Origin: an uncultured virus (IMG/VR IMGVR_UViG_3300015607_003969)
Lineage: Duplodnaviria > Heunggongvirae > Uroviricota > Caudoviricetes
Strand: one strand, 5' to 3'
IMG/VR virus record: IMGVR_UViG_3300015607_003969
Location: 62,001-125,659 of that record
DNA length: 63,659 nt
The notes beneath the pieces were generated by a model. The model was not told the origin of the DNA. It made no database searches and saw only the letters and a list, made by a program, of their open reading frames with translations. The position numbers were made by a program, and so were the translations under genes. This document shows, piece after piece, positions 1 through 63,659 of this stretch (positions within the stretch are counted from its first letter, which is position 1; the number at the start of each line of letters is the position of its first letter).

Positions 1-2
1 TC

Positions 3-338
3 GGACGCAGGCGCTACCTGCCGGCCATCGCATCCCCCAACCCCTATGAGCGCTGGCGTGCAGGTCGTCAGGGGGCAAACGCCATCATCCAGGGGACAGC
101 GGCTGAAATCGCCAAGTGCTCCATGCTCCGCTTGGCGCACGAGGGTCTGCTCAACGAGTGGGGCTGGTGCATGCTCTCCCAGATCCACGACGAGATCCTC
201 TTCGAGGGGCCTGAGGAGACCGCTGATATGGCGATCCCGATCATCAAGGATGCGATGGAAAACCCCTTCCAAACCAGGTATGCAGCGCCGCTGCGCACCA
301 AACCGGCCAAGGGGGCCACGTGGTATGACGCAAAGTAA
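3..338 (+). CDS. polA: DNA polymerase family A, C-terminal fragment (5' truncated by the window)
   Basis: Frame from nt 3 reads GRRRYLP...RQGANAIIQGTAAEIAK...SQIHDEILFE...GATWYDAK, i.e. PolA motif C and the typical C-terminus. Confidence 0.93.
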   Translation, partial: GRRRYLPAIASPNPYERWRAGRQGANAIIQGTAAEIAKCSMLRLAHEGLLNEWGWCMLSQIHDEILFEGPEETADMAIPIIKDAMENPFQTRYAAPLRTKPAKGATWYDAK

Positions 339-678
339 GCTCAAGGTGTTCTGGGACAACCTCCACTGGTACGGCTCCGAGTACGTGGAGGTAAATCATA
401 TGCTTCTCTGGTCCAGATGGGACTGTGAGAGCTTCACCGTGTACCCCGAAGGGAGTGCTCAAGTCTGGGCCGTTTGCGGGCTGCTCAACGGCAAAGCATT
501 CCCGGAGCCCCGTCGAAAGACCTGCCGTATCTGCGATTTCATGTGCGGGCGTGCGAACGACCAGTGGGACAGTCTTGCAAGGTACGACCTGCCCCTCCTG
601 GAAGAGCGACAACATCTGGTCAGGCTCGTGCGCCTGCTCGAAATCGTGTACTCCGAAAGGGTGTTCGGGATACTCTGA
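325..678 (+). CDS. Hypothetical protein (CxxC)
   Basis: ATG at 325 overlaps the polA end; 117 aa with CRIC. Confidence 0.6.
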   Translation: MTQSKLKVFWDNLHWYGSEYVEVNHMLLWSRWDCESFTVYPEGSAQVWAVCGLLNGKAFPEPRRKTCRICDFMCGRANDQWDSLARYDLPLLEERQHLVRLVRLLEIVYSERVFGIL

Positions 679-682
679 TCTC

Positions 683-853
683 ATGAACAACAACGGCATG
701 GACAAGCTCGGCGTGGATACCCCGGAGCAGGACAAGAACGGACAGAAGCTCGCGGCCTCCTCGGACACCTGTCCGATCTGTGGCAGGCGGGTCGAGCGCA
801 ACGGTCGGGTGGTGCGCTGCCCGGTGCACGGCAGCGAACCCTTCGAGGGCTAA
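683..853 (+). CDS. Small zinc-ribbon protein
   Basis: MNNNGMDK...KLAASSDTCPICG...RCPVHG; TACTCT 6 nt before the ATG. Confidence 0.6.
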   Translation: MNNNGMDKLGVDTPEQDKNGQKLAASSDTCPICGRRVERNGRVVRCPVHGSEPFEG

Positions 854-855
854 AA

Positions 856-900
856 ACCGGCGTTTAGCCGTAACAACCAAGCTGACGGCTAAACGCCGGT
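856..900. repeat. Perfect 16-bp inverted repeat with 13-nt loop
   Basis: accggcgtttagccgt (856-871) / acggctaaacgccggt (885-900), directly before the GGAGG RBS of 910. Confidence 0.85.
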
Positions 901-909
901 GGAGGTTGT

Positions 910-1296
910 ATGGGTACAACGGTCTTCAAGGAAGACGACGAGTCTTCCACATGGGTCTGGGCCGAAGATTGGGTTCTGGACGGGGCAACGATCGAGTTCA
1001 TCATCGAGTACCAGGAGGTCAAAGGGCTCGACCTGTCGAAGGTTCTGCCTGAATCTGGGCTGGATCTCTTCAAGGTGTTCGGGGGCGTGGGCGTTCTGGC
1101 CACTGAACCGGGTTACGGGTGGTCCGTATCCCTTGCCGTCGGCGGAGACTTGATGGTTCGGAAGGTGTTCGAGCTGTCTCGACCTACTCTGGCGGTGCTC
1201 AAGCCTGGGAAGGCGCCCGACGATGCCAGAGCCGCCGCTCTCCGGGCCTTGCAGCCCTTCGTGAGCGGGCTCCGAGCCTTCGTGGGTGGGCTTTGA
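910..1296 (+). CDS. Hypothetical protein
   Basis: GGAGG RBS, 128 aa, stop overlaps the next start. Confidence 0.65.
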   Translation: MGTTVFKEDDESSTWVWAEDWVLDGATIEFIIEYQEVKGLDLSKVLPESGLDLFKVFGGVGVLATEPGYGWSVSLAVGGDLMVRKVFELSRPTLAVLKPGKAPDDARAAALRALQPFVSGLRAFVGGL

Positions 1297-2084
1297 AGCT
1301 CACCTGCATCGACGACCTGCCCCCCGCCTCCGAAGATCTTGAGATCACGGAGGACTGGGCCCTGGGCAGCCTCTACGACAAAACCTTCGAGCTGGAAGCC
1401 GAGGGGGCCCGCGAGCCTGGGGTTCATGCGAGCGAGGTCTCTAGCTGCCTCCGCCACAACTACTACACCATGCTTGGCTTGGAGCCCACAGACAAGCCGA
1501 GGATCGAGGACAGCAAGAGGTTCAAGATCGGCCACCTCGTGCACGCCATGGTGCAACGTCAGTACGGGCTCCTGAACGACGAGGAGCTGAGCTTCGAGGC
1601 CGAGGTTCCTACGGCCGACACCCCCGTGGGCAGGGAGTGGCAGATCACTTCGCGTTGCGATGGTGTCTTCACCTGGCGAAAGTGCGGGCAGGTTATTCGC
1701 CGGGTTGGCCTGGAAATCAAGACCTGTTCCGCGGACGAGTGGAGGAGGATCAAAGCCCCTGAGAAGCGGCACATCATCCAGGCGCACATCTACATGAAGT
1801 GCCTAGACCTACCGTTGCTCTGGTTCTTCTACTACAACAAGAGCACGCAGGCCGTTAAACCCATGGCTAGCCCGTGGCTCATCCGCTTCGATAAGGAGGT
1901 CTGGCAAGAGATAGAGCCCAGGATTCACTCCCTGCTTGAGTACGTCATTTCCCGGGAGGAGCCGCCTCCGGAGAAGGGATTTCACTGCATGTTCTGCGCT
2001 CAGAGGTCCAGGTGCTTCCGCGCTGAGCGGGAGGATCTTCATATCAACGATCCGTTGGTGTACGCACCCGATGGATCGACCTAG
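1293..2084 (+). CDS. Cas4-like PD-(D/E)XK exonuclease (Fe-S type)
   Basis: TTG start; HASEVSSC, GHLVH, RCDG, LEIKT, QAHIYM and C-terminal HCMFCAQRSRC. Confidence 0.82.
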   Translation: MKLTCIDDLPPASEDLEITEDWALGSLYDKTFELEAEGAREPGVHASEVSSCLRHNYYTMLGLEPTDKPRIEDSKRFKIGHLVHAMVQRQYGLLNDEELSFEAEVPTADTPVGREWQITSRCDGVFTWRKCGQVIRRVGLEIKTCSADEWRRIKAPEKRHIIQAHIYMKCLDLPLLWFFYYNKSTQAVKPMASPWLIRFDKEVWQEIEPRIHSLLEYVISREEPPPEKGFHCMFCAQRSRCFRAEREDLHINDPLVYAPDGST

Positions 2085-2676
2085 TTTTGAGCAGATCTAC
2101 CTGCAACACGCCATCGCCATCGCTCAGAGGAGCACCTGTTGCAGGTTGCAGGTCGGCACAGTCATCACAAGCCTTGACCATCGTTACGTGTACGCCGTCG
2201 GCTACAACGGCAACGCACAAGGCTTCAACAACGGATGTGATGCTGCCACACCTGGCGGGTGTGGCTGCATACACTCCGAAGCAAACGCCATCATCAACTG
2301 CGTAGTCGAGCGCAGCGTCAGGAAGATGGTCTACATGACGCACAGCCCGTGTCGCATGTGCGCCAAGATGCTGATCAATCTGGGCGGTATCGACACCGTC
2401 GTCTATCTGGATGTGTACCGAGACGCCAGCGGGGCTGATCTGCTGCGCCAGGCCGGTATCTCTGTGAGGGTTGGAGTAAGGAATATGAAGATGATGATCG
2501 GACGCTTCGTACGCGTCACGCTGAAGAACAAGGAGGTCCTGGAGGGTAAGCTCCTCGCATCGGACCATGAGCACACCATCGTGCTTCAGCGCCACAACAA
2601 GCTTCGAGCCGTGCGCAACAGCTCGGACGTGCAGGCCATTGACGAGATCCCCGAGATCGAGGAGGACTACCCGTGA
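2071..2676 (+). CDS. dCMP deaminase with C-terminal Sm/Lsm-like domain
   Basis: RSTC.RLQVG, GYNG, HSEANAI, THSPCRMCAK; C-terminal IGRFVRVTLKNKEVLEGKLLASD. Confidence 0.87.
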   Translation: MDRPSFEQIYLQHAIAIAQRSTCCRLQVGTVITSLDHRYVYAVGYNGNAQGFNNGCDAATPGGCGCIHSEANAIINCVVERSVRKMVYMTHSPCRMCAKMLINLGGIDTVVYLDVYRDASGADLLRQAGISVRVGVRNMKMMIGRFVRVTLKNKEVLEGKLLASDHEHTIVLQRHNKLRAVRNSSDVQAIDEIPEIEEDYP

Positions 2677-3299
2677 AACTCGTGGCCCTGTGTGGGAAAG
2701 CAGGCGTAGGTAAAACTACGGTGGGCACGCTGCTGGAGAGGGAGCACCAGTTTACGGCCATCGCGCTGGCTGATCCCATGAAGCGCTTCCTCCAGGACGT
2801 ATTCAAGCTGACGTACATGACGCTGTGGGGCCCGAGCGAGTGCCGCAACGAGGACCTCGGGATCGGTACCTACAACGGCGAGCCGATCACCGCTCGTGTC
2901 CTTCTGCAAACGTTGGGCACGGAGTGGGGGCAGGCCATGTGCAAGGACGTGTGGGTGAACTACGCGTTGGGCGAGGTGGAGAAGCTGAAAGGCCGCTACA
3001 CGGTCTACGGGCCAACCTCCGGTACGAAATACAGCCACAAGTGGGACGTGCCGCGTTCAGGCGTGGTGATCACCGACGTGCGGTTCCAACACGAAGTCGA
3101 CGCCCTGATCCTGAAGGGCGCGGACTTCATCCACATCCATCGTGCCGTGGACCCCCTGCCTGGCAAGGCCGCCACACACGCATCCGAAGCCGGGGTGGAC
3201 CTGAAAGACGCCAACGTCCTGCACATCGTCAACGATGGGAGCCTCGACGACCTCAAGAGACAGGTGGCCTTCGCCGTGGAGCACTTGCGTGAACGATGA
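2673..3299 (+). CDS. Deoxynucleoside monophosphate kinase
   Basis: P-loop GKAGVGKTT, ADPMK, RVLLQTLGTEWG, ITDVRFQHE, HASE. Confidence 0.87.
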   Translation: MKLVALCGKAGVGKTTVGTLLEREHQFTAIALADPMKRFLQDVFKLTYMTLWGPSECRNEDLGIGTYNGEPITARVLLQTLGTEWGQAMCKDVWVNYALGEVEKLKGRYTVYGPTSGTKYSHKWDVPRSGVVITDVRFQHEVDALILKGADFIHIHRAVDPLPGKAATHASEAGVDLKDANVLHIVNDGSLDDLKRQVAFAVEHLRER

Positions 3300-3936
3300 T
3301 CTCCCACCGCCACCGCCGCGAGGCCTTGGCCTCGACGACCTGACGCTACAGCTCAGCGTCAGCGATCAAGAAGCCCTGGAGCTGAAGCGTCGGTTTGATG
3401 CCACCCTCGACGAGGCTTGTGCTCGCGTGGAGTCCCTCGGAGTACCCGTGTCCATGGACAAGCCTAGCATCGAATACCCTGCCCTCGGCGTCTCGCACCT
3501 GGAGGGCGGACCGCCAGCAGCCTACGGGGTCGCCTGGGATCAGCACCTTGCCTGGCTCGGGTACCTCGATATGCTCCTGGCGCAGCTTCGGTCCCAGAAG
3601 ATCGCGGCAGACAACGCAGAGCGCACCCTGCTGTCCGAGGTGCGTAAGAAGCTCGTGGAGGTCAACAAGGGCTTGCCAAGGGACGCCAAGATGTCCCAGG
3701 AGGCCCTGGACGACATCGTGCGAACCAACCCGGTCTACCTCCAAGCGCAGATCGAGGCCCAGAGGTGGGCACAGGGCGTCCTCCTGGTCGAGAGCAGGAT
3801 CAGCAGCCTCACAAAGAACATGCAAGCCATCTCCAGGCACATTACCCTGCGTGGGCAGGAGCGGGACCTTGGTTATGGAGGTTCCCGGTCCTTCACGGAC
3901 CCTCCCGTGCGACCCCCAAGCAACTGGCCCAGATGA
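3289..3936 (+). CDS. Helical/coiled-coil replication-cluster protein (possibly a recombination mediator)
   Basis: GTG at 3289; long amphipathic helices; coupled to both neighbours. Confidence 0.65.
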   Translation: MNDDLPPPPPRGLGLDDLTLQLSVSDQEALELKRRFDATLDEACARVESLGVPVSMDKPSIEYPALGVSHLEGGPPAAYGVAWDQHLAWLGYLDMLLAQLRSQKIAADNAERTLLSEVRKKLVEVNKGLPRDAKMSQEALDDIVRTNPVYLQAQIEAQRWAQGVLLVESRISSLTKNMQAISRHITLRGQERDLGYGGSRSFTDPPVRPPSNWPR

Positions 3937-4403
3937 AACCTCTCGTCTACAGCTTCCCCCTTCCGCCCTCGGTCAACACGCTCTACTTCAACAACGGGCA
4001 CGGTAGGAGCCTCTCTACGGAGGGTAGGGCGTACAAGGCCCGCGTCATCGGTGCGATCGTGTCCTCTGCACAGACGCACCAGTTCCCCGACGACCCGGCG
4101 CTCAAGGGCCTGAAGCGTCTCGGCCTGGAGATCAGCCTCTACCTGGAAGAGGTGGAGAACGCCGGTTGGCCGGGTAAGGCTAAAAGCAGGTATAAGAGGG
4201 TGGATGCGAGCAATCGCGTCAAGGTGCTGGAAGACGCAGTGTCCGAGGCTTTGGGCCTGGACGACAGCTGCTTTTTCCAGGTGACCGTGCGTAAGGGCCG
4301 TGCCCCCGACGGCAAGCCTTACTGCGTCGTCCGTGTCTTCGAGCTGGAGGATAACGATGGGGGTAGAACGAGCGAACAAAACCGAACTGATCCAGGCGTG
4401 TAG
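3933..4403 (+). CDS. rusA: RusA-like Holliday junction resolvase
   Basis: PLPPSVNTLY, RVDASNRVKVLEDAV...LDDS RusA motifs. Confidence 0.87.
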   Translation: MKPLVYSFPLPPSVNTLYFNNGHGRSLSTEGRAYKARVIGAIVSSAQTHQFPDDPALKGLKRLGLEISLYLEEVENAGWPGKAKSRYKRVDASNRVKVLEDAVSEALGLDDSCFFQVTVRKGRAPDGKPYCVVRVFELEDNDGGRTSEQNRTDPGV

Positions 4404-4695
4404 GCGAGCAGGGCTGCCTGTTAGCCATTCCTTCAGCAGGGAGCGCCTGATCAGCATCCTGGAGGGCGAGTCCCCTCCTTCACAGCAAGACCGAGTTGCG
4501 GACCTCCGCTCCGCCATCATGGCCTTCTTGATCGAGAACAAGACGATCCTGAGGGCCCAGATCACGTGCCCCGCAAGGAGCTTCGAGCCCGATGCGTGCG
4601 ATGGCTGCGTGGAGCTCCAGCCCGTATTTTGCTTGAAATCCGTAGGCCCGTCGGCCGCAACCAAGATCAGCCTGAAGAGGAAACTGTGCCCATAG
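4357..4695 (+). CDS. Hypothetical Cys-containing protein
   Basis: GGAGG RBS; CPARS...CDGC...C. Confidence 0.6.
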   Translation: MGVERANKTELIQACRRAGLPVSHSFSRERLISILEGESPPSQQDRVADLRSAIMAFLIENKTILRAQITCPARSFEPDACDGCVELQPVFCLKSVGPSAATKISLKRKLCP

Positions 4696-5522
4696 CTCAC
4701 AACCCGTTGAACAATGACCCCGTACCGTTGCCCAGAAGCCTGGAGGAGCTGACAGGTACCGCACGGATCGTCGTGTGGCGCCTTGCCAAGCAGGTGCTCA
4801 CCGATGAGGAGCGTGCTCCGCTAACGCCCCTCCCCACCGCAGACATCATCAACGCTCTGTGGAATCTCCTGGTGAAGAAAAATCTGGTGCCCGCTGCTGA
4901 GGGCGGGGATGTGCAGGCCCCGGCAGAGGTGCTGCGAAGCGTCGTGGCCTCTCGCGGCGCGATGATCACGGAAGAGGGTGAAGATCCCTCCGAGGAGGGG
5001 TCTCCGGACCAAGGGACGCCTTTGCCAGCGCCTCCACCGCCCCCGCGGCCCGAGCCCTCCCCGCCTGCGGCGGCTATCAGCGCCCCACCGCCCCCTCCTG
5101 CTGCGACGCCCGCCTCAGAGGTCGTCCGGACTCCACGCGTGCGCAGGACCAAGGCCCAGATGGAGGCCGCCCAAGGTGGGCCTCCGCCCCCGCCCGCGGC
5201 TGCGCCGGACCCGCGGATCGACCAGCTCGTGAGCCAGGTGTCTGAGATCGTGGTGCAGCTCGGGCGGCTCTCCACGCTGGCGAATATGATCAGCAGCCTG
5301 AACGACGAGCTCGGCCGGAGGATGGAGCACTACCTGGAGCTCTTCACCCGATCGAACACCACGATGGCGTCCGGCATCTCTGACCAGCTCCGCAACGAGA
5401 TGCGCTCCATGATCGGAGACCTCAGCGAGGAGATCCAGCGCATCAAGCTCGTGCAGGACATCATCCTGGAGGACGCCCTCGGTATGAACGCTGAGAGCGT
5501 CAAGCAGCGCCTGAAGAGCTAA
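4686..5522 (+). CDS. Hypothetical Pro-rich/coiled-coil protein
   Basis: GTG with GAGG RBS; polyproline linker, RRTKAQ motif, C-terminal coiled coil. Confidence 0.7.
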   Translation: MPIAHNPLNNDPVPLPRSLEELTGTARIVVWRLAKQVLTDEERAPLTPLPTADIINALWNLLVKKNLVPAAEGGDVQAPAEVLRSVVASRGAMITEEGEDPSEEGSPDQGTPLPAPPPPPRPEPSPPAAAISAPPPPPAATPASEVVRTPRVRRTKAQMEAAQGGPPPPPAAAPDPRIDQLVSQVSEIVVQLGRLSTLANMISSLNDELGRRMEHYLELFTRSNTTMASGISDQLRNEMRSMIGDLSEEIQRIKLVQDIILEDALGMNAESVKQRLKS

Positions 5523-5960
5523 CCGGTGGACGAGCAGCACGAAGCCGCCAAAGAGCGCCGTGCTGACTACGCCCGCCACAGCTCCAAACCACACCGTCTT
5601 GTAGAAGGGCTCGGGGGTTTGGAGCTGCTTTTCTAGCCCCTGAATCCGGAGCTGCTGCTCCGCGACAGCTTGCAGGTTCAGGTTAAGCTTGAGTTGCAAG
5701 GCTTGGGTCTGCCTCTGGAGCTCCACAGCGTCCAGCTGCTGTTGCAGCTCCACGTCTGTCTTCAGCCTCAGCTTGTACTGCTGAAGGTAGTTAGCCCAAC
5801 GCAGAGCAGTGCTGCTCTCGTAGAGTGCGCCAGAGAAGGGAGCAGGGTCCCCCTTCTGTACGATGACGATCTTATCCTCCCCAGGAGGGATCGGTTGCAC
5901 CTGGCCGTGCGCCAACGGGCTGTAGAGCAGCACGCCAAGCGCATAACCAACCGATCGCAC
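5520..5960 (-). CDS. Exported coiled-coil protein with C-terminal TM helix (spanin-like candidate)
   Basis: GTG with GGAGG; signal peptide, coiled coil, TM; ends at TTA 5520-5522 (code 11 would run to 5115, antisense through the neighbour). Confidence 0.62.
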
Positions 5961-6438
5961 CGCCGCCTCCGTTGGCCATGTTCTTGTAGTTGGCCATGAG
6001 GGAGTTGACGTCGTTGCCCTGGCTCCACCCGCCATAGGCGCCCATAGGGTTGGCCAGCGAGGGGCGCATCGACATCGAGGCAAGCTCCGAGAACGTGGAC
6101 ATGCCTCCGAGGCGGTTGCCGCCCGAGATCCCCAAGCTCTTCGGGGTCATGGAGTACGCCTGGGCGCTCCCGCCATTGCCCTGCTCCCAGCCGCCGGTGG
6201 CCTGTCGGGCCATCTTTTGGAGCTCCTCAGCCAGCAGGTTAAGGCGCAGCTCAGCGGTCTTTGCCGTATCTCCCAGGAAGGCGTTCGCGGCCAGGAAGAG
6301 CCCCGGGTGCTTGTAAGCGAGGCGCGCTGCTGCACCCCGGCGCATACCGGCGCTGATGCTCTCTCGCAGGGTAGCGGGGGAGAGCTCCCCCTCCTCCGGG
6401 TCCGCTTCAGCGATCTTTTTCAGTCGGTGTGCGTACAT
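5944..6438 (-). CDS. Hypothetical probable virion protein with KxA motifs
   Basis: KKIA, KTA, EELQKMA, Gly/Met-rich tail; ends at TTA 5944-5946 (code-11 end 5872). Confidence 0.6.
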
Positions 6439-6727
6439 CTTTGCCAGCCTCCAGGAGGTACTTTAGCAGCTTTTCGGTATCGTCTTCCAGCGCAGGGGCG
6501 GAGGCCTTGGCCTTGTCCTCGAAGTCCTGCACCGCGGTGTCGTGGGCATCCTTCGCCTCCTTGGCGCCCTGGTCGGCCTGCTGCTGGAGCTTATCCAGGT
6601 CCGCTTTCGAGGGCTCCTTGGCTGCGACCGCACCCGGAGCAGGCGCCCCCGGCTTGAACAGGAAGACAAGAAAGCCCGTCAGGCCGAAGGCACAGATCAG
6701 CAACAGACCCACGTCCGTGGAATCCAT
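6407..6727 (-). CDS. N-terminal TM plus coiled-coil protein (i-spanin-like candidate)
   Basis: Hydrophobic N-terminus followed by a charged helical region. Confidence 0.6.
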   Translation of the reverse strand: MDSTDVGLLLICAFGLTGFLVFLFKPGAPAPGAVAAKEPSKADLDKLQQQADQGAKEAKDAHDTAVQDFEDKAKASAPALEDDTEKLLKYLLEAGKDVRTPTEKDR

Positions 6728-7344
6728 AACAGCTCAACCGCCTTGGCCACCAGAAGGATTACCCCCGAAGTTGTGGAAGAGACTCCGGTGTTCTGGATCT
6801 GCAAGGCGAGGGCACAGCGGTCGTTAACCCCCCCACCCCCGTTGAGACGGCAGGTCTTGAGCGCGGCAGCAGTGGGCGGGATGATCACGCCCCAGGTGGA
6901 GCTGCCAGAGATGATCACCGCCTCGGAGAAGTGCGCGCTGTCCTTGTGCGCGAGGGAGTTGTCGAAGGTGTGCAGCGTGATCGTATCTTCGTCCGTGGTC
7001 GGGAACCCGCCGTTCGTGATGTCCGAGCCGAAGTAGACCGTAAGCTCCGTAAAGAGCAGGTTGTTCTGGCCCGTCGGGCTGTCCTCCTGAGGGGCGCGCC
7101 AGGTCATCAGGTTCAGGTACTTGGTGCCAGAGTGCGTGAAAGACTTGCTGGGGTAGGAGCCCGAGAAGTCCATGTAGTCGCCGGACGCCGTTACGGGCAG
7201 AGTCAGAAGCCAGCTGAACACGACTTCAGATCCGACGTAGGCTGCGGGTGACCCGGGTTGAAGGGTGTCACTGCCAATCTTGTTGGGCAGCGCACCCGTC
7301 GTGTTTTGCCAGGCGTACCGGTATCGATGCGGGGAGGTGATCAT
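6727..7344 (-). CDS. Putative tail-associated structural protein
   Basis: Beta-rich; in the structural operon; ends at TTA 6727-6729 as a TTATG overlap (code-11 end 6697). Confidence 0.65.
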
Positions 7345-9647
7345 AACGTGCTGTACCTCTGCACACTCATGAGGATTTTGCCGCTAGGTAGGACAAGGCC
7401 CTTGTAAGTATCGATGGACCCGGTGACCCCGCTCAACAGTCCGTCTTCGGGGCTCTCGAACAGCACATCGCTGCTCCAGGCGCCGCTCTCGATCTGCCCA
7501 GCGCCGCCGTCCTCGAAGAAGGTGATCTGGAAGACCGTTCCGGAGGCAAAGGTGGGCAGGCCGATGCTGTTGAAGGTGACGGGGCTAGCCGTCATGCGCA
7601 CGTAGACGTGGGAAGCGCTAGCGAAGTCCGAGGTGAGATTAAGGATCTGCGACCCGGGTGTGCTGCACACCTTCGTAGCCGTCACCATCTTCATCGCCGT
7701 AGCCGCAACGCTCCCGTTGATCGTGCCGCTGCAATAGATGTTGAGGCAGGTGATGTCGTTCGCATCGATGTCCGAGCACTGCACGTCGCCCACTACGCTG
7801 ATGGCGTTGGCGAAGAGCAGGTCGAAGTGGCAATCATCCGCCGCGGTGATGGCCTGACAGGTAATGTCGCGACAGTTGATGCTGCCGTCGCCGAGTAGCT
7901 TGGCGTGGACGATGTACTTACCGCCGCTGGCCCCCAAGTCCAGCCTGTAGCCGCCCCAGCGAAGGGCAGCGTAAGTGCCCGCGTTGTTGGAGGCGCCAAA
8001 GTAGGCACCATCTCCGGCAAGAACCTGGTCCGCGGTGTCATCCGTGCTCTGGGGCAGGGAGACGCAGACCATACTTCCGTGCTCGAACAAGGCGGCGCTG
8101 GGGTGCGCCAGCTTGTCTTGCAGTTCGCCCAGCCCGTCCAGGACGCCGAAGGTGGGGGTAAGCACGCGAACCAGAGTCCCGACACGCACCACCGCTGGAA
8201 GGGGGGAGGCCGAGCCGTCCACCGCACACACCAGAGCTCGCGTGCTCGTGGGGAGGGACATCACACGGTAGACCCTGCGAACCGTGGTGTTAGGTGCCAG
8301 AGGGTCGGAGGGGTCTACCCACTCGATCTCCAACAGGCTCCACCCAAGCACCAGCGACGTACGGTTGACGGCGCTGATTGTCTTGGTGAACCAGTTACCG
8401 CTGGTCGTGAGGGTCACCCGATCCTCGCCAGAGACCCTCTGGAGGGTCACCCCTACAGGGACATTCAGGACCGTAGGGGTGGATGTGGTTGTAGACCTCT
8501 TGTCTGGGAACGCGGTGAACGCTGCGAAGTGGTGTAGCCCCGGAGCCGGCGTGCTGGCCGTGCTGCCGTTGTTGAGCGACCTGATGCGCTGACCGACGGA
8601 GACGAATCCCCGGGAGCCCGACACGAACTCTCCAGCCCCTACCCCGTCACCCATGTCATCGTCTTGCAGGGTTGCGGTGTAGAGAGCTCCCAAAAGGTCC
8701 GTGTACGGACTGTTCGAGGCGAGGTGCCGACGACTCAGACCCTGCACAGAGGGGCCTTCCCGCAGGAAGGCACCTCCAGCCCCTGCGGTATCCTTGTCCG
8801 TAGAGTAGCCGTAGGCCGACATGCCGCTGGGCACAGCGGGGGTGATAGAGGTGTTGTTGTAGGCGCCGTTGAGGCCCCGACGCGCCAGAGCATAGACGGT
8901 AGCGTCCCAGGAGCTGAGGTACCCTAGCGAGTCGCCGCGCAGGGCGCGCAACACGGTCTGGATAACGCCCGGGGTGCGCGCAGCGCTGACCATGTTGTGG
9001 GGCAGCAAGTCACCGCGGTGCAGCGTGGACAACGCGCTCCGCTGGCCGCAAACCACGTAATACGTACCTGCGGGAAGGGTGTGGCTAAAGACGAGGGGCA
9101 CGTCCGCCATGTACGGCGGGTCCGGAGACGTGGGCACCCCCGTGATCGCCTGAACCTGCACGGTCTGGTTGGTGCCGCTGTCGATCACTTCGTCATACGC
9201 GGAGTTGAGCAGCCGGAAGTACTTGGGAAGCGTGGCCGAGTTGAGCGCAGTGCCCACGGGGCCCAGGAAGATGTCGCTGTACCCAAACTCCACGTTGTTA
9301 GCAGGGTCCGCCAGCGTGAAGGAGCCCATGAAGTGGACGGGCTGGTCCTGGTTCAGCTCCGAATCCAGAAGGTCCGTGTTCTCCGCCAGAGCGAAGAACG
9401 CCCTGTTCACGAAGTAGCTGACGGCGTCCTCGCCGAAGCCGAGGAAGTAGGTGTACTGGTTGGGTCCGCCGGCCTTGGCCAAGGACGCCACAGCAGCGTT
9501 GCCGGTCTCGCCCCCCGCCAGGACGTTGATCCAGTTGTAGTTCTTACCGTTGATCTGGACCTGCGTGCTGTTGGAGTTGTCGGGTGGCGCCTGCCAACCG
9601 ATCCAGGTACCAGCGCGCAGTCGGTGGAAAATGACCGGGTGAGACAT
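7344..9647 (-). CDS. Putative tail fibre/baseplate-associated protein
   Basis: About 767 aa, Gly/Ser/Thr-rich with a short repeat-like beta segment; ends TTA-TGA overlapping the next ATG. Confidence 0.68.
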
Positions 9648-10318
9648 CAGAACCTCAGCTCCCAGTCGGCCTGGAGGACAATGGCCGAGGTCTTGTGAAG
9701 GACGTGGAACACGTCATAGGCGATCCCCGTGTTGTTGTGGACATGCGTGAAGTTGTCGCTGGTGGAATGCAGCACCAGGAGGATCTCCGACAGCGGCACA
9801 GAGGTGTACGGGCCGTAGCTGATGTCCGTCTCCAGGAAGATCCTGGTGAACCTCACAGAGGTGGTCGTCGGCCTCACGGCAGGGGCCTGCACCTGACCTA
9901 GCCAGATGTCCCCCGCGTCGTAAGGGGGGAGGGAGGTGCCCCCCGTGACACGAACAGGACGCTCCAAACGCTGCACGGCAGGGTTGTCGTCCGTGTTGGC
10001 GTTGGTGCCCGGGTAGTGCGTGACGTAGGGCGCGGCACTGGCCCCCGAGTTGCCCCCCGTAGGGGCCCCCCCAATCCCGAAGCCAATGAAGCGCACCCCC
10101 CGGTCATCAGCCTTCGTGACAGGCAAGCCTGGCGGCGGGCTGCCTGCCGGCAAGGAGGAGTAGCTGATGGCGTCCGGAAGCCACTCCCGACCTAGCGTAA
10201 GAAAGATGTTGTGGGTGTGCCTGCGGGACCCTCCTGGCTTGCGCTTGCCGCGCTCAAATGAGGTGAGCGTCAGGTTGCTGACCACCTCGATTTCCATGGG
10301 TCGGTAGAGTTTCTTCAC
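9647..10318 (-). CDS. Putative baseplate/tail structural protein
   Basis: HNIFLTLGREWL, FIGFGIGG, LERPV, LSEI, WELRF C-terminus; TGATG coupling. Confidence 0.7.
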   Translation of the reverse strand: MKKLYRPMEIEVVSNLTLTSFERGKRKPGGSRRHTHNIFLTLGREWLPDAISYSSLPAGSPPPGLPVTKADDRGVRFIGFGIGGAPTGGNSGASAAPYVTHYPGTNANTDDNPAVQRLERPVRVTGGTSLPPYDAGDIWLGQVQAPAVRPTTTSVRFTRIFLETDISYGPYTSVPLSEILLVLHSTSDNFTHVHNNTGIAYDVFHVLHKTSAIVLQADWELRF

Positions 10319-13300
10319 AGGGTCCTCTTCGTCAGGTAGGTGCCGGCAGAGAGCGCAGGGCCGCCAGGACTCCAGCTTACCCCTTCGCCCAGCAGTACGG
10401 TTACACCATGCAGGCCGTAGCGCGCGGGGGAGCTGTCTGCCGGAGCGATCGTAACCACCACATCGTCCATCGTGCCTAGCGCAAAGGGTGTCACGGGGAA
10501 CGGGGAAGGTGCTGGCGACGGGCCTAGCTCGTACCTGTTCTCCCCGGAGTCATGGGCCAAGTCCACGCTGAGGGTCAGCACGCCGTTCACGTACACAGCC
10601 AGCGTATAAGTGAACCCACCCGTGGGCGGAGTACCCAGGAAGTACACCTGTAGGTAGTTAGCCGTGAACGCAGAGCTGGCGCGTTGGGGGTACTGGATCT
10701 GTTGACCTGACCTCACGACCGAAGCCAGCCACTGGGTAGAGAATACCAGGGGGTCCTTGGCCAGGACGGGCTGATCCGTGGCCGCGATATCCTGGAAAAG
10801 GGTCATGGAGGCCACGCCGTCATAATCCAGGCTAAGCGTAGCGATCAGCCCGGTCTCCGGGCGAATGTACTGACGGTCAAAGCCCCAGGCTATCGTGTCG
10901 TCTGGGCCACCTGGGGAAGGTTCAGACGTGTCAGGCGATCCATCCCGGTCGAAGGAGGACACGATGGCCCCGTAACTGGTGCCCCTAGCTACAGGGTTCG
11001 GAGAGGGCTGATCAAACATCGCAGCAGACCCCTCCCGTAGGACCTCGTTGGGTTCCGTCGCAGTCAGGTCCCAGGGCGGGAGGGTGTGCGGCGAAAGGTA
11101 GAGCGCAAGCTTCACAAAGAAGCTGGTGTCGTCCGTCACATCGACGGTGTCGGAGGCCTGCCTTGACCTACGAACCAGGAACAGGGGCTCCGTTCGTGCC
11201 GGTTTTATCCTGTTGACAAAGTCCCGGATGAACTGAAGGGAGGGGAGGTTAAACGCCTCCATGTCGATGCGAATCGCGAAGCGGTGGTAGCGATCCGTCT
11301 CGATCAGCGCCCCCTGAGACAGGAACGGCTTGATCCAGGTGGGGTCCTTGATGTAGTCGACAACGTCCACGCCCTCGACCAGAGGGGCAAACTGCTGGAC
11401 CTTATCGCCCACGCCGTACTCTTTCCCCGTGGCCGGATTCTTCTCCAGGCCTAGGACCCTTGGATACGTGTAGGTCCGCACGATCTTGGCGTTGGTCGTG
11501 TCGCGCAAGACGATCCTGCCGAGGCGGCTTGAGTACTGCGGGTTGATATCGATAACCTCACCAGCCTCTTCAGCGAAGGGCAGGCCTAGGAGCACCTGAG
11601 CGCCCATACGCAAGTTTGCTACGCGCGGGCCCTTCACATACGCAAACCACAGGCCACGCACCGCGGACAGGTAAGGCGTATTGTCCGTGATGGCGGCCAA
11701 GTCCTCGGCCTTGAGGCCAGCCGCCGCCCCGAAGTTAGCCTCGATGACCTTGCTATTGTCCAGATAGCTGTACTCCGCCCAAAGCCGCGGAACGGGAGAC
11801 CCGGTCCAGATGTCCTGGTTGAAGGAGATGCAGCGCTGGCCCCGGAACTCCGAGAGGAAGAAGTCCAGATTGGCCCTGAGGATCTCATCTTCTGTGGAGC
11901 GGATAAGTCGTTGCAGGAAGGGGATTTCTTGTACTACATCGTCAACGGGAAGATGCGCCTTGCGATACACACCCCACAGGGCCAGCGTGAAACGACTGGG
12001 GGCCGCTAGTTGAGCCAAGTACAGGGCGTCCGGGTAGACCGCAACCTTCTGCGGCAGGGAGGGGTGCGTGCCCATGGCCTGCTGGTTGATGTGCACAGTG
12101 TCGTCTTCCGTGTCCGTGAGCTCCAAGACCACGGCATCCCCCTGCACGACCAGACCCTTGTAGAAGTCTAGCTGGGGAGACTCCACGACTCCGGGGAACA
12201 CCCAAGCGCCGTCCAAGGGCACGCCGACAGGGAGCTCGTCCTTGAGCAGTACTCTGGAGAAGCGTACAGGGTCACTCTCGCTGTCGTGCACCACTGCAAG
12301 GCGGAACAGCGAGAGTGACCCGTCGATCAGCTTGAGGCACAGGAGGTCATCGGCCTTCAGGCCCAAGCCCTGGAGGCTGCGGTCCAGACGCACGCTCTTC
12401 GGACCCAGCACGTCCACGGCGCTCCCTTGGAGCAAAGCGTTACTGCCCGCAGAGAAGGGGGCTGTCGTGCCGGCTACGATGGAGAATGGGAAGGGCGCGT
12501 AAATGCGGACCTTGGTGTCCCCGCCATCGAGGACAGCGGCTGCCGTAAACCTCGGGTCAATGTCCTGGAGGAGCGACTGGATGCCGGCTGCCAGCAAGGC
12601 GGGGGTGCTGAGCTTGCTGGGTACGGTGATCTGAAGGAGTGTGCTCCTGTAGGGGAGGGACAGCACCAGCGCCGTACCGTCGTAGCTGAGGCCTGAAGCA
12701 GCCAGGGCCGCAGAGTCGAGGCCGGTCCAGTAGGAGGTGAAGCGGGACAGGTAGGGGAAGGGCTCGCGCAGTAGAGGCTCGTAGTGCAGCCACTTGCGGC
12801 AAACCGTAGAGGGGACGTCCTTCAGGCCTTTGCTGTAGTCCACCTGCCACGCATAGAGGAGCTCCGTGCCGATGACCTGGAGGAGGCCGGTCCATAGCAC
12901 CTCGAAACGGTCTTGGTCCTCCAGAAGGCGCGCCACGTCGCTCATGTAGTCCCAGAACACCGAGCCGTCGGGCACTACCCCCCGTGGAGCATTCGTCTCA
13001 ATGACGTTGACCAAAACGTCCGAAGGGCTGGAGTCGAGAGAGCCGTCGGAGACAACAAGCCTGAAGCGATAGAAGCCCGGTACGTCCGGTAGGAACTGCG
13101 GCTTTACCGCATTCCGCACCAGGAAGCCGTCTTGTCGAACGACTTTGAACCCCTGACCACTGTAGGTTCCCGGAAGGTCCTCCAAGGCCACTTCAATGTA
13201 AGCCCCATCGCCGTCCGTACCGTCGCCTGAGATCACGTGTGGGGACCCCCTGTAAAGCAGCACGTCCTCCGCCTGCTGAACAAAGGGGTCCGCTCCGGCT

Positions 13301-14244
13301 GGTGCGTGTGACGTGTGCAGCTTGTTGCTGAAGGGGGTGGATACCACCGAGCCGTCCTGCCCTAGATCAGCGTACTTACTCCCCAGGGGGGCATCCGTTA
13401 GATACCACTTGTAAGTGATCGTGGCCCCCTCCACGTCCGCGCTCTTGCTGCCGTCCAGCTGAATAACAGAGCACGTGGCTACCACCTGATCCTTGCCGGC
13501 ATCGGCAACGGGAGGATAGTTGTCGATAAGGGCCGCGTTGGCCATGCAGAACGTGAGTAGGTTGATCTGCGCAGGGCTCGGGCCGCTACCTGCCAGGTAG
13601 ACATAAGCCCCTTCCTGATGAAGGGGGAGGGCTAGGGGGCGCACGAGGGGGAGCACGTACCTCAAGAGGGGGCCACCAGAGGCCTCCGATGCGGACAGCG
13701 TGCTCAAGTAGACGTAGACCGTCTCAGCAGGCCCATCGACCACGAGCTTGAAGACGTACGTTTCACCATTCACGATCAGCCCCGCGCTGTCGGGCAACAC
13801 GTAGGCCGAATCGTCGTAGGTGGATCCGAAGGCCAGGCCCACTTGACTGAAAAAGATGCCCGCCGGGGCTAGCGTGTCGTCGTAACCCCCAAAGAACAAG
13901 GCGTGGCCTGCGCTGAAATCGGGGGGAGCGCTCTCCACCTCAAACGTGACCTGGAGCGTCCAGGCGCTGCCTAGCGCACGATCTACGAACACCTCCGACG
14001 CCGTGCCATCCGCAGAGGTGAGCAAGTAGCCTAGGGGCGACGGCTCCCCGTGAGACACGTCGCCGGGCGTAAGGTCTACACCCTCGAAGGTGGCCAGATC
14101 CTTGATCGCATCGCCGCAAAAGCAGAACAGATCGAAGGGGCCGTACGTAGGCGCAACTCCGCCCGGGGTGTACGCAGGGTAACCGCCCCATCCTGAACCC
14201 CAGAGGGACCCCCAGACCGCTGTACCCGAGCAGTTCAGTGCCAC
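10315..14244 (-). CDS. Large baseplate wedge-like protein with PKD/Ig-like domains
   Basis: PPVADAGKDQ...IQLDGSKSAD...TYKW; PDVPGFYRFRLVVSDG; RDFVNRIKPART. Confidence 0.72.
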   Translation of the reverse strand: MALNCSGTAVWGSLWGSGWGGYPAYTPGGVAPTYGPFDLFCFCGDAIKDLATFEGVDLTPGDVSHGEPSPLGYLLTSADGTASEVFVDRALGSAWTLQVTFEVESAPPDFSAGHALFFGGYDDTLAPAGIFFSQVGLAFGSTYDDSAYVLPDSAGLIVNGETYVFKLVVDGPAETVYVYLSTLSASEASGGPLLRYVLPLVRPLALPLHQEGAYVYLAGSGPSPAQINLLTFCMANAALIDNYPPVADAGKDQVVATCSVIQLDGSKSADVEGATITYKWYLTDAPLGSKYADLGQDGSVVSTPFSNKLHTSHAPAGADPFVQQAEDVLLYRGSPHVISGDGTDGDGAYIEVALEDLPGTYSGQGFKVVRQDGFLVRNAVKPQFLPDVPGFYRFRLVVSDGSLDSSPSDVLVNVIETNAPRGVVPDGSVFWDYMSDVARLLEDQDRFEVLWTGLLQVIGTELLYAWQVDYSKGLKDVPSTVCRKWLHYEPLLREPFPYLSRFTSYWTGLDSAALAASGLSYDGTALVLSLPYRSTLLQITVPSKLSTPALLAAGIQSLLQDIDPRFTAAAVLDGGDTKVRIYAPFPFSIVAGTTAPFSAGSNALLQGSAVDVLGPKSVRLDRSLQGLGLKADDLLCLKLIDGSLSLFRLAVVHDSESDPVRFSRVLLKDELPVGVPLDGAWVFPGVVESPQLDFYKGLVVQGDAVVLELTDTEDDTVHINQQAMGTHPSLPQKVAVYPDALYLAQLAAPSRFTLALWGVYRKAHLPVDDVVQEIPFLQRLIRSTEDEILRANLDFFLSEFRGQRCISFNQDIWTGSPVPRLWAEYSYLDNSKVIEANFGAAAGLKAEDLAAITDNTPYLSAVRGLWFAYVKGPRVANLRMGAQVLLGLPFAEEAGEVIDINPQYSSRLGRIVLRDTTNAKIVRTYTYPRVLGLEKNPATGKEYGVGDKVQQFAPLVEGVDVVDYIKDPTWIKPFLSQGALIETDRYHRFAIRIDMEAFNLPSLQFIRDFVNRIKPARTEPLFLVRRSRQASDTVDVTDDTSFFVKLALYLSPHTLPPWDLTATEPNEVLREGSAAMFDQPSPNPVARGTSYGAIVSSFDRDGSPDTSEPSPGGPDDTIAWGFDRQYIRPETGLIATLSLDYDGVASMTLFQDIAATDQPVLAKDPLVFSTQWLASVVRSGQQIQYPQRASSAFTANYLQVYFLGTPPTGGFTYTLAVYVNGVLTLSVDLAHDSGENRYELGPSPAPSPFPVTPFALGTMDDVVVTIAPADSSPARYGLHGVTVLLGEGVSWSPGGPALSAGTYLTKRTL

Positions 14245-14256
14245 GGGGAGAGCCTA

Positions 14257-15567
14257 TCACGCTGTCAGAACGTTCTCCAGCACCGTGCGGATGTAGCCAG
14301 AGACCAGGGACTCGCCCGTGGCGCTCAAGTGCACAAAGTCGTCCAGGTAGTTGGTCGCGTTCAACGCAGCCCCCACATCGTTGAGAGCACTCTCCACCGT
14401 TAGATCGACCACCGCATCCGCATAAGACGAGGTGTCGTTGATGATGAAGTCGTTCAGGTCGTCCCTGTCTGCATCAAATGCAGCTTGCCCTCCGCCGAGG
14501 TCCTGACGATCGATGATGGTGACAAGCACCACCTTCCAGCCCTCTGCTTTGCGTGCGGTGCAGTAGGTAGCGATATCAGCCTTGAGCTGCGCGGCCGTGC
14601 GCCCAAGTGCCAGGTCGTTCGTTCCAGCAAAGACAACGAGAACTTTCCTGCGCCTGTTGCGCACATTGAACACCGGGATGGCGAGCTTCGCAGGATCACC
14701 ATCCAGCATAGAAGACGTGGCCGTGGGTCCAGCGAAGGTGCCGATACCTTGGCCCGAGAGGGCGATGTTGGCGAAATCGACGGTATTGCCCCAGGCCTCG
14801 CGCACGAGGGTGGACCATCGCAAGTTGGGCGTTACCGACCTCACACCCTGGGTGATGGAGTCCCCCGTGGCCACAACAAGAGACCCGCACAGGTAGCTTT
14901 GCAGGTAAGCACGCACGGAAGTCACATCCGAGGGCGACGGGTTGTAAAGCCCAATGGTCGCGAGGATAGCTCCCGGCCAGTACCTATCGGTCGTCTGGCG
15001 GTCCATCAGCGCGACGACAGCGCCCCCGCTGATGCCGGCGTCTTTGACGACCTCGTAGAGATGGGCGACGCCCTCTTGCCCAGGGACGGCTGCCGCGGGG
15101 GATATCGACACTCCATCCAGGTAGTACGCATCGTTGCCCAGGTAGTTAGAGAAGAATCCGGTGGGCTCCCCGCTCAGGATGATGCCGGTCCCGTTGTTGT
15201 TCAGCGTCACAAGGCCGTTGTTCGAGGGGAATGCGACAGGGCTGCCCCCATAGTAGTAGGAGCCCACTGCGAAAATGTGGGTAGCCGCCTTGGTGACGGT
15301 GCCACGCAGGTACCCTACCCCTTTGGAGAGGAGTCGAGCCCTGCCCCCGAACTGCGCAGCTTGGTACGTCGGTGAGGTCCCCACCCCGCCCACGAGGTGA
15401 TCCACATCCGATCGCACCTCAGCCCAGTCATTCATGACTGAGCCGCTGGCAGGGGTAACGGTGTTTGGCTTGAGTTCGTAAGCCCAGGCGAGGACCGCGG
15501 GATCCATGCCCTTCAGGCTCCAACCCTTCTCTCCATCATCGGACACCAGACTTAGACCTAGATGCAT
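14257..15567 (-). CDS. Tail-associated LamG-like plus SGNH/GDSL hydrolase protein
   Basis: GDSITQG, AGTNDL, DFVHLS; ATG 15567 preferred because the upstream GTG 15579 is followed by a TTA. Confidence 0.8.
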   Translation of the reverse strand: MHLGLSLVSDDGEKGWSLKGMDPAVLAWAYELKPNTVTPASGSVMNDWAEVRSDVDHLVGGVGTSPTYQAAQFGGRARLLSKGVGYLRGTVTKAATHIFAVGSYYYGGSPVAFPSNNGLVTLNNNGTGIILSGEPTGFFSNYLGNDAYYLDGVSISPAAAVPGQEGVAHLYEVVKDAGISGGAVVALMDRQTTDRYWPGAILATIGLYNPSPSDVTSVRAYLQSYLCGSLVVATGDSITQGVRSVTPNLRWSTLVREAWGNTVDFANIALSGQGIGTFAGPTATSSMLDGDPAKLAIPVFNVRNRRRKVLVVFAGTNDLALGRTAAQLKADIATYCTARKAEGWKVVLVTIIDRQDLGGGQAAFDADRDDLNDFIINDTSSYADAVVDLTVESALNDVGAALNATNYLDDFVHLSATGESLVSGYIRTVLENVLTA

Positions 15568-15575
15568 GTGTAACC

Positions 15576-16421
15576 TCACGGGGTGCCGTAAGTAGCTGTG
15601 CCATAAGCGCGTACGCGATTTCGCAAGGAGAAGCTGTGCGCGGTGTCGTAGAGGATCACCTCCAACACGGAAATCGTGCCCCCGTAGGCGGTGGCGTTCA
15701 TGTAGTAGGCGTTAAGCATAAGGTAGTTGTCCAAGGACATATCCAACCCGTTCGTAGCGCTCTTCGTAGGGGTGCTCATGTCATCGAGGTAGGTGTGCCG
15801 TTCGTTGTGATCGATGGTCAAGCACACAAGACCGTACGCGGCCGTGGGATACTGGCCAACGACACCCGCGCTCGAGAATCCGCCGCGGGTAACGAGCGCA
15901 TCCCCCGCAGGGGGGCTCGCGTAGTACATGTACTCGCGAGCGGATCCGCTGGTGGAGTCTGCGCGCGCCAGGAACGTGGCATCGTCGCCGGCCAAGATCT
16001 TCAACCAGATGTAGTAGGTGGTCTGGTTGGAGGAGTTGATCAGAGATGCGGTGTACAACCTCTGGTCGAGGCTTGCGTCCAGGTAGCAGCCGCCCAAGGT
16101 CCCACTATCGCCCAGGGTGTTCTTGTACGTAGCCCCGATTCCACCTGGGGCACCCGAGCCGTAGAGGTGGAAGCCGTTACCGCTGACATCCTCCACCTTG
16201 TTCACAGGATCGTTGTTCGAGGCGACAGGCGTCGTCCCCGCGTTATCTTGCCAGATCTTGGATAGATCCCCGAGGACCCACCTGGCCTGGTATCCGGGCG
16301 GCAGGCCACCGAGCACATTTCGGTGGGCGCCACCTACGATTGATGTCACAGCTCCTGCCGCGAACATGGGGGGTGGGAGCCAAAGCTTGCGCCTGGGGTC
16401 GGGGTACTGTTGGGGGGTCAC
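15576..16421 (-). CDS. LamG/ConA-like putative receptor-binding protein
   Basis: WQDNAGTTPV...DPV.KVEDVSGNGFHL; EVILYD...VRAY. Confidence 0.68.
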   Translation of the reverse strand: MTPQQYPDPRRKLWLPPPMFAAGAVTSIVGGAHRNVLGGLPPGYQARWVLGDLSKIWQDNAGTTPVASNNDPVNKVEDVSGNGFHLYGSGAPGGIGATYKNTLGDSGTLGGCYLDASLDQRLYTASLINSSNQTTYYIWLKILAGDDATFLARADSTSGSAREYMYYASPPAGDALVTRGGFSSAGVVGQYPTAAYGLVCLTIDHNERHTYLDDMSTPTKSATNGLDMSLDNYLMLNAYYMNATAYGGTISVLEVILYDTAHSFSLRNRVRAYGTATYGTP

Positions 16422-18295
16422 AGGAGCACCACCGCTTCGACCGTCACCACGACCGCACCGTCAGACAGCGCTGCACTGCTGGTGCTTCGGAAGTACAGCG
16501 TCGTGGCGGAGGCGTAGGTGTGCCGCCCCGTTGCAGACATGTCCGTACCCCAATCTGTGCCGGAGTCGTCTCCGATGGAGCTGCCAGCAGCCCCCAGCAC
16601 AACCGCCTGTTGCACCTCAACCCCTGCAAGGGCGGTCCCGATGGAGGCTGTGGATGTGCCGCCAACCGCCGCGACACTCACGGCAACCGTGGTGCCGCGA
16701 AGACTCACCCCCGCAGGCAGCTTGCAAAGTATCGTGTCCGTGGGTCCAGCACCGACCGTGATCAGGGAGATCGGAACCTTGATGAGGATGGCCACACCGC
16801 CTGCGTCGTCGTCCAGCTCCCCGTTGCGCACAGTCACACGTCGCGAACAGCCGGGGCCCAGGTAGATCGTCTTGGACCCGCCGCTGGCCTTGAGCACGAC
16901 CATGCGGCTGTTGTCCGTACTTTCGTTACAGACGAACCACTCCCGGCCTGCCGTGGCTGGGAACACGACAGTGGTATCCGATGCCGCAGCGCCCGTGAGA
17001 CGCAGGACATGGGCCTCGTGCTCCCCCGCACCCAGAGTGATGGTGCCTCCTGCGGCTATGCTCTTCGAGAGTGAGCCGTTCGGGTACTGCGTCTTGACGA
17101 ACCCCCTGGTAGCTACCGAGGAGTCTGCGGTAGGCGTCGCAGCATTCAGGATCTCCTTCCCGTTAACGCTGAAGTCTCGGGTAGCGGCACCGAGCTGATC
17201 GAGCACCTGGTCGGCTCGATGCGACGTTCCGGAGAACCCTGACTGGTCCTGGCAATCGCTGCCAGCGTCCTGCGTGAGCCACAGGTCGCCCGCGCTGCCC
17301 GCCACAAGACCATCCACGACAGTGGACTGCTCCGCCACGATATAAAGGGTCTTGTCCGTGGACACCGTGGCCAGCTCTCGCGTGTTGGCGGACAGCGTGG
17401 AGTTGATCAGGTGGATGTGATGCGTGGACCCGGTTGCGAGGCTAAAAAAGTCTGACGAGTTGCCGTCCTCGCCGTAGATGCAGTCCTTGAAGACAAGGTC
17501 CAAGCCTCCGCCCGAGGAGGTGAAGACCGCAGAGGAGACCGTGGCAACGAGGGTGCAGTTCTCCACCAAGCATGCGTTGACGAAGTGGCACCCGTCCGCC
17601 AGGGTGACCACTGAAGGGCCGGTGGAGGTCCTCAGGCCCACCAAGCGGATCCTTCGCTGGAGGTTGTACGTGCCAGCGGGGATGCTGGCTGGGCTGGCGT
17701 CCGAGGTGTCGATGTAGAGGTTCACTTCACCTGGCACTGCCTGAGCGGCAGCGAGCGCGTCGGCGAAGGTCAGGTACTCGCCTGTAGCAGGAGAGCCTGC
17801 TTCAGGCCTGTAGACGATAGCCCCCGGCCCGCCGCTACCCCCGCCCAGCACAGACAGGACATCGTCCAGGATGTTTTCCATGCGGGGGGCGTAGCCCCTG
17901 TTGTCGCTGCCTCCAGGAGAGCTGGAGTTGTCCTCCCCAAACGCCTCCCTGGCCGCAGGATAGGACCACCCCCGGTTAACATCCACACCGGAGTTATCTT
18001 TGGTGGCACAGACGACAAGGATCTTTTCGCTAGCGGCAGATCCGGTCCCCGTGACGAGACGGACCCTGTAGGGGTACGTCGCCACGTCCGGCGTGAACGA
18101 GGCGGTAGAAGACGTGCTTCCCGTAAGGGTTGCGGAAGATCCGGGAGGTGCGCTCACCAAGGACCAGATGTAGGGGCCTGCACCCGCTGCGACCAGCTGC
18201 ACGGCTACGTCACGCCAGATGCCACTCGGCCTAGCGGTGCCGAGTGTGCCGGCACCGGCGCCACCTGCCTGATTGATCGTGAAGTTAGCCGCCAT
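16418..18295 (-). CDS. Putative tail fibre/spike protein
   Basis: N-terminal PKD-like WSLVSAPPGS, YLTFADALAA, beta-helix-like middle, NAATPTADSSVATRGFV fibre motif. Confidence 0.68.
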   Translation of the reverse strand: MAANFTINQAGGAGAGTLGTARPSGIWRDVAVQLVAAGAGPYIWSLVSAPPGSSATLTGSTSSTASFTPDVATYPYRVRLVTGTGSAASEKILVVCATKDNSGVDVNRGWSYPAAREAFGEDNSSSPGGSDNRGYAPRMENILDDVLSVLGGGSGGPGAIVYRPEAGSPATGEYLTFADALAAAQAVPGEVNLYIDTSDASPASIPAGTYNLQRRIRLVGLRTSTGPSVVTLADGCHFVNACLVENCTLVATVSSAVFTSSGGGLDLVFKDCIYGEDGNSSDFFSLATGSTHHIHLINSTLSANTRELATVSTDKTLYIVAEQSTVVDGLVAGSAGDLWLTQDAGSDCQDQSGFSGTSHRADQVLDQLGAATRDFSVNGKEILNAATPTADSSVATRGFVKTQYPNGSLSKSIAAGGTITLGAGEHEAHVLRLTGAAASDTTVVFPATAGREWFVCNESTDNSRMVVLKASGGSKTIYLGPGCSRRVTVRNGELDDDAGGVAILIKVPISLITVGAGPTDTILCKLPAGVSLRGTTVAVSVAAVGGTSTASIGTALAGVEVQQAVVLGAAGSSIGDDSGTDWGTDMSATGRHTYASATTLYFRSTSSAALSDGAVVVTVEAVVLL

Positions 18296-18309
18296 ATAAT
18301 GACTCCTGC

Positions 18310-18648
18310 ATGCCAGTATACATCGAGATGGATCCTGCCCTTATTGAAGAAGCAGTTCAACCCTTCCGAGACGCCAAGGAAGACGACCTGCTTCAGCGCG
18401 AGAGCAAGAAGGACCAGGCCTTCTTGCGGCAGTTTTCCTGTTTGACCTGCAAGAACCCCGAGCTAGAGCCGATGTTCGTTAACCCGGGGCACGCCTACGG
18501 GGGACATGGCCTGCTGCCTAGGCACGCCCTGAGGTGCACCAGGTGCGGTTGGGAGTTCGACCCCCACACAAATCTGGTCCTCAAGACGGGCAACATCTAC
18601 AAAGCCCGGGACGCCATGCGCCCCCCCATCACTGAGCAAGACGAGTGA
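18310..18648 (+). CDS. Zinc-finger protein
   Basis: CLTC...CTRC; lone + strand gene between minus-strand genes; TATAAT upstream. Confidence 0.65.
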   Translation: MPVYIEMDPALIEEAVQPFRDAKEDDLLQRESKKDQAFLRQFSCLTCKNPELEPMFVNPGHAYGGHGLLPRHALRCTRCGWEFDPHTNLVLKTGNIYKARDAMRPPITEQDE

Positions 18649-21600
18649 CTTGCAGCAGGTCCGGGTAGAAAGCTGCAAGCCCATCCACGTTCAAGGCGTT
18701 CTGGCTCCGCTCCAGCCAGACCGACCTATCTTGCCCGTAGATCACGCCGTAGATGGTGATCGGGTTCGAGATCGCCCGGGCACCCTGCTGAGAGAGCTTC
18801 GCGTTGATCTGAGCGGTCTCCAGCTGGTCGCTCGGCATGAGGCTCTGGATCAGGGTGCCCAGGGAGGCCTGCGCGTCGGAATCCTTGGGACCCTCCGAGT
18901 AGGTCAGGCTCAGCCTCACGAAGTGAGGGGTAAGGTGGCGAGCCAGGGGGCTGGCACAGATGTCTCGCTGCGTGTCCGCGCGGAGATAGGTGTGGAGGCT
19001 TGAGATCAGATCGCTACCGTCCCCCGTAAGGGACAGCGTCCTGCCGCTCAGGGCCACGGACTCCGCCGGGTCATCGTTCGACCCGAGGCCGTTGATCGTC
19101 CGGCTAAGAACGATCTCGACCTGCTCCTCCGTCGAGAAGGTGAGGTTAGAGTCCTGCGTGCGTAGGATGAACCCGTCGGAGCGATCCCCCGAGACGTCGA
19201 GGTACTCCCCCGCGCTCAGGTTGAAGCGATCCCCAACGCCGTCGCTGACGACCTCCACATCGAAGTAATAAAACCCGGGCGCCTCCTTCTGTAGCGACAT
19301 CTGCGTGGCCCCGATCCGCTGGAACCCGGGGCGCAGCACCTTGAACTGGAAGTTCGACTCCGTGACAGGGAGTGCCCGCGTAAGCGTGGCCCCCGTCGTG
19401 GAAGGGGTGAGCACCTCATACCTGCCCGCGTTCCCGCTCTTGTTGTCCTGCTCCAGGAACGTGTCGAATCCCAGCAGGCCGTTGGAAGTACCGGAAGGCC
19501 GGATCACCAACAAGAACTCCGGGTTCAGCTCAAGGTGTCCCGCGCCGTTGATCGTCGCCGCAACGACACCCAGGGCATTGTTGATCTGGTCCGCCACGCC
19601 CTGTCGGGTGACGTCGGTTCCAGGGATGGAGTCGGAGTCGTTGACGAACGTGATCCTGCGCTCAGCCTCCTGGCCAAAGGACACCACCAGGGTGGTGAAG
19701 GCCAGGTTAACGACAGGGTCCGCCAGGACCGCTGTGCCTGTGATAGGCAGGTAGTCAATCTCCACGACGTCGCCAGCGCGGATCCTCTTACGGATGAAGT
19801 CCATGCCGCTCGTGAGCACCGCGTTCCCCGCCGTCGCAGACCCGTCCTTCGGCTTGGCTCCAGCAGGAGCGGCAGGGAAGAGGGTGGCGTCGAACGAGGG
19901 GTCCGGCAGGAAGGAGAAGGACACCCCTCCGTTTGTGTACGTGAAACGGGTATCGGGGCCAACCTCCACCGTGGTCGGGTCCAGGAAGTATGCACGGAGC
20001 ACCCCGAGGCTTCGGGCCCCAAGCACAAGGCGTACATCCTGTTCTGGGTAGAAGGAGGCGCCTTGCACCTCGATGCACGTAGGCACCACCAGGCCTACGG
20101 AAGGGGAGCTGATCGTCTCCGACAGCGGGAAGGGGTTCACCCGAGCTAGACCTCGGCACCCGATCTGGCCGCCGCTCAACACGACCACGGCGTCATAGTC
20201 CATGGAAAGCGAGGGAGAGAGGTTGGTGAAGGTGGTCGAGGAGAAGTCTGCGCTACGGATCATCCGGCTGTTCAGGTAGTACCTGCCGCCGAACAAAGCC
20301 GTGAGCGCAGAGGCCGGGTCCGTGCTGCCGACGATCTCGGTGTACCCGTTGATGGGGTAGATGATGAGCCTATCTCCTAGCTTGCCGGCCAGGACGTAAC
20401 CCGCGGCAGCGTTGATCTGGCTAACCATCGCCGCCACAGAGATGGGGTTTACGCCGGAGAAGGTGACGGACACGATTCCGGCCTCGGCCACGGACACCTC
20501 TAGCGTGAGACCGTTGACGTTGGCGCCCGTGGGGAGCTTGTTGCTAAGGATCCCAAGCAGGGCACTGGGCACTTCGAGCTTGGTGCCGTGTGCGGGGTTC
20601 GTAAGCCCGAGGGAGTAGGCCCCGAGCGGAGCCCCGTAGGGCACCTTGGTGCCCGTAGGCTGCCCAGAGCTGTCGAGCAGCTCGACGGACGTAAGCCGGA
20701 TGAGGGGGGTAGCTATCGCACCTGCCGCATTCCTCCGGTACACCTCATAGGCTTGATTCGATGCGCTTGCGGGGAGCGGGTGGTCCAAGCGAAGCCTGCT
20801 GTAAGCAGGGGCAGTCATCACCTCCAGCACGAGGTAGTCCCCCTCGTTGGGCCCAGAGATCACGCGGAGCAGGTGCCCCGCGGCTACGCCGTACTCGTTA
20901 AAGTTGGACAGAGCCGTCGTGGTGATCTCCGCTGAGCCTTGCGCCGTCTCCAGGTCTGCCCCGCGGATGAGCGTCTCTCGTGGGTCCGTGAGTTCGATGT
21001 TCAGCCTGTCGAGCAGCTTCCACCGACTCCCCGTGAACGACGCCAGAACCGTACCGTACAGCGTGAACACCGGCGAGCTCCCAGGGGTCTGAACACAGCG
21101 GAGAAGCTCGTAGGTCCCCGCGCCAGGCCCATCTACGATCTGGATGGCGTAGCGAAGCTGGACTGCGGTATCCAGTGCTAGCCAGGTCTCGTCATGGATC
21201 TCGTACCCGAAGCTGAGACGAAGGTCCGTAAGCGTGATCGTGCTGCCCACTCCGTCGGCACCCACCCCGGACAGGACGGGCTTGTTATCCGCGATGTGAT
21301 CCAGTACGAGAGACGTTGTGTCGAGGCCGATACCGCGGGCGTAGGCGTCAAACATGCCCCCCACGTGGACGGTGTCGGGGGGCAGAACAGCCTGACCCCC
21401 CGCATCCGGGAGCAGCGGACCTCCCGGCAAGGAGGAGAGTCGGATTTCCCGCCTACGCAAGCACCAGACAAGGTCCGCCGCTGCAAGCGGTAGGATGCTG
21501 TCTTCCAGCTCAAGCGTGTCTTCGCTAACCACGCTGCGCACCTCCACGTCACGCACAGGGAGTCCCGTAAAGACGGGCCCCTGGATCGTGAGTACCAGGG

Positions 21601-22591
21601 TGCTCGGGGCGGGAATCGACCTGAAGTCGATTCCGGGATCGAGCAGCGTACTGATCTGGAAGCGCCTGGAGGTAAGGCGACCCTCGTTGTCAGACGTCGT
21701 GTGGCCGCTTGACCCTGCCGCAAGGGGAGGCCCGAGGCTCGACCCGGTGAGCTTGTCTCGCTGCATGCGGGGGTCACCTGCGCCGACGATGCCCATACGA
21801 GTCATCTCGGGGAAGGCGTCGCGCGTTTGCGCCAGGATGCCGGGCTCGGTGACCATCGACTGCGTACCGAGGCTGGCGCGCACCTCGGCGATGTACTCCT
21901 CCGGGGTCTCCTCCGAGACCGCCGGGGAGAACTTTCCCTTGTTGGTGATGCGGGCAAGACCAGGGACACCCTCGATCTGAACGATCTCGTTGGGACCTAT
22001 CGCGTACTGCTCACCGACCTGCACGGCGGTTACGTTGATGTCGAAGTAGTAGTACCCGTTCTCCTGGTTCAGCAGCATCTGCGCAGCAGAGATCCCCTGC
22101 TTGGTGTTGGGGGCATAGCCCAAACCGCTGGCCGTGCTTGCAATGTTGGCCGGGGTGACATTCGCATCGCGAGGCTGCGTGAAGTAGAGACGGACCCGCC
22201 CCTTGGAGAAGGTGCCCTTCACCCTCTCCTTAAACCAGTTGGCGCCCAGGGCCTCCGCCTCCTCGGTGTTGAGAAGCTCTGGGTTTTGCAGAGACTTGGT
22301 CAGCAGCATCCGCTTCACTTCGCGGGTGAACACGCTGACGACGAGCTCCATCGGCAGGATGCCAAGCTCCGTGATGGCGTCCTCCGGGGAGGTCGGCATG
22401 TTGGGGAAGTTCTGGTTGAGCAGGTCCAGCAAAAAGGCCCTGACATCGACCGAGAAGGGATCGGGACCGATCCTCTTCAAGATCGGCTGGATGACCGCCG
22501 TGTCTGCCTCGGAGCCATCGCCCACGTCCATCGACGGGTTGAGCTTGAGCAGCCGCTCCTGGATGAAAAGCTTGAGGTCCGCCTGCGCCAT
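18629..22591 (-). CDS. Baseplate J-like large structural protein
   Basis: N-terminal J-like pattern (KERVKGTFSKGRVRLYF...INVTAVQVGEQYAIGPNEI...EETPEEY); 1320 aa. Confidence 0.75.
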   Translation of the reverse strand: MAQADLKLFIQERLLKLNPSMDVGDGSEADTAVIQPILKRIGPDPFSVDVRAFLLDLLNQNFPNMPTSPEDAITELGILPMELVVSVFTREVKRMLLTKSLQNPELLNTEEAEALGANWFKERVKGTFSKGRVRLYFTQPRDANVTPANIASTASGLGYAPNTKQGISAAQMLLNQENGYYYFDINVTAVQVGEQYAIGPNEIVQIEGVPGLARITNKGKFSPAVSEETPEEYIAEVRASLGTQSMVTEPGILAQTRDAFPEMTRMGIVGAGDPRMQRDKLTGSSLGPPLAAGSSGHTTSDNEGRLTSRRFQISTLLDPGIDFRSIPAPSTLVLTIQGPVFTGLPVRDVEVRSVVSEDTLELEDSILPLAAADLVWCLRRREIRLSSLPGGPLLPDAGGQAVLPPDTVHVGGMFDAYARGIGLDTTSLVLDHIADNKPVLSGVGADGVGSTITLTDLRLSFGYEIHDETWLALDTAVQLRYAIQIVDGPGAGTYELLRCVQTPGSSPVFTLYGTVLASFTGSRWKLLDRLNIELTDPRETLIRGADLETAQGSAEITTTALSNFNEYGVAAGHLLRVISGPNEGDYLVLEVMTAPAYSRLRLDHPLPASASNQAYEVYRRNAAGAIATPLIRLTSVELLDSSGQPTGTKVPYGAPLGAYSLGLTNPAHGTKLEVPSALLGILSNKLPTGANVNGLTLEVSVAEAGIVSVTFSGVNPISVAAMVSQINAAAGYVLAGKLGDRLIIYPINGYTEIVGSTDPASALTALFGGRYYLNSRMIRSADFSSTTFTNLSPSLSMDYDAVVVLSGGQIGCRGLARVNPFPLSETISSPSVGLVVPTCIEVQGASFYPEQDVRLVLGARSLGVLRAYFLDPTTVEVGPDTRFTYTNGGVSFSFLPDPSFDATLFPAAPAGAKPKDGSATAGNAVLTSGMDFIRKRIRAGDVVEIDYLPITGTAVLADPVVNLAFTTLVVSFGQEAERRITFVNDSDSIPGTDVTRQGVADQINNALGVVAATINGAGHLELNPEFLLVIRPSGTSNGLLGFDTFLEQDNKSGNAGRYEVLTPSTTGATLTRALPVTESNFQFKVLRPGFQRIGATQMSLQKEAPGFYYFDVEVVSDGVGDRFNLSAGEYLDVSGDRSDGFILRTQDSNLTFSTEEQVEIVLSRTINGLGSNDDPAESVALSGRTLSLTGDGSDLISSLHTYLRADTQRDICASPLARHLTPHFVRLSLTYSEGPKDSDAQASLGTLIQSLMPSDQLETAQINAKLSQQGARAISNPITIYGVIYGQDRSVWLERSQNALNVDGLAAFYPDLLQVTRLAQ

Positions 22592-22608
22592 CGGACCTCA
22601 GCTTACTC

Positions 22609-23670
22609 TAAACCAAGACGCATGGCCGGAAGTTTACGAGCCAACCCGGACACCGCGGAGGGCCTGGGTGCTGCGGGGGCTACGCGGATAGGGGGCGGCA
22701 AGGGTCCAGGAACGTGGGGGGCCGCAGAGGCCGCGGCCGCGCCCAGCTGTTTGGCTTGCGCCCCGGGGACAGGCCTGGGCACAGCATTCACCGTCCTTAC
22801 CGGGGCTTGCGGCTGTGAAGCGGGAGCGGGGGCGGCAGGAGCCTGGGCTGCGGGGGCCGGCTTGGGGGCAAAGTCAGCTGGGCTAAGCTCCAGGTCGTGC
22901 AGGCCCTTGGTCTGGAGCATGCCCTTGGAGATGTAGCCCTGGGGCTTAAAGCCTGCGCCGTAAGCGTAGTCGTTGATCGTTTGCAGAAGGGGCTTGCCCG
23001 TCGCCTGGCTGTCGAGAGACATCAGGGACGTGAGGGCCGTCATGGGGTCCGGCGCGCCTGCACCGATGGGCGTGACCCTGGAGAGGTACTTCAGCTGGGC
23101 CTGGGTATAGCCAGGCAGGGACCTCATCTGCCTGCGCGTGTTCTCGACAATGCGGTTCTCGTGCAGCGCCAGATTCGCATCATTCTGGGCCATGCTCGGC
23201 ATCGAGAAATCGGCCAGCTTGGCGAACAGCTCTTGGAGGAAGGCGGTCTTCACGTCGGGCTCCTGGTGTACTCCGCGAGGACGATCTCTACCCTCGTCCC
23301 GCATTTGCCGCAGGTTATCACGTTGTGTACCCACCACGAGATTACCAGGCCTGAGGTTCAGGGGGTCGTTATCCCGGTGCATGACAATCTGCCCCGGCTT
23401 CAGGGTCGTGCCCCGCAGTTTGAGCAAGACGTGCGCCGCGAGCTCCGACTTCCCGTCGATCTTGACCTTCGGATAACCATCCGAGTTCGTGCCACCCGTC
23501 CAGTGCCCGTCCTTGATCTTGTCCCGGAGGGCGCTGGCCGCATCTTTCGGTATCTTGCCCTGGGGTACGCTGGACGTAGGGGATGCCGTCTTGGTCGTCC
23601 CCCACCAGGAATCCCCCCAAAGCGCATCCCGAAGGGTGTGCAGGTGCGCGAGCTCTTCAGCCTCGGTCAT
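22609..23670 (-). CDS. HNH endonuclease domain-containing multidomain protein
   Basis: WTGGTNSDGYP...VMHRDNDPLNLRPGNLVVGTQRDN; ends TTA-GAG-TAA (code-11 end 22603). Confidence 0.78.
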
Positions 23671-23726
23671 GTGCAAAGGCTACCGCGTTCTGGGCTAAAA
23701 AGAACCACCCTCCCCCGTGAGCGGTC

Positions 23727-24710
23727 TAAGAGTTTGATTTCACGACCGGCGCGCTCCAGCTCCATGTACACGCAGCCGAGGTACGTGTCCGCGACGGCAT
23801 AGGCGTCCTCCAGCTCTGGAGGCGTACCCCCCAGGCGCAGCGGTAGGTACTCTATCGCGTCGGGATCCATGTTCAGGGTCCAGGCCTCCAGGAGGTCAAC
23901 TCGGAGGTCGGTTGAACGGTGCGTCATGGGCATACGCTCGTCCAGGACCGCACACGCGATGCCGTGGTCCTTGGGCGTGTAAAGCGCCTTTCGGTGCACA
24001 CGTTGCACAACGAGGTGCATTACTTCGTGCATCACGATAGGGTCTCGCGCGTTCTTCGGGCAGATCAACGAACGAAGCGATCCCTCGCGGGTGTCCCGAG
24101 TCGAAGCACTGTTTAGCTGGTCGTCGGGGCAGTTTCGACTGAGCAGGCTGCTCAGTATCTTGCAGGGGGCCTTGAAGGCACACGTGAGTGCCATGGTAAT
24201 GAACGTACGAGACCTCAGGAGGTCGAAGTCACCCTCGTTGACAAACTTACTGAGCAGGCGCTTCATCCCGTTGTCGACGCGGGACAGCAAAAAACTGGCG
24301 AACTCGTCGGGGGGTGGCAGCTCGATCTCTATGAAAGCGCTCATACCCACATTCAGCTTGTTGGGCACCTCGACGGCCTCCGCAAGAGACTTCGTACGGA
24401 ACGCCACGGCACGCACATGTTTCATGTCGAGCGCGCACTCAACGATGCCCCCCACCATGAAGGCGTGGCCAAGGCTGGCGAGGAGGTCGTAAATCTCTGG
24501 GCTCCTCGTACAGAACTCCAGTCCGCAGGAGTTCATCGCCGCCAGCGCGGGGGCATAGAGCTCCAGGTCCTTCTCCTCGTCCAGGCGCAGAAGCGTCTTC
24601 TGGCTCTGGCGTCCAAGGTAACCGCTCGCGTAAACGCGAGCACGCGTGAGGCTGGAGCTCACGAGGTAGGGGTAGAACGGGCTCTTCGGGTCAGGGGTAG
24701 GTAGCTTCAT
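23727..24710 (-). CDS. Hypothetical protein with HExxH motif (possible zincin peptidase)
   Basis: VMHEVMH; GGGAGG RBS; ends at TTA 23727-23729 (code-11 end 23667). Confidence 0.6.
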
Positions 24711-24729
24711 CCCCTCCCTTATCCCATGC

Positions 24730-27700
24730 TTAGCCAGGATCCTTGGCCAGGCTCACGCTGCGAGCGGCGAGAGCGGGCCATTTGGCTGCCACAGCCGCAT
24801 GTACCTTGCTTTTCTCCTCAGGGGTGCCGTGCCTGGCCACCATGCTCAAGGCGGCCCTGGCATGAGACAGGTCGTGGATGGGGTAGCGCCTGTCGGGCAG
24901 AGCAAAGTTCTTGTCCTTGATCTTGTCCCTGGATGCCGCCGTGAGATCCGCAGCTTGCTTGTCCTCCAAGGGAGGAGGAGCCGCGGGGGGAGCTGGGGCC
25001 TCCACCGCGGCTGCTGGGGACTGGTTCTTGTACTCTTCGTACTTCTCCTTGCCCTTGCGCACGAGCTTCTTCACGGCGTTGTGGGCTCCGGAGCCGTGAT
25101 AGACCGCAGCCGTGCCGAGCGCCGTACCCCCGAGCCTGCCCACGCCGGAGAGGAACCGCTTGTTCAGGCCGAGAAGGCGCTCGTCATCCGGCACGTTGGT
25201 TCCACGGATGTACTCACCCATGTTCTGTGCCCGGTTCTGAATGATCTGCTTGAGCGAGACGTCGTTGGCGGCCAGCTGCTCGGGCTGGATAGCGTGAGGG
25301 GCCGCCTTGGTGGGCCAGAAGCCAGGCTCATACTCGGGCACCTTGGAGCGCGCTGCCTCGTTGAGCTTGAAGGCCTTGCCCGCCTGTTCCGTGTCGTCAG
25401 GGTCGCGAGTCCAGTCGCGCCGGAACACGTTTTCGGGCATGGCACCCCCGATCACAGGGCTGGCCCCCTCTTGAGGCATGCCCGTCACAAAGGCCTTGAT
25501 GGCCTTGATCAGCTGGCCCTTGCTGAGGTGCTGCTGCGCACGCTGAACTCGGCCCGCAGCCATCTCGGGGTTCTGCATCAGCGCGTACTGCTGTGCTGCA
25601 CCAGGAGCGGTGGCGATGAAGGGGGTGCGCTTGGCACGCTCCACAAAGCCAGAAGCATCCACGTCCACGTCGGGCCTGCCCGCTGCCGTCGCCTGCGTGG
25701 CCTTGATAAACTCTGCAACGGGCCCGCCGGGCATTTTCTCCAGGTCGATCAGCCCATCCTTACCATCACCTATGCCGGCGGACAAGATGTCCAGAGCACC
25801 CCCGCCCAGACGAGCCGCACCCAGGGCCTTGAGGCCCGGCACGTTCACGCCAGGCTGGGTGGACTTGGCCCCGGACGCTAGACCCCAATGCGTATCCGTC
25901 TTGATGAGCGCAGGGTCCAGCCCGGAATCCATGGCCTTCTGCTCCAGGAGTGCCTGCACCTGGGCTTTCATGTTCTCCGGGATCACCACATTAGCCAGGG
26001 CCGCCATGGTGTCCGTCAGATGCTGCTTCTGCGTGTTTCTCCAGGCAGCGCCGCCTACACGGCCGCCAAGGCCCGGATCGATGCCCGTGCCGGGGTTCGT
26101 GCCGTCCCCGAGGATGCTCTTAGCAGCATCCATGGTCGTGCCGTGCCAGAAGCGCCGAGCCCCCACCAGCTTCTCCAGCGTTTCAGGCGCCGTGGCCTGC
26201 AACCCCTTCCCGATGACTGCACCGCCCACCGCCAGGTTGCGCGCATCCGCTGCCGTGAAATCCGGAGTCTCCTTCGACTCGCCGAACAACATGCGAGCCA
26301 TCGAGCTGCGCTCCATGATCAGCTTGTCTCGATCCTCCTCGGGCAGGGCACGCTCCTCCTTGCTCAGGAGGGGGCTACCCATGCTGTCCAGCATCTTACG
26401 GCGTAGAGCGGCCTTACCCCCAATCGCACCGGCAAGGGCAACGGGGGTGTACTTGGCGATCGTCGGCATGGCCAAGGAGGCTGCCGTAAGAGCGTTCTGG
26501 CCCTTATAGACAGGCTCGCTCTCCGCACCCAGCTCCTGGAGCAAGGGCACACGCCGAGGGTCACGCAAGTCCATGCTCTCTAGCTGGTCACGCAGGGCCG
26601 TCAGGCGTGTCCCGTGGATCAGCTGGCCGAGGCGCTTGAGCCCAGTGGCCTTTTCCGCCCCGTGGGCCGCAGTCAACTCCTCGGGCGTGCCCAGCAAGTT
26701 CTTTGCGAAGTTGGGTAGGTAGACGTTAGCGCCCGCGCGCATGGCCATGCCGTGGAGAGCCGTTTTTCGCTTCTCGGCGAACTCCTTCTTGGCCGCTTCA
26801 ATCTGGGCGGGGGTGTACTCCTTGGAGAGCCCACCCATCCGCTCCTCGATCGCAGAGAGGAGGTCCGGCTTCTTCAGCAGCTCGATCGCATCCGCCGCTT
26901 CGGAGGGCCTGGCTGCATCCCTGTGGATGAACCTGGGGGTGATCCCATCTGGGTACGTGAGCTCCCCCCGTCTCACCCCGTGAACATCCAGAGGTGATTT
27001 GGTGTTGTTGCGGTACTTCTGCTCCAACTCCGACAGCGGGAGCCCTTGGGTGAGCGCCGACTGCTCCTCGTCCGTGAGGTGCCTCAAGCCCCCTATGCTG
27101 CGAGGGTTACCCACGGCCTGCCCCGCGGACCACGCATCAAGCCCCGAATCTTGCTCCACGGGGTTGGGCGTAACCAGACGATTGTAGGCAGCCTGCTGTG
27201 CCGGCCTGAGGCCCTTCTTTTCGGCGATAGCCTTTTCGGCAGATTGCTGTGCATGCAGTAGCGTATTGGGCGCCGGCTCAGCAAAGCGTTCGGGCTGGGC
27301 GTACCACTTCTTGTAGCGATCCACGGCGTAGGCCGGGTCGTCGCCGTTGGGGTCCTGCAACTTGGCCTCCAGAGCCTTCATCTGCTCAGGGCCCATCAGA
27401 GGGTGGTCCTGCGCATACTCCATGATCTGCTTCCTGGCGGCCTCACTCCTAGCCTTCTGCCAGGCGTGATAAGCCTCCGTCTGATCCCACGCGTCGGGCT
27501 CTGGGTTGGACTGCTTGTAAGCTTCGAGGAAATCCAAGGCTTTGGAAGAGGGGGCCAAGGCTCCGGGAGCGACACCCTGACGCTTCAGCATCGCGGCGAT
27601 GCCCGGGATGTCCATCAACTTAGCAAGGGGGTTGTCGTCGTCCTCACCCGAAGCAAGCTTGACCTCGGGGGGCTTGCCCGTGAGACCCTGAATGATGCCC

Positions 27701-28053
27701 AGGGGAATCGAGAACATGGCGTCCAAGAACCTCTCCGGGATGTGGTCGGTGTAGCACCTGGTGGCCGCGGCCTTGTCGGGGAACCCGAGGAAGAGCTTGA
27801 ACTCGTCGAAGGATTTGTCGTCCTTCTTCTGGACGGCCATGAAGGCCTCCTTGGACTCGGGATCCGGGCCAAGGAACACATCAAGCCCTTCCCCATCCCC
27901 TCCCTGCGTGCCGGGAATGTACCCGTAGTCGTTCTTGTAGACTCGCTTCCAGGGCTTCCCGTCCTTACCCCTACCCTCCTGCACGTAGCCTACAGGGCGA
28001 TCAACGCGTACTCGCACACCTGCAAAGGTGATGGGCTTGCCGGCGGATGACAT
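24730..28053 (-). CDS. Polyvalent protein: inorganic pyrophosphatase-like, ADP-ribosyltransferase-like and small C-terminal domains
   Basis: DYGYIPGTQGGDGEGLDVFLGP...FDEFKLFLGF; FWHGTT...FIATAPGAAQQYA; FALPDRRYPIHDLSHARAAL. Confidence 0.75.
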   Translation of the reverse strand: MSSAGKPITFAGVRVRVDRPVGYVQEGRGKDGKPWKRVYKNDYGYIPGTQGGDGEGLDVFLGPDPESKEAFMAVQKKDDKSFDEFKLFLGFPDKAAATRCYTDHIPERFLDAMFSIPLGIIQGLTGKPPEVKLASGEDDDNPLAKLMDIPGIAAMLKRQGVAPGALAPSSKALDFLEAYKQSNPEPDAWDQTEAYHAWQKARSEAARKQIMEYAQDHPLMGPEQMKALEAKLQDPNGDDPAYAVDRYKKWYAQPERFAEPAPNTLLHAQQSAEKAIAEKKGLRPAQQAAYNRLVTPNPVEQDSGLDAWSAGQAVGNPRSIGGLRHLTDEEQSALTQGLPLSELEQKYRNNTKSPLDVHGVRRGELTYPDGITPRFIHRDAARPSEAADAIELLKKPDLLSAIEERMGGLSKEYTPAQIEAAKKEFAEKRKTALHGMAMRAGANVYLPNFAKNLLGTPEELTAAHGAEKATGLKRLGQLIHGTRLTALRDQLESMDLRDPRRVPLLQELGAESEPVYKGQNALTAASLAMPTIAKYTPVALAGAIGGKAALRRKMLDSMGSPLLSKEERALPEEDRDKLIMERSSMARMLFGESKETPDFTAADARNLAVGGAVIGKGLQATAPETLEKLVGARRFWHGTTMDAAKSILGDGTNPGTGIDPGLGGRVGGAAWRNTQKQHLTDTMAALANVVIPENMKAQVQALLEQKAMDSGLDPALIKTDTHWGLASGAKSTQPGVNVPGLKALGAARLGGGALDILSAGIGDGKDGLIDLEKMPGGPVAEFIKATQATAAGRPDVDVDASGFVERAKRTPFIATAPGAAQQYALMQNPEMAAGRVQRAQQHLSKGQLIKAIKAFVTGMPQEGASPVIGGAMPENVFRRDWTRDPDDTEQAGKAFKLNEAARSKVPEYEPGFWPTKAAPHAIQPEQLAANDVSLKQIIQNRAQNMGEYIRGTNVPDDERLLGLNKRFLSGVGRLGGTALGTAAVYHGSGAHNAVKKLVRKGKEKYEEYKNQSPAAAVEAPAPPAAPPPLEDKQAADLTAASRDKIKDKNFALPDRRYPIHDLSHARAALSMVARHGTPEEKSKVHAAVAAKWPALAARSVSLAKDPG

Positions 28054-28068
28054 GTTGGGAGCCTAGCA

Positions 28069-30357
28069 TAAGAGCTCCGTGCTCCGCCTACTCTCGATGC
28101 GGGCCACCTCCTTTTTCAGCCGGTGCAGCCGCCGTTCATCATCTTTCTCAGCGGTGCCCTTGGCGCTTTCGAGCCTGTTGAGCGCCATCCGAGCGGTGTC
28201 CCGCTCCATCAGCGTGCGAGCGATGCCGCCTGCAAGATGAAACGGTGCTTGGACAGCCATCAGAGGCAGGGCGTGCTTTGGCTTTCGCGACTCGATAATC
28301 GCCAAGGCCGACCCCAGAGCCTGCCCCTTCAGGGCTGACTTCAGGGACTGCGCCACCAGCCCCAACCCAGAGAGCTCGGCCTGGTCACGCACCTCTGACT
28401 CCCTGGAAGGCTTTTTCGCTATCGCTTTAGCCAGGTTCTTCGGGTAAGCGTCCTGCCGCTTGATGTTCTGGTTAGCCAGGATATAGCTGACTGGGGCCGC
28501 GACAACCTGCGTGCCCAGTAGGTTTGGGAAGAAAGAAGACCTTCCGGTGTGAGGCAGCCAGCCCGCAGAAGCTGTGGCCTGTGTGGGCAGAGCGTATCCG
28601 AGGGTGGCGAGGGTCTTCGTACGCAGCTCAGAGGGCTCTTCGTACTCGGCGTCGGCCTTCTTCTCGTGGTTGGGGAGCAGGTCGCGGAACTGCTTGTTGA
28701 GCGCCTCCTTCTGCTTGCTCATCATGTTCAGGTACTGATCGACCGTCTCATCGGGCTTCCGGTTGAAGAGAAACTGCCCCGCACGGTCAACCAGCCCCGG
28801 CTTGATGCCCGAGAGGTATTGTTCCACGTGTACGTTGCGCTCGCCCTCCGGCAGGTCGTCGTGAGACTTGAAGCGGGCAGCACGGCCCTCCACCTGCTTC
28901 AGCTTTTCAGCATTCCAGTGGGGGTCGAGTAGCTGCACAAGCTTGGTCCCCTTCAGGTCAAGGCCCTCTCCACCCGCACTGCTGAGCAAGAGGGCTTTGA
29001 GCTTGTTTTCGTTGTAGTCCCGCACCATCTGGTCGCGGTCCTTCTTCTTCATCTCGCCCGTGAACTCCCCGAAGGGGATGCCAGCCTCCTGGAGCTTGGC
29101 CTTGTAGGGGTTGATGCCGGCGTCCAAGAAGTTGGAGTAGATGACTGCCTTGGCGTTGGGGTCCTTGTCGATCCTGCTCTTCAGCCGCTTGAAGGCCTCG
29201 TCAATCTTTGGGGAGTGGTTCAGCTCCTCCGAGTAGGGGGCCGTCGTGTTGGCGACCTGCCTTGGCGCGGTAAGGAAGCTGCCCATCTGTGCCAGCTCCT
29301 TCTTGTTAGGCGGCAAACCTCGACGGACCTTGGCCGACACCCAGCTAGGGGCCTGCCCCATGAGGGTGTCGTAGACGTCCTTCTGCTGCGGAGACATGGG
29401 CACGACCACGTCCTCGCGGGTCACGTCGGGGAAGTGGTCCTTGCTGCCCGGATGGTAGTCCACGTACTTCGACAGGATCTCACGCAGCTCAGGCGCGTTC
29501 CTCTCGTTCAGGACGGGAACTTCTCCAGGAGCCACCCCCATGAGGTGCTCCTGGATGAAGCCAGGACTCACCTTCTTGATGCCGATGTATTTACCCTCGA
29601 ACTCAGGACGGTCCATAGGCAGGATCTTCTGCTTGGCCGCCAGGTTCACGAGCGGGGCGATGTCCGCAGGGTGGTTGTAAAAGGGAGATCCCGTGAGCAG
29701 CAGACGCTTCTCTGCGTCTGTGGTTTTCATGGCCTGGAAGGACGCACTGGTGTGGTCCCTAAGCCTATGTGCCTCGTCCACGACGAGAAGGGGGTTTGAA
29801 GCAGGGGAGCCATCCAAGGCAACGCGCTGCACGGTCTGTAGCGTGGTTTTGGGGGGAGTCCCCTTGATGTGCTTGCGCTGCTCCTTGGCGTAGTTCTCCT
29901 GGAGGGCCGCGGGGACCACGACGGTCGCAGGAGACTTGAGGGCGTCCTGGGTGGCGATGGCCGAGAGAGTCTTGCCTGAACCAAGTCCATGGACCACGAC
30001 CAGTCCCGTCTGGTTGGGGTCCTTCATCCTATCCACGACGCGCTGCTGGTGGGGCAGCAGTTCGGTCCTAAGCTCAGCCGCCTTGAGGAGGGGGCCGAGG
30101 TGCCCAGATACATCTTCCCCCGAGGGGGTCATATGCGGGGCTAGAAAAGTGGCGACCACCGGCCGCCTCTTCTTTCCGACGCGCTTGATCGCAAGGTACC
30201 CGTGGAGCTTACCCCCCTCCTCCACACGCCAGTGGTACTTTTCAGCGCCATCTTCCGGGATGGACTTCAGCTTAGGGCGAGCAGCCGCTAGCAGCGTGTC
30301 CGGGTCCAGGGTGGAACGCTCCCGAACGCGGTCCTCGGGGTGCCCTGCTTCTTTCAT
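28069..30357 (-). CDS. SNF2-family helicase/ATPase with extra N- and C-terminal domains
   Basis: LLPHQ, HGLGSGKT, VVDEAH, LLTGSP, AGGEGLDL, DPHWN, QVEGRAAR; ends TTA-TGC-TAG (code-11 end 28063). Confidence 0.88.
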
Positions 30358-30378
30358 GCGTCAAACCTACCAGATCTG

Positions 30379-30451
30379 CGAGGGTGGGGGGACTCGAACC
30401 CACAACGCACGGGGATTAAGGCCGTCGTTCTGCCAATTGAACTACACCCTC
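30379..30451 (-). tRNA. Atypical tRNA, anticodon TAA (reads UUA), class I body
   Basis: GAGGGTG/CACCCTC acceptor; GTTC-AATTGGCA-GAAC D arm; ACGGC-CTTAATC-CCCGT; 5-nt variable loop; GTGGG-TTCGAGT-CCCCC; G73; no encoded CCA. Confidence 0.85.
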
Positions 30452-30507
30452 AGGGGGGCCTAAGGCCCCAAAGCTAGTCGTACGGTAGTCGGTTGCGTCG
30501 TCGCTTA

Positions 30508-30912
30508 TAACACGGTGCCGAGATCCTCGTCGTCGAGGAGACCCTCCTTGTGTAGCATCTGCTTCTGCTCCTCCGTAAGAGTGCGGAGCAGCAGAGACAG
30601 CATTTTGGTCCGCGCCCCCGTGTTGGCGTTGTGCAAGGCCTTGAAGGTGTGGACATCAACCTCCCGCACGCACCAGCGCCTGTGTGCGTCGTACGCCTTC
30701 TCGTAGGCGTCCGCAGGGGACAGCCTGCTGTAGATCCCGGGATACGTGGACTCCAGGCGGTTTTTCACCGCCAGGAGAGCATCTCGGTACGTGTAGAAAA
30801 CCTGCTGAGCACGATCGAAATCTAGCTCAGTAGTGTCCAGGACGATCCACACCTGGAACACAGTGCGGGCCCTGAGGGGGCCTCTGTTGTACCCATCTTC
30901 CTTATCAGCCAT
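30508..30912 (-). CDS. Hypothetical protein
   Basis: GGAGG RBS; ends TTA-TAA. Confidence 0.65.
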
Positions 30913-30925
30913 CAAACCTCCGTGA

Positions 30926-31246
30926 TCACAGCCTCAGGGCCAGGGGGAGCTTGCGTACGAGACGCAACGCCTCCGGGCCCAGACACAAGGCTGTAGTCTC
31001 GTTATTCCTGTCAGGCTCCCGAAACTGCACAGAAGGGATCTTGTGCAACTGCGCAGCGAGCTGAAGCTCCTTGAGGTGCTTCTCGCTCGCAACGGACAAC
31101 AAGGCCAGCGTGTTGCTGCTCTCGTACCAGGAGCGGATAAGCTCAGGGTAGTGGATAAACATCTCGACCAGGGCATGGCTGCTCTGCACCGCCTGCTGTC
31201 CTGGAGAGAGGTCCCCCCTCACAACCTGGTAAAGTTTCGGGGCCAC
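30926..31246 (-). CDS. Pth2-like peptidyl-tRNA hydrolase
   Basis: LYQVVRGDLSPGQQAVQSSHA...W...FREPD...TALCLGP...KLPL matches the PTH2 pattern; GGGAGG RBS. Confidence 0.82.
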   Translation of the reverse strand: MAPKLYQVVRGDLSPGQQAVQSSHALVEMFIHYPELIRSWYESSNTLALLSVASEKHLKELQLAAQLHKIPSVQFREPDRNNETTALCLGPEALRLVRKLPLALRL

Positions 31247-31535
31247 CCTTGATCCTCCCCTTCAGGCCGGAGCACCAGGCGGAGAACTCTTCGAGAGGGA
31301 AGTCCTCTTCAGGGAGCAGAGGGGGATCGCTGCAAAGGGTAAACCTGACGTAGGCGGCAAGTGGCGTTCTGCCGTAGTAGGTGGAGGCGTGGACCCTGCG
31401 CTCGATGGTCTCGTGCGCCCTGCCGTGGAGGAAGGCGAGGAAGAGAAGGTGCGCACGGGCGCAGAACCCAAAGGGCTTTTCTTGCAAGCGCTTATGAAGC
31501 GCCTTTTTGAGCTGTTTCTTGTCGCTGTCGGTCAT
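31230..31535 (-). CDS. Hypothetical phage protein
   Basis: ARAHLLFLAFLHGRAHETIE; AGGAG RBS; ends at TTA 31230-31232 (code-11 end 31143). Confidence 0.68.
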
Positions 31536-31582
31536 CTGTAGATCTCCTGGCTGGTTGATGGGTGCAGAACCAGGGCTACAGA
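31535..31582 (-). promoter_or_regulatory. RBS-occluding hairpin (putative translational attenuator)
   Basis: mRNA UCUGUAG (31582-31576) pairs with CUACAGA (31541-31535, includes the A of AUG); CCUGG pairs with CCAGG over the AGGAG RBS. Confidence 0.6.
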
Positions 31583-31614
31583 GGGGGGCCTCGCGGTAGG
31601 TGGATTAACAGCAT
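31576..31614 (-). CDS. Putative leader/arrest peptide MLLIHLPRGPPL
   Basis: atg ctg TTA atc cac cta ccg cga ggc ccc cct ctg tag; RGPP motif; intergenic. Confidence 0.6.
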   Translation of the reverse strand: MLLIHLPRGPPL

Positions 31615-31628
31615 GGGGGTAAGGGTGC

Positions 31629-32243
31629 TCATGAATCCTCCACTGTCAAGCCGAGCTCCGACATCATGGCTCTGCCTTCTTCCGTACAGAAGAAGGCCCC
31701 CTGCACCAGGATCGTCTGGTTCGTAGGTTCAGCTAGCTGGTGCAGGAGGTACTTGCGGCGCAAAAACCTGGCGAGATGTGGCGGCTGATGGGGGAGGTCC
31801 CAGCGGGGGTTGTTTTGGTGGTAGAGCTGCGCGCGGCGCGTAGAGGGGCGCTTCGCAGCTTTGGGCATATCCAAGACGTCCACGTCTACGGTGTGAAACG
31901 TATCAAGGATGATCTCCTTCGTCACCTCGCCCCGGGTAAGAACGATCTTCCGACCCCTTAGCGGCAAGTGCGCGCTGAACCCGTAAAAGGGCAGCGTAAA
32001 GGGCCCGTCGCAAAGCACCACAGGTTCATACCGCGCGAGGGGCGTCACAACGTTGTGGTGCAGGTTCTCCCTGAACAGGTGGGCGATGTGTGCCAGAGCG
32101 TTCTGGGTGTCTATGTAGACACCGTGCACGGACACGATGAGAGGTTTGTTGCGGAACATCTGGAGTAGGTAGGCCTCCAGAAGCCGCTGCTTGTTAACGG
32201 AAGAAGCTCCTCGCACCTCCCCGTACAGTTTTGACAGATCCAT
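31629..32243 (-). CDS. Hypothetical protein
   Basis: 204-aa ORF with GAGG RBS. Confidence 0.62.
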   Translation of the reverse strand: MDLSKLYGEVRGASSVNKQRLLEAYLLQMFRNKPLIVSVHGVYIDTQNALAHIAHLFRENLHHNVVTPLARYEPVVLCDGPFTLPFYGFSAHLPLRGRKIVLTRGEVTKEIILDTFHTVDVDVLDMPKAAKRPSTRRAQLYHQNNPRWDLPHQPPHLARFLRRKYLLHQLAEPTNQTILVQGAFFCTEEGRAMMSELGLTVEDS

Positions 32244-32619
32244 GTTTCCTCGTGAGCACGCGGTAGGCGCGCAGAAAGTCGGGGGTCAGCCCCGAGTAGT
32301 AGCCGACGGGCTCGACGTCCGCGGCGGGCAGGTCGAAGGTCTCACCATCGGGGCTCTGCTTCACCGAGAGGGTCCCGCTGGTGTACCCGCACACGATGGC
32401 GACCACCTGGTTGGTGAAGAGAAAGTCCCCGTAGAGGCGGACGTAATCGTCTGGACAGCTGATCCTGACGAGACAGTTGGGCGGGAAGCGCTCCACCACA
32501 GCCTGAACTTCCGGCGAGAGACCCAGCCACCAGTCCCCGACCTGCTCCAGGTAGAGGTCGAGCTCCTTCTTGCAAAGCCAGGCGGCTACCCAACGCTGAT
32601 CGATGAGGATGTCCGACAT
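32194..32619 (-). CDS. Hypothetical protein
   Basis: MSDILIDQRW start in a TGATG overlap with the upstream gene. Confidence 0.62.
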   Translation of the reverse strand: MSDILIDQRWVAAWLCKKELDLYLEQVGDWWLGLSPEVQAVVERFPPNCLVRISCPDDYVRLYGDFLFTNQVVAIVCGYTSGTLSVKQSPDGETFDLPAADVEPVGYYSGLTPDFLRAYRVLTRKHGSVKTVRGGARSFFR

Positions 32620-32810
32620 CACACGCTCCCTTTCCAGAGCCCAAGGCGCTTCTCGTCCGCCTCCAAGCGAGCCAGCAAAGCGGCTCGCACAAAGGAGGCT
32701 AGCGAAGGGGGCTCCGGCAACCTGGACTGCGCTTGCAGGGCATGCAGCACTGCGTGGATGCGCTGGACAAGCTCTGGGTTGAGCCGGAACGACAACGGGC
32801 GCGAGGGCAT
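32619..32810 (-). CDS. Ribbon-helix-helix DNA-binding protein
   Basis: MPSRPLSFRLNPELVQRIHAV...SLASFVRAAL strand-helix-helix pattern. Confidence 0.65.
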   Translation of the reverse strand: MPSRPLSFRLNPELVQRIHAVLHALQAQSRLPEPPSLASFVRAALLARLEADEKRLGLWKGSV

Positions 32811-32833
32811 TACACCCGTATGACTTGAACGAC

Positions 32834-32852
32834 GAAGTACTGCAAGTACTTC
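32834..32852. promoter_or_regulatory. Operator-like palindrome
   Basis: gaagtact-gca-agtacttc in an AT-richer spacer upstream of the RHH gene. Confidence 0.55.
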
Positions 32853-32855
32853 TTG

Positions 32856-33110
32856 TAATACGCTGGAGAAGACGGTGTCGGAGTCGTCCACGTAAGGTGT
32901 GCTGGGGTCTGCCTTGATCGCACCCACCATCACCTGTAGTTTGTTGTGCGCTGCACTTGCGGCGTCCTTCGCCTCCGTCGATTGAGCGATGGCGGCCTGA
33001 AGGCGATCCTCGAAAGTGAGCGCCTCCGCCCCTCGGACGCGCTTTGCACGGCTGATCTGGGATAGCACGGAGGTAAGAACACCCCGCGCCTCGTCCCGTT
33101 GGTCCGCCAT
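32856..33110 (-). CDS. Hypothetical protein
   Basis: Ends at TTA 32856-32858; code 11 would fuse it to the RHH gene. Confidence 0.58.
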
Positions 33111-33120
33111 GGCAAAAACC

Positions 33121-33351
33121 TAACACCCGGTTTGTCTGCAAGGCAAGCTCCGCCTGAGCCAGGGCCTTGCGGGCCACAGCAGGGTCTGCGCCGGCTTCCA
33201 GCACGAGGATCAAGGCTTTCGCGGCACGGTAAGCGCCCAGCACCGACCGAAGCTCTGCGCGCAGCGCTTCGCGTGCAGCGTTCGACGCGGTGAGGAGCCG
33301 GGAGAGCTCCAGGACCGCCTTCTGTGCCTCCATGAGGGCGTCGTCTGACAT
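33121..33351 (-). CDS. Hypothetical helical protein
   Basis: GGAGGAG RBS; ends at TTA 33121-33123, 10 nt before the next ATG (code 11 gives a 385-aa chimera to 32194). Confidence 0.6.
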
Positions 33352-33642
33352 CTACAGCTCCTCCTCCAGCCAGGCGGCAGCAAGCAGGATCGCTTCCACC
33401 GCTCGAAGCTGGTTCAGGGTGTTGGCAAAGCGAGGTAGCTCCAGGAGGAGCTCGTCAGAGGTCTTGGCTTGCTCAAGGCGCCGCGACTCCTCCAGAACGG
33501 CGCGGACTAGGTAGTACATAGCCCGATGGGATCGAACCATGGCCCGAAGATCCCCGTTGTTCTTGATGAGGTTGGCCGCCAGCCATTTGACCTCCTCAGG
33601 TGTACGGGACGCAACATCACCATCTATGCTTGGTACGTTCAT
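33352..33642 (-). CDS. Hypothetical protein
   Basis: MNVPSIDG start; abuts the next gene. Confidence 0.55.
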   Translation of the reverse strand: MNVPSIDGDVASRTPEEVKWLAANLIKNNGDLRAMVRSHRAMYYLVRAVLEESRRLEQAKTSDELLLELPRFANTLNQLRAVEAILLAAAWLEEEL

Positions 33643-33649
33643 ACCCCAC

Positions 33650-36600
33650 TTATCCCAGGGAAGTCTTCGGGGTAGCCCCGACGGCACCAGATCCGCTTGG
33701 GGTCTGGGGGTGCTCCACATCCTCGAAGCTGTTTTCTGGGTCATCTCCGAAAGCCTGGTGACGCACCTCCGATCGGCCCCTCTGCGTCCTGTTGTCCACA
33801 GGAGTCTGCGTGCGGATGGCCTGGGAAAGGCTATCGGAGAGGTGACCGCTATAGCTCCGGCAAGGGTCCTGAAAGAAGGCGGTGAAGTCGCACTGCTCCA
33901 GCGAGTCCAATCCCTTATCAGCGCCTTGCTGTCGCAGGAGTCGGGTCAGCTTGTCCCATGCCGGAGTGGCCTTGACCCGATACACGGACAGCGTAGAGGC
34001 CACCGTTGCTAGCCAGGCGCTCAGTGTGTCTAGCTGCCCTAGAACCGTGAGAACCAGGGCCGGAGGGGTAGGCCCCTGGTGAGCCATGAGCCTTTGGAGC
34101 ACCTCATCGATGGCCCGCAGATCGAGCTGCGCGGAAAGCGCGGCACCTAGCCCCTGCTCCAGATCCTCCAGAAGCGCCGCCTTGTAGCTACGGACCCTGG
34201 CGAAAGGGGGGCTGCCCGAGGAAGGCCAGCTCTGGGGGTGCGCGAGCGGCGCATCCAGTCGTAGGTACGTATCCACGACTTGTCTCACCACCAGCTGGCT
34301 GCTGGGGGTTGAGTAACTGGTGGCGTAGATATCGAACAGGTCTCCCGGCTCCGGACGCCGAACAGTCGGGGCCTGGATCCAGGTTGTCTTTTGCGCCAGC
34401 TCAAGCTCTGCGCCGAACAGCAGGACTGCCCCAGCACCGCCCAGGGTCAAGGTCTTATCCGCGCCTGCTGTAAGCCTGACAGCCTCAGCGCCGAGGGTGG
34501 CTTCTCCCGTCAGGCCCGCAGCCGGCGGCGGAGACACCCTTGCCTCCAGCAAGCTTGTTATCGCGTCCACCGTGTAGGCCCCAAACAAGGCCCCCGTAAC
34601 ACGGGCTCTGCTGCCCACAAGAAGGCCAGGATCTGCCCCGCCCCAGTACCGGATAGAGGGTGCAGGGTCCCGACTAACGCCGCTGGTGGCTTCGAAGTAG
34701 CCCGAGCTCTTGGAGCTTATCGTCCAGAGCGAGCCGTCTTCGAGAAGGACCTTGTCACCCACGGACAGGGTCGTCGCAACCCCTAGCCTGATGGTGTGGG
34801 CGGCCGGAGCAGTCAGAGCTGCCTCGCCAGTCTCCGTGTAAAAGACGAGTGTCGAACCCGCGCGGCCTTGTACAGACCTGGTGACCGTGGATCCACTGAA
34901 CACACAGGAAGGCACGGCATCTACCAGGAGCTCTTTGAGCTTGGTTGTCATGTCCGCCGCCGAGAGGCCCCTCCCTGACGACTCGGTGTCGATCAACCAC
35001 CCGAAGTACGACGCCAGCCCGGAGGCGGGGAGCTTCACGGTAGCAGAGCTGGATCCCGCTGCGACGTACCGGAGCACCAGGTACTTGGACCCCGCCGCAC
35101 CGGCCGACGTGACGGCCCACCCAGACCCCAGAGAGGTTGCGAGCATGGAAGCGAGGGTGCTCCCGCTATACACACCGGCGGGCAGGGTAACCGTCGGCAG
35201 TGGCGACCCGTTCAGGGTCACGTCCAGCTCCAGATTGCTGTCGACACCCACCGAAGTTGTCCCGGTGGTGAACCCGAGCACCGCATTGGCCGTCCCGCTA
35301 CCCATGCGAAGTTCGTAACCAGACCCCTCCGAGGAGGCGATCTTCACCCTGCCGGAGTCACTGAAGAGGCCGTACCGCGGAGCGCCTTGCCCCAGAGCAT
35401 CAATCGCATCCTGCACCTCGGTGAGGATGCTGTGAGTAGTTCGAGAACCCGCTGCGAGCTTCACCTGCACTTGCAGCAGCTGACCAGATTGATCCCGCAG
35501 GAAGAACAGGAGCAGGTCATTGGTATCCAGCGTGATCGTAAAGGGGCCAGCGACGCTGCCCAAGATCACGGCCGGCTGTTTATCCTGAACGACGAAACCC
35601 CCCGCAGGGGTGAGGCCGAGCGGAGTGTTGGCCGTGCCAGAGCCCATCAGGAGCGTAGCCCCCCCTGCGGCCGCGAAGTGGACAGCAAGGCCGGACACTG
35701 TCGCGGTAAAGGTAGCTCCGACCCCTAGGTCGTCCCAATAGCTCTGCACTTCAGCGGCCACCTGGGCGGCTGTGCGCGATCCCGTGGTTAGGAGCAGCCC
35801 TCCGTCCACCACGCCACCGTCCACCTTCTTAAGGTAAATCTGTAGCTCTCTCGTGCCGCTAGCGATCGTGAACGGCCCGTTCCCGGTGTTGATGGTGCTC
35901 GACGCCCCGTAGATCTCGAACCTGGTACCCGTGAAGAGGGGCGCTGAGCTGGTAGGCAGGTAGATGGATCGTTCAGGCCCAGTGCCCAGCTGTGTGGTGA
36001 GGGGGAGGAGAGCGTTAACCTCGTAAGGGCCTGGGAGGCCATCGGCCTGTGCCCGCTCGCCAGAGTGCTCCGAATCGATGACTGTGGCTGCGGCACCTGA
36101 GGAGAGGACGGAGGTAGCCTCCGGCAGGCTGGCAACCGCCCGGAGAGCCGCTCGTGCGGCCACCAAAGCGAGGCAGTCCTCCCGCAGGGTCCCGAGACGC
36201 TCGGTGGGAGTCTGGTCCAGAAGTTTAGCTTGCAGTGAGGCCAAGGATCGCCTGACCGCGGCCACGGTCAGGGAGCTGGCCGCCGAGGGTAGGCTAGCCG
36301 CTGACAGGCTCTCGCTGGCCAAGGAGAGCTTCCCAGCCCTGGAGTAGACATCGAGCACCTTGGCTTGCAGGCTGAACCAAAGCTCGGCTATCTGCCTCTT
36401 TGATTCAAGGGGTGCTGGGGACACGGTCCCGTTGTTCGTCAAGGAGGACAAGTGTCGCCGCAGGTGCGTGGCGCTCTGGGTGTTGAACTGCCTGTAGGCA
36501 TCAGACTCGTGTAGAGCCCGGTGCTGTGTACCGACGGTGTCCAACGCGGTGATCGCGCTAGTTGCCGCTGAGAGGGGTGCCAGGTCCGTAACAGGGGCCA

Positions 36601-36871
36601 CGATCTTCATCGTGGCGCGCACAAGCGCGCGGATCGAGGCGACCGTCTCCGTACAACCAACAAGCTCGGCGCTCAGCAGCCCGACAGCCGTAGCTGCGGC
36701 GCTGTAGATCAGGCCTGGATCAGCGAGAAAGGCGTTGACCGCTGCCCTGCGAACGGCCTCAGACTTCCGATCCGTCTGCACCACACCAAGGTTGTCGCGC
36801 GGCACTGCCGTGGACGTAAGGAGTGTGGAGATCCTGGCCTGTAGCTCGTCGTCCGTGAACCAGTTAGACAT
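33650..36871 (-). CDS. Large putative virion structural protein
   Basis: 1073 aa; repeated GPFTI...L..GSRT...MGSGTAN.LG modules like those in the J-like protein. Confidence 0.7.
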   Translation of the reverse strand: MSNWFTDDELQARISTLLTSTAVPRDNLGVVQTDRKSEAVRRAAVNAFLADPGLIYSAAATAVGLLSAELVGCTETVASIRALVRATMKIVAPVTDLAPLSAATSAITALDTVGTQHRALHESDAYRQFNTQSATHLRRHLSSLTNNGTVSPAPLESKRQIAELWFSLQAKVLDVYSRAGKLSLASESLSAASLPSAASSLTVAAVRRSLASLQAKLLDQTPTERLGTLREDCLALVAARAALRAVASLPEATSVLSSGAAATVIDSEHSGERAQADGLPGPYEVNALLPLTTQLGTGPERSIYLPTSSAPLFTGTRFEIYGASSTINTGNGPFTIASGTRELQIYLKKVDGGVVDGGLLLTTGSRTAAQVAAEVQSYWDDLGVGATFTATVSGLAVHFAAAGGATLLMGSGTANTPLGLTPAGGFVVQDKQPAVILGSVAGPFTITLDTNDLLLFFLRDQSGQLLQVQVKLAAGSRTTHSILTEVQDAIDALGQGAPRYGLFSDSGRVKIASSEGSGYELRMGSGTANAVLGFTTGTTSVGVDSNLELDVTLNGSPLPTVTLPAGVYSGSTLASMLATSLGSGWAVTSAGAAGSKYLVLRYVAAGSSSATVKLPASGLASYFGWLIDTESSGRGLSAADMTTKLKELLVDAVPSCVFSGSTVTRSVQGRAGSTLVFYTETGEAALTAPAAHTIRLGVATTLSVGDKVLLEDGSLWTISSKSSGYFEATSGVSRDPAPSIRYWGGADPGLLVGSRARVTGALFGAYTVDAITSLLEARVSPPPAAGLTGEATLGAEAVRLTAGADKTLTLGGAGAVLLFGAELELAQKTTWIQAPTVRRPEPGDLFDIYATSYSTPSSQLVVRQVVDTYLRLDAPLAHPQSWPSSGSPPFARVRSYKAALLEDLEQGLGAALSAQLDLRAIDEVLQRLMAHQGPTPPALVLTVLGQLDTLSAWLATVASTLSVYRVKATPAWDKLTRLLRQQGADKGLDSLEQCDFTAFFQDPCRSYSGHLSDSLSQAIRTQTPVDNRTQRGRSEVRHQAFGDDPENSFEDVEHPQTPSGSGAVGATPKTSLG

Positions 36872-37253
36872 CCTTGGGCACCTTCCTGGAGTCCGCCTGC
36901 CTGCCCAGGTTCTTCACCTTTTCCGCCGTCATGGACTCGGCCCACCTACGCAGCTTCCCTGCGTCCAGGTTGAGGGCGTCACACATGGTCGTGAACGCAA
37001 AGGCTCCCCTACCCTCGCTTTGGCGTATTTTCCAGGTCCAGTGCCCGGGCTGCTCCATGAAGATCCACATATAGGCCTCTGCCGCTACTTTTCTTCGGGC
37101 CAAGGATCCTGCGGTCCGGTAGGTGACCCAGTCCCGCACAGCCCTCCAAAAGATGGCGATGAACAGGGCGCGCCAGGCCTCATCTTCCATGGAGCCCGCT
37201 GGGACGATGCTCTCCGACAGAATCAGGTCTAGCTGCGCCTTGGGGATCTCCAT
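36864..37253 (-). CDS. Hypothetical phage protein (helical)
   Basis: RALFIAIFWRAVRD...AYMWIF...FTTMCDALNLD. Confidence 0.68.
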   Translation of the reverse strand: MEIPKAQLDLILSESIVPAGSMEDEAWRALFIAIFWRAVRDWVTYRTAGSLARRKVAAEAYMWIFMEQPGHWTWKIRQSEGRGAFAFTTMCDALNLDAGKLRRWAESMTAEKVKNLGRQADSRKVPKDV

Positions 37254-38119
37254 AAGACCACGCTCACGGAGAAGCTTGAGTTCGTAAGTTCAGGGCTAGG
37301 GCTACGGTAGGTCGAAGACCTTACCCTGGTAGCTGTGATGGTGACGGTGCCCGGTGCTTTGGCGTACAGCTCCAGGCGCCGAGTACTGCCGGTAACTGTC
37401 ACCAGATTTTGGTCCGAGGACGACCATTCCACGAACTCCGTATCGTCGTCGATCCTGTCCACGTAGTCACTCCAGGACGGGTTCAGGTCGAAAGCCGTGG
37501 TGGACCCTACGGCCAGGGGGCCGGGTGGGGTGTACGTGAACGATTTAACGTAGGGGTAGAGCAGGTCCAGCAGGTTGATGTTGTCGACCTCGGGGATGCG
37601 CACCGTTTTACTGCTGTCTGAGGTGGGGCCCATCTCCACGCGCACCTTGGAGTTCTTGAGCAGCGGAGCCTGCATGTAGCCGTTGTCGTCTGTAACGTAG
37701 TAAGCGCTAGCCCCGATGACGGGCTCCTTGCCAGCCACTCCGGCATCAGATCCGGGGCGAAACGTAACCGTACAATCCGCCCAAGCCTGGCCGTCAGGCT
37801 TCGCGACACGAAGCCACACCATGCATCTCCGTGGATCCAGCGCTGTAGGCGGGGTCCAAAGGACGACAGGAAGCGTGTACTGCGTCGGCGCATCGTCCAA
37901 GGAGATGATGGTGAGGGGGCGAGTTCGAGCATAGGGGTGCTGCACTCGAATATCCACATCCACACCCCCCGGGAGCAAGGTGTACACCTTGCCCTGGCTA
38001 TCAGTGACACCCCGACAATACACCGTGTGGAGCGAGGTGTCGAAGACCGCCAGGGCGGCCCCAACCACGGGGGCTTCGTTCTGATCCTCCACCAGGAACG
38101 TGATGGGCTGGGTGGACAT
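37253..38119 (-). CDS. Ig-like domain structural protein
   Basis: GVTDSQGK, TDDNGY, EWSSSDQNLVTV...PGTVTITAT; ends at TTA 37253-37255 as TTATG (code-11 end 37229). Confidence 0.72.
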
Positions 38120-39063
38120 AACAAGGACCTCTTGGTGTAAAGACCTTCGGGGGCGGCTTGGACTTGAAACGCGTCCTCCTCGGAAGCGTAAGCGAGGTCT
38201 GAAAAGTTAATCCGGTCGGGGGACTCCTGGGGGATGCTGACGGCCAACACCCTCTTACTCCCGCTGACCACCACCTGGTACTTGCAACCGCGCTTACACC
38301 TGAACCTGGCCCTGCCCCCGCTATCCGTAAGTTGCCTGTCCACATCGTTGCCCACAAAAACGGAGGACAGACCACCGGCTTGACCATCCGCCAGCATAAG
38401 CAAGACAGCCCTGTTTGCGATGGGCCTACCACCGCTATCCACGATGTCCAGGTACCCTTCCACCGTAGCGGAGGGGAGGTCGGTGCTTGCAAAGGGCCCT
38501 ACGCTATCGCTGTATTCCCCGGTAGCGCTGTTGTAGAGCGCATAGAGGTACCTGCGACGATCCAGGTAGTCCGGATCGTCAAAGGTGTACCTCTCCTGCA
38601 AGGGGGACAGGGCCATATGTCCATCACGGCCCCTGGAGGCGGAGCCCGCGATACCCAGGATGGAAGCTGCGGTGGAGTTCATCGCAGAGATGCTTGCACC
38701 AGAGCCCACCATCCTCGTCTGCAAGAAGAGCTGACCCCCGAAGACGAAACCATCCACCCAGGGGCTGCTGGCCTTGATCTGATCGAGGGCCTGTCGGAGG
38801 GTAGGTCGCGGCCCGGCCGAGAACGTCACGCTAACGGCCGCCCCATCGACCACCAGATCCAGCGCCAGGCCTGGCACAGCCACTTGTGGGCCTGTCTCAG
38901 CGACCGTCGGAATGGGCGCTTGGAAGGGGATACAGGCAGGGCTAGGTGATGGACTCGATAGCAGGGTTTGGAAGTCGGGCGCGGTCCTGAAAACGGCCAC
39001 CCGATCAAACGCCCCCCGACCCTCGATCGGGACTAGAAAAGAGACAGTGCGCCTGACAGCCAT
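38119..39063 (-). CDS. Putative structural protein (Ig/prealbumin-like C-terminal domain)
   Basis: LTDSGGRARF; ends at TTA 38119-38121 as TTATG (code 11 would overlap the next gene by about 610 nt). Confidence 0.68.
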
Positions 39064-39095
39064 GCTGTCAGGGTAGCCCCTTCCCCAGGCACTCC

Positions 39096-39308
39096 TCAAC
39101 GAGGGAGTGCCTCAAGCACGTCTTTCTCCTCGATGTGCCATTTTTTTGTCCGCACACAGGCATTCCACCAGGACATCAGGTCTTCAGCAGGATCCGGGCC
39201 TGGCCCCAGGTCTTCTCGGATGTGCCGCTCAACGAAAGACTTGGCCAGCGCCTGAGTAAGGAAGACGTACGTGTCCTCCCCCTCTTGGTGCACCAGGTAC
39301 ACTTTCAC
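39096..39308 (-). CDS. Hypothetical protein
   Basis: GTG with GGAGG RBS; 70 aa. Confidence 0.6.
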   Translation of the reverse strand: MKVYLVHQEGEDTYVFLTQALAKSFVERHIREDLGPGPDPAEDLMSWWNACVRTKKWHIEEKDVLEALPR

Positions 39309-39310
39309 GT

Positions 39311-39553
39311 TTAGCCTCCCAGAATCTCGGCCAGGTCCTCCTTGGCCGAGGATACCGCGTTGCTCACCAGGGCGTCCGAGTTAGCCGAGACCCCGCGACC
39401 GGTGAGGATTCGCTTGATCTCGGCCACCCTCTCGTCCTCCCTCTGTTCGATCTTGTCCAGCCACTCCTTACTGGTCGTTAGGAGCGCATCGAGGTCACTC
39501 GTAGGCGTCCCAGTCGTAGGGGAGAGCGAGGAACTCGCTGTTATCACGGGCAT
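39311..39553 (-). CDS. Hypothetical protein
   Basis: MPVITASS start, helical; fills the gap in the operon. Confidence 0.5.
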   Translation of the reverse strand: MPVITASSSLSPTTGTPTSDLDALLTTSKEWLDKIEQREDERVAEIKRILTGRGVSANSDALVSNAVSSAKEDLAEILGG

Positions 39554-40187
39554 TGCCCAGGAACTCTGCCAGACGGGGGTGGATGCGCAACCCGCTCGGG
39601 AGGGCGAGCCTTCGAGCAGCATCCGGATCCACGGGCGGGTTTTTGGAGAGCCCCTTGCCGATCCTTTGCAAGACTCGCAGCTCCCGTTCACTGGCGATCT
39701 GCCATCGCCCTGCCTGCACCGCCCGCCATCGGGCTTGGACGCTCATATCCTTGCAAAGCACTTCAGCCACAGGCTTTCGCGCCGCTCGCTCGGATTGCAG
39801 ACGCGTGATCACCTTGAACCACGAAGCAACAGCGTCCCGAGTCCCCGGTTCCGTGCGCTCCAGCAGGCTTTCGAGGGTGGGCACCTGGCGCAGGTACTCC
39901 TGGAACTTCGTCGGCATGACGAGATGCACGTAGTAGAGCGCGTACCCGAAGCAGCCCCTATCCGTGTTGTATCTCGCCTCAGCATCCTCGCGTGCGGAAG
40001 CCAGACCTATCCGACCTTCGTGGACGAGGGCGGCAGCGGTCTCGGAAGCCCCGTGGCTCATAAACTTTATCGTCCCATTCTCCTTGAAGAGGACGGCGTG
40101 TTTGTATCCGTGCGTCCGCTTGGTGCAGCGTACGTACGCGGCCACGTTGTGGAAGGAATGGCGTGTCTCTCGGTCTCCTCGATTCAT
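39495..40187 (-). CDS. Hypothetical protein
   Basis: 230-aa ORF coupled to the upstream stop. Confidence 0.62.
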   Translation of the reverse strand: MNRGDRETRHSFHNVAAYVRCTKRTHGYKHAVLFKENGTIKFMSHGASETAAALVHEGRIGLASAREDAEARYNTDRGCFGYALYYVHLVMPTKFQEYLRQVPTLESLLERTEPGTRDAVASWFKVITRLQSERAARKPVAEVLCKDMSVQARWRAVQAGRWQIASERELRVLQRIGKGLSKNPPVDPDAARRLALPSGLRIHPRLAEFLGNARDNSEFLALPYDWDAYE

Positions 40188-40513
40188 CTATTTCCCATAA
40201 AGGTGTAGGCCAAGGCATCTGAAAGCAGATGCGGGCACCACCTGTAAATCAACGGCCTTGTTCCAGAAAACAGGCGAAATGCGCGGGGGTAGGAAGGCAG
40301 TGTGTCCGCGCTGCCCGCGCACAGCAGCTCGTACTCCACCCAGAAGAACTCCTTAACTGCCTCGGCCTCCCACTTAGCAGCGCAGGGGACAACCAGCGCG
40401 TACTCGAAGCGTGCACAGGCCGTATACCCCCAGGCATAGAAGGGGTGGCCCGCTTCGAGTACGCAGCTGGCATTTTCAGGGTGCGGTGCCTGACACAGGG
40501 GGCACGTCTGCAT
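40184..40513 (-). CDS. Hypothetical Cys-rich protein
   Basis: MQTCPLC...; 109 aa. Confidence 0.55.
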   Translation of the reverse strand: MQTCPLCQAPHPENASCVLEAGHPFYAWGYTACARFEYALVVPCAAKWEAEAVKEFFWVEYELLCAGSADTLPSYPRAFRLFSGTRPLIYRWCPHLLSDALAYTFMGNR

Positions 40514-41648
40514 GGGGCTCGGTCTTGCTCGCGATCGCGCTTTTGCTGTCGAACCCCCTGATCTGGTACTGAGTATCGAACGCCGCCGCGAGGGTCTCCG
40601 CAGCGAACTTGTTGAAGAAGGCCATCCTGCGGATAACGTTGTCCCTGCGACCGTCCCCCGAGTCCTTGGTCAGCAGGGTCGTCTCCCGCACCTCCGCGTA
40701 CTTGGAGCTGTCCAGGCCGATAGGGGGCATGTACGTCTTGGTGGGCAGAGGGTGGAGCTTCATATGGCGCAGCATGTCCGCCACCTTGCCACCGCGATAC
40801 TCCCGGGTCCGGTTTCCGAAAAGACGGACCAGGACTCCGGGAGTGTCCTGGGTCTGGGTCAGCTTGTCGATCTGGTCCGCGAGCTCGTTGGCCGTGAACC
40901 AGTCCGCGCCCTTCAAGGCCACAGGAGCCGCGATCTGCCCTTCTCCCACGGAGATTCTGCTGGGGTCCACGGACACCCCGCTGTCCTCCACCGCCGGCTC
41001 AGGCTGGCTGAGGGGGAGCTCCATCTGGAGGGGAGCGGCCCTCCCCTTCGAGTGGGGCCTTGCGTGGGGCGGCAAGAGGGGGATCTTGAGGCCGCTGTAC
41101 TGGTTGATGGCGACGGTGAAGGCGTTCCTGGCCTCGGCCCAGCTCAGCTCCCCGGTCTCCAGGAGCCGGGTGAGGTGCTCCTTCAGCATGGTGAGGAAGT
41201 CGACGTGGTGGGGGAAGAGGTCAGGCAGCGCCGCGCGCTCGTTGAAGGTGTCGACCCTCTGGGTGGGGTGGTGGGCAGCGGCCACTAGCCCCTCACTAGC
41301 CTTCTTTTTGGCCTCGAAGTGCGCGCGGAGGGTGTTATTGCACCACACGTGGAAGGCCGGGGACAGGTACCGGCCGTAGGCCATGGCCAGGTGCCAGTGC
41401 GCCAGGGTGTAGGTCGCCGTGTTCCGGCTGACGCGCCAGTAGTGATCGATGGCCCGCTCTTCCGGGATGTTGTCCAGCGTGGCCAGGTGGCGGATGAACT
41501 CCGTCGTCCCGTTGACGCGGAACCAGTCCGCGGGGCGCTTGTTGGCCATGCTACCCGCTGCCCGCCACATCGCCGTGAGATCGACGAAGTCTCCGTCGAT
41601 CTCGATCGGCATGTCGTTGGGCTCGTACTTAAAAACGATCTTGTCCAT
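40476..41648 (-). CDS. KilA-N domain DNA-binding protein
   Basis: GDFVDLTAMWRAAG...KRPADWFR..GTTEFI...HWHLAMAYGRYLSPAFHVWC; AGGAG RBS. Confidence 0.85.
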   Translation of the reverse strand: MDKIVFKYEPNDMPIEIDGDFVDLTAMWRAAGSMANKRPADWFRVNGTTEFIRHLATLDNIPEERAIDHYWRVSRNTATYTLAHWHLAMAYGRYLSPAFHVWCNNTLRAHFEAKKKASEGLVAAAHHPTQRVDTFNERAALPDLFPHHVDFLTMLKEHLTRLLETGELSWAEARNAFTVAINQYSGLKIPLLPPHARPHSKGRAAPLQMELPLSQPEPAVEDSGVSVDPSRISVGEGQIAAPVALKGADWFTANELADQIDKLTQTQDTPGVLVRLFGNRTREYRGGKVADMLRHMKLHPLPTKTYMPPIGLDSSKYAEVRETTLLTKDSGDGRRDNVIRRMAFFNKFAAETLAAAFDTQYQIRGFDSKSAIASKTEPHADVPPVSGTAP

Positions 41649-41726
41649 GGTGTCTCCTGAAACGTAACAACCCGATCAGCCGTGGGGCTGACCGGGTTTG
41701 TCCTAGGGGCTGGGTCGAGGGCGAGG

Positions 41727-42470
41727 TAACTTGAACTTGTTGTACGCCTCCACGATGGCGGTCCGGTGTTTGCTGACCGTGGGCTCGTCCATGCCGAGCC
41801 TACGGGCGATGTCCCCCGTGCCCAGCACAGGGTTTGTCGGGTGGAAGAGGGTGTCGAACACCCGTTGGGTCTCTGGCTTGAGGTGCTCCCGAAGCAGAGG
41901 CAACACCTCGGAGTCCCGGGAGATGCGCCCGTGAACAGCGTCACTCTCGAAGGACCCTGAGGGGATGTCGGCCACGAGACGCCTGAGCACCCCCTGGACG
42001 CCCTTGGGGGTAAGTCCCGCCCGAGTAGCGATCTCCGAGTCGGTAGGCTTGCGGCCAAGCTCGTCCTGAAGGGATGCCTGGGCTCGCTGGACCTTGCCGA
42101 TGTTAGCCGCCACGTCCTCCGGGATCCGCGCCACGTTTTGCGAGCGGATCACATCACGCAGCGTACTCTGTAGCCGGTTCTGGACGTGAGTGTTCAGCCC
42201 GGCCTTGGTCGGGTCGTAGCTGTGCAGCGCGTTCACGAAATGAATCATCAGGCTGGCGTCTATCGCCTGGGGCATGAGCATCCTGGCGCCCCCCGAGTAG
42301 TCCCCACGCTTACGCTCCAGCAGGGGACGAAACTCGTTGATCAGGGGCTGAAGCTTCTCGGGGTCCTTGCCCGACGACAGCCACTCTGCGTGCAAACGTT
42401 TGTGGTAATCCCCCCTATCCTCAGCGAGCTTGGCGACCACAGCGTCAATGTTGGCATCTTTGGAACCCAT
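41727..42470 (-). CDS. Phage RNA polymerase sigma factor (sigma70 family, FliA/SigF-like)
   Basis: NALHSYDPTK (region 2), ARIPE...LQDELGRKPTDSEIA (region 3), DIARRLGMDEPTVS HTH; ends at TTA 41727-41729 (code-11 end 41703). Confidence 0.83.
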
Positions 42471-42512
42471 GGCCTTACTCCGCCCTCCTTGTTACCGACT
42501 TTCGCCTCTTCT

Positions 42513-42908
42513 TAAGAGGGAGCGGACCCGGCTGAGCAGGGAAGCCGTGCGCGTGACCATCGTGTCCGGGTTGCTGCCCGGGAGGAGGCTGCGGACGTTG
42601 TCCCGCTCCGAGGAGGCCGTAGCGTGGGCCTTCGGGAACAGCGTCTCCAGCTCGTGTAGGGTGTCGGCCAAGGTACGCTCCGCAGCGTCCGACATGGCTT
42701 CGTTGGGAGGGCGGTTGTTGGTGGCTCCCGGGGTATCATCCTCGGGCGCATCAGCGTGCTTGTGCTCCTCCTTCGGGCGATCCTTGCGGTCGATCCGGGC
42801 CAGGAGGGCCCTGGCCTTGTCGAGCGACTCCTGGGAAGGGGGCTGTTTCGGAGACTCCGCCCCTGCGGCAAGGCCGCGGATGGCGTCGGTAAGGGGGTTC
42901 AGGCTCAT
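42513..42908 (-). CDS. Hypothetical protein
   Basis: TGATG-coupled start; TTA 42513-42515 near the end (code-11 end 42492). Confidence 0.6.
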
Positions 42909-44200
42909 CAGATGCTGCCTTTCGAGGTTCCAGGTTGTACTTTACCAAACGTACGAGACTGCTGCGCTAGGGAGGGGCCTTCGAGGTTGGTCATCCTCGG
43001 CTCCCCGATCCTGCGGCTGCTGGCCAGGCGGGCTGCGGGGGTGTGTCCGCTAGGGATGAGGGCCGTAGCTATCTTGGCTGCCGTCTCGGCAGGAGCGGGT
43101 GCTTCGGCCTTGGCCAGGGCTGCGCGTAGCTGCTGGATCTCGGCACTCCGGTCCAGCTGATGGCGGAGCACGGGGACAAACCCGCTGGTGATGGCGCCCG
43201 TGATGGACTTGCCAGCCAGCCTACGCCCCGTGGCGAACAGATCCACCTTGTTGTTGGGGGTGTACTTCAACAGGGGGGACCCCTCGATCGCATCGCCGAT
43301 CAGGCTCGCAACAGGAACGACTGCGGCCCCTACCATGGCATAGCGGCCGAGCTGCTTAGCCTCAGGAGGGTCTTCCTCCATCTTCTGTAGACGCCCGAGG
43401 GACTTCTCCAGATCAGACTTGTCGGCTGCTGCCTTGGTGTGTCCCAAGTGTCCGAGGGTTGGAGAGGCGAGCATCGCCAAGCCTGCAAGCTCGCTCAGCG
43501 GACGGAGCCGATTGGGCTTCGCCTCCTCGTTCGGGTCTGGATGGGAGATGAGGTCAGCAGCGGCAGGCGCTGCCAGGATGCTGTACCCGCCCAGCAGCCG
43601 GCGGGTCGTGCTGGGGTCGCTGCGACCTCCAAGGTGTTCTCGGGCGACGCCTCCCGCCAACGTAGCAAGGCCGCCGACGTCGAGCAGGTGGTGGGTCCGG
43701 TCGCTCAGGATCTGCTTGTCCTCCCCACCTCGCAGGTGTGCCTGAATACGATCGGCCACGGGGACCGCCAGCGCACTCAAGCCGGCCAGGTTGATACCGT
43801 TGAGGATCTTGCTTCCGCCCCCGGCCAGGTGTGGGCCGCCCTGCCCCTGTAGCGTCTTTCTGTAGGCCGCCACGCTAGGGGCGGCCATGACAGCGAGACC
43901 GCCGAGGTCGAGGGCGTCCCTGCCCAGCTGACCTCCCACCGCGCTGGTAGGGTTGTCCTCTGGACTCATGCTCGCCTTCAGCTTATCTGCGCTGCTGAGG
44001 GCCATGGCGGACAGGCCAGCCAGGTCGGTCATGTGCTCAGCGGCCTGGCTGGCCAACCAGTTGTGCGCCAGCTTGAGCCCGCTTGGACGCTTGTAGAGCT
44101 CTGCCTTGTTGATGAGGTTCTCCACTCGGATGGGCCTACGCCCGCTACGACGCGTGGGCGCCAGGATAAGAGAGGCCTTGTTGAACACTTCAGGAGGCAT
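42908..44200 (-). CDS. Putative virion/ejection protein with hydrophobic helical repeats
   Basis: ATG 44200; six DLxGLxxLAxP-like repeats; KLA/KAA/KIA motifs. Confidence 0.65.
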   Translation of the reverse strand: MPPEVFNKASLILAPTRRSGRRPIRVENLINKAELYKRPSGLKLAHNWLASQAAEHMTDLAGLSAMALSSADKLKASMSPEDNPTSAVGGQLGRDALDLGGLAVMAAPSVAAYRKTLQGQGGPHLAGGGSKILNGINLAGLSALAVPVADRIQAHLRGGEDKQILSDRTHHLLDVGGLATLAGGVAREHLGGRSDPSTTRRLLGGYSILAAPAAADLISHPDPNEEAKPNRLRPLSELAGLAMLASPTLGHLGHTKAAADKSDLEKSLGRLQKMEEDPPEAKQLGRYAMVGAAVVPVASLIGDAIEGSPLLKYTPNNKVDLFATGRRLAGKSITGAITSGFVPVLRHQLDRSAEIQQLRAALAKAEAPAPAETAAKIATALIPSGHTPAARLASSRRIGEPRMTNLEGPSLAQQSRTFGKVQPGTSKGSI

Positions 44201-44201
44201 G

Positions 44202-47200
44202 TAACCCTCGGGTGGCGACAAATGTCAGCGCGTCAACGTAATCTCGCACGGCCTGGAACCTACGACCCCTAACATCATACTTTTTGCGGATGATGTCGTC
44301 AGACTTCGTGGCGCCCAGGACTTCGGTAATCTCGGGTGTGACCAGGCCAAAGGCGTCGTCATAAGGCCCGAAGGCCCTGGAGTGGAACCCCTCGATGCCG
44401 CGCAGCGCCTTGATGCCGCGCACATCAAGCTCAAGGTCGCTGGTGCCGAACATGTCTGGCAGGGATGCGATAGGCCTGTAGGTGAATGCGTCGGTGAAGG
44501 CCGACTGAGATAGGCCCCCCTGGATGATGTAGGAGTAGACCAGGAGCCAGTACCTGACCGCCTGTTCAACGCTGGAGTTGATGTCGAGGCTTAGCACAGC
44601 GGGGGAGATACCCTCCCGCTGGTCACCCTCCTTGTTCCCAGTTGCGTTGACAATGAACTGGTCCCGGGCCAGCTGCCCGGCAGACCCAACGCTGACCCCA
44701 TCCGGATCTCCGACCTGAGCCTTGTCCGTGATCGCGCCCGTCCGGAAGTAGTGCTGATATACCTCTCCGATGCTGGCCGGGTGCCAGCAGTCGTCCACCC
44801 AACCCGGGCGGATATACTCCTCTGCCGGCAGGTCTACGGTATCCCTGCGGTACCGAGGGATATCTTCGAAGATGAGGTAGCCCCGGAAGACGACCATCTT
44901 GTTGGCGCCGCGGTCGATAGCAAGCTTAGGGCTCACAGCACCTAGCCTCTCAGGCACACCTACGCGGGCTTCCCCGTCAAGGGAGGGGTCGCCCTTGCGT
45001 CGAGGCCCCGTGTAGATCGGAAAGGTACCCCCCGTTACCCCGGGTTCGTCCGTCACGTCGACAACCCGGGTAATGATGCCGTAAGCCGGGCCCAGGGCCC
45101 CCACCTTGGGCTTGACGTCCGCAGCGACGTACGTGTTGCGATGGGCATCCCCGCCCAAGCGCTTGAGGATGGTCTGGTCATCGGAGATGGCAGGTCCAAA
45201 GAACTCCGTGGACTCGTCATACTCGCGGGCGTACTGCACGCCCACGCTGGTCCGAGCCTCCTGGAAGCTCAGGCTGTGGGTGACCTGCGTAAAGCTTCCC
45301 AGGTAGTGGGTACCCAGAAGCTTGGCGATCTCCGTAGGGGTAGCGCCCTTGTCCCGCTGCCTCTGCTGGTACGCCTCGGCCTTCTCCATGTCGACATAGG
45401 TGTCGAGGATCAGTCCCGGGAATCCGGGCGCCAGGTAGGGGTTAAAGAAGCAGTTCACGGACAACTGCCGGGCCGCAAACTTCTGCTTGAAGTAGAGGTA
45501 GTTCGCCGAGCGCTGGGCCAGGCCGATCTTAGGTTGTTTGCCGTTAACCTTGCCGTCCCGGAGGGCGAAGATGTTGAGCTCACCCATCTTGGTGAACACA
45601 GGCAAGATCCCCGTGTAGAGCTCGTGCTCCATGATGTCACGCTCAAAGAGGGCCTGAAGCGTGCTCCTCTTCCCCTTCTGGGTACGGGCCCGGGGGGCGA
45701 AGAAGAAGGTGTCGAAGAGCTCGTCTTCCCCGAAGAACTCATCGTGCAGCTTGAGGAGTAGCCGGGTAGGCTCCTGCATGTCGACGCGCTGCGTCTGCAA
45801 GCTGTCGTACATGTTGGGGAAGATAACGTTGCACCTGGGCGGCGCCGCAAACCAGATGTCCGGGTGAAAGATGTGCGAGTTGAGTCTGGAGGGGGTTCGC
45901 GTCTTGGGGTCCGAGACGTCCACCTCCACGCTCTCCAGCTTCTTCAGGAGCACGCGGGCCTTGTTGAGCGCGACGACAAGCTTGTCCCTGTCGGGGGACT
46001 TCACAGCCCACCTTCCGCCCATCTTGCGGATCTGCTGTACGGCCGTACGGAGGAAGCCAATGGCGCTGACCATGGTCTGGTCCACCACCTTGTTCCTCTT
46101 GAGTACAGGGTCCTGCCTGGACAGGTTCCTGACCGTCTGGAGCGTGGTGAGGTACTTGCTCAACCTATCGGCAGCGGCCTTCCCTGCGGCCGCAGGCACG
46201 GAGGCGAAGCTCTCCTCCAGGTTGGAGGGCTCTGCTTTCGCGTGGACCTCCTCGCACATCTTCTGCCCCTCGATCGCCAACGTGTAGATCTTGTTGAATC
46301 GAGGTATGGCCGACAACGGCTTACGCTCTCGCCCCAGCGTGTCCCCCTTTGTTCCAGGGGAGAAGTAGGGGCTTGGGATAGAGCTGGTCTGGTGAAAGAT
46401 GATCGCCATCAGGGCGTTGAGGACCGTCCGGATGGATACCTGATCTCCCAGATTGCCCAGGGTGCGCCCGAACATGTCGTCGTACCCGCCGCCCAGCAGT
46501 CGACTTACCGTGCGATCCTTGGGCCAGGCGGTGAGCATCTGGCTGATGTGCAGCCGGAGCTCAGCCAGGCTGTAGAAGATGTTCTGGCCCTGAAACTTGT
46601 CGTCCTGGACGTAGCACCCGCCGATGGCCTCGATCATACGGATGAGGCCGCCGAGCATCCCCTTCAGGGCAGGGTAGTTGGCGCTGGGCAGGTGCAGCAA
46701 GGACGTTACGATCTCGCCTGGGCTGCTCAGGAAGTCCGTGAGCAGGTTGGTGCTGCCTCCGGAGAAGACCGCCTTCAAGCTAGGCCCGAAGAGGTCGGTG
46801 TTGTTGAACTGGTACGCATAGTCCCAGTAGTTCGATAGATCGAGGCACTGGAGGACCAAGCTCCTCGTCGTGGGCTGTTTGACGTACTGGCGTCCGATGA
46901 TCTCGCCGGCGAATAGAAGCTTGTATCTGCTGTTTCTCACGTCCTTCGAGAAGGCCGCATCGTTGCCGGAGTCGAACTCGTCTTCCGCGGCTCGCCTCTC
47001 CCTGGCCTGCTCATACACCGTAGGGTTCTCAGGCTTCGGGTTCTGAGAGTCCTTGCCCCGATACTGTCGAAGTTTGCTGGCGGGCTCGTTGTGGTCGAGA
47101 AAGAAGAGGTGAACCAGCGTCCTGGGCAGTAGCTTGGCGCCCAGGGCCGATGCCGGCATCTGTAGCGTGCATTGTGCCGGCGCATTGGGCTGCGCCGTTA

Positions 47201-47279
47201 TCTCCGCGGAGATAACCGGCACCTCGATGCCCTCCAGGAAGAGCCGGATCCTTGCTGGACGCCCTACGCCTACAGACAT
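44202..47279 (-). CDS. Putative baseplate hub-like protein
   Basis: About 1025 aa downstream of the tape measure; LLFAGEI...LVLQCLD, FNPYLAPGFPG...VTHSLS; ends TTA-c-ATG (code-11 end 44190). Confidence 0.68.
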
Positions 47280-47280
47280 G

Positions 47281-49149
47281 TCACTCCTTCAGGGTGCCCG
47301 CAGCGGTATGCACACCGAAGGCCCCCTTTCCCTGCACAGTGTCATCTTGCGCGTTAAGCGCGCCTACGGACCCCGAACCGCTGAAGAAGCTGCCGCCTGG
47401 CGTAGGCCCGTACGTGTACTTGAACTTGTAAAGCGGCTCCCCATCCGGCCCCTTGCCGCCGGTCACGCTGTAGGGCGACGTGCTTTCCTGGCCTCCAAAG
47501 GGGGACCCGTAGGGGGAGACGCCTTGCGTCCCGAACAAGTCTCCCTGGTCTTGGGCCTTCCCTCCGTACCCTGGACCGAACCCGCCCCCGAGAGCTCCGC
47601 CTGAAGATCCGCCTGCCTGGGGGGTGGTGCCCCATTGCTTGCTGTAGGTGTATCGAGAGCCAGCTCCAGGCACGCTGGGATCTGTCAGAGGATCCCTGCC
47701 GAAGGGGTCCGACTTATTCACACGAACCCCCTCGCCAGGTCTCCAGGAGACGAGACCTGTCTTGTACATGTTCTCTGCGGTGGGCTCCACGCCCAGGCTC
47801 TCCATCGCATTGGCCACGGTAGAGGGCAGGTCGTCCACCTCACCCCCGACTCGAACCCCTGTCCTCTCCTCGAAGATAGCAGCCGCCTGCTCCGGCAAGG
47901 TCCCCCGGTACTCATCGTAGTTGTCTACGATCCGACTCCTCAGCGGGAAGGTGCGCTTGGGCTCCAGGATCTGCCTGGCGCCTCCGGGAAACACAATCTT
48001 CTGCGCGCTCTCCACGAAGGTGGAAAGGTCCTGGCCCACGTAGGGGGTGCTGTAGAGGATCGCATTGCGCAGAGCGTCCGTAAGCGAGGGGGGGTCTACA
48101 CCGCCGCCTCGGTTGGACACAGCGTTCAGAGCGTCGATAGGGTGCCCCGAGGCAAGGAGCTTGGCGGCACCAATGGGGTCGCCCTGCTGTGACAGGTGCA
48201 GGGCCTTCTTGGCCTCCTCCCGGAAGCGTTGATTGGCCTGGTCCACGGTCTCGTTATCGCCACGGACAGCGCCCACAGCACCCTGGAAAAAGCTCTTGGC
48301 GAGGGGGATCAGGTTCTGCCCCTCCATGCCTACGCCGAGCTGGTCCAGCGCGTACTGCTTCTGAAGCCTCTGTGCCTCCTCGATGGACTGCACCTTGGCG
48401 ATCTCTTCCTGGATTTGCACAGCCCCCAGCTGCTTCAAGTACCTGATGAAGAGGGTCTGGGCTGCCACCTGGGGGCCCCCCTGAACCTCGAAAGCAAAGG
48501 TCCGATCGTCGCGCTCGTTCAGGTTCGCAGGCAGTACCGCGCTTTCATGGATAGGGAAGTAAGGATCCCCGATGGCGGACACGTTCGCGTAGTTGGTCAC
48601 GAACATACGGAACTGTAGCTGCACGATGTAGGGGGTGTCCGCGCTCTTAACGGCCGTGGCGTTGAGCGGGTACCCCTCGATGATGGTGTCATCGTAGTGC
48701 AGGTATGCTCGGGCCCCCGACTCCACGAGCTGGGTGCCGCGGAGGTACTTGTTGTAGTTCTCCCACCACTCCGCCTCCCAGTTGAAGTCGTTGGTGTTGA
48801 GGAGCAAGGCAGAGACGTCGATGAACCGGGGGGACTCCCCAAAGAAGAAGACGAGGGGGGAGGAGAAGGTTTCGATGATCTGCTGCCGCTCCATCCGAGC
48901 GTCCTGAACGCTCTGGAGGAGGAAATTGGCGTACCCCCGGCCCTCGCCCTCGGCCCAGGAGGAGTCCACCAGTTTGATCTCCGAGCCATCCGCCCGAACG
49001 ACCCGGAAGACAGCGTAAGTGTCCTCCTTCACCTCGATCCCCCGGTCAGGACGCCTGACGTTCTTCACCCCCGCCCGGCTGCGGTTATCCAGGCTCTTGC
49101 GGAAGCGCTGATCAAGGTCCTCGGTCACCAGCTCGAAGTAGACGGCCAT
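47281..49149 (-). CDS. Putative baseplate/tail-tube initiator-like protein
   Basis: NFLLQSVQ..RMERQQIIETF...FFFGESPR; lies between the tape measure and hub-like genes. Confidence 0.65.
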   Translation of the reverse strand: MAVYFELVTEDLDQRFRKSLDNRSRAGVKNVRRPDRGIEVKEDTYAVFRVVRADGSEIKLVDSSWAEGEGRGYANFLLQSVQDARMERQQIIETFSSPLVFFFGESPRFIDVSALLLNTNDFNWEAEWWENYNKYLRGTQLVESGARAYLHYDDTIIEGYPLNATAVKSADTPYIVQLQFRMFVTNYANVSAIGDPYFPIHESAVLPANLNERDDRTFAFEVQGGPQVAAQTLFIRYLKQLGAVQIQEEIAKVQSIEEAQRLQKQYALDQLGVGMEGQNLIPLAKSFFQGAVGAVRGDNETVDQANQRFREEAKKALHLSQQGDPIGAAKLLASGHPIDALNAVSNRGGGVDPPSLTDALRNAILYSTPYVGQDLSTFVESAQKIVFPGGARQILEPKRTFPLRSRIVDNYDEYRGTLPEQAAAIFEERTGVRVGGEVDDLPSTVANAMESLGVEPTAENMYKTGLVSWRPGEGVRVNKSDPFGRDPLTDPSVPGAGSRYTYSKQWGTTPQAGGSSGGALGGGFGPGYGGKAQDQGDLFGTQGVSPYGSPFGGQESTSPYSVTGGKGPDGEPLYKFKYTYGPTPGGSFFSGSGSVGALNAQDDTVQGKGAFGVHTAAGTLKE

Positions 49150-49153
49150 AGGG

Positions 49154-49471
49154 TCAGATCTCCAGGTTCCTCTTGATCAGGGGGTCAAGATCCGCCCTGC
49201 CCGGGGGGACGCCCCGGAAGGACTCTTCCCTGCGCCAGGACATGGCCGTGGCTCGGACATGGCTAAGAACGAGGTCTTCGGGCACACGCTTATCGTAAGC
49301 GATCAGCGTGTAAAGCTGCCCGTTCTTTTTGAACGAGATGCTCTTTGTCCTCCTGCCCGGGCCACACCCCTCGGCCACGAAGTCCGCGGGGTAGAGCGTT
49401 TGGGTCTGGGGGTCTTGTTCGAAGAGGTAGGGGTCGATCAGGGCCCCATCGGGCACGAACGGGTTACTCAT
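49154..49471 (-). CDS. Hypothetical protein (tail module)
   Basis: 105-aa ORF directly after the tape measure. Confidence 0.6.
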   Translation of the reverse strand: MSNPFVPDGALIDPYLFEQDPQTQTLYPADFVAEGCGPGRRTKSISFKKNGQLYTLIAYDKRVPEDLVLSHVRATAMSWRREESFRGVPPGRADLDPLIKRNLEI

Positions 49472-49472
49472 C

Positions 49473-52400
49473 TAACTGCCCTCCAGGCCTCGGGGCTCCA
49501 CCGGGAGTGGACTTGCTGGCCATGGTGGCGAGGTGGCCCACGGCCGTCTTCATGTTGCTCGCGATATCGTTGAGGTACTTGAGTTGGGGGTCGTTCATCT
49601 CGTTCTTCTTCTGGCGCTCCTCCTGCTTCTTCTGGAGCTCCGGGTCTCGCAGGGCATCGCTGATCAGCTTGGTACGCTTGCTGACGTCCTTCTCGTCCTG
49701 GATACCCTTGAACTTGGCCATCAGCTCAGCATCGCCCGCGGTGGCGGTCTTCAGGCGAGACTGGAGCGCGTCCAGCTTCTCGGAGTCAGCCGGGGTGGGC
49801 GGCCCCTTCTCGGTGATCTCGTCGATCTCCTTCTGGATCCCTGCTGCGGCATCCCCTAGGCCAAACTGCTCGCTCAGGTAGGAGGCGATCTTGCCACCCT
49901 TCATGAGGGCTTGAGCGTCCTGTTTGCCGACCTTCAACCCGAACAGATTGGCTACGCCGATGTCCCCCTTCCTCTGTAGGGTACGCTCCGTCCTGGAGCG
50001 GAACCCGGCCATCTGACCTAGCTGGTCGGCAAAGCCGAAGGCCCCCTCGGCACGAGCTGCGGAGGAGAGCTTCCGCTGGTCAGCGATGCTCATGTTCCAC
50101 ATCGCACTCTCAAGATCCCCACCCGCGGCTCCGATCTCCTGGATCTTGGCAGCGGTTTCCTTATCCGTCAGGCCAGGCGACATCCCGCTGGCCTGTAGGC
50201 TCACCAATCCGGCCATCTTCGACAGGACATCGGCGCCGCCTGCGCCCGCAGAGGCCTTTATCCTGTCCAGGGAGGCCTGATCGATGCCGCCACTGCTGTC
50301 CATGAACCCCACGCCCTGCATCCGCTGCTGCTGCGCAAGGGCACCTCTCCCATACATGCGAAGAGATTCACGCCGGTCGATGGCCTGTTGCTCCACCAGA
50401 GCCCTGCTAGCGTCCTGGATCATGCCGCGAGCTGTGCCGGCCCCCGCCCCATGCTCCTTCTCGATCGCCCGGATCTGGTCCTCGGTGAGGTCCTTTCCGG
50501 TCTTGCCCCGTTCGCGGATGGCGGCATTGGCTGCCATCATGCTGCGCAGCATGGCTTGCTGGCGTTTAACGCTCTCGTTGTCACCGGACATGCCGTTGAT
50601 ACGCTGCTGCAAGTCAGAGGATATATCTTCCCCCGAGAACATGCGCTGGCTCAGGCTCATACCTTCCTTGGACTTCAGAAAGGTGCCGATAGCCGCACCC
50701 TCTCCAGGGGATGCCGCGTAGCCCAAAGCCCCCATGGCCATGTTGGCCAGATAGCCCTGGCTCATGCCGATCGCCTTACCGACCTTCCCCAGGAGGCCCA
50801 TGGGGCTGGCTTCCAGGGCCATGTTCCCGTACTTGCCCAGGTGGCTGCCCACTTTCTGCTGGATCACGGTACCGATGCCTCCGAACAGCATCTCTCCGAT
50901 GGCGCCACCCTTGGCCACGTAGTCTCTACTGCCTCGCTCCCCTAGGGCCGCCTTGCCGTAGCTCTCGACGCGCTCACGCTCCGTCATGCCACTGCTGCCC
51001 ATCAACCCGAGCCCAGCGGGAAGCTGAGACACTGACCCGATCTTGGTGGCGTCGGCAAGGCCCATCCCCTTCTCAGCGGCTGCCAGGGCAGCGTAGGCCT
51101 GCTCGGTGTCTCCGCTGTTCAGCATCTTGAACAGGGCAGCGGCATCCTGGTTCCCCACGGACTCCTTGGCCAGGAGCTCCCGAACAGCGTTCATCCGGGC
51201 GTCCCCCTTCATGTTGACCGTCCCCGCGGCGTAGTTGGCGTTGAGCATGCCGGAGAGCTTGGCCCCGAGGGCGCTGGCCTCCTTGTTGCCGAAGTTGCTC
51301 ATACCCCGAGAGGCCGCCATCGCGCGCTCAACGCCTCGCTGCACACCTGCATCGCTGTCAGCGCCGGTGAAGAAGCTGCCGAAGCCCCCTGCCGCCACCT
51401 TATCCTGGATGGACTGGCCGAAGCCCGCGCCCATGAAGCTCATCTTCTTCGTGAAGGTGTCGTACGTCATGCCCCCACCCGTGTTGGAGGAGGAGACGGC
51501 GCCCAAGGACTTGGCAGCAGCGGAGATCCCGGGGCCTCCCGCTCCAAGCGCCGCCATGGCTTTCTTGTCCCCGTGCAAGACCTGCTGGTAGGTCTTGTCG
51601 ATGTCCCTGGACGCCTCCTGGATGATCATGCCCCCCTGCTTGGTGAGCCAGTCCTCGATGAACCCCGTGAGATCGGTGTACATCTGCTGACCCACTGCCT
51701 GGAGCTTGCCCGTGACCACCTCCCGAGTGTGCTCCATGCTCCGCTTGACCCCCTCCACACCAGAGGTCTTGCGGTAGGTCGCCATCTCCTGGCGGTACGC
51801 ATCAGTCATCTGCGTACGGTTTGACTGGTCCTGGATACGCGGCATGTCCCGCAGCATCTTCACCGCGTTCTCCAGCTCATCCATGCCGAGGCCAGTGTGC
51901 CGCTGCGCAAACAGCATCTCGCGGTCGTTCATGGTGTTCACGTCGATGCCCCGCTTGCCGGCCCACTGCATCAGGGCCATGGCAGGGATGTTCCCACCGA
52001 ACTGTTCGAGGGCAGCACCACGAAGACGGCCCTCGTTCCGGATGAAGTCGGCTCGACCAACCTTGTTCAGGTTGCTGTAGGCGTTCTGCATGGTGTCGCC
52101 CGTGCCCATATCACCGGACATCCAGGCGCTGACCGAGTTGGCGTCAAGCTTGCCGTCCGCCCCCGCGATGGAGGCCAGAAAGCGCCTACCCTTACCGTTC
52201 CTCAACCAGGCCGCAGAGTTCTGCATCTGGCTGGCGGCGAAGGCTTGCCTGCCCTCAGCCCCCCACATGCCCGTAGCGTTGTAGATGTCTTCCTCGTTGA
52301 GGACACCGGACTCCAACGATAGGCCGATCTGCCCCAGGGTGCGCATGCCTCCGAAGGCGCCTGCACGGCCCCTACCCCCCACAGCACGGCTGATCTGGGA

Positions 52401-53207
52401 GCCTATGCTGGCGGCACCAGACAGCTCGCTCATGGCCAGGTTGCCCCCAAGGGAGTAGGCCCGCATCTCCCCCGACATACGGAGCTGGTCTGACGTGCGG
52501 AACACGCCTGAGTTGCGCATCTGGCTCATCTGCTGCTGAGCCCCCTCCAGCGTGGTGCTCATCTCCCGCGCCATCGTCTTGGCCGTCTCGAACATCTCCT
52601 TGAACTTCCTGGAGAAGTCCTGGACGTCGCGAACCCCGTTCGCCATGCCCATCCGACCCATGTTCGAGGCCAGCGCAGAGAGCTCCCCCATGCTGGCCAT
52701 TTCCCCCGAGGGGCCCACCTGCTGGGAGAAGCTGCGCATCTGCTGACCAATGACGCCCAGCTGCTGGTTGTTGAAGCCCTGGCCTGAGGGGGTCAGGAAG
52801 TTGTAGCTGCTCCGCATCTGCTGACCAAAGGCCTGCTGCTGCTGAGCTCCCTGCCACACCTGGCCTGCCGCCCAGCTAGCTCCAGACATGCCCGCACTGG
52901 CCAGGCCGAAAGTGCCCAGGCCGGCAGCGGCTGCCATGCCCGGGCGAGCCCACCCAAAGGCGCCCGCAGCACGCATGCCGAGGCTCATGGGATCAAGTCC
53001 CGCTAGACCTAGGCCAAGTCCCATGGCAGGTACACCTACGGCCCCCGCCATGTTCATCGCCCTGCCCGCCAGCCAAGGAGCCCCCATTTGAGGATCCACG
53101 CTCTTCTGAAGGGCATCCGAGAGGAAGCTGCTCTGCTGCTGAAAGGCAGCAGTCTGTTGCTGGAACATGCCAATCTGGCCAGCGATCTCGGAGCTCATAA
53201 GAGGCAT
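49473..53207 (-). CDS. Tape measure protein (putative)
   Basis: About 1244 aa, Ala/Gly/Met/Gln-rich helical, upstream of baseplate genes; ends TTA-g-ATG (code-11 end 49464). Confidence 0.78.
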
Positions 53208-53260
53208 GGGCTGAGCTTACCACACCGTAAAACCTGGAATAACAAGAGAGGAGCACGCAC

Positions 53261-53668
53261 ATGCCCAGTGACAACACAGAAGGTGAAGAGATGGGCAAGA
53301 TCCGAGAGGCCGTAGGGTCCACTGAGTTCTCGGACGCCATGGCCGCCGTGGGCCTGGCGTTCGAACGCATGATCCACGGGGGTGTGAACCCCTACACCGC
53401 AGCGCTCATACTCGCCGAACAAACCCGGCGCGTGCTTTCCGTTAACCTTATCCTTAACGGAGCCACCCCCCTGAAGGCCTGTGTGGCAACCTCGAACGCC
53501 CTGAGGAATGTGCTCCAGGTGTTCAAAGGGGAGCTCCCTGTGTCTTCCTTCAAGGAGATGCTGGAGACAGAAACATCCCAGCTGTCCGAGGCTGCACAGA
53601 ACGTCGCAGTGAAGGGCGCGCTGGGGCCCCAAGCAGCACTGGGGCAGAAAGTGAAAGGTCTGTCATGA
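53261..53668 (+). CDS. Hypothetical protein
   Basis: GAGGAG RBS; GGAATAAC motif upstream. Confidence 0.62.
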   Translation: MPSDNTEGEEMGKIREAVGSTEFSDAMAAVGLAFERMIHGGVNPYTAALILAEQTRRVLSVNLILNGATPLKACVATSNALRNVLQVFKGELPVSSFKEMLETETSQLSEAAQNVAVKGALGPQAALGQKVKGLS

Positions 53669-53970
53669 CTAACTCTACGTGGTCCTACGTGGTCCTTGCT
53701 TGCGTGGCCGTCTGTGCGACTGTCGCCATGGAAACCAAGTTTGCGGAGGACGCCCTGAACCCCCCCGTGGACTTCAACCGCGACCAGGCGATGGTCGAGG
53801 AGGCCGGGCGGTGGATCAACCGTCCCGGCTTCGAAGAGGTGCGCAACGTCAGTATCACGTGCGACAAGCACGGGGTCTGCTCCTTCATGCAATACCGGGA
53901 CGGGTGGGCCAGGACCCTCTTCGCTCGGTGCAAGCTCGGCCAGGGCTGCATCCCTGTGGCTGGCAAATGA
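53665..53970 (+). CDS. Small membrane-anchored Cys-containing protein
   Basis: N-terminal hydrophobic helix; ATGA coupling. Confidence 0.6.
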   Translation: MTNSTWSYVVLACVAVCATVAMETKFAEDALNPPVDFNRDQAMVEEAGRWINRPGFEEVRNVSITCDKHGVCSFMQYRDGWARTLFARCKLGQGCIPVAGK

Positions 53971-54236
53971 TGAAGAACGCACCCCTCTGGCTGGCGGTTC
54001 TGGTTATCACGTGCGCCCTGTTCCTGGTCCTCAGCCAGGACTGCCAGACGGAGCCCGAGCCAGCGCCGGCCCTCAGGGCCGTCGCCCTGGATGTTTACCT
54101 CCAGCACATCGGGCTAAAGCCTGTAGATGTCCGGTGGTTCAGCCAGGACATCGCTATCGTTAGCTATCTGGACCACAGAGGTGTGGTCTACAGGCTGAAC
54201 ATCCAGTGCTCGAAGACCTGCCGTATCGTCGATTTA
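53967..54236 (+). CDS. Small membrane-anchored Cys-containing protein
   Basis: N-terminal TM; ends CSKTCRIVD-TTA (code 11 would run through the next promoter to 54407). Confidence 0.6.
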
Positions 54237-54406
54237 GCACCCTACTACCCCCTCCCCCGGCGGAGCCAACCCAAAAGCTGTGCGGTGAGGAGACCGAGGA
54301 CGGTCCCCCCTGCCTGGAACCGGTCGAACCAGGGGAGGACAGATGCCCTAAGCACAGGGCAAAAACGGCCTAAAAACGGGCATAATAGATATGAAAGGAG
54401 GCTCTG

Positions 54407-54712
54407 ATGCTAGGAGCCCTTGGAGCCGCCCTCACCCTTTGGGTGGGGGGGAAGGCCTCCAAGCGACTCCTGGTCGTCGAGACCGGGATGGCGCTTGAGA
54501 GGCGTCACCCTGAAGCCTGGGGCACCCTACTCGGGGGTGAACTCAGGCTTCACCCGTCGCAGCTAGCAGCTGCGGCGGCGGTCTACGCCCATCACGAGAA
54601 CAAGGTGATGGGCGTAGAGTCCGACGCGTCAGGGGAGGTCCCTGGCGCGCCATTCATTTCGGAAAACGTGGCGGCCTACCTGCGAGGGGTAGGCCGCCTG
54701 ATGGAGGCCTGA
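54407..54712 (+). CDS. Hypothetical protein
   Basis: AAGGAGG RBS. Confidence 0.62.
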   Translation: MLGALGAALTLWVGGKASKRLLVVETGMALERRHPEAWGTLLGGELRLHPSQLAAAAAVYAHHENKVMGVESDASGEVPGAPFISENVAAYLRGVGRLMEA

Positions 54713-55132
54713 GTGGAATGGCTAGAAGCTATCCTCCAGGCCGCCCTGGAGGAGCAGATGAGCGACGCGGGAGCCAAAGAAGAAAAGAAGGAAGAGAAGA
54801 AGGAAGAGAAGAAAGAAGAGAAGAAAGAGACGCCGCCCACGCCCCCCAGGGCGTGGGCTTCCCTCGACGTGGGCGAGAGGGCCCACGTCGTCGGGATCCT
54901 CGCCCGACAGGATCTGTCGGACGAGCAGAAGCTTGGGGCCTGCGTGGGGATCGAGATCCCCGCGCAGGTCTGGCAAAAGGCGGGCTGGGGCGAGAAGATC
55001 GCCCGGGCCGGAGCTACGGCAGTGACGGTGGCGGCGGGAATCGCCGCCGTCACCGTCAGTGTCGTCGTGGTGGTCGAGGCGGGGCGCTACATCGCCCGCC
55101 TCGTGAAGGGTGCCCCCGCGGGGGCGCCCTAA
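54713..55132 (+). CDS. Hypothetical membrane protein with KEEK repeats
   Basis: GGAGG RBS; (KEEK)4; C-terminal TM. Confidence 0.62.
   Translation: MEWLEAILQAALEEQMSDAGAKEEKKEEKKEEKKEEKKETPPTPPRAWASLDVGERAHVVGILARQDLSDEQKLGACVGIEIPAQVWQKAGWGEKIARAGATAVTVAAGIAAVTVSVVVVVEAGRYIARLVKGAPAGAP
54776..54829 (+). repeat. Imperfect 12-bp coding tandem repeat
   Basis: About 4.5 copies of aa(a/g)gaaga(a/g)aag. Confidence 0.8.
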
Positions 55133-55141
55133 GCCTAAACA

Positions 55142-55186
55142 GATCGGACCAACCTCGCGGAGTCTCCGCGCGAGGTTGGTCCGATC
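55142..55186. terminator. Perfect 18-bp inverted repeat between convergent genes
   Basis: gatcggaccaacctcgcg / cgcgaggttggtccgatc, 9-nt loop; no U-tract. Confidence 0.6.
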
Positions 55187-55236
55187 GGGAACACGTGCAG
55201 CCCACCCTCCTCCTTCCGGGGCGAGCCATGTGTTCT

Positions 55237-56352
55237 TTAGCCCCCATAGGCCAGAAGCATCTTCTCCGAGCAAGAGAAGATCCGGTGGCCGTCTCCGAAG
55301 ATCTGGATGATGTCGTGCCTCTTCATGATGATGAACTCCTTCGGGGGAGGGGTGGTTGCATCGAACAGGAACCGAGGCAGGACGGTCCCCCCAAAGGAGA
55401 TGCTGTGAGCATCCGTGATCGAGTGGGGGCACTCTGCACGCTCTGCCTTGAACATCGCAAGGGTGGCAGTATGGAGGGAGGTTCCCGGGATGAAGGGGTT
55501 GTCGATCTTCTTACCCTCCGTGCCGCGGATACGGTGCGTGCTGGGCTTGCTGTCTACGGATATCTCAAACCTGCGCATAGCCTCCTCCCAGGCCCCCCGA
55601 TGGATGTTGTACAGGGCCACGTAGGCCGGGATGTCACCGTAGACCTTCAGGTCCGCCGGGGTAAAGGAGGGGTACACCCGAAGATGACCCGGGATCTCGT
55701 ACGTGTCGGGGTTCACGATAAAGGCAGCTAGCGCAGGGTTGCTCGGGTCATCGGACTCATTCTTGAGCACGCAACACAGGCGCGAAGCCTTGGACCACAG
55801 GGTGTGGTCCACCATGGCGATCAAGGTGTGGAGCTCGTCCTTCACGGTCCAGAAGAAGCTACCGTTCGACGCCTCCCCCACCTTCTTGATGGCCCCTGCC
55901 CGCTCAGCAAGGGCGATGATGAGATCCCTGGCCAGATCGAAGGTGTGGAGCTTTTCCCGGGGCCCGAGCGTGCCCGAGGGGCTGAACAGGAAGTCCCTGT
56001 CGCGCCACCCCTCCCGGAGGCTATCCCGCAGCGTAAAGCTCTCCGGTACGTCGGGGTCGACGTACCTTGGAGGGGACTCGTTCAGGGTCACGGCCTCCTT
56101 AGGCTGGAACTCGGTTACATCTTCCCCCGCAGGCTCGATCATGGGGGCCGGGGCCAGCACCTCCTCTTGGGGAGGGGCCGTGATTTCCGCGGTGATCACC
56201 GGCACCTCCACACCATCCGGTAGGAGCCGAGTTTCGGCAGCAGGAGAGGGGTCGGTCTCCTCGACAGGGTCAGCGGCCTCTGCGACAGAGGGCTCTTCGG
56301 GCGTCACGTCTTTCGCGGCCATCTCTGCCTGCCGCCTCTTCTTGGAACTCAT
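55237..56352 (-). CDS. Hypothetical protein with acidic disordered N-terminus
   Basis: ATG 56352 (MSSKKRR); globular C-terminal two-thirds. Confidence 0.68.
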   Translation of the reverse strand: MSSKKRRQAEMAAKDVTPEEPSVAEAADPVEETDPSPAAETRLLPDGVEVPVITAEITAPPQEEVLAPAPMIEPAGEDVTEFQPKEAVTLNESPPRYVDPDVPESFTLRDSLREGWRDRDFLFSPSGTLGPREKLHTFDLARDLIIALAERAGAIKKVGEASNGSFFWTVKDELHTLIAMVDHTLWSKASRLCCVLKNESDDPSNPALAAFIVNPDTYEIPGHLRVYPSFTPADLKVYGDIPAYVALYNIHRGAWEEAMRRFEISVDSKPSTHRIRGTEGKKIDNPFIPGTSLHTATLAMFKAERAECPHSITDAHSISFGGTVLPRFLFDATTPPPKEFIIMKRHDIIQIFGDGHRIFSCSEKMLLAYGG

Positions 56353-56436
56353 GCCCCCAGTATCGGCCCTGAGCCCAACGTTAGCCACCCTCAAAACGAG
56401 CTAGGCCGAACCCTCTTACGAGAATCCGGCCTACTC

Positions 56437-56511
56437 TGGGCGCGGCGGGAGGATTTGAACCTCCGTCCTCTAGCTTATGAGGCTAGCGAGCTACCACTGC
56501 TCTACCCCGCG
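56437..56511 (-). tRNA. tRNA with CAT anticodon (Met/fMet-like, atypical)
   Basis: CGCGGGG-TA-GAGC-AGTGGTA-GCTC-G-CTAGC-CTCATAA-GCTAG-AGGAC-GGAGG-TTCAAAT-CCTCC-CGCCGCG-C-CCA. Confidence 0.92.
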
Positions 56512-56669
56512 GTAGTCAGTTCGCACGAGTTGTAAACCCTGGGTTTTTCCGTTTAACGTGGAGTTGGTTGCGTGTAGGGGTCTACGGGAGCACGAAGTGA
56601 CAGGGGGATGTGTAACACAGGCCTGGGGGGTGTCAAGCAAGGGGTGGCAAAATACTGGAATAATAGAAG

Positions 56670-56940
56670 TGTGGGGAACCTACTACCTCTGCTGTGGGAC
56701 GGCCAAACGTCCGCCAGAGGTAGGCAACTGCCTGCACGCGAAGGTAAAGCGTGCACGAGCAGAAGGTTTCAGGCCGTATCGCGCTGAAAGCGGTACGGAG
56801 GCTTCACCCGGCGAGGGGTGAGGAGACCAGCCTATAAGGTGCAGCGGACATGTGTCTGTTGAACACCTGAGGGCGAGTATGAAGACGGGGTGGCTGCTGC
56901 TGAAGTGTTCGCACTTTAAAGAGCAGCCACCCTCTTTTCT
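56670..56940 (+). ncRNA. Candidate highly structured non-coding RNA (about 270 nt)
   Basis: Six consecutive stem-loops with G-U pairs, a promoter-like motif upstream and a terminator hairpin plus U-tract at the end; no credible ORF. Confidence 0.6.
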
Positions 56941-56999
56941 AGCCCCGCAAAAAATAAGCATTTTTAGCCATAAAGGTCCTGTAGGAGGAGACCTACAGC

Positions 57000-57488
57000 A
57001 TGAACGATCGGACCATTCGTTTGAGGTGGCACGCCGGGGATGAAACCACGCTCGTCACTGACGAGCGTGTACGTGAGACCGTCACCCGGTGGAACCGTGT
57101 CCTCTTCTCCAGCACCATCCGCTGGGTGGAGAAGACGACCACGGCTGACTTGGGGGCTATCCTGTGGCAGATCGACGAGATCGACAGGGTGCCCCCGGCG
57201 GACATCCTCACCTTGATTGATCCTTACGCTAAGCCTTCTAGCGCTGCGGAGGATAAGACCGACGAGGACCGGATCTGGGCTGTGCTCCGGATCCTTAACG
57301 AGCTAGACGAGTCGACCGTCGAGCTGCTCGGGTCTGTTCTCGGGCCCATCCGCGGCCTCTTTGTGGACGTTGAGGACGCCCTCAACCCTGACCCCGACTT
57401 CCACAAGGAGATGGACCTCGCGATGGACACCGCCAGGGAGGCTTTGGGGCACATTGAGTGCCTGGAGCCCTTCCCTCTCGTGCCCTGA
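57000..57488 (+). CDS. Hypothetical protein
   Basis: AGGAGGAG RBS; 162 aa. Confidence 0.68.
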   Translation: MNDRTIRLRWHAGDETTLVTDERVRETVTRWNRVLFSSTIRWVEKTTTADLGAILWQIDEIDRVPPADILTLIDPYAKPSSAAEDKTDEDRIWAVLRILNELDESTVELLGSVLGPIRGLFVDVEDALNPDPDFHKEMDLAMDTAREALGHIECLEPFPLVP

Positions 57489-57561
57489 ACGGGCGTACGC
57501 CGGGAGGAGGGGTTCGTTTAGCACCCAAAGGCGTAATAACGAAAAGGTAAGGAGGTACAGC

Positions 57562-58008
57562 ATGAGCATTACTTTCAGGTGGGTGCTCGACATGGACGAC
57601 AACGTCGCTTCAAAGATCATCCTCTGGCTCGATCATGTGATCGTAGGCAAGGAGATGCCTTCTCTCACGATCCAGGACCGGGACACGGACCGGTTCCACC
57701 AGCTCGTCGCCGAGATTACGCAGAACAACCTCCGCTGGGAGCTGAACTACGGGTTTAACTCGGGTACCGACGGAGGTCTCTACTTGACCGCTGTCGACGC
57801 GAGCGAAGGCACGGAGCGCGTCGGTATGGCGTGTCTCGCCCTGATAACCATCATGGCGGAGCTCAAGCAGCCGGTCATCGCGGGGTACGCCTCCTTCGGG
57901 CCGGCGTGGGGGGACTGCGCCGGCAGTGTCTTCTGCGTCTATCGCGGGGTCATCTCCGAGGACGACCCCAAGACGAGGGCCGAAGAGCTATACGCCCGAC
58001 TCAGCTAG
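57562..58008 (+). CDS. Hypothetical protein
   Basis: AAGGAGGT RBS; 148 aa. Confidence 0.68.
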   Translation: MSITFRWVLDMDDNVASKIILWLDHVIVGKEMPSLTIQDRDTDRFHQLVAEITQNNLRWELNYGFNSGTDGGLYLTAVDASEGTERVGMACLALITIMAELKQPVIAGYASFGPAWGDCAGSVFCVYRGVISEDDPKTRAEELYARLS

Positions 58009-58070
58009 ACGAGGGGCCTGGCTTGGCTTAGAGACAAACTCTTCCTTGAGAAACCCACAGCATAAGGTAC

Positions 58071-58709
58071 ATGATGAAAGCTATCGTTACGTTCTGGCTC
58101 TACACGCTGCTCACCCTATGGTACCCCCCTGAGCGAAGGAGCGAGAGTCTCCTCCTCGAAGCCCGGGAGTCCAAGGAGCAGGCGCAGGCCAGGTATCTGT
58201 CCATCGCGGAGGACGCCGTGGAGGTGGCGTTCATGCCCGAGGAAGACCCCGTGTTCAAGCTGAAGGATGAAGAGAAGGGCAGGGCGTGGACCGCGCTCCT
58301 GATGCTGAGTGTGGCGTACTTTGAAAGCGGGTTCCGACGGGATATCGATCGGGGGATAGGGCGGCTGTCCCGAGGTGATGGGGGGCAGTCCTGGTGCCTC
58401 ATGCAGATCCACCTCGGCGAAGGCAAGGTGCCAGACGCAGACCCCACGGTAGGCAGCTGGCGCGGGCGAGACCTGGTGGCAGACCGGAAGAAGTGCTTCC
58501 GCGCCGGCCTGCGTATGCTCAGGAGGAGCTTCACGGCTTGCTCTGGCCAGGCCTTTGCGTACCGGCTGAGCAGCTACGCGTCAGGCTCCTGCGACAAGGG
58601 GCACGAGGTGAGCAACCAGCGGCTGCTCTTCTTCAACCGGCAACTCAAGCGGCAGCTGGCCCTGCCTGAGGCGCAGGGTTCAGGGCTCGGAGTCCGGAGC
58701 GCCCCCTGA
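58071..58709 (+). CDS. Lysozyme-like/lytic transglycosylase with N-terminal hydrophobic anchor
   Basis: VAYFESGF (catalytic Glu candidate), SWCLMQI, LSSYASG. Confidence 0.72.
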   Translation: MMKAIVTFWLYTLLTLWYPPERRSESLLLEARESKEQAQARYLSIAEDAVEVAFMPEEDPVFKLKDEEKGRAWTALLMLSVAYFESGFRRDIDRGIGRLSRGDGGQSWCLMQIHLGEGKVPDADPTVGSWRGRDLVADRKKCFRAGLRMLRRSFTACSGQAFAYRLSSYASGSCDKGHEVSNQRLLFFNRQLKRQLALPEAQGSGLGVRSAP

Positions 58710-58988
58710 GCTCTTCCCTGTACAGAGCTCGTAGACATCGCGGGAGAAGCCCTTGAAGAAGATGCCGCACCTCCTGGCGATCCGGTAGGCGGCACGGCTC
58801 CTGGTCGTGGTGAGCTTGGTGTAGTCGATCATGTCGCTAGACACTCCAGCCACGAAGGATGTGGCCAGGAGCAGCAGGCCTCCAGCGCACACCCAGATCG
58901 CCCAGGGGTGCGTTTTTAGCCACGGAATGGCTGCCGACAGCAGCAGCTGAGCGATCTCTTGCTGTTCTTGGGTGACAGAGGGTTCCAT
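58680..58988 (-). CDS. Small membrane protein (holin candidate)
   Basis: TM helix WAIWVCAGGLLLLATSFVAGV and basic C-terminus; next to the lysin. Confidence 0.5.
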   Translation of the reverse strand: MEPSVTQEQQEIAQLLLSAAIPWLKTHPWAIWVCAGGLLLLATSFVAGVSSDMIDYTKLTTTRSRAAYRIARRCGIFFKGFSRDVYELCTGKSSGGAPDSEP

Positions 58989-58992
58989 GACC

Positions 58993-59421
58993 TAAGGATA
59001 TCATCAACCGGATCGAAGCCTTGATAAGACCTGCGACCCACTGAAGAAGATCCTGTCCCCCGAGAAGAGCCACGACAGCCCCAAAGATCTTGGCCGAGCC
59101 CAGGGCGACCTCCCTGCCCGTGACCTTACGGCTGAGCTCCGTGAGCTTGGCGTTCTGCTCTTTATCAGCCTTGGCCTGCTGGCTAAAGGCGAGGACGATG
59201 CGAGCGACAAGCTCATCTTCGCTGACCTCGATCTGCTGTATTTCTTGATGCACGGCTTCGAACTCCTTGATCATGGTCGCTCGCAACGCTTCCAGCTCCA
59301 GGTTAGTCTTGGCCGCGGCCTCCACCAAGAGAGCCATCTCTGAGACGATGACGGCCTCCTTGTCCTCGGGTTTGGCGTGGTCCACCAGCGACAGGAACCT
59401 CTGCTTGGCTTTCTCGGGCAT
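58993..59421 (-). CDS. Coiled-coil protein with C-terminal hydrophobic helix
   Basis: ATG 59421; ends at TTA 58993-58995, 4 nt before the next ATG (code-11 end 58837). Confidence 0.6.
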
Positions 59422-59494
59422 TTCTTGATTTTCGCCCGGCAGCACAGGCAGGTCAACTTACAGGACCTCACGCGTTCCGGGCATAACAGACCCG

Positions 59495-60253
59495 ATGCTA
59501 GTTCAAGCCGATGTCATGCGCCTGAAGAAGGTGCTAACCGACACCCAGTTCCGCGCACTCAAGGCCTACCTACAGTCGAGGGACATCCACTTCAAGAGTA
59601 CGACCGCACAGCTCATCTTTTCGTGGACCAGGAAGGACCTGCTCCATGCGCTAACGTCAGGCAATGCAGCAGTGCGCAAGACGCTCAGCCTGGGCGTGCT
59701 CCCTTACTTCGATCTTGCCGGAGAGGTCTTCGAGGACTTCGAAGACCTGGAGCTCCGGGGCGTAACTCTGGCGGCAGCTCGGTTTCAAGCAGGCGGCTCC
59801 CTGGTCCTCGAAGGGGTGAACTTCTTGCACGGGTCCGTCGTGGGGGTGGATACCTTCGCCATGGATGGCGCGATCTTCAGGTCGGCTAACGTGCGGAACA
59901 CCTCTGACCTACGCATAAGCAGAACGAGCATGAGCCACGCCTGCATCTGGGAAATAAACAACTCTGTGGACTTGAGGCAGTGCGACCTGTCCTTCGCACG
60001 AGCCCACACCTGGTCGGTGTGTACGCCGTGTGTCGTCGAGGAGTGCGACCTGCACGGCATGTCACTTACCGACGTGCGCTTCAAGCATGAGGGCGCTCTG
60101 GTGTTCCGTCGTTGCAATCTCAGGAAGGCCGTGTTTGCTAACGCAGAGCTCGGGGTAACCTTCGAGGACTGCGATCTCACGGGCATGTACTTCAGGGGGC
60201 CCGCCCCCGCGGGCTGGATCCGCGACACGACCCACCGGTTCAGGCTAGAGTTA
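59495..60253 (+). CDS. Pentapeptide-repeat protein
   Basis: CDLSFA, CDLHGMSL, CNLRKAVF, CDLTGM; ends at TTA 60251-60253 (code 11 fuses it to the next gene). Confidence 0.72.
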
Positions 60254-60256
60254 GCC

Positions 60257-60910
60257 ATGACCTACGATTTGCAGGTGGTCGAGGTGCAGAGCCTCCTCGA
60301 CGTGAGCAGGCTCGACTATGTACCTAACCTGGTGCCCACGAGCGTGCGCATCCAGGGGGGCCCCTTCGTGGGCGTGGATGAGGTTCGGCTGAACGACACC
60401 CCATCCCCGTCTTTTTACGTCCAAGATAAGTTCACGATCGTCGCCCAGGTGCCTCAAGGTCTGGCGGGGCATGAGCTCAGGGCCTCTGTGACCTCGTCGA
60501 ACACGCCGTTCTCCGACAAGGTGCTCCTCCGTTTCAGGGCAGGCAAGCAGACCCGTCGTGTCCAGGGCTTGCCTCGGCTGGTGCAAACCTTTGTTCGATT
60601 GCTGATGATGACCCCGGGCACAAACCTCAGGTACCCGTTGCTCGGCGGTGGCCTCCTTTCCGTGGCTAGATCTGCCTTCAGGCCAGGCAACGGGATGGAC
60701 CTGCGCTCTGCTGCGGTGCTGGCCGTGCGCCGTGCATCGGAGCAGCTGATCTCGCTTCAGGCTACGAATACGAGGCTCCGCAGGGAGGAGCGGCTCATGC
60801 GCGCCACCGTGGAGCGCTGTGCCGTACAACCGCAGCTAGGTACGCTCCTCCTGGAGATCTCGCTCACGAGCCAGACAGGGAAGAGCTTTCTGGCCTCCGT
60901 GGCCCTTTGA
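60257..60910 (+). CDS. IPT/TIG plus gp25-like baseplate/sheath-initiator protein
   Basis: VRIQGGPFVGVDEVRLND...TIVAQVP; VQGLPRLVQTFVRLLMMTPGT...PLLGGGL. Confidence 0.7.
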   Translation: MTYDLQVVEVQSLLDVSRLDYVPNLVPTSVRIQGGPFVGVDEVRLNDTPSPSFYVQDKFTIVAQVPQGLAGHELRASVTSSNTPFSDKVLLRFRAGKQTRRVQGLPRLVQTFVRLLMMTPGTNLRYPLLGGGLLSVARSAFRPGNGMDLRSAAVLAVRRASEQLISLQATNTRLRREERLMRATVERCAVQPQLGTLLLEISLTSQTGKSFLASVAL

Positions 60911-60926
60911 ACCTAGACTTAGCCCC

Positions 60927-61973
60927 ATGCAAGATTTTACGTGGGGCAAGTATGGCGGGTACGCTGGGTGGATGTTCAGGGGTACAGCGGGGGCTCTTGA
61001 CGCCAACGCCTCCTCCTCGTCTGGGTTGAAAGTGATGGCTGTGATCACGGCCACAGAGGGTGGTCGCGCGGACGCCTTTAACGGGTATGACAGGGCGGTC
61101 TACAGCCTGGGCTACATCCAGCTGGCGGGCGCCACCCACGCGGCCTCTGCTCTCCTCAGCGATATCGTCAAGGTTTGCCCTGGCGAATCGAAGGAGCTGC
61201 TCGACCTCCTGGCGTCCAGGGGTGTGCAGCTGAGCGCCGGTAAGCTCCTGCACGACGGTAGGCCGCTCGACTCCTCGAACATGGCCCAGCTCCTCTATGG
61301 CTGCGACGGGCGAGACGGTTCTTGGACGGACGCCTCGAAGGCGCAAGCCAAGCAGACGGCCTCCGCGATGTGTAACCTCCTGGCCTTGCCCACTCCCGTG
61401 GAGGTCCAGCGCAAACACGTGTTGAACAAGCTTTTGACGTTCGTCATGCCGGACGTTAGGCCTCAGATCTACCCGTCGGGTCTAACCACATCTTCCGGCT
61501 GGGTGGGCGCAGTTCAGGCGGCGTTCCTCTCCTTCTCCGCGAATCTGCCGCTCGTGGCGGCCAACCAGTACAAGGCAGCCCTCCCTGAGATGGGTCAGGC
61601 CCTTCCCGCTACGAAGGAGCAGGCCATTCCGCTTCTGCGCGCACTTACCTTTGGGCCGAAGATCGCGATCTACCCCGCCAGGTACAACGCCATCCGTCCT
61701 GTCATCGAGCGGCTGTACGGGGTCGACATGCCGGACTTTGCGGAAGATCTGGCCTCCTGGAGCGAGCATATCCCCTATACCGACAGCCCGCCCACGGTGA
61801 AGGAGATTCAGGATAAGCTGATTGAGCTCGGGTACAACCTAGGCGTAAACGGAGCGGACGGGGTGCTCAGCCCCGCCACGGTCAAGGCTGTCAGGGCGTT
61901 CCAGACCATGAATAAGCTCCAGGTGGACGGCATTGTTGGCCCCAAAACGTGGGCCTGCCTTCAGAGCAAGTAG
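60927..61973 (+). CDS. Putative endolysin with C-terminal peptidoglycan-binding domain
   Basis: VKEIQDKLIELGY...ADGVLSPATVKAVRAFQ....LQVDGIVGPKTW; N-terminal TEGG..DAFNGYD....SLGYIQ. Confidence 0.82.
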   Translation: MQDFTWGKYGGYAGWMFRGTAGALDANASSSSGLKVMAVITATEGGRADAFNGYDRAVYSLGYIQLAGATHAASALLSDIVKVCPGESKELLDLLASRGVQLSAGKLLHDGRPLDSSNMAQLLYGCDGRDGSWTDASKAQAKQTASAMCNLLALPTPVEVQRKHVLNKLLTFVMPDVRPQIYPSGLTTSSGWVGAVQAAFLSFSANLPLVAANQYKAALPEMGQALPATKEQAIPLLRALTFGPKIAIYPARYNAIRPVIERLYGVDMPDFAEDLASWSEHIPYTDSPPTVKEIQDKLIELGYNLGVNGADGVLSPATVKAVRAFQTMNKLQVDGIVGPKTWACLQSK

Positions 61974-62046
61974 GTCCTGTCAGGGGCAGATCTCGGGTGT
62001 CGTCCTTGACGGACACGTAAATCAGTGTCATACAAGGACTACACCC

Positions 62047-62205
62047 ATGGCCCACGAACTCCTGCGCGAACTCGCGCTCCGGCTTTCCGATAGTCCGGTC
62101 CCCGACCCCTCGGACCGGAAGCGCGCCACGGATCTCCTGAAGGACAAGACCCTCCCCCCCGAGGATAGGCTGAAGCTTCAGCAGCTGCTGATGCAGGCGG
62201 CCTGA
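62047..62205 (+). CDS. Small hypothetical protein
   Basis: AAGGA RBS; 52 aa; followed by a terminator. Confidence 0.55.
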   Translation: MAHELLRELALRLSDSPVPDPSDRKRATDLLKDKTLPPEDRLKLQQLLMQAA

Positions 62206-62226
62206 CACCTACCCCTCGCCTAACCC

Positions 62227-62261
62227 AAAAGGTCCGACCCCTCCGGGGTATCGGGCCTTTT
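62227..62261 (+). terminator. Intrinsic terminator
   Basis: aaaaggtccga-cccc-tcc-gggg-ta-tcgggcctttt. Confidence 0.7.
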
Positions 62262-62318
62262 GTGCTTCTGGGCAAGAATAGGCGCAAGGACGGGATAACG
62301 CCTGTGGAGATACACCCT

Positions 62319-63398
62319 ATGGAAAACATGCCGAAGCCCGGTATTTTGCTGTTCGTGCCCCACCCCGATCGGAAGGATGTCCTCGTCAAGGCACGGGCCC
62401 TGGAGGAGATCGGGTTTCAAGTGCAGGTGCACACCCTGGAGTTCTCGCCGGACACGAACTACCTGAAGAAGTACAACATCGTGGCCGGCGTGTGGATCAC
62501 TAACCTCCAGGTGAGCTCGGCGACCATCGCGCCGACCATGGCCATGAAAAGCCACAATATCTACTGCCGCGGCCTGCCGCCCACCACGGCAAACTGGGGG
62601 AACCTACTCAAGACGGTGCAGGACAAGTACCGGCTCAGCTTCTTGCAGGCACAAAGCGCCGAGAGGGGTGAGAAGTCGGGTAAGGCGGAGCCCGAGGCGG
62701 GGGACTGGCTCACGGCGATGGCCGGCACCATCATCGGACTGGATCAGTCCTTCTCAGATTGGGACGACGTCTACGAGGCCTTGAAGGCGAACCCACTCCT
62801 TCCCTCCACGATCCACGACGGCGCTACCCTGGAGGAGACTATCGAGCGGAGGGTCAACGTCCCGGAGCGCTGCCCACAGATCATCAGGTCCTGGTGGGAG
62901 GATCGCAAGCCGAAGCCCTCCGCGGCCCCCGCGGTCCCCCCTCGGGTCAGCGAAGAGGGGAAGGCCGCACTCGCCCAGGTGGATGAAGGGTTCGCTACCC
63001 TCTACAGGGAAGCGGAGCAGATCAACACCGCGCTACAGTCGCAGATCAACACCCTGACAGCGGAGAAGGAGCGCTGCGACCGGACCATTCTCGCAATGCT
63101 CGCGGACTCGGAGGCAAACAGCTCGAAGCTCACGAAGACTCAAGCGGATCTCTCGTCGGCCCGGCTCTCCCTGGAGAAGGTCATAAAAGAGCTCCAGGAG
63201 CTCAAGACTGATTACGCCGCTGCGAAGAGGGCGCTAGACGCCCGCGGGGAGGAGATCGCCTCGCTGAAGCAGGCCGTTGCCCAGGCAGACAACCAGCCCA
63301 AGTCGCCCATCTCCTCGGCGGACAAGGAGCACATCCGAGCCCTGCTGGCTTCGGGCTTCCTCACGGCCGAAGAGATCCTCAAGAAGGTGCTTGGCTTA
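62319..63398 (+). CDS. Coiled-coil hypothetical protein
   Basis: GGAG RBS; long heptad region; ends at TTA 63396-63398 as TTATG (code-11 end 63536). Confidence 0.7.
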
Positions 63399-63631
63399 TG
63401 CGCTGGCGGTACTCCACGGCTGCCCGCGTCTGGGTGCGTAAGTTCCGGGTGCCCGGTAACACTGTCTCCGTGGAGCTCGCTTTTATCCACGGAAACTGGA
63501 TGCTGCACGCACATCGGCTCAACGTCACCTTCGTGAGCAAGCACTTGCTAGAGTCGGACAAGCGCAGGGCAATCACATGGGCAGAGGGCAGGCTGCGCGC
63601 CTTGTTCGACAGCCTCCTACAATCGGTGTAA
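63398..63631 (+). CDS. Hypothetical protein
   Basis: 77 aa; AAGGT RBS-like; followed by a hairpin. Confidence 0.55.
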   Translation: MRWRYSTAARVWVRKFRVPGNTVSVELAFIHGNWMLHAHRLNVTFVSKHLLESDKRRAITWAEGRLRALFDSLLQSV

Positions 63632-63636
63632 ACGAT

Positions 63637-63659
63637 CCCCGGCCTTCAGGCCGGGGCTT
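63637..63659 (+). terminator. Terminator-like hairpin (tail truncated by the window end)
   Basis: ccccggcc-ttca-ggccgggg just after the stop at 63631. Confidence 0.6.

Follow-up and report, generated by a model that had tools for sequence, protein, structure and literature searches.

Termination at UUA has been described for organelles, namely for labyrinthulean (Thraustochytrium) mitochondria, NCBI table 23, for the mitochondria of Marsupiomonadales and Pseudoscourfieldia, in which UUA/UUG are stops, and for peDinoflagellate plastids, in which UUA/UCA are stops and which that account terms the first sense-to-stop change outside mitochondria (PMC12574857). UUA in the organelles is held to be recognised by an RF2 or RF1 that has changed, and the AGA/AGG gene ends of vertebrate mitochondria are read by a specialised factor, mtRF1 (PMC12574857). 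Among bacteria, Streptomyces bldA (tRNA-Leu UAA) is described as controlling rare UUA codons, with an adpA upstream ORF that carries UUA near its 3′ end, 5 nt before the main start (PMC10732093), and stop-codon-recoded phages with suppressor tRNAs are described as reading TAG or TGA as sense in late genes (PMC7886860). Our literature searches gave no phage or bacterial case of UUA as a stop, and this code change has so far been reported for mitochondria and plastids only. Phages with recoded stop codons and suppressor tRNAs are reportedly also the subject of work by Borges et al. in 2022. Micrococcus luteus, a high-GC bacterium without a UUA decoder and in this respect a plausible first step, is said by Kano, Ohama and Osawa to have the unassigned codons UUA, AUA and AGA, which, unlike UUA in the phage described below, are reportedly unused and stall without terminating.

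Here we analyse an uncultured wastewater phage in which UUA would be a fourth stop, based on a 63,659-nt stretch (the window) of a 125.6-kb record. As in the organelles, the change is from Leu to stop for the same codon, the codon is absent within genes and found only at the stops of homologues, and the standard code gives fused or over-long ORFs (PMC12574857); as in table 23, TAA, TAG and TGA remain stops. The organelles stand apart in that their genomes are tiny, the cognate tRNA gene has been lost to match, and RF2 or mtRF1a carries specific changes (PMC12574857), whereas the phage studied here, of 160 kb, infects a free-living bacterium and encodes a UUA-cognate tRNA. Like the recoded phages it departs from table 11 and encodes a tRNA that matches a stop codon, the corresponding locus of its sister phage being occupied by a canonical amber (CUA) tRNA, but the direction is the opposite, sense to stop, no in-frame TTA or TAG lies inside genes, and the codon read by the phage's own tRNA is not avoided. 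The bldA system is alike in its high GC, in UUA being the rarest codon with a limiting decoder, and in UUA just before a downstream start; there, however, genes contain UUA as a Leu codon, which a normal class II tRNA-Leu decodes with pausing or bypassing (PMC10732093), while the phage has gene bodies without TTA and ends that are true according to orthologues. The AGA/AGG system likewise uses decoder-less sense codons as terminators, with a dedicated release-factor paralogue (PMC12574857), although it concerns other codons, an organelle and two genes only.

In-frame TTA across the genome

An initial annotation had proposed that TTA ends 21 genes of the window. Each of the 21 triplets was confirmed: 18 belong to minus-strand genes (TAA on the plus strand) and three read TTA on the plus strand (54234, 60251 and 63396). 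A gene caller independent of that annotation, run with TTA added as a stop, placed TTA at the end of 21 of the 66 window genes, with coordinates identical to those proposed (Table 1). For the whole record the figure is 33/140, about a quarter. The boundary contexts it had described were recovered as well: the five TTATG overlaps, now joined by 5944 and 28069, the two TTA-n-ATG contexts, the three TTAs followed by an ATG after 3, 4 and 10 nt, the two 17-nt overlaps, the coincidence with a convergent stop at 5520, and the overlap of about 610 nt. The four long genes that it had named as free of internal TTA contain 0 in frame and 65 out of frame (20+19+15+11).

Table 1. TTA gene ends, tRNA gene and Pth2-like gene of the phage, in window coordinates
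Position	Strand	Gene ended, or feature	Context	Further observations
5520..5522	-	5523-5960, 146 aa		Also the TAA stop of convergent + gene 4686-5522; G001 reciprocal-best orthologue ends in TGA, C-termini within 3/1 residues
5944..5946	-	5947-6438, 164 aa	TTATG, 17-nt overlap	GC3 frame pattern switches behind TTA; G001 orthologue ends in TGA, alignment through final residue (..GW)
6727..6729	-	6730-7344, 205 aa	TTATG overlap with start of gene 6410-6727	G001 orthologue ends in TGA
7344..7346	-	7347-9647, 767 aa	TTATG overlap with next start	TGA in G001 orthologue, within 3/4 residues
22609..22611	-	22612-23670, 353 aa, HNH domain		
23727..23729	-	23730-24710, 327 aa	Next ATG 56 nt on	G001 gene TTA-ended with similar spacer after (GGGGGAGG...TTCTTTTTAGC)
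28069..28071	-	28072-30357, 762 aa, SNF2-type helicase	TTATG	X5 contig: 0 differences across site
30508..30510	-	30511-30912, 134 aa	TAA directly after; tRNA 54 nt downstream	
31230..31232	-	31233-31535, 101 aa	17-nt overlap with Pth2-like gene	X5 contig: no difference at site
32856..32858	-	32859-33110, 84 aa		X5 and X6 contigs: no differences
33121..33123	-	33124-33351, 76 aa	Next ATG 10 nt on	X5 and X6 contigs: no differences
37253..37255	-	37256-38119, 288 aa, Big_2 domain	TTATG overlap	L007 and L008 orthologue stops align with TTA; X5 contig: 0 differences across site
38119..38121	-	38122-38883, 254 aa	TTATG overlap	Standard code adds a 204-codon tail overlapping next gene (~610 nt); G001 orthologue with TGA, aligned through last residue
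41727..41729	-	41730-42470, 247 aa, sigma-factor-like (Pfam Sigma70_r3)		Canonical stop at TTA position in 12/19 aligned orthologues (residue count on ungapped C-termini)
42513..42515	-	42516-42908, 131 aa		Orthologue alignment attempted, none alignable
44202..44204	-	44205-47279, 1025 aa, conserved	TTACATG	Gly + TTA here, Gly + canonical stop in 27/27 orthologues, offset about one residue
49473..49475	-	49476-53207, 1244 aa	TTAGATG	TGA in both G001 and G003 orthologues
54234..54236	+	53967-54233, 89 aa		Gene-model call alone
58993..58995	-	58996-59421, 142 aa	TTAGGTCATG, 4 nt before ATG	GC3 frame pattern switches behind TTA
60251..60253	+	59495-60250, 252 aa, pentapeptide repeats	In-frame start of next gene 3 nt on (TTA GCC ATG)	Homologue covers solely the region behind TTA in 4/5 related records (residues 252/254-470 in three, 225-469 in one); open frames there 246-526 aa
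63396..63398	+	62262-63395, 378 aa	TTATG overlap	GC3 frame pattern switches behind TTA
30378..30451	-	UUA-cognate tRNA gene, anticodon UAA		ARAGORN and Rfam, 51 bits
30929..31246	-	Pth2-like gene (fold of peptidyl-tRNA hydrolase 2), 106 aa		PF01981

Tabulated genome-wide, in-frame TTA is limited to gene ends. Of the 27 in-frame TTAs under the standard code, 15 fall within the final 12 codons of a gene, a 28-fold enrichment (Fisher p=1.7e-14). AGA (5.0x), CGA (3.1x) and AAA (2.7x) follow in gene-end enrichment, and out-of-frame TTA has no such enrichment (tail/body 4/200 and 7/108 vs 15/12 in frame). The remaining 12 lie at gene boundaries shown by independent signals, among them a change of GC3 frame pattern, an RBS with a start codon, terminator-like hairpins (genome positions 19293, 47892 and 60291) and a convergent gene that reading on past TTA would overlap by 516 nt. 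With these boundary TTAs set aside, 0 are left within gene bodies over about 38,000 codons, where simple codon models expect 70-115, and conserved domains were found to contain no TTA in frame. An unbiased scan of all codons flagged TTA alone, and in this phage alone, and in a held-out 36.6-kb portion of this phage, absent from the record, 7/7 in-frame TTAs are end-like.

There is next to no chance that these triplets are TAA or TGA stops altered by sequencing, assembly or base-modification errors, for which no favouring evidence was found. Such errors would be blind to reading frame, yet only in-frame TTAs stand at ends, and TAA stops are intact in 23 genes. Independent assemblies show the same TTAs, as contigs from two other studies (X5 and X6), which span 5/6 and 2/6 of the compared sites, have no differences there, and the same usage is seen in a sister phage (G001) that is ~50% diverged in protein sequence.

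Orthologous stops and the sequence behind TTA

Alignment with homologues places canonical stops at the TTA positions. Reciprocal-best pairs with G001, in which about 20/105 genes end in TTA, comprise 13 with TTA here vs TGA or TAA there, seven in the reverse direction and two with TTA ends on both sides, and three pairs are aligned through the last residue; in G003, seven pairs match TTA with TGA or TAG. TTA is decoded as Leu in relatives, as 27 TTA codons of lower-GC orthologues align with Leu here, in 12 columns at which the studied phage uses CTG, CTC or TTG. In close high-GC relatives TTA is nearly absent and has no use as a gene end, G003 having one in-frame TTA in 170 genes vs 14-27 expected from synonymous-codon ratios.

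Behind TTA the sequence is non-coding to the degree seen behind ordinary stops, and it is not conserved. The next canonical stop comes at a median of 20 codons (n=33) vs 17 where the gene itself ends canonically (n=106; p=0.96), and coding log-odds are -0.18 vs -0.20 (p=0.79), the last 40 gene codons scoring +0.15 (p=4.5e-8). At the level of sequence comparison, TTA is thus shown to mark true C-termini, and because it is absent inside genes and stands at the stop positions of relatives we take it to be a fourth stop signal; the initial reading, that UUA ends translation, is supported by every one of its proposed checks that was run.

It is very improbable that TTA instead encodes Leu at extremely low frequency, with the phage tRNA as its reader, and is tolerated only where it adds a harmless tail, proteins then extending to the next canonical stop. 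Although a UUA-cognate tRNA is encoded and the tails are of 12 codons or fewer in 15/33 cases, others reach 135-309 codons and cross terminator hairpins, other genes and, in antisense, a convergent gene, tail length and coding score cannot be told from those behind real stops, and neither the lack of TTA in gene bodies nor the match to orthologue stops would be explained.

The tRNA(UAA) and the Pth2-like gene

Overlooked by the initial annotation were a tRNA with anticodon UAA and the adjacent Pth2-like gene, both of which bear on mechanism. The tRNA is 74 nt long, with a short variable arm, G73, U37 and the mismatches C31.C39 and U50.C64, and its discriminator is strain-dependent, run X6 having A73 in place of G73. 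It is identical at 57/78 positions to the G001 tRNA with anticodon CUA, which has a canonical CUA anticodon loop; the two have a unique D-arm in common and both adjoin Pth2. Judged by these features the two tRNAs are orthologues, and as the one in the sister phage reads UAG, the tRNA(UAA) is probably a weak read-through tRNA. A cognate tRNA for UUA is unexpected if UUA is simply a stop, and the chance of a UAA anticodon arising by accident is about 1 in 64. The Pth2-like protein matches Pfam PF01981 (E 9.3e-10, 39 bits, cut-off 23) and, over its full length, PDB 2zv3 (E 4.5e-4), and its gene adjoins one or two odd tRNA genes in 7/27 relatives and the sister phage. The presumably catalytic Lys of the archaeal GKGK motif is replaced by L, Q, M, F or A in 8/8 phage Pth2-like proteins.

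These genes raise the prospect that the phage itself brings about termination, with UUA recognised by the odd tRNA and the peptide freed by the Pth2-like protein, on the ribosome or after drop-off of an unstable peptidyl-tRNA, as an RNA-guided release system. The anticodon fits the unusual stop exactly, the tRNA is not Leu-like in its length, G73 and lack of a long variable arm, and U37 and the anticodon-stem and T-stem mismatches are expected to weaken elongation; the strain-variable discriminator and the recurrent pairing of the Pth2-like gene with odd tRNA genes also favour such a system. In addition, TTA ends are commonest in the minus-strand block that contains the tRNA and Pth2 genes (67520-115250; 17/39 genes vs 16/101 elsewhere, p=0.0015), an uneven spread that is not predicted by a pure host-code model. 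We nonetheless consider phage-supplied release unlikely, given that G001 has TTA ends but a CUA anticodon, that module-bearing relatives use TTA as sense (L030, despite its Pth2-tRNA module, has 32 TTA in 7261 codons as an ordinary sense codon), that TTA also ends presumed early genes, and that the GKGK Lys is absent from the phage proteins; nor do we know of any mechanism in which a tRNA and Pth2 guide peptide release.

A proposed model for termination at UUA

We propose a model in which UUA is a termination signal, the host machinery terminates there and the tRNA(UAA) acts as a weak reader, an explanation to which, taken whole, we assign a probability of about 0.6. An in-frame UUA would halt ribosomes as TAA, TAG and TGA do, without any sense use, and the host code would have four stops. 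The likely route to this state would begin with removal of TTA by GC pressure, followed by loss of the Leu decoder of UUA, after which a release factor with broadened specificity would read the codon; the same course has been proposed for organelles. The tRNA(UAA) may descend from a suppressor tRNA with which the lineage read a stop codon; it now matches the fourth stop and would read UUA through weakly or conditionally without being the cause of termination.

Termination at UUA is most likely host-side, because no RF-1 domain was found in the 140 phage proteins or in a six-frame search of four records and because presumed early genes are also TTA-ended. In the left arm, which is presumed to be early, 7/50 genes end in TTA, as do 2/19 in the replication block, so that termination would be needed before any phage factor accumulates. 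The TTA ends of G001, whose orthologous tRNA reads UAG, argue for the same view, as does the tie between organellar UUA stops and release-factor changes in the account cited above (PMC12574857).

Alternatively, UUA may be unassigned in a host without a usable decoder, such that ribosomes stall and a codon-independent rescue frees the product, either ArfB/ICT1-like or by drop-off and peptidyl-tRNA hydrolysis, in which the phage Pth2-like enzyme may help; gene ends would then look identical to those of a true stop. The avoidance of TTA in G003-type relatives fits a host lineage unable to read UUA, and the presence of a Pth2-like gene is in keeping with the proposal, favourable to stalling and rescue, that jumbo-phage Pth2 serves in ribosome rescue (PMC7824862). 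We regard this as rather doubtful, since tmRNA rescue would tag products for degradation, yet large and conserved genes, of 1025, 1244, 767 and 762 aa, end in TTA, and the distance to the next stop indicates no selection for a close back-up stop (p=0.96). Moreover, the known rescue factors serve truncated mRNA and not an intact A-site codon.

Counting against host-side termination at UUA, a search of 401 genomes of one phylum, made without a positive control, yielded no RF2 with a C/G-initial codon replacing the Ser of the SPF motif. Likewise, in the two MAGs with related phage-like contigs TTA is a rare sense codon without end bias, and one of the two has a normal 85-nt tRNA-Leu(UAA).

TTA at the ends of genes

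In this phage the TTA ends of 21 window genes are confirmed, and the reading of TTA as a fourth stop codon, which the initial annotation had put forward for them, is supported by tests of position, depletion, the tails behind the codon and orthologues. All 21 triplets are present, 18 of them read as TAA on the plus strand (minus-strand genes) and three (54234, 60251 and 63396) on the plus strand itself, and the types of junction described for them are correct. Independent gene models, blind to this list and built from codon log-odds trained on long open reading frames together with scoring of ribosome binding sites (RBS) and start codons, end 21 of 66 window genes at TTA when it is treated as a stop, with identical coordinates. 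Positions 5520-5522 of the window double as the stop of two convergent genes, being TAA for the plus-strand gene 4686-5522 and TTA for the minus-strand gene 5523-5960.

Under the standard code the whole record holds 27 in-frame TTAs across 121 genes (~36,700 codons), and 15 of these lie within the last 12 codons of their gene, a 28-fold enrichment (Fisher p=1.7e-14) followed at a distance by AGA (5.0-fold), CGA (3.1-fold) and AAA (2.7-fold). When every codon was scanned without bias for enrichment at gene ends, in this phage, 28 related loci and two whole relatives, TTA alone was flagged, and in this phage only. The enrichment is restricted to the in-frame register, where tails and bodies hold 15 and 12 TTAs, as against 4 and 200, and 7 and 108, in the other two, which rules out an effect of AT-rich gene ends. 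With TTA as a stop, the resulting 140 genes end in TGA (70), TTA (33), TAA (23) and TAG (14), and the claimed absence from gene bodies holds throughout: none remains, where 70-115 are expected if TTA use is modelled simply, from TTG x CTA/CTG, from TTG x AAA/AAG or from the base frequencies at each position. Pfam and PHROGs searches of the open reading frames with an internal TTA found no domain that spans any TTA. Furthermore, in 36.6 kb of the same phage held out as lying outside the record, 7 of 7 in-frame TTAs are end-like: they precede a stop by 1, 1, 2 and 6 codons, or coincide with TTATG or a frame change. Gene overlaps longer than 4 nt hardly changed with the new stop (26 vs 23 in our own gene models) because our start calls are crude, and this comparison is set aside as evidence.

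The twelve standard-code TTAs found outside the last 12 codons are all located at gene boundaries by independent signals, listed in the table below. The 186-codon 'tail' behind genome position 47892 is the antisense of a convergent gene and would overlap it by 516 nt. Sequence behind TTA is non-coding: its mean coding log-odds of -0.18 (n=21) matches the -0.20 found for tails of canonical stops (n=80, p=0.79), as against +0.15 when the final 40 codons of genes are scored (p=4.5e-8 against the tails behind TTA). The next in-frame canonical stop follows at a median of 20 codons behind TTA (n=33) and 17 behind a canonical stop (n=106; Mann-Whitney p=0.96), and this equal distance indicates that neither back-up stops nor short tails are selected for.

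Read error as the source of TTA is rejected. Contigs from the runs of other studies over window 28000-37999 carry the same TTAs: pieces from run X5, with 0-1 differences, span those at 28069, 31230, 32856, 33121 and 37253, and a piece from run X6, with 0 differences, spans those at 32856 and 33121. In addition, 23 genes retain TAA stops, and errors would ignore the reading frame.

Boundary signals behind TTA and features of the phage ('genome' positions are those of the whole record)
Feature	Position	Strand	Detail
GC3 frame-pattern change behind TTA	genome 24035, 67946, 120995, 125396
Terminator-like hairpin after TTA	genome 19293, 47892, 60291
RBS and start after TTA	genome 52368		GGAGGT TTA ACC GTG
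RBS and start after TTA	genome 122251		TTA GCC ATG
Further TTAs inside non-coding tails	genome 19326, 125483
Large terminase, 1011 aa	genome 27003-30038		L002; intein and LAGLIDADG domains; outside window
Fused beta/beta'-like multisubunit RNA polymerase, 2804 aa	genome 35538-43952		L003; intein and LAGLIDADG domains; outside window
Replication proteins			DnaB, primase, family A DNA polymerase, SNF2 and DEAD helicases; PHROGs/Pfam
Sigma-like factor	window 41730-42470	minus	PHROGs/Pfam
Tail and virion proteins			PHROGs/Pfam
Endolysin-like protein			PG-binding domain; PHROGs/Pfam
1107-aa protein	window 24733-28053	minus	N-terminal 'InPase' (PF18823)
1025-aa gene	window 44205-47279	minus
Pth2-like gene	window 30929-31246	minus	106 aa
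tRNA(UAA)	window 30378-30451	minus	74 nt
Second tRNA gene	window 56437-56511	minus	anticodon CAU; acceptor stem starts CGCGGGG; CCA encoded

Orthologous gene ends and known codes

Alignment to homologues, which had been proposed as a check, places canonical stops at the TTA positions of this phage in three genes. With the 1025-aa protein as query, 27 relatives were found in IMG/VR at 39-53% identity, and in 27/27 the orthologue ends in Gly and a canonical stop near the Gly and TTA of this phage, offset by about one residue. Among 19 aligned orthologues of the sigma-like gene, 12 have their stop where this phage has TTA (residues counted on ungapped C-termini); in two related loci (L024 and L010) the alignment passes through the stop of the subject, paired with TTA, and in a third (L029) the stop lies one residue off. 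In gene 37256-38119 the stop is aligned with TTA in two of three orthologues. Comparison of the whole record with a sister phage (G001, 65% G+C) yields 20 reciprocal-best pairs with TTA on one side and TGA or TAA on the other, TTA being found here in 13 and in G001 in 7, and two more pairs that are TTA-ended on both sides. Three pairs are aligned right to the C-termini of both proteins, as in one ending ..GW with TTA here vs TGA in G001; in a fourth both tails end ..PF, but the alignment stops well short of the C-termini. Another high-GC relative (G003) adds seven reciprocal-best pairs with TTA here vs TGA or TAG. Finally, the 471-aa open reading frame across window position 60251 is two genes, and four of the five related records have a homologue to the part behind TTA only (residues 252/254-470 in three records, 225-469 in one).

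Of the 15 in-frame TTAs in G001 almost all lie at boundaries, and some 20 of its 105 genes are TTA-ended; G003 and other high-GC relatives avoid TTA without using it as an end. Since TTA is an ordinary Leu codon in lower-GC relatives (e.g. 80 in 6,562 codons at 51% G+C), and 27 TTA codons in the lower-GC orthologues of the 1025-aa gene stand, at 12 columns, opposite a Leu that this phage encodes by CTG, CTC or TTG, the change in its meaning is, judged from these comparisons, recent and limited to G001 and the present phage.

The pattern resembles a table 23-like code, where UUA is a stop, in that the codon is missing from gene bodies and conserved domains and stands at the canonical stops of homologues; such a code would be expected to go with a translation system that has no tRNA cognate to UUA, and this phage itself encodes a tRNA(UAA) that is not Leu-like. 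Stop-recoded phages have in-frame stops inside late genes, unlike this phage, and when TAG, TGA or TAA is treated as sense the gene number and coding fraction fall in this record, G001 and G003; the comparison used these two measures only, because gene-caller scores are not comparable between codes. Like such phages, this one carries a tRNA cognate to a stop codon, with anticodon UAA for the fourth stop, and G001 has its counterpart with CUA. In bldA-type regulation TTA is Leu inside genes and is served by a class II tRNA-Leu(UAA); neither is seen here, there being no in-body TTA and a tRNA of 74 nt. In the full-text literature searched, UUA stops occur in organelles only, with no phage or bacterial case, and PMC12574857 describes the change in plastids as the first from sense to stop beyond mitochondria. 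If the present reading is true, a sense codon has become a stop outside organelles, in a phage and, it would follow, in the free-living bacterium that hosts it. Four-stop codes could then go unnoticed in high-GC microbes, because standard gene callers merely lengthen the affected open reading frames; in the window, standard-code calling would mis-set 21 of 66 C-termini and yield chimeric or heavily overlapping genes.

Proposed termination at UUA

On balance, termination at UUA appears to be supplied by the host. No RF-1 domain was found in the phage proteins, and no part of the genome lacks TTA ends: they close 7 of the 50 genes of the left arm with its small ORFs, presumably early genes, and 2 of the 19 replication-block genes; they are commonest in the minus-strand block 67520-115250 of the record (17/39 vs 16/101 elsewhere, p=0.0015). 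A +1 frameshift at TTA into TAA or TAG would explain at most 14 of 33 sites (next base A or G) and is rejected as a general mechanism. Organellar use of UUA as a stop is linked, in PMC12574857, to a changed RF2 or mtRF1a; for RF2 the organellar precedent is replacement of a conserved serine. The scan of genome contigs for a host led to related phage-like contigs in three MAGs, which bear the labels Methanocellaceae, Deltaproteobacteria and Myxococcales. The latter two are not borne out as hosts, as their sampled DNA shows TTA as an ordinary rare sense codon free of end bias (7 in 70,063 codons in 188 kb of the Myxococcales MAG, 17 in 29,142 in 119 kb of the Deltaproteobacteria MAG), and a normal 85-nt tRNA-Leu(UAA) is present in sampled MAG DNA (MAG G030). 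An RF2 with a C/G-initial codon replacing the SPF serine was found in 0 of 401 genomes, covering one phylum and one of several possible pattern classes, with no positive control. If UUA is indeed a stop, TTA missing inside genes and found at their ends is the search image for the host and its UUA-reading factor, and the system would let the broadening of release-factor specificity be studied in a natural setting.

The tRNA(UAA) of the phage is without a long variable arm, carries G73 and U37 with mismatches at 31.39 and 50.64, and is unlike bacterial-type tRNA-Leu such as that of MAG G030. It lies in a local cluster in the order gene (TTA end), Pth2-like gene, gene (TTA TAA end), tRNA; searches of the Protein Atlas with both genes flanking the Pth2-like gene (30511-30912 and 31233-31535) gave no usable match. 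In G001 the syntenic orthologous tRNA stands directly behind the Pth2-like gene and has a canonical CUA (amber) anticodon loop, and the two phage tRNAs have in common a unique D-arm and 57 of 78 positions. The Pth2-like gene matches PF01981 with 39.2 bits (cut-off 23) over profile positions 2-112 of 115, and its product matches PDB 2zv3 with E 4.5e-4. Among the putative active-site residues, H24, D79 and T85 are invariant across 8 phage homologues; where the archaeal GKGK motif has its second Lys, this phage has Q and the other homologues have L, M, F or A. The gene adjoins one or two odd tRNA genes in 7 of 27 relatives (L051-L057). Most of these tRNAs have an anticodon arm with a stem of 4 bp and, owing to a mismatch at 31.39, a loop of effectively 9 nt, and their anticodons as called by ARAGORN include AAA, AAU, AAC, GAA, CUC and two 4-letter ones.

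This arrangement could also be taken to mean that the phage supplies termination itself, the tRNA(UAA) recognising UUA and the adjacent Pth2-like hydrolase freeing the chain as an RNA-guided release factor, with the Pth2 and odd-tRNA module of the family as a programmable termination or rescue device. We consider this very improbable, as the orthologous tRNA of G001 has a CUA anticodon, the presumed early genes are TTA-ended too, and some relatives carry the module yet use TTA freely as sense. In the preferred reading, the tRNA(UAA) is the stop-reading tRNA of the lineage, retargeted from UAG to the new stop. It is taken to decode the UUA stop weakly or conditionally, because the phage does not avoid TTA ends, whereas TAG ends are few in G001 (7/105 genes vs 42/169 in G003). 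Were this so, it would be a new kind of phage-host code conflict, with a stop-reading tRNA that has apparently moved from UAG to the new stop.

Several further features were seen around these tRNA genes. At G001 37622-37959 (L057 1501-1841) the Pth2-like reading frame has no stop before the tRNA gene, passes through the entire tRNA and ends at a TAG just beyond it (ATG AAG TAG), so that the Pth2-like mRNA would be without a stop if the tRNA is excised from the transcript. No TTA mini-ORF corresponding to this ATG AAG TAG was seen in the present phage. On the minus strand of G003, positions 60591-60661 hold a tRNA-like gene in which a GAAA tetraloop closes the anticodon arm, leaving it without an anticodon, and which adjoins an odd tRNA 'AUA'. 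Strain variation surrounds the tRNA of this phage in public runs, at window 30379, 30435 and 30453-30498. In run X6 the discriminator G73 is replaced by A73 together with a D-loop change, the anticodon being the same, and runs X1 and X5 each contain two variants of a 193-nt piece, 30405-30598.

The phage and its gene content

Positions 62001-125659, the right half of a single-contig virus record of 125,659 bp with 62% G+C, make up the window, and by PHROGs and Pfam the phage is large and very divergent. Its DNA is present in wastewater, activated-sludge and freshwater metagenomes from several studies, and none of the sequencing runs listed with it was of RNA. The 1107-aa protein is probably a virion cargo protein; phages have the PF18823 domain in minor head and DarB-like proteins as well, and the DNA of window 24730-28053 had no match among 50,697 phage records. 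IMG/VR also holds a longer copy of the same phage (G031), of 162,306 bp and an estimated 87% completeness. It runs 36.6 kb past the end of the record with ~50 extra genes, 9 of them TTA-ended in our own gene model, and the region beyond the record holds a 35-letter N stretch, entered at ~21.5 kb beyond the right end of the window.

Follow-up and report, generated by a model that had tools for sequence, protein, structure and literature searches.

A putatively stop-codon-gated leader, a Pth2-family hydrolase and a putative UAA-anticodon suppressor tRNA in a phage that uses TTA as a stop codon

The window analysed here is a stretch of 63,659 nucleotides from an uncultured virus of the Caudoviricetes (positions 62,001 to 125,659 of IMG/VR record IMGVR_UViG_3300015607_003969). 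On its minus strand, a compact series of elements runs from a probable -35 box to a tRNA with the anticodon UAA (Table 1). The five elements listed in a first-pass annotation, namely a leader, two hypothetical proteins, a Pth2-like open reading frame (ORF) and the UAA tRNA, are all present. Both hypothetical genes end in TTA as it had stated, terminal TTA exceeds chance genome-wide, and the proposed tie between the module and TTA holds by way of the gate codon of the leader and the anticodon of the tRNA.

Table 1. Elements of the locus, with positions numbered from the first letter of the window.
Element	Position	Strand	Remarks
TTGACA box, probable -35 element	31644..31649	-	29 nt upstream of the leader ATG
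Putative gated arrest leader	31576..31614	-	M-L-[TTA]-I-H-L-P-R-G-P-P-L-[TAG]
Hairpin	31535..31582	-	MFE fold
Small helical protein, family A4, 101 aa	31230..31535	-	jackhmmer relatives; ends with TTA at 31232-31230
Short Pth2-family hydrolase, 106 aa	30926..31246	-	PF01981, 39.2 bits; GTG start, own ribosome-binding site, TGA stop
Lineage-specific ORF, 134 aa	30508..30912 (start 30912/30915)	-	ends with TTA, TAA directly after
Class-I tRNA, 74 nt, anticodon UAA (30418-30416)	30378..30451	-	Rfam tRNA and ARAGORN

TTA behaves like a fourth stop codon in this phage. Its role as a stop signal, which the first-pass annotation had assumed, was confirmed across the genome by enrichment at ORF ends, a drop in coding score, gene calls and the stops of orthologues in a sister phage (G002). 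The 125.7-kb genome ends 33 of its 147 called genes, about a fifth, with TTA, and in-frame TTA is nearly absent from gene bodies. A genome-wide set of 112 high-GC3 ORFs contains 33 in-frame TTA codons, of which 14 fall within the last 10 codons, a segment that holds 3.1% of all codons. The runner-up for end enrichment is AGA at 11%, no other codon matches the behaviour of TTA, and TTA in the two other frames is not enriched at ORF ends (3/197 and 6/107). Downstream of TTA the coding score averages 0.03, while the means for eight control codons are 0.30-0.52. When genes were called with TTA treated as a stop, 147 were obtained, with coverage of 95.5% and a total score of 25076; table 11 gave 138 genes, 93.6% coverage and a score of 23958. 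The TTA-ended genes of the former set often show a TTATG stop-start overlap.

The sister phage G002 is 100% complete by CheckV and has terminal repeats. With 46% GC, it closes 64 of 216 called genes with TTA and contains 97 in-frame TTA codons where about 1290 would be expected, 45 of them in the last 10 codons. Nine of 40 orthologue pairs between the two phages involve a TTA end, and in all nine both C-termini align within 8 residues: six have TTA here and TGA, TAG or TAA in G002, two show the reverse, and one has TTA in both. One gene departs from the pattern of TTA-free gene bodies: its codon 180 is an in-frame TTA, and its G002 counterpart runs on uninterrupted. A point against TTA suppression is that, if efficient, it would extend 33 phage proteins, five of them by more than 150 residues. 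The GenBank phage collection held no near relatives at the DNA level, apart from a 60-nt tRNA-like match.

Two other causes of terminal TTA were considered and rejected. AT-rich gene ends do not account for it because ATA, AAT, ATT, TAT, TTT and AAA lack such enrichment, and frameshifting at TTA is at odds with start codons and ribosome-binding sites that come after the TTA and with P-site codons that vary by site. Searches for an RF-1 domain in G000, G001, G002 and G006 returned nothing at E<=0.1, and no release-factor or synthetase family was detected at E<=1e-5 among the 147 proteins of this phage. To our knowledge, TTA is a leucine codon everywhere outside a few organelles, and we know of almost no reassignment of a sense codon to stop beyond organelles. 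NCBI genetic code 23 (Thraustochytrium mitochondria) likewise has TTA as an extra stop beside TAA, TAG and TGA, and the likeness extends to G002, where the tRNA set includes a CAA-anticodon tRNA that would read UUG and no UAA-anticodon tRNA. Unlike code 23, the present case concerns a bacteriophage rather than an organelle, and the phage also bears a tRNA predicted to be able to read the reassigned codon.

In many large phages, the order of promoter, gated leader, helical protein, short Pth2-family hydrolase and stop-reading tRNA recurs as a cassette. The leader here begins with ATG at 31614, followed by CTG, the gate TTA at 31608-31606 and the RGPP codons at 31593-31582; an alternative, longer in-frame start lies at 31632. 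Gate codon and cassette anticodon correspond in each of 17 leaders (14 TAG/CUA, two TAA/UUA and one TTA/UAA, the last being the leader described here). Five of the 17 have tandem gates, two or three in number, and the motif after the gate is RGPP in 15 and RAPP in two. The G002 leader reads M-Y-H-[TAG]-L-H-L-G-R-G-P-P-C, and its post-gate peptide is conserved with that of this phage, which implies that the gate is read through rather than ended. Judged from the sequences, read-through of the gate TTA is most likely achieved by the UAA tRNA of the cassette. In 14/17 leaders, TTGACA with no more than one mismatch is found 29-32 nt upstream of the ATG. The box probably serves as the -35 element of a promoter, with transcription beginning at that ATG or close to it; a consensus promoter scan found no full promoter in this region.

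The 5' arm of the hairpin (31582-31568) begins at the last base of the RGPP codons and extends downstream, and its 3' arm (31552-31535) takes in both the ribosome-binding site AGGAG (31548-31544) and the first base of the ATG that starts the next gene. This fold has an MFE of -24.6 kcal/mol and a modest z of -1.79, with 11 of 200 shuffles folding as well. In MFE folds of 15 leaders, the downstream ribosome-binding site was paired with nucleotides 6-21 counted from the Arg codon in all 15. Matching DNA from other samples comes from wastewater, activated-sludge and freshwater metagenomes. The pairing survives two natural variants that fall within the 3' arm, and the gate TTA and the tRNA anticodon are unchanged among the variants from other samples. 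In a single low-depth contig of another sample, a C is missing from the RGPP codons; if real, this deletion would destroy the motif.

According to the available text of the two sources, RAPP/RGPP arrest peptides (the SecM-like ApdA, ApdP and ApcA) regulate downstream genes (PMC12992588, PMC10951233), and RGPP is the most robust RAPP-like arrest sequence and refractory to EF-P (PMC12992588). The leaders described here resemble ApdA, ApdP and ApcA in being small upstream ORFs with RGPP or RAPP, in which the arrest site would overlap a hairpin that hides a ribosome-binding site. Unlike in those systems, the arrest motif lies behind a stop codon, so that ribosomes would get to it only once the cassette's own tRNA has read the gate. 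At only 12 residues here and 12-25 elsewhere, the peptide is too short to include a signal or membrane segment and does not belong among secretory or membrane proteins, and the genes regulated would be those of a Pth2-like hydrolase and a helical protein rather than protein-localisation machinery. By analogy, the ribosome would arrest at the leader RGPP after read-through, and the leader would work like an arrest leader while standing outside the Sec/YidC-monitoring class. The terms 'phage', 'suppressor', 'stop codon' and 'peptidyl-tRNA hydrolase' do not occur in the available part of PMC12992588.

The UAA tRNA scores 51.1 bits with Rfam RF00005 (cut-off 29) and folds into a cloverleaf with ARAGORN. 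It has G73, U37, a C31-C39 mismatch, a T-stem mismatch and a 5-nt variable loop, and no CCA is encoded. All 33 other cassette tRNAs examined have A37, and the U37 of this tRNA could weaken it, as could the two mismatches. With 74 nt, class-I architecture and G73, it is not an ordinary leucine isoacceptor, given leucine identity rules that we take as established; the tRNA-Leu(UAA) genes in related loci are class II, 82-87 nt long, with A73. Its closest match among 178 collected tRNAs is a CUA tRNA (57/74 identical), and it sits in the slot that CUA or UUA tRNAs take in other cassettes. The anticodon is complementary to the codon that ends 33 of the 147 genes, and orthologues have canonical stops at those positions. 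These features suggest that the tRNA is most likely a suppressor of TTA and not the cause of termination at TTA.

Two kinds of known tRNA invite comparison. In Streptomyces, the class-II tRNA-Leu(UAA) bldA limits the translation of rare TTA codons in regulatory genes. The likeness lies in the high-GC setting, the rarity of TTA, a dedicated UAA-anticodon tRNA and a putative regulatory role; unlike bldA, the phage tRNA is class I with G73 and lacks the long variable arm, and TTA stands at gene ends and in a leader gate. Suppressor tRNAs with CUA, UCA or UUA anticodons occur in recoded and in standard-code phages, and here too a phage tRNA would read a gene-ending codon. Unlike in those cases, that codon is TTA, which is a sense codon in the standard code, and our literature searches found no published phage case of a suppressor reading TTA. 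Xanthomonas phage XacN1 has two CUA tRNAs for which, as far as the available text goes, the authors found no suppressor targets (PMC5852040); for the tRNA described here, by contrast, the leader gate is a candidate target.

The hydrolase matches PF01981 over profile positions 2-112 of 115 (cut-off 23 bits, E 9.3e-10), and the profile of its family (A3) matches the solved Pth2 chains 2zv3 (E 2.1e-9), 1rzw, 1q7s and 1wn2. The family comprises 74 related protein clusters. In sequence and in profile, the phage protein thus matches the whole domain of archaeal and eukaryotic Pth2. It differs from Pth2 in being shorter, at about 105 aa, in having lost four residues after the conserved Asp, and in carrying Gln where Pth2 has its Lys-rich loop. 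The conserved Asp of its EPD motif aligns with the RDAG Asp of 2zv3, and the Lys-rich GKGK stretch corresponds to PGQQ; these presumably bear on catalytic residues, as we understand their assignment in Pth2. Unlike known Pth2 enzymes, the phage subfamily shows tight linkage to stop-reading tRNAs, and stop codons are predicted to gate its synthesis. At this locus the hydrolase gene starts with GTG behind a ribosome-binding site of its own and is not gated itself, so its dependence on the leader would be indirect.

With TTA taken as its stop, the protein encoded from 31535 is 101 aa long; table 11 would make it 130 aa. Relatives of its family found with jackhmmer lie within 1.5 kb upstream of the hydrolase in 15/35 loci at E<=1e-7, and in two more with weaker scores, and the neighbour in G002 is similar (BLASTP E 1e-6). 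G002 encodes both the hydrolase and the helical partner, with one in-frame TAG joining the helical protein to the hydrolase. On this sequence evidence, the 31535 protein is a conserved partner of the hydrolase. An AF2 model (pLDDT 80) has five helices, and no match was found in Pfam or PHROG or with Foldseek at E<=0.001; the best hit of a VIA wide fold search (Z 5.1) is within the chance range for helical models. The structure prediction and fold search that had been suggested for this protein thus gave a five-helix model and no fold match. The 134-aa ORF that starts at 30912 has no Pfam or PHROG match and no usable Protein Atlas match. It was not found in 33 other cassette loci or next to the G002 hydrolase, and appears to be an insert between hydrolase and tRNA. 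Both proteins had been put forward as accessory factors, a role for which the 31535 protein remains a candidate, as its family adjoins the hydrolase in at least 15 phages, and the 30912 protein does not, being not conserved.

Of 34 hydrolase loci, 24 have a stop-reading or UAA tRNA in the interval from -1.5 to +2.5 kb around the hydrolase (20 with CUA, two with UUA and two with UAA), and stop-anticodon tRNAs make up 30/118 tRNAs in hydrolase loci, compared with 3/113 in helicase loci. Reading 28 loci by eye showed 11 in which the start of the hydrolase ORF consists of ATG, 0-4 codons and then an in-frame TAG. This N-terminal gate is the only architecture identified among cultured phages, in Mycobacterium phage Astraea (NC_021349), where the hydrolase is followed by 'tRNA-other (cta)'. 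A tblastn search of GenBank phages with the helical-protein family gave no match, so a cultured phage with the leader architecture was not identified. The only other cassette with a UAA tRNA (L083/G006) belongs to a phage with ambiguous TTA usage (of 27 in-frame TTA codons, two fall within the last 10 codons). A gated leader was not recognised in this cassette, which neither supports nor contradicts the model below.

The cassette also occurs in phages for which TTA is just another frequent codon (such as L095, L098, L099 and L101, 27-33% GC) and in Mycobacterium phages, and where TTA is used freely the cassette tRNA is an amber or ochre suppressor. By its sequence, the region is one copy of a portable phage cassette, not machinery specific to termination at TTA, as the first-pass annotation had proposed. 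It had named two observations that would count against such a role. One, the same module being common in phages with normal TTA usage, is what we found; the other, its absence from relatives with TTA stops, is not, as G002 has both the hydrolase and its partner.

We consider it fairly probable that the local copy has been retuned to the TTA stop, with the UAA tRNA reading the gate and arrest at RGPP unmasking the downstream genes. The match between gate and anticodon, the RGPP motif and the pairing of the ribosome-binding site together suggest that the tRNA most likely suppresses TTA and thereby switches on both proteins. With the code change, a TAG gate and a CUA anticodon would have given way to a TTA gate and a UAA anticodon. 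Ribosomes would initiate on the leader and reach TTA after two codons. Without an active UAA tRNA they would stop there, and the ribosome-binding site and start of the next gene would stay locked in the hairpin. Once the UAA tRNA is made and charged, TTA would be read, and the ribosome would enter R-G-P-P and arrest on the 5' arm of the hairpin, freeing the ribosome-binding site for translation of the helical protein and probably, next, of the hydrolase. As unmasking needs read-through, both proteins would be made in proportion to suppressor activity. They would most likely clear or limit the consequences of read-through, which could be peptidyl-tRNA that has dropped off or become arrested, or else the complex arrested on the leader. 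That the hydrolase manages side effects was the fallback suggestion of the first-pass annotation and is possible. Tentatively, the portable stop-codon-reader cassette may gauge its own suppressor, its gate and tRNA having co-evolved with the TTA stop, and at least one phage gene, at 52905-51538 of the genome, may depend on read-through for its full-length product of 455 aa.

A direct role in termination, in which stalling or the UAA tRNA would lead to peptidyl-tRNA drop-off and release by the Pth2-like hydrolase at UUA without a release factor, is in keeping with the lack of a detected RF-1 domain in the four genomes searched and with the presence of hydrolase and helical partner in both TTA-stop phages examined (this phage and G002). 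We nevertheless regard it as very unlikely: the complete G002 closes its 64 genes at TTA without a UAA-anticodon tRNA, which argues against a "terminator tRNA" and against the claim that the module causes UUA termination, the cassette is widespread where TTA is an ordinary codon, including in the four phages named above and the Mycobacterium phages, and the conserved post-gate peptide implies read-through. The module does not account for how chains are released at ordinary TTA stops. Hydrolase and partner might instead strip the amino acid or peptide off the suppressor tRNA, so that suppression would turn on an inhibitor of itself and be kept at a low set-point. Synthesis of the hydrolase appears to depend on suppression in both architectures, through the leader gate or the N-terminal TAG gate, and its linkage to the tRNA is tight even though the tRNAs belong to unrelated kinds, both class I and class II and differing at N73, which fits an enzyme that needs a nearby stop-reading tRNA of any origin. 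Pth2 enzymes, though, are known to act on N-blocked and not on free aminoacyl-tRNA, and we consider the stripping of suppressor tRNA unlikely, with the Gln of this family in place of the Lys of the GKGK stretch in solved Pth2 chains leaving the chemistry uncertain either way.

We give hardly any credence to codon supplementation, by which the tRNA would be an ordinary tRNA-Leu for rare TTA codons in a high-GC host, as with bldA, and the hydrolase a general housekeeping aid in tRNA-rich phages. ARAGORN labels the tRNA Leu by its anticodon, phage tRNAs often match codons that are rare in the host (PMC5852040, PMC6102473), and Pth in tRNA arrays has been viewed as an 'extra rescue factor' (PMC5966550), so far as the available portions of these papers go. 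Against this stand the length of 74 nt, the missing long variable arm and the G73 where class II Leu(UAA) tRNAs have A73. The covariation of gate and anticodon would be left unaccounted for, and with in-frame TTA nearly absent from gene bodies there would be little for a leucine-supplying tRNA to translate.

The retuned cassette, as we read it, brings together in one bacteriophage a sense-to-stop change and a tRNA predicted to be able to undo the TTA stop, which makes the origin and tolerance of such a code testable. Many standard-code phages, including cultured Mycobacterium phages, carry orphan suppressor tRNAs without a known target, and the gate codon of the leader, or the gate at the start of the hydrolase gene, would provide these with a concrete and conserved one. 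An arrest motif placed behind a stop codon would be a new input logic for arrest-peptide switches. The leader may thus be a compact natural sensor of read-through, and it could serve as a reporter in genetic-code engineering.

The first-pass annotation had described the module as five contiguous minus-strand elements with both hypothetical genes ending in TTA, and this description was correct; all elements were found as described (table below). A gene encoding an SNF2-type helicase comes next after the module tRNA.

Elements of the module on the minus strand (window positions)
Feature	Position	Strand	Basis
TTGACA box	upstream end of module (31649-30378 in all)	minus	sequence
Leader ORF, M-L-TTA-I-H-L-P-R-G-P-P-L-TAG	start 31614	minus	sequence
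101-aa ORF, in-frame TTA at 31232-31230	start 31535	minus	sequence
106-aa ORF, Pfam PTH2 39.2 bits (cut-off 23)	31246-30926	minus	profile match
134-aa ORF, TTA then TAA at end	30912-30505	minus	sequence
tRNA, 74 nt, anticodon UAA	30451-30378	minus	sequence

Directly 5' of the tRNA lies a six-pair GC hairpin with TTA in its loop (window 30455-30470, minus strand), which is not followed by a T-run and could serve for processing or pausing. Apart from the module tRNA, the genome has just one, a tRNA-Met(CAT) whose CCA is encoded (window 56437-56511, minus strand).

The window makes up the second half of one phage contig (125,659 bp, 61.9% GC) in which TTA is concentrated at gene ends. Among 112 long high-GC3 ORFs, 14 of the 33 in-frame TTA codons fall in the last ten codons, versus 3.1% of all codons; AGA, the next most end-placed codon, reaches 11%, and no end enrichment was found for other AT-rich codons in these ORFs or for TTA in the two remaining frames. 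The coding score, which is based on codon usage and trained on long genes, averages 0.03 downstream of TTA and 0.30-0.52 downstream of control codons. When genes are called with TTA as a fourth stop, 147 result (95.5% coverage, total score 25076), 33 of them ended by TTA; table 11 yields 138 (93.6%, 23958). Many TTA ends form TTATG or TTA-N-ATG junctions resembling the TAATG type, including consecutive TTATG junctions at 38119 and 37253, where, under table 11, the first gene would overrun its neighbour by 203 codons. Searches for a release-factor domain in four records and among the 147 predicted proteins gave none, and full-text searches yielded no account of TTA stops in phages. The genome also carries a single 2804-aa ORF that fuses RNA polymerase beta- and beta-prime-type domains with intein and LAGLIDADG domains (L003:4-8415, genome 35541-43952, minus strand), and the large terminase likewise contains an intein (L002:7307-10378).

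We collected 63 related IMG/VR loci by way of the helicase. The closest sister phage, G002 (177,132 bp, terminal repeats, CheckV 100% complete, helicase 60% identical), has 46% GC and commonly uses A-ending codons (CTA 1124, CTG 922), yet contains 97 in-frame TTA codons versus about 1290 expected, 45 of them among the last ten codons; when TTA is treated as a stop, it terminates 64 of the 216 G002 genes. Of the 40 orthologue pairs between the two phages, nine have a TTA end in at least one member and an alignment reaching within 8 residues of both C-termini: six have TTA here versus TGA, TAG, or TAA in G002, two show the reverse, and one has TTA in both. In most other pairs, the tails are unaligned but equal in length. 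Because TTA encodes a leucine in the invariant helicase motif of a more distant relative (L011), the TTA-stop trait is confined to a sub-lineage. Several more distant helicase relatives (L008/L013, L024, L029, L046/L047) have 0 in-frame TTA versus 11-14 expected, or 2 versus 38, and TTA may be avoided beyond the lineage that uses it as a stop.

The Pth2-family hydrolase falls in a compact subfamily (about 105 aa; 74 related protein clusters) that is carried by 33 IMG/VR loci and 224-231 GenBank phage records, 206 of these from Bxz1-group Mycobacterium phages. A stop-reading or UAA tRNA lies near the hydrolase (-1.5 to +2.5 kb) in 24 of 34 loci (CUA 20, UUA 2, UAA 2), mostly directly 3' and on the same strand; they account for 30 of 118 tRNAs in hydrolase loci versus 3 of 113 in helicase loci. 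For example, 306 nt separate the annotated peptidyl-tRNA hydrolase of Mycobacterium phage Astraea from a downstream "tRNA-other (cta)". Cassette tRNAs fall into unrelated types (class I and class II, with differing bases at position 73), and it is the anticodon kind, not the tRNA lineage, that is conserved across cassettes; of the 178 tRNAs collected, the one closest to the module's UAA tRNA has a CUA anticodon. Another class-I UAA tRNA, likewise with a C31-C39 mismatch, occurs in G006 (L083:10316-10391), a 251-kb record with a tmRNA and 30 tRNAs that lacks a class-II Leu(UAA); this tRNA overlaps the 3' end of the hydrolase ORF there, whose TAA stop sits in the anticodon-loop sequence. PMC5966550 places a PTH2-like gene in tRNA arrays of cluster C mycobacteriophages and mentions neither "suppressor" nor "CUA". 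In the article text searched, the hydrolase and suppressor tRNAs were mentioned only separately.

The codon read by the cassette tRNA recurs as a gate within the cassette. Visual inspection of 28 loci showed 11 in which the hydrolase ORF starts with ATG, 0-4 codons, and an in-frame TAG before the conserved N-terminus. In G002, a single in-frame TAG links the upstream ORF to the hydrolase, which ends in TTA with a terminator hairpin directly after. In a second architecture, a separate leader lies 5' of the gene for a helical protein; 15 leaders encode R-G-P-P and two R-A-P-P, and every one of the 17 has a stop codon at most 12 codons before this motif. Gate and cassette anticodon match in all 17 (TAG/CUA in 14, TAA/UUA in two, TTA/UAA here), and five leaders have two or three tandem gates. 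Three in-frame TAG gates occur in the leader of one low-GC phage, M-F-K-[TAG]-I-K-V-P-P-[TAG]-V-R-G-P-P-[TAG] (L101:9609-9660). The post-gate peptide is kept (I-H-L-P-R-G-P-P-L here versus L-H-L-G-R-G-P-P-C in G002), a pattern to be expected only with translation of the gate, which argues for read-through. In 14 of the 17, a TTGACA box (one mismatch at most) stands 29-32 nt 5' of the leader ATG, a spacing that would put the transcript start at or near this ATG; a generic promoter scan found no promoter in the module region.

According to excerpts of PMC12992588, RGPP causes the strongest arrest among RAPP-like sequences and is refractory to EF-P. A hairpin in the window (-24.6 kcal/mol, z -1.79) has as its 5' arm the bases that directly follow the RGPP codons; AGGAG and the first base of the ATG at 31535 lie in its 3' arm. 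Across the 15 RGPP leaders folded, every minimum-energy structure has the downstream ribosome-binding site paired with nt 6-21, counting from the Arg codon; the pairing is preserved despite differing sequences, and the CCUCC that pairs with GGAGG is often provided by the Pro-Pro codons. Natural variants from other metagenomes leave the gate TTA and the anticodon unchanged; one changes the leader ATG to GTG, two hit paired 3'-arm positions with pairing retained, and one low-depth contig, possibly an assembly error, lacks one C in the RGPP codon run.

Both hypothetical proteins had been named as candidate accessory factors, and only one of them is a conserved partner of the hydrolase. The 31535 protein shows weak but significant similarity to the ORF 5' of the G002 hydrolase (E 1e-6), and an iterative search located its family in the 1.5 kb preceding the hydrolase at 15 of 35 loci (E<=1e-7) and, more weakly, at two more; because the family recurs there, it is a conserved third protein-level component of the cassette. 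The suggested structure prediction gave a five-helix bundle (pLDDT 80), and Pfam and structural searches returned no match. Two alanines end many members of the helical family (about ten of 16 in alignment A4: ...EAA, ...KAA, or ...VAA), though not the window member; by their resemblance to tmRNA tags, they could mark these proteins for proteolysis. For the 30912 protein, the remaining loci contain no relatives and the family and Atlas searches gave no match; it looks like a lineage-specific insert.

The first-pass annotation had suggested that the module could be machinery for termination at UUA or for managing its side effects. The termination model fails because G002 stops at TTA although its ten tRNAs, which include Leu(CAA) and Leu(UAG), lack a UAA anticodon, and because the cassette is older than the TTA-stop lineage and far more widely spread. 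Cassette phages span 27-69% GC and most read TTA as an ordinary codon, so the module is common in phages with normal TTA use. The hydrolase may instead clear the peptidyl-tRNA that read-through and arrest produce, free the arrested leader, or hold the suppressor in check. Outside the window, an ORF at genome C1:52905-51538 (minus strand; L003:16001-17368) is a candidate client of the tRNA: its codon 180 is an in-frame TTA, and the stretches before and after this codon both align colinearly with a single uninterrupted 454-aa G002 protein (E 8e-52). The ORF possibly needs TTA read-through, but since a ribosome-binding site and GTG come after the TTA, a split gene is equally possible.

In the gated-cassette reading, the two cassette proteins would be made only while the cassette's own stop-reading tRNA works, the stop read here being TTA. 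That gate and anticodon of this cassette both correspond to TTA provides independent evidence that this phage treats TTA as a stop.

Follow-up and report, generated by a model that had tools for sequence, protein, structure and literature searches.

An uncultured Caudoviricetes virus (IMG/VR IMGVR_UViG_3300015607_003969) carries, upstream of a gene related to peptidyl-tRNA hydrolase 2 (Pth2), a small leader that is best explained, and probably so, as a readthrough-gated translational switch. Comparison of homologous loci has shown that it belongs to a conserved cassette composed of a promoter-like box, a short ORF gated by an in-frame stop, an RxPP motif, a predicted hairpin, a partner gene, the Pth2-like gene and a tRNA with an anticodon that corresponds to the gate. 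The window, i.e. the whole stretch of 63,659 nucleotides analysed here (G000:C1:62001-125659), comes from a virus record with 62% GC and an estimated completeness of 67%. The gate in this case is a TTA codon.

The leader minigene (31576..31614, minus strand, like all the cassette features given below) is an ORF of 12 codons and 39 nt, probably leaderless, that follows the family pattern and reads M-L-[TTA gate]-I-H-L-P-R-G-P-P-L-stop. As an earlier note on this DNA had described, it has TTA at codon 3 (31606..31608), where homologous leaders have TAG, TAA or TGA, and the RGPP codons downstream (codons 8-11, 31582..31593), which we infer to be the arrest site. A TTGACA sequence, the putative -35 box, is located at 31644..31649, 35 nt 5' of the leader ATG, and a weak -10 candidate at 31627-31622; the consensus promoter scan called no promoter at the leader. 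An ATG at 31632 would open the same reading frame as well, and the start at 31614 is favoured because its distance to the box falls within the 34-39 nt that separate TTGAC from the start in the family. The R-[A/G]-P-P core of the RAPP-like arrest peptides is thus encoded by a small ORF that precedes a gene of the same orientation, and its amino acids are kept in 46 of 48 homologous loci with synonymous codons that differ at all four positions. The features of a leader monitoring Sec or YidC, among them an N-terminal localisation signal, were not found, the ORF having 12 codons and the genes downstream being the partner and the Pth2-like gene rather than sec or yidC. One strain contig with a depth of 4.6 has one C fewer in the six-C run of the Pro codons, converting RGPP to RGPL, which may be an assembly error. 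The TTA of the leader had also been described as the only internal in-frame one found. Literally this does not hold, since under table 11 the codon also occurs inside gene 31535 (codon 102 of 130) and inside further ORFs, but in substance it does, as the other internal TTAs resemble gene ends once TTA is taken as a stop.

Downstream of the arrest motif, folding predicts a hairpin (31535..31582; 5' arm 31582-31568, 3' arm 31552-31535) that hides the AGGAG ribosome-binding site (RBS) of gene 31535 (31548-31544). It folds as had been claimed, and of the AUG it is the A that is covered. There was no U-tract call at the hairpin and it was rejected as a terminator. When this locus was folded alone the z score was -1.84 and 13 of 200 shuffled sequences were equally stable, while RGPP appears 31 times across the six frames of genome G000. 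From this locus alone, neither the ORF nor the hairpin convincingly beats chance; that leader and hairpin are not random follows from their conservation in homologous loci.

Pth2-like loci were drawn from viral and metagenome collections, the metagenome scan being represented by the best 80 of 269, and 112 of them were analysed, with the near duplicates L004, L005, L030 and L031 excluded. Homologues of gene 31535 were found beside the Pth2-like gene in 63 of the 112 (iterated profile; profile-profile probability 95%). A tRNA reading a stop codon is present within the fetched DNA in 69 of 99 distinct loci, and in 46 of the 56 for which at least 2.5 kb downstream were available. Furthermore, in 27 of the 99 an in-frame stop interrupts the Pth2-like gene or immediately precedes it, so that the module tRNAs must permit elongation at least sometimes. 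Leaders were counted over 53 distinct partner loci, of which 48 extended 150 nt or more upstream. A leader (start, in-frame stop and RxPP), usually leaderless, precedes the partner gene in 47 of these 48. R[GAS]PP (45 loci) or RPP (one locus) was found within 345 nt upstream in 46 of the 48, against 159 of 1920 control windows, counts that, like those below, overstate independence because the loci are related; the pattern start-gate-[LIV]-RxPP appeared in 27 of the 1920 controls. The 47th leader, in L014, is located beyond the 345 nt, and L009 has no leader upstream of its partner gene. Typically the leader consists of a start, 1-10 codons, a stop, L, I or V, a few codons and RGPP, and two stops were found in 5 of 34. 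TTGAC lies 34-39 nt 5' of the leader start in 34 of 43 loci, a spacing that implies a leaderless mRNA.

In all 41 loci that show both, the gate agrees with the anticodon of the adjacent tRNA, according to a hand tally that corrects the automatic calls at L015 and L023 and takes the tRNA of L098 to be UUA (Lys in ARAGORN). The pairs are TAG/CUA (33), TAA/UUA (5), TGA/UCA (1), TTA/UAA (1) and a four-base TAGA/UCUA (1). Six of the 47 leader loci have no tRNA in range and were left out of the tally; outside it, TGA/UCA was found in L204 and TTA/UAA in L212. A further viral set gave 33 partner loci, of which two were contigs also included in the first. Here a gated leader was present in 11 of the 12 loci with a Pth2-like gene, and among the 21 without it only L190 has a clear one. 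The earlier note had proposed to look in homologous loci for the minigene and had named a lack of conserved minigene or stem as refuting. These loci do keep the minigene with its RxPP, and likewise the spacing and a predicted hairpin over the RBS. The UUA sensor put forward there, off when UUA terminates and on when it is read through, is supported in its logic by the standard stops that fill the TTA slot and match the anticodon. It is not specific to UUA, which is one of five gates of what appears to be a general sensor of stop readthrough.

Some variants of the module deserve description. Eight-base anticodon loops (UCUA, CCUA) were found in the module tRNAs of L080, L102, L066, L019 and L039. 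In L080 (leader near 2870-2940; tRNA 5531-5604, opposite strand) and L102 the RGPP is reached only via a four-base TAGA step, which suggests natural quadruplet decoding. In Bxz1 (L177 3971-4351) and Myrna (L328 1471-1833) a start codon is followed immediately by TAG and then by the Pth2-like frame, behind a TTGACA box and with a CUA tRNA downstream, in the absence of RGPP; the annotations begin after the TAG. They show a minimal, amber-gated form of the module.

The geometry of the hairpin was also conserved. From the first Pro codon to the AUG there are 52 nt in this leader, most homologues having 52-65 nt, and in many of them the RxPP Pro codons also begin the anti-SD arm. Folding predictions gave a median cost of opening the RBS of 11.9 kcal/mol, falling to 4.3 kcal/mol with the footprint of a stalled ribosome (6.6 kcal/mol for a shuffled arm). 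In 44 of 46 loci the footprint made opening cheaper by 2 kcal/mol or more, and in the other two the anchors had been mis-picked. For the leader in the window the predicted cost is 10.5 kcal/mol when the ribosome terminates at TTA, compared with 4.5 kcal/mol when it is stalled at RGP/P. By this prediction it has the arrangement of an attenuator, an RBS-hiding hairpin with its 5' arm beneath the stalled ribosome. RNAalifold, applied to 35 leaders in a plain alignment, gave no consensus structure, which counts against the switch; a cross-pairing test, in which the arms were cut regardless of structure (mean arm identity 31%), was used instead of a covariation count. Own arms paired better than foreign ones (median -17.5 vs -11.9), and for 24 of 43 loci the own pair was among the best three of 43, the locus studied here being second. 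In addition, the strain contig of depth 4.6 has two changes in the stem, both preserving the pairing, and two more in the loop.

The partner gene (gene 31535, 31230..31535) codes for 101 amino acids if the TTA at 31232-31230 is a stop, and its product is all-helical and of no known family. No match was obtained for the protein in Pfam, for any of 39 members of the family in PHROG, or for a phage in GenBank queries. The structural model (pLDDT 92.8) reached a best Z of 5.2 among 48,161 chains and had no match at E <= 0.001 among viral structures, results that establish neither a family nor a new fold for the modelled protein. Single-protein scans with gene 31535 and a helicase retrieved the sister genome as sole relative, the metagenome scan with P0091 and the GTDB scan with A5 retrieved no relatives, and the ESM Atlas search gave no usable match. 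A fusion of the partner domain with a domain of 370-400 amino acids that has no assigned function was found in L009 (3490-4992), L080 (2994-4523) and L102 (1580-3172).

As had been claimed, gene 31535 precedes a Pth2-like gene (30926..31246), which overlaps the TTA end of the partner by 17 nt and matches PF01981 (E 9e-10; 39.2 bits vs a curated cut-off of 23). The lysine of the GK motif is catalytic in Pth2 enzymes. The GK and DAG motifs of the solved enzymes align to GQ and EPD in the Pth2-like proteins, so that, with the GK motif absent, their hydrolase activity is putative. Downstream come an uncharacterised 134-aa gene that ends in TTA (30508..30912) and a short-arm tRNA with anticodon UAA (30378..30451), at the same position as the stop-reading tRNAs of related modules. 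This tRNA was alone in passing the threshold of the Rfam scan. As expected of a suppressor tRNA, its anticodon is complementary to a codon that ends genes in the same genome. Its discriminator is G (A in one strain contig); among 75 module tRNAs G was found in 29, A in 26 and U in 16. The window tRNA is the one of the 75 with U37, and shares with the L009 tRNA (5316-5391), also UAA, a C31-C39 mismatch.

In this phage UUA is likely to be a true stop, going by the bias of TTA to gene ends, the distances between genes and a comparison with the sister genome. TTA was found in 13 of 1296 positions within the last 12 codons and in 13 of 32975 interior ones (24.5-fold, p 2e-12; next codon 5.5-fold). 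With TTA as a stop it ends 32 of the 131 predicted genes of G000, including some of 760-1240 aa; in 18 of the 32 the next start is within 20 nt, with six TTATG stop-start overlaps, and the codon log-odds pass from +0.13 to -0.27 after TTA. The TAA that follows the final TTA of gene 30912 has become CAA in the sister genome, which also has a deletion downstream. TTA ends are commoner on the strand of the structural genes (21/52 vs 11/79, p 8e-4). Minus-strand genes of the window ending in TTA include 28069-30357, 44202-47279 and 49473-53198, and several table-11 ORFs, such as 59495-60910, are split in two at TTA. No release factor domain was found in G000, G001, G002, G004 or G005, records that are mostly incomplete. 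The short variable arm was tried as a marker of recoding and rejected, as 2 of 34 matches to short-arm tRNA(UAA) were in this module and many were in genomes where TTA is sense; short-arm tRNA-like genes with UAA anticodons (L143-L176) are widespread in TTA-sense viral contigs. In the sister record G002, a scan of 129 of its 168 predicted proteins found DnaB, a primase, a terminase and a multisubunit RNA polymerase, the polymerase as a fused beta/beta-prime protein with inteins (L060 32-6766) and the terminase also bearing an intein. The window itself has a sigma-70 region 3 protein (41727-42470) and, at 47281-49149, a sub-threshold Pfam match to Binary_toxB (E 0.011) that is probably noise.

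A second TTA-gated leader was found in L212, a phage-like contig (G003:C4) within a GTDB MAG. TTGACA lies 37 nt before M-P-L-N-K-F-F-[TTA]-L-H-P-P-R-G-P-P, the partner ends in a TTA overlapping the Pth2-like ATG, the Pth2-like gene has an internal TTA and there is a short-arm tRNA(UAA). TTA is end-biased in the contig (23/1620 vs 29/31425) and falls at most one codon from the stops of capsid-region homologues in 7 of the 8 ORFs listed, with one TTA and 35 CTA in 4067 codons aligned to these homologues. Compared with G000, the Pth2-like protein is the only one shared among 121. The contig is related to G001 (66/136 proteins), another TTA-stop phage with a module, a UAA tRNA and end-biased TTA, in which no leader was found within about 790 nt upstream. 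In relatives TTA is sense in 44 of 49 loci, including five contigs with TAG-gated modules. From this comparison, gate, anticodon and genome code shift together in two unrelated lineages. A capsid-based scan gave no new TTA-stop genome among the 49 loci. The MAG is titled Lysinibacter sp. and the large TTA-stop phage contigs (C1 and C4 of G003) are probably misbinned in it. It was rejected as the probable host: in its contigs with release factors TTA is read as Leu (82/31111 interior codons, without end bias), and the PAT and SPF motifs of its RF1 and RF2 are ordinary.

The switch that we propose would work as follows. In the infected cell UUA would be terminated, most likely by the release factor of the host, so that by default the ribosome would end at codon 3 and the hairpin remain closed. 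When the phage tRNA(UAA) has accumulated, or termination is impaired, the tRNA would beat termination, and the ribosome reading through would arrive at RGP/P, stall, cover the 5' arm and free the RBS. The partner and Pth2-like proteins would then be made and could handle the stalled or dropped-off peptidyl-tRNAs that arise from readthrough. The in-frame stops within many Pth2-like genes might act as a second gate. The logic of the switch (closed by default, then readthrough, stalling and release of the RBS) is likely. The clean-up of peptidyl-tRNAs as its purpose is offered more tentatively, as a possibility somewhat short of even, and is in keeping with what has been suggested for phage PTH2 (PMC7824862). 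RGPP was the strongest arrest motif across contexts (PMC12992588), and the arrested state has RAP in the P site with Pro in the A site (PMC10951233). Arrest at RxPP depends on context (PMC12992588, PMC10951233), and the length of the nascent chains at RxPP, here only about 10 residues, counts against it. The weak -10 candidate, the RGPL of the low-depth contig and the lack of a leader in G001 also speak against the switch.

Among the alternatives the best survivor, still unlikely, is that the cassette is a release-factor-independent termination system, in which the tRNA reads the stop, the Pth2-like protein and its partner release the chain in place of a release factor, and the RGPP leader senses readthrough and keeps the balance. 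Scarcity of the release proteins would lead to readthrough, stalling at RGPP and more of both proteins, as in prfB, and the phage could itself create a UUA stop inside a host with the standard code. Self-regulation of this kind would suit the in-frame stops of the Pth2-like genes, and it is consistent with the lack of release factor domains in the five genomes, with the TTA ends on the structural-gene strand and with the module and UAA tRNA present in every TTA-stop genome examined. That last association is biased, as these genomes were reached via the module, and the independent search among the 49 loci added none; the records without release factors are, as said, mostly incomplete. Most modules, besides, are gated by TAG in genomes that use this codon as a normal gene end (75 of 415 gene ends, 25 loci). 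Pth2 enzymes act on free peptidyl-tRNA, not within the ribosome, which also argues against this reading. The contig G003:C1, which has no module, was rejected as a test of this model, being probably the same phage as C4. If termination did work in this manner, one anticodon change would make UUA a stop, providing a mechanism for sense-to-stop recoding in phages.

Still less likely is that UUA is an unassigned or hungry codon, similar to the bldA case in Streptomyces, at which ribosomes pause until the phage tRNA brings an amino acid, with the leader reporting the supply of tRNA. The logic of the leader would be unchanged and the tRNA, with its G or A discriminator, could carry Leu. However, a quarter of the genes, the 760-1240-aa ones included, end at TTA, with the six TTATG overlaps, and a release that depends on rescue is ill suited to finishing them; furthermore, all the other gates are true stop codons. 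Slightly less probable again is a family switch that is real but decaying or bypassed in this copy, the operon being driven by read-in from upstream genes. The weak -10, the RGPL of the low-depth contig and the absence of a leader in G001 would fit, but all the elements are in register, the gate has switched to match the tRNA, and both stem changes in the strain preserve pairing (2/2), the two others being in the loop. A chance ORF with a chance hairpin in GC-rich intergenic DNA, to which the z score and the 31 RGPP would point, is extremely improbable given the 46/48 loci vs 159/1920 controls and the gate-anticodon agreement in 41/41.

The readthrough-gated switch can be compared with several known systems. 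In ermCL-type and secM-secA attenuation a ribosome stalls on the leader, the hairpin melts and the RBS is freed; the input there is a drug or secretion, whereas here it would be the decoding of a stop by a co-encoded tRNA. The prfB gene (RF2) autoregulates at an internal UGA by frameshifting inside the gene. As in prfB, an in-frame stop would report termination efficiency and control a translation factor, but prfB has a fixed codon, a frameshift inside the gene, and neither tRNA partner nor arrest motif. The RAPP/RGPP arrest peptides ApdA, ApdP, ApcA and SecM, and the Streptomyces RxPP uORFs, likewise have RxPP upstream of the regulated gene, and their stalling, too, is expected to expose an RBS downstream (PMC12992588, PMC10951233). 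The tested peptides are of greater length, in most cases carry localisation signals, and arrest the ribosome until they are released, while the leader described here has about 10-20 aa and a motif reachable only past an in-frame stop; the consulted parts of PMC12992588 mention neither phage, readthrough nor suppressor. The readthrough tail of AMD1 also combines readthrough with subsequent arrest (PMC13025110), but it is eukaryotic, located at the end of a coding sequence and without dedicated tRNA or hairpin.

Recoded phages carry suppressor tRNAs and code-change modules, and recoded stops have been proposed as regulators (bioRxiv 10.1101/2021.08.26.457843). In contrast, the genomes with the module retain the gated codon as an ordinary stop, and the apparent target is the leader together with the Pth2-like gene. 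UUA is a stop in labyrinthulean and Marsupiomonadales mitochondria and in peDinoflagellate plastids (NCBI table 23; PMC12574857), where TTA is limited to gene ends, as it appears to be here. These organelles have mutated release factors, and the Marsupiomonadales no UUA-reading tRNA in the sections consulted, whereas the phage has a UUA-reading tRNA and no release factor was found in it. A literature search, mostly of open-access main texts, found arrest peptides, suppressor tRNAs and organellar UUA stops separately and no description of the leader or the cassette, nor did the parts consulted of PMC9262239 and PMC4131195 contain anything further on either. The mechanism of the leader is made of known parts (arrest motif, RBS hairpin), while the stop-codon input and the cassette are new, and a stop gate tied to a co-encoded tRNA fits no known system that we found.

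The sensing element of this leader would be an in-frame stop paired with its own decoding tRNA. It offers a candidate target for the suppressor tRNAs of phages with standard-code genomes; for the amber tRNAs of XacN1 one study identified no target (PMC5852040). In addition, it provides a second line of evidence for UUA as a stop outside organelles, since the gate slot is a stop elsewhere in the family and is TTA in two unrelated lineages with TTA-ending genes. The mechanism is directly testable, the leader having only 39 nt and the cultured mycobacteriophages Bxz1 and Myrna containing a simpler, amber-gated Pth2-like gene together with a CUA tRNA.

Follow-up and report, generated by a model that had tools for sequence, protein, structure and literature searches.

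A candidate stand-alone structured RNA with its own predicted promoter and terminator in the genome of an uncultured phage

A stretch of about 270 nt in the genome of an uncultured phage is likely to be a stand-alone non-coding RNA gene, with its own predicted promoter and terminator and with no credible open reading frame. The DNA under study (the window, 63,659 nt) is the second half of a linear virus record of 125,659 bp (G000), and positions 55001-59000 of the window were matched at 100% identity by a second, 162-kb record (G074). The RNA lies in a gap of ∼490 nt, with a tRNA gene (CAU anticodon, minus strand) on one side and the gene for a 162-aa protein, beginning at 57000, on the other. 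The stand-alone reading draws on a promoter common to the phage family, a terminator tail typical of this genome, a probable promoter for the next gene, the lack of any credible reading frame and the lack of a match in Rfam. A preliminary description of the locus had proposed a stand-alone RNA outside the known families; the same features favour that proposal, although the support consists of predictions.

A protein of 622 aa encoded near the RNA, for which a search at E ≤ 0.001 returned 1,765 representatives, was used to assemble a set of 80 viral loci (79 relatives and the identical copy), in which the complete records are about 175-210 kb. As judged from these sequences the phage is a member of a large uncultured family. 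A search of 50,697 annotated phage records for the 622-aa protein was negative, and the proteins adjoining the RNA led to no close relatives with DNA that could be used. The tRNA is a single gene on the opposite strand, ∼160 nt from the RNA. Initiator tRNAs have an unpaired first position and three consecutive G-C pairs in the anticodon stem; here the first position is paired and the anticodon stem has no such run, and the tRNA is therefore not of the initiator type. Its acceptor stem contains a G-G mismatch, and its discriminator base is C. A TTGACA hexamer that touches the -35 box of the RNA is a possible host-type promoter element for this tRNA; no -10 box for the hexamer passed the promoter scan. 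Elsewhere in the window, a tRNA-Leu(UAA) at 30378-30451 (minus strand) is short and is without a long variable arm.

Table 1. Coordinates of the features discussed in the text (window positions unless a locus is named; paired values are pair probabilities)
Feature	Position	Strand	Basis or remark
Divergent tRNA, CAU anticodon	56437..56511	-	tRNA model match
TTGACA hexamer, touching the -35 box of the RNA	56631..56636	-	Sequence
-35-like box GCAA, phage-family promoter	56637..56640	+	Conserved offset in relatives
-10-like box GGAATAAT	56657..56666	+	Matrix rank in G000
Predicted non-coding RNA, about 270 nt	56670..56941	+	Fold and promoter; both ends predicted
P1, 9-bp stem and inner 5-bp hairpin	56683..56723	+	56683-91/56715-23, mean 0.97; inner 56697-701/56708-12, 0.82
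P2, 4+7-bp stem, exposed 9-nt purine loop 56740-56748	56728..56762	+	56733-39/56749-55, 1.0; extension 56728-31/56759-62, 0.98
Strand able to pair with 56675-81 or with 56823-28	56764..56770	+	Constrained folds
P3, 9-bp hairpin, exposed 7-nt loop	56774..56798	+	56774-82/56790-98, 0.99
P4, 8-bp hairpin	56802..56823	+	56802-09/56816-23, 0.97
P5, 4-bp closing helix and 5+8-bp stem, AA bulge	56830..56874	+	Closing helix, 0.76; 56837-41/56864-68, 0.98; 56842-49/56854-61, 1.0
P6, 12+7-bp terminal hairpin, then U-rich TAGC tail	56887..56945	+	56887-98/56922-33, 0.98; inner 56901-07/56912-18, 0.93; probable intrinsic terminator
Second family promoter, before the 162-aa gene at 57000	56947..56976	+	Matrix score 12.4, rank 14 in G000; GCAA offset right
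Phage sigma factor, FliA/WhiG-like	41703..42470	-	Pfam Sigma70_r3, E 3e-9
C-rich small RNA family, about 160 nt	L057:5890-6064, L117, L119, L066, L265, L273, L286, L259, L268, L277	-	Upstream of large, probable tape-measure gene
Further promoter-driven, apparently non-coding units	L305:9074-9230 (-), L050:1-116 (-), L262, L235, L249, L099		Relatives; same region, different sequences

The sequence GGAATAAT, which occurs exactly once in the window, had been described as a motif just upstream of the RNA. It is present there but belongs to the promoter rather than to the RNA: comparison with the relatives identifies it as the -10 box in a two-part promoter common to the phage family. The 10-nt pattern of this box has 186 matches in the 80 loci, 146 of which are syntenic in position and orientation (one being the identical copy). 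In the aligned matches a GCAA box stood out upstream and a TG downstream, neither of which had been part of the search pattern. The GCAA box (three of its four letters, at equal offset) accompanies 78 of 127 syntenic sites as against 7 of 35 sites elsewhere. A promoter matrix trained on the relatives only placed the site at 56657 at rank 3 of the 251,238 positions in G000, and seven of its top 14 sites in that record are within 35 nt of the start of an ORF. In one relative (L109) a matching -10 box stands upstream of a tRNA. With GGAATAAT as the -10 box the RNA is expected to start near 56670, a 5' end placed from the conserved TG that follows the box.

In E. coli, FliA sites have a 23-nt offset between their boxes (PMC4183435). 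The phage promoter is like sigma-28 (FliA/WhiG) promoters in having two boxes, a 23-nt offset and an ATAA core, whereas the letters of its boxes differ from those of the E. coli sites. The phage encodes a FliA/WhiG-like sigma factor of its own (Table 1), with homologues in 50 of the 79 relative loci; its best NCBIfam match is FliA_WhiG (E 2.6e-8), far below the cut-off of that model. This sigma factor is the likely reader of the RNA's promoter, with a host sigma factor as the alternative. Weak relatives of the protein were found in four isolated 180-kb phages. A literature search returned nothing on this RNA or its promoter.

On the plus strand the RNA is predicted to form six helical arms (P1-P6), with about 70% of its bases paired. 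The fold has an energy of -139 kcal/mol (z -7.94) and none of 200 shuffles was as good, so that the comparison with shuffled controls suggested in the preliminary description came out in its favour; the minus strand gave -107.7 kcal/mol (z -4.33). With the last hairpin removed, z was -5.75 on the plus strand (0 of 150 shuffles as good) and -2.49 on the minus strand (3 of 150). Four of five sub-regions on the plus strand had z values of -4.0 to -6.6, and P1 alone had a z of -2.0. The stems that had been picked out by eye are all in the sequence at the positions given for them, mostly with high pair probability, and the reported preference of G-U pairs for the plus strand was borne out (10 of 95 pairs, as against 2 of 84 on the minus strand). 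A closing helix ggtttc/gagacc (56765-70/56823-28) is likewise present in the sequence but is little populated: within the ensemble, 56764-70 has 56675-81 as its partner at a probability of 0.84 and 56823-28 at 0.09. Folds constrained to the two partners had energies of -140.2 and -139.6 kcal/mol, a gap of 0.6. The accessibility table contains only two freely accessible 7-nt stretches, both of them purine-rich loops, and the loop of P2 has an unpaired probability of 0.97-0.98. A UUCG loop does occur in the last hairpin, but its closing pair is G-C and not the extra-stable C-G.

The last hairpin runs into a short U-rich tail that ends in TAGC. This hairpin-plus-tail form recurs elsewhere in G000, in several cases at gene ends, and also in the relatives; on this pattern P6 and its tail are a probable intrinsic terminator. 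The U-tract reported earlier is present, but it is short, and P6 was not flagged in a generic terminator scan. The second family promoter suggests that the 162-aa gene at 57000 probably has a promoter of its own and, as a consequence, probably does without this RNA as a leader. The ORFs over the RNA stretch have GC3 values of 0.50 and 0.57, as against 0.74-0.83 in the flanking genes; ORFs that cross the RNA are without the codon bias of the genome, and none is credible.

The next start codon lies 60 nt on, on the same strand, which would suit a cis-acting leader or attenuator of the gene cluster at 57000, in which a ligand, or a ribosome on a 54-codon ORF at 56879, would govern formation of the terminator. 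A GAGGG sequence that precedes the ATG of this ORF by 5 nt and lies partly inside the closing helix of P5, and the two-state strand at 56764-70 could both be accommodated in such a scheme. It is nevertheless a quite improbable one: the gene at 57000 has a promoter match of its own that follows the terminator, the 54-codon ORF has a GC3 of 0.50, loss of the 3' arm of the terminator costs 25 kcal/mol, a truncated transcript forms no anti-terminator pairing with the upstream arms, and no riboswitch model scores meaningfully.

After correction for GC content, 2 of 502 genome windows of the same length fold better than the RNA, both within a coding hairpin array at ∼54.5-55.3 kb. Because this coding stretch, 1.5 kb away and behind a similar promoter, reaches a z of -13, strong folding here is not specific to RNA genes. 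The array (54390-55190, plus strand) comprises about 800 nt with ∼20 back-to-back hairpins, among them an 18-bp perfect hairpin at 55142-55186, and sits behind the second-strongest family promoter (54379). It overlies two ORFs (101 aa and 139 aa) with normal codon bias, each with a hydrophobic stretch. More folded than the ∼270-nt RNA, the array resembles a translation-locked mRNA, by analogy. Three exact 11-12-nt words are common to 54284-54931 and to positions 56755-56828 of the RNA, in the same sense and among 31 such matches genome-wide; they give a weak hint of local duplication.

That the neighbouring coding cassette is itself an array of ∼20 hairpins, that folded stretches are common at this region in the relatives and that no conserved homologue was found in the searches would all fit a functionless by-product or relic, either a cassette that kept its promoter and terminator while its gene decayed or part of a generally hairpin-rich stretch (serving, for example, transcript stability). 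This explanation appears fairly unlikely in view of the promoter, which is intact and high-ranking, the absence of any remaining codon bias, the strong strand bias with G-U pairs mainly on the plus strand, and the arms themselves, which are bulged and branched beyond simple hairpins.

The only full copy of the RNA is the 100% identical one in G074. BLAST of annotated phages gave two short matches (E 5) and BLAST of plasmids one match (E 3); BLAST of 74 records (73 relatives and G074, six near-duplicate loci of the 79 having been left out) gave a full match only in G074, and nhmmer found no homologue of the RNA in the relative loci. Pattern scans of viral contigs produced 42, 30 and 11 stretches, which on checking held nothing beyond the G074 copy and chance matches. 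The scan of prokaryote genomes gave at least 120 stretches, of which 120 were ranked by folding and 80 were scored with a single-sequence covariance model (R1), with no homologue among them. R1 had no match in a set of 50 and matched only G074 in a set of 29; with a second such model (R3) the matches among 50 were limited to G074 and a single 25-nt hairpin, and on 72 loci all matches were at E ≥ 0.09. In R1 an inner 4-bp helix, 4 of its 46 pairs, was out of register, at some cost in sensitivity; G074 was nevertheless recovered with both models. Single-sequence models are weak and distant homologues could escape them. So restricted a distribution would suit an element that is recent or dispensable. 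The best weak match of R3 (E 0.09), L305:9074-9200, offers no more than a lead: it is a promoter-driven, ∼150-nt non-coding unit in the same region, with a similar terminator but with a different fold.

The families of Rfam 15 (tmRNA, 6S, SRP, RNase P, T-box, ribozymes and HEARO included) gave no covariance-model match for the RNA, and at E ≤ 10 the search yielded six trivial matches, whose scores of 13-21 bits fall far short of the cut-offs. A gathering-score search of the window, the check proposed in the preliminary description, returned two tRNAs and nothing else. A cobalamin riboswitch (RF00174) was considered and discarded, the only match being one of 19 nt at G000:116470 with 6.7 bits against a cut-off of 31.5 (E 2); among the cobalamin controls, 7 of 14 scored over cut-off. 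A viral catalogue (PMC10690425) lists candidates of 29-151 nt and requires at least three unique, non-identical regions; no match for the RNA was present in the part of its supplements searched.

The RNA adjoins a tRNA and contains a few short words that resemble words of known families, so a far-diverged member or fragment of one of these (GOLLD, ROOL, cobalamin riboswitch, T-box or small ribozyme), or a new ribozyme, was also considered. With six trivial Rfam matches at E ≤ 10, a single short cobalamin match elsewhere and no match to the GOLLD model (RF02032) in all of G000 at E ≤ 10, this is very unlikely. The analogy with GOLLD drawn in the preliminary description did not hold up, given that negative search, the length of ∼270 nt, which is too short, and a position divergent from a single tRNA instead of in a tRNA island. 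The solved ROOL and GOLLD examples are 659-833 nt, with ROOL at 659 nt and GOLLD often over 800 nt (10.1101/2024.12.08.627333), as against about 270 nt from promoter to terminator in this phage. Both are large, ornate RNAs and, like this one, are phage-encoded, stand-alone, heavily paired and near tRNA (10.1101/2024.12.08.627333). GOLLD and ROOL sit in a tRNA island and have pseudoknots and oligomers, whereas this RNA is divergent from one tRNA and is known here as a predicted fold.

Among the relatives, 19 of 170 distinct strict-promoter units are without an ORF in their first 120 nt, by what is a crude test. Seven C-rich units align with one another and show compensatory change at 9 of 19 pairs, those of a pairing between the hairpin loop and the 3' flank included. 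A model of this C-rich RNA (R2), which describes a C-rich 5' part, a conserved hairpin loop and a CCCCAC-flanked terminal stem, has 10 members, three of them outside the training set. These RNAs stand under the family promoter, and both their terminal stem and the loop-to-3' pairing covary; the family is better supported than the ∼270-nt RNA, and a search of Rfam with two of its members gave no match. From its C-rich words, the RNA of this family may pair with ribosome-binding sites. The C-rich RNA is like the ∼270-nt RNA in promoter type, region, orientation and terminal long hairpin, and unlike it in being about 160 nt long, pyrimidine-rich and equipped with the loop-to-3' pairing.

This conserved family, with the same promoter and position in 10 members, raises the question of whether the ∼270-nt RNA could be a base-pairing small RNA, in which refolding would free a pyrimidine-rich 5' arm or 3' tail for ribosome-binding sites. 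The two near-equal folds, and the three exact words in common with 54284-54931, near a hairpin-rich mRNA, point the same way. The idea is unlikely to be correct, however. R2 found no match on the RNA with filters off, and none elsewhere in G000 or in G074; the C-rich segments of the RNA are held in stems at a probability of 0.97-0.98; and the words are same-sense, amount to 3 of 31 genome-wide, and another 1-kb bin equals this one in its number of 10-nt matches. No antisense match to the available phage DNA was longer than 13 nt.

The closest relative that reaches the region has the promoter and then apparently non-coding sequence up to the contig end. Further units of this kind occur in other relatives (Table 1), that of L050 also ending at a contig end, and folded stretches are common in the corresponding region. 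This part of the genome, next to the large gene that is probably the tape-measure gene, therefore behaves as a variable non-coding slot.

For the stand-alone RNA gene favoured here, host RNA polymerase with the phage FliA/WhiG-like sigma factor would start at ∼56670, and transcription would end near 56940, at P6 and its U-rich tail, to give an RNA of about 270 nt. The RNA may then act in trans and by its shape, as a decoy or scaffold for a host or phage protein, with protein contact made via the exposed purine-rich loops and junctions and not by mRNA pairing. It would in this way fill the variable non-coding slot of the accessory region described above. Action by its fold, as a decoy for a protein, is the favoured mode; with all of these steps holding jointly it is put forward tentatively, as somewhat less than an even chance; the protein-binding part was reached by elimination of other modes and is mostly a guess. 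CsrB and RsmZ are small RNAs that sequester a protein and carry repeated GGA in hairpin loops. They provide the closest functional analogy for a decoy, in that this RNA is also stand-alone and multi-hairpin with purine-rich loops; unlike them, it has GGA in none of its six predicted hairpin loops, and it has no Rfam match.

A more far-reaching proposal, which we regard as speculative and improbable as it stands, is that the phage family expresses swappable, unrelated non-coding RNAs via the sigma-28-like promoter, and that the ∼270-nt RNA is the first of a new class of two-state, RNA-only decoys directed against a host defence or translation factor. If such RNAs were interchangeable tools of counter-defence or translation control, this phage group would have new RNA mechanisms to offer. 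The RNA itself adds a fold outside Rfam to the open question of phage non-coding RNAs, as a singleton in an uncultured phage and one among numerous orphans of this kind. The family-wide sigma-28-type promoter offers a way to list the non-coding RNA genes of the whole phage group; this listing has already exposed the covarying C-rich small RNA family and a tRNA-like cassette, and the context outweighs the singleton RNA.

That cassette, at G000:20640-21160 (L225:341-862) and outside the window, is non-coding and lies under the strongest family promoter. Its parts are a pair of hairpins, a tRNA/tmRNA-like piece of 128 nt that contains a long insert (E 2.4e-4 with the tmRNA model, whose cut-off of 47 bits is above the 18 scored) and a branched ∼300-nt RNA (z -3.8) that ends in the family terminator tail. 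BLAST in 49 relatives found no full-length homologue of the cassette. Paralogy between this second structured RNA (L225:553-862) and the ∼270-nt RNA was rejected, since 219 of 1000 shuffles (345 of 500 in a second comparison) and 171 of 2124 natural controls scored as well. Among the relatives, L183, L187, L191, L193 and L194 have, beside ordinary tRNAs, tRNA-like genes whose anticodon arms are irregular or extended, and L178 and L184 have full tmRNAs. Finally, L089, L109, L088, L179 and L180 carry tRNAs with a CUA (amber) anticodon, possibly for stop-codon read-through or recoding.
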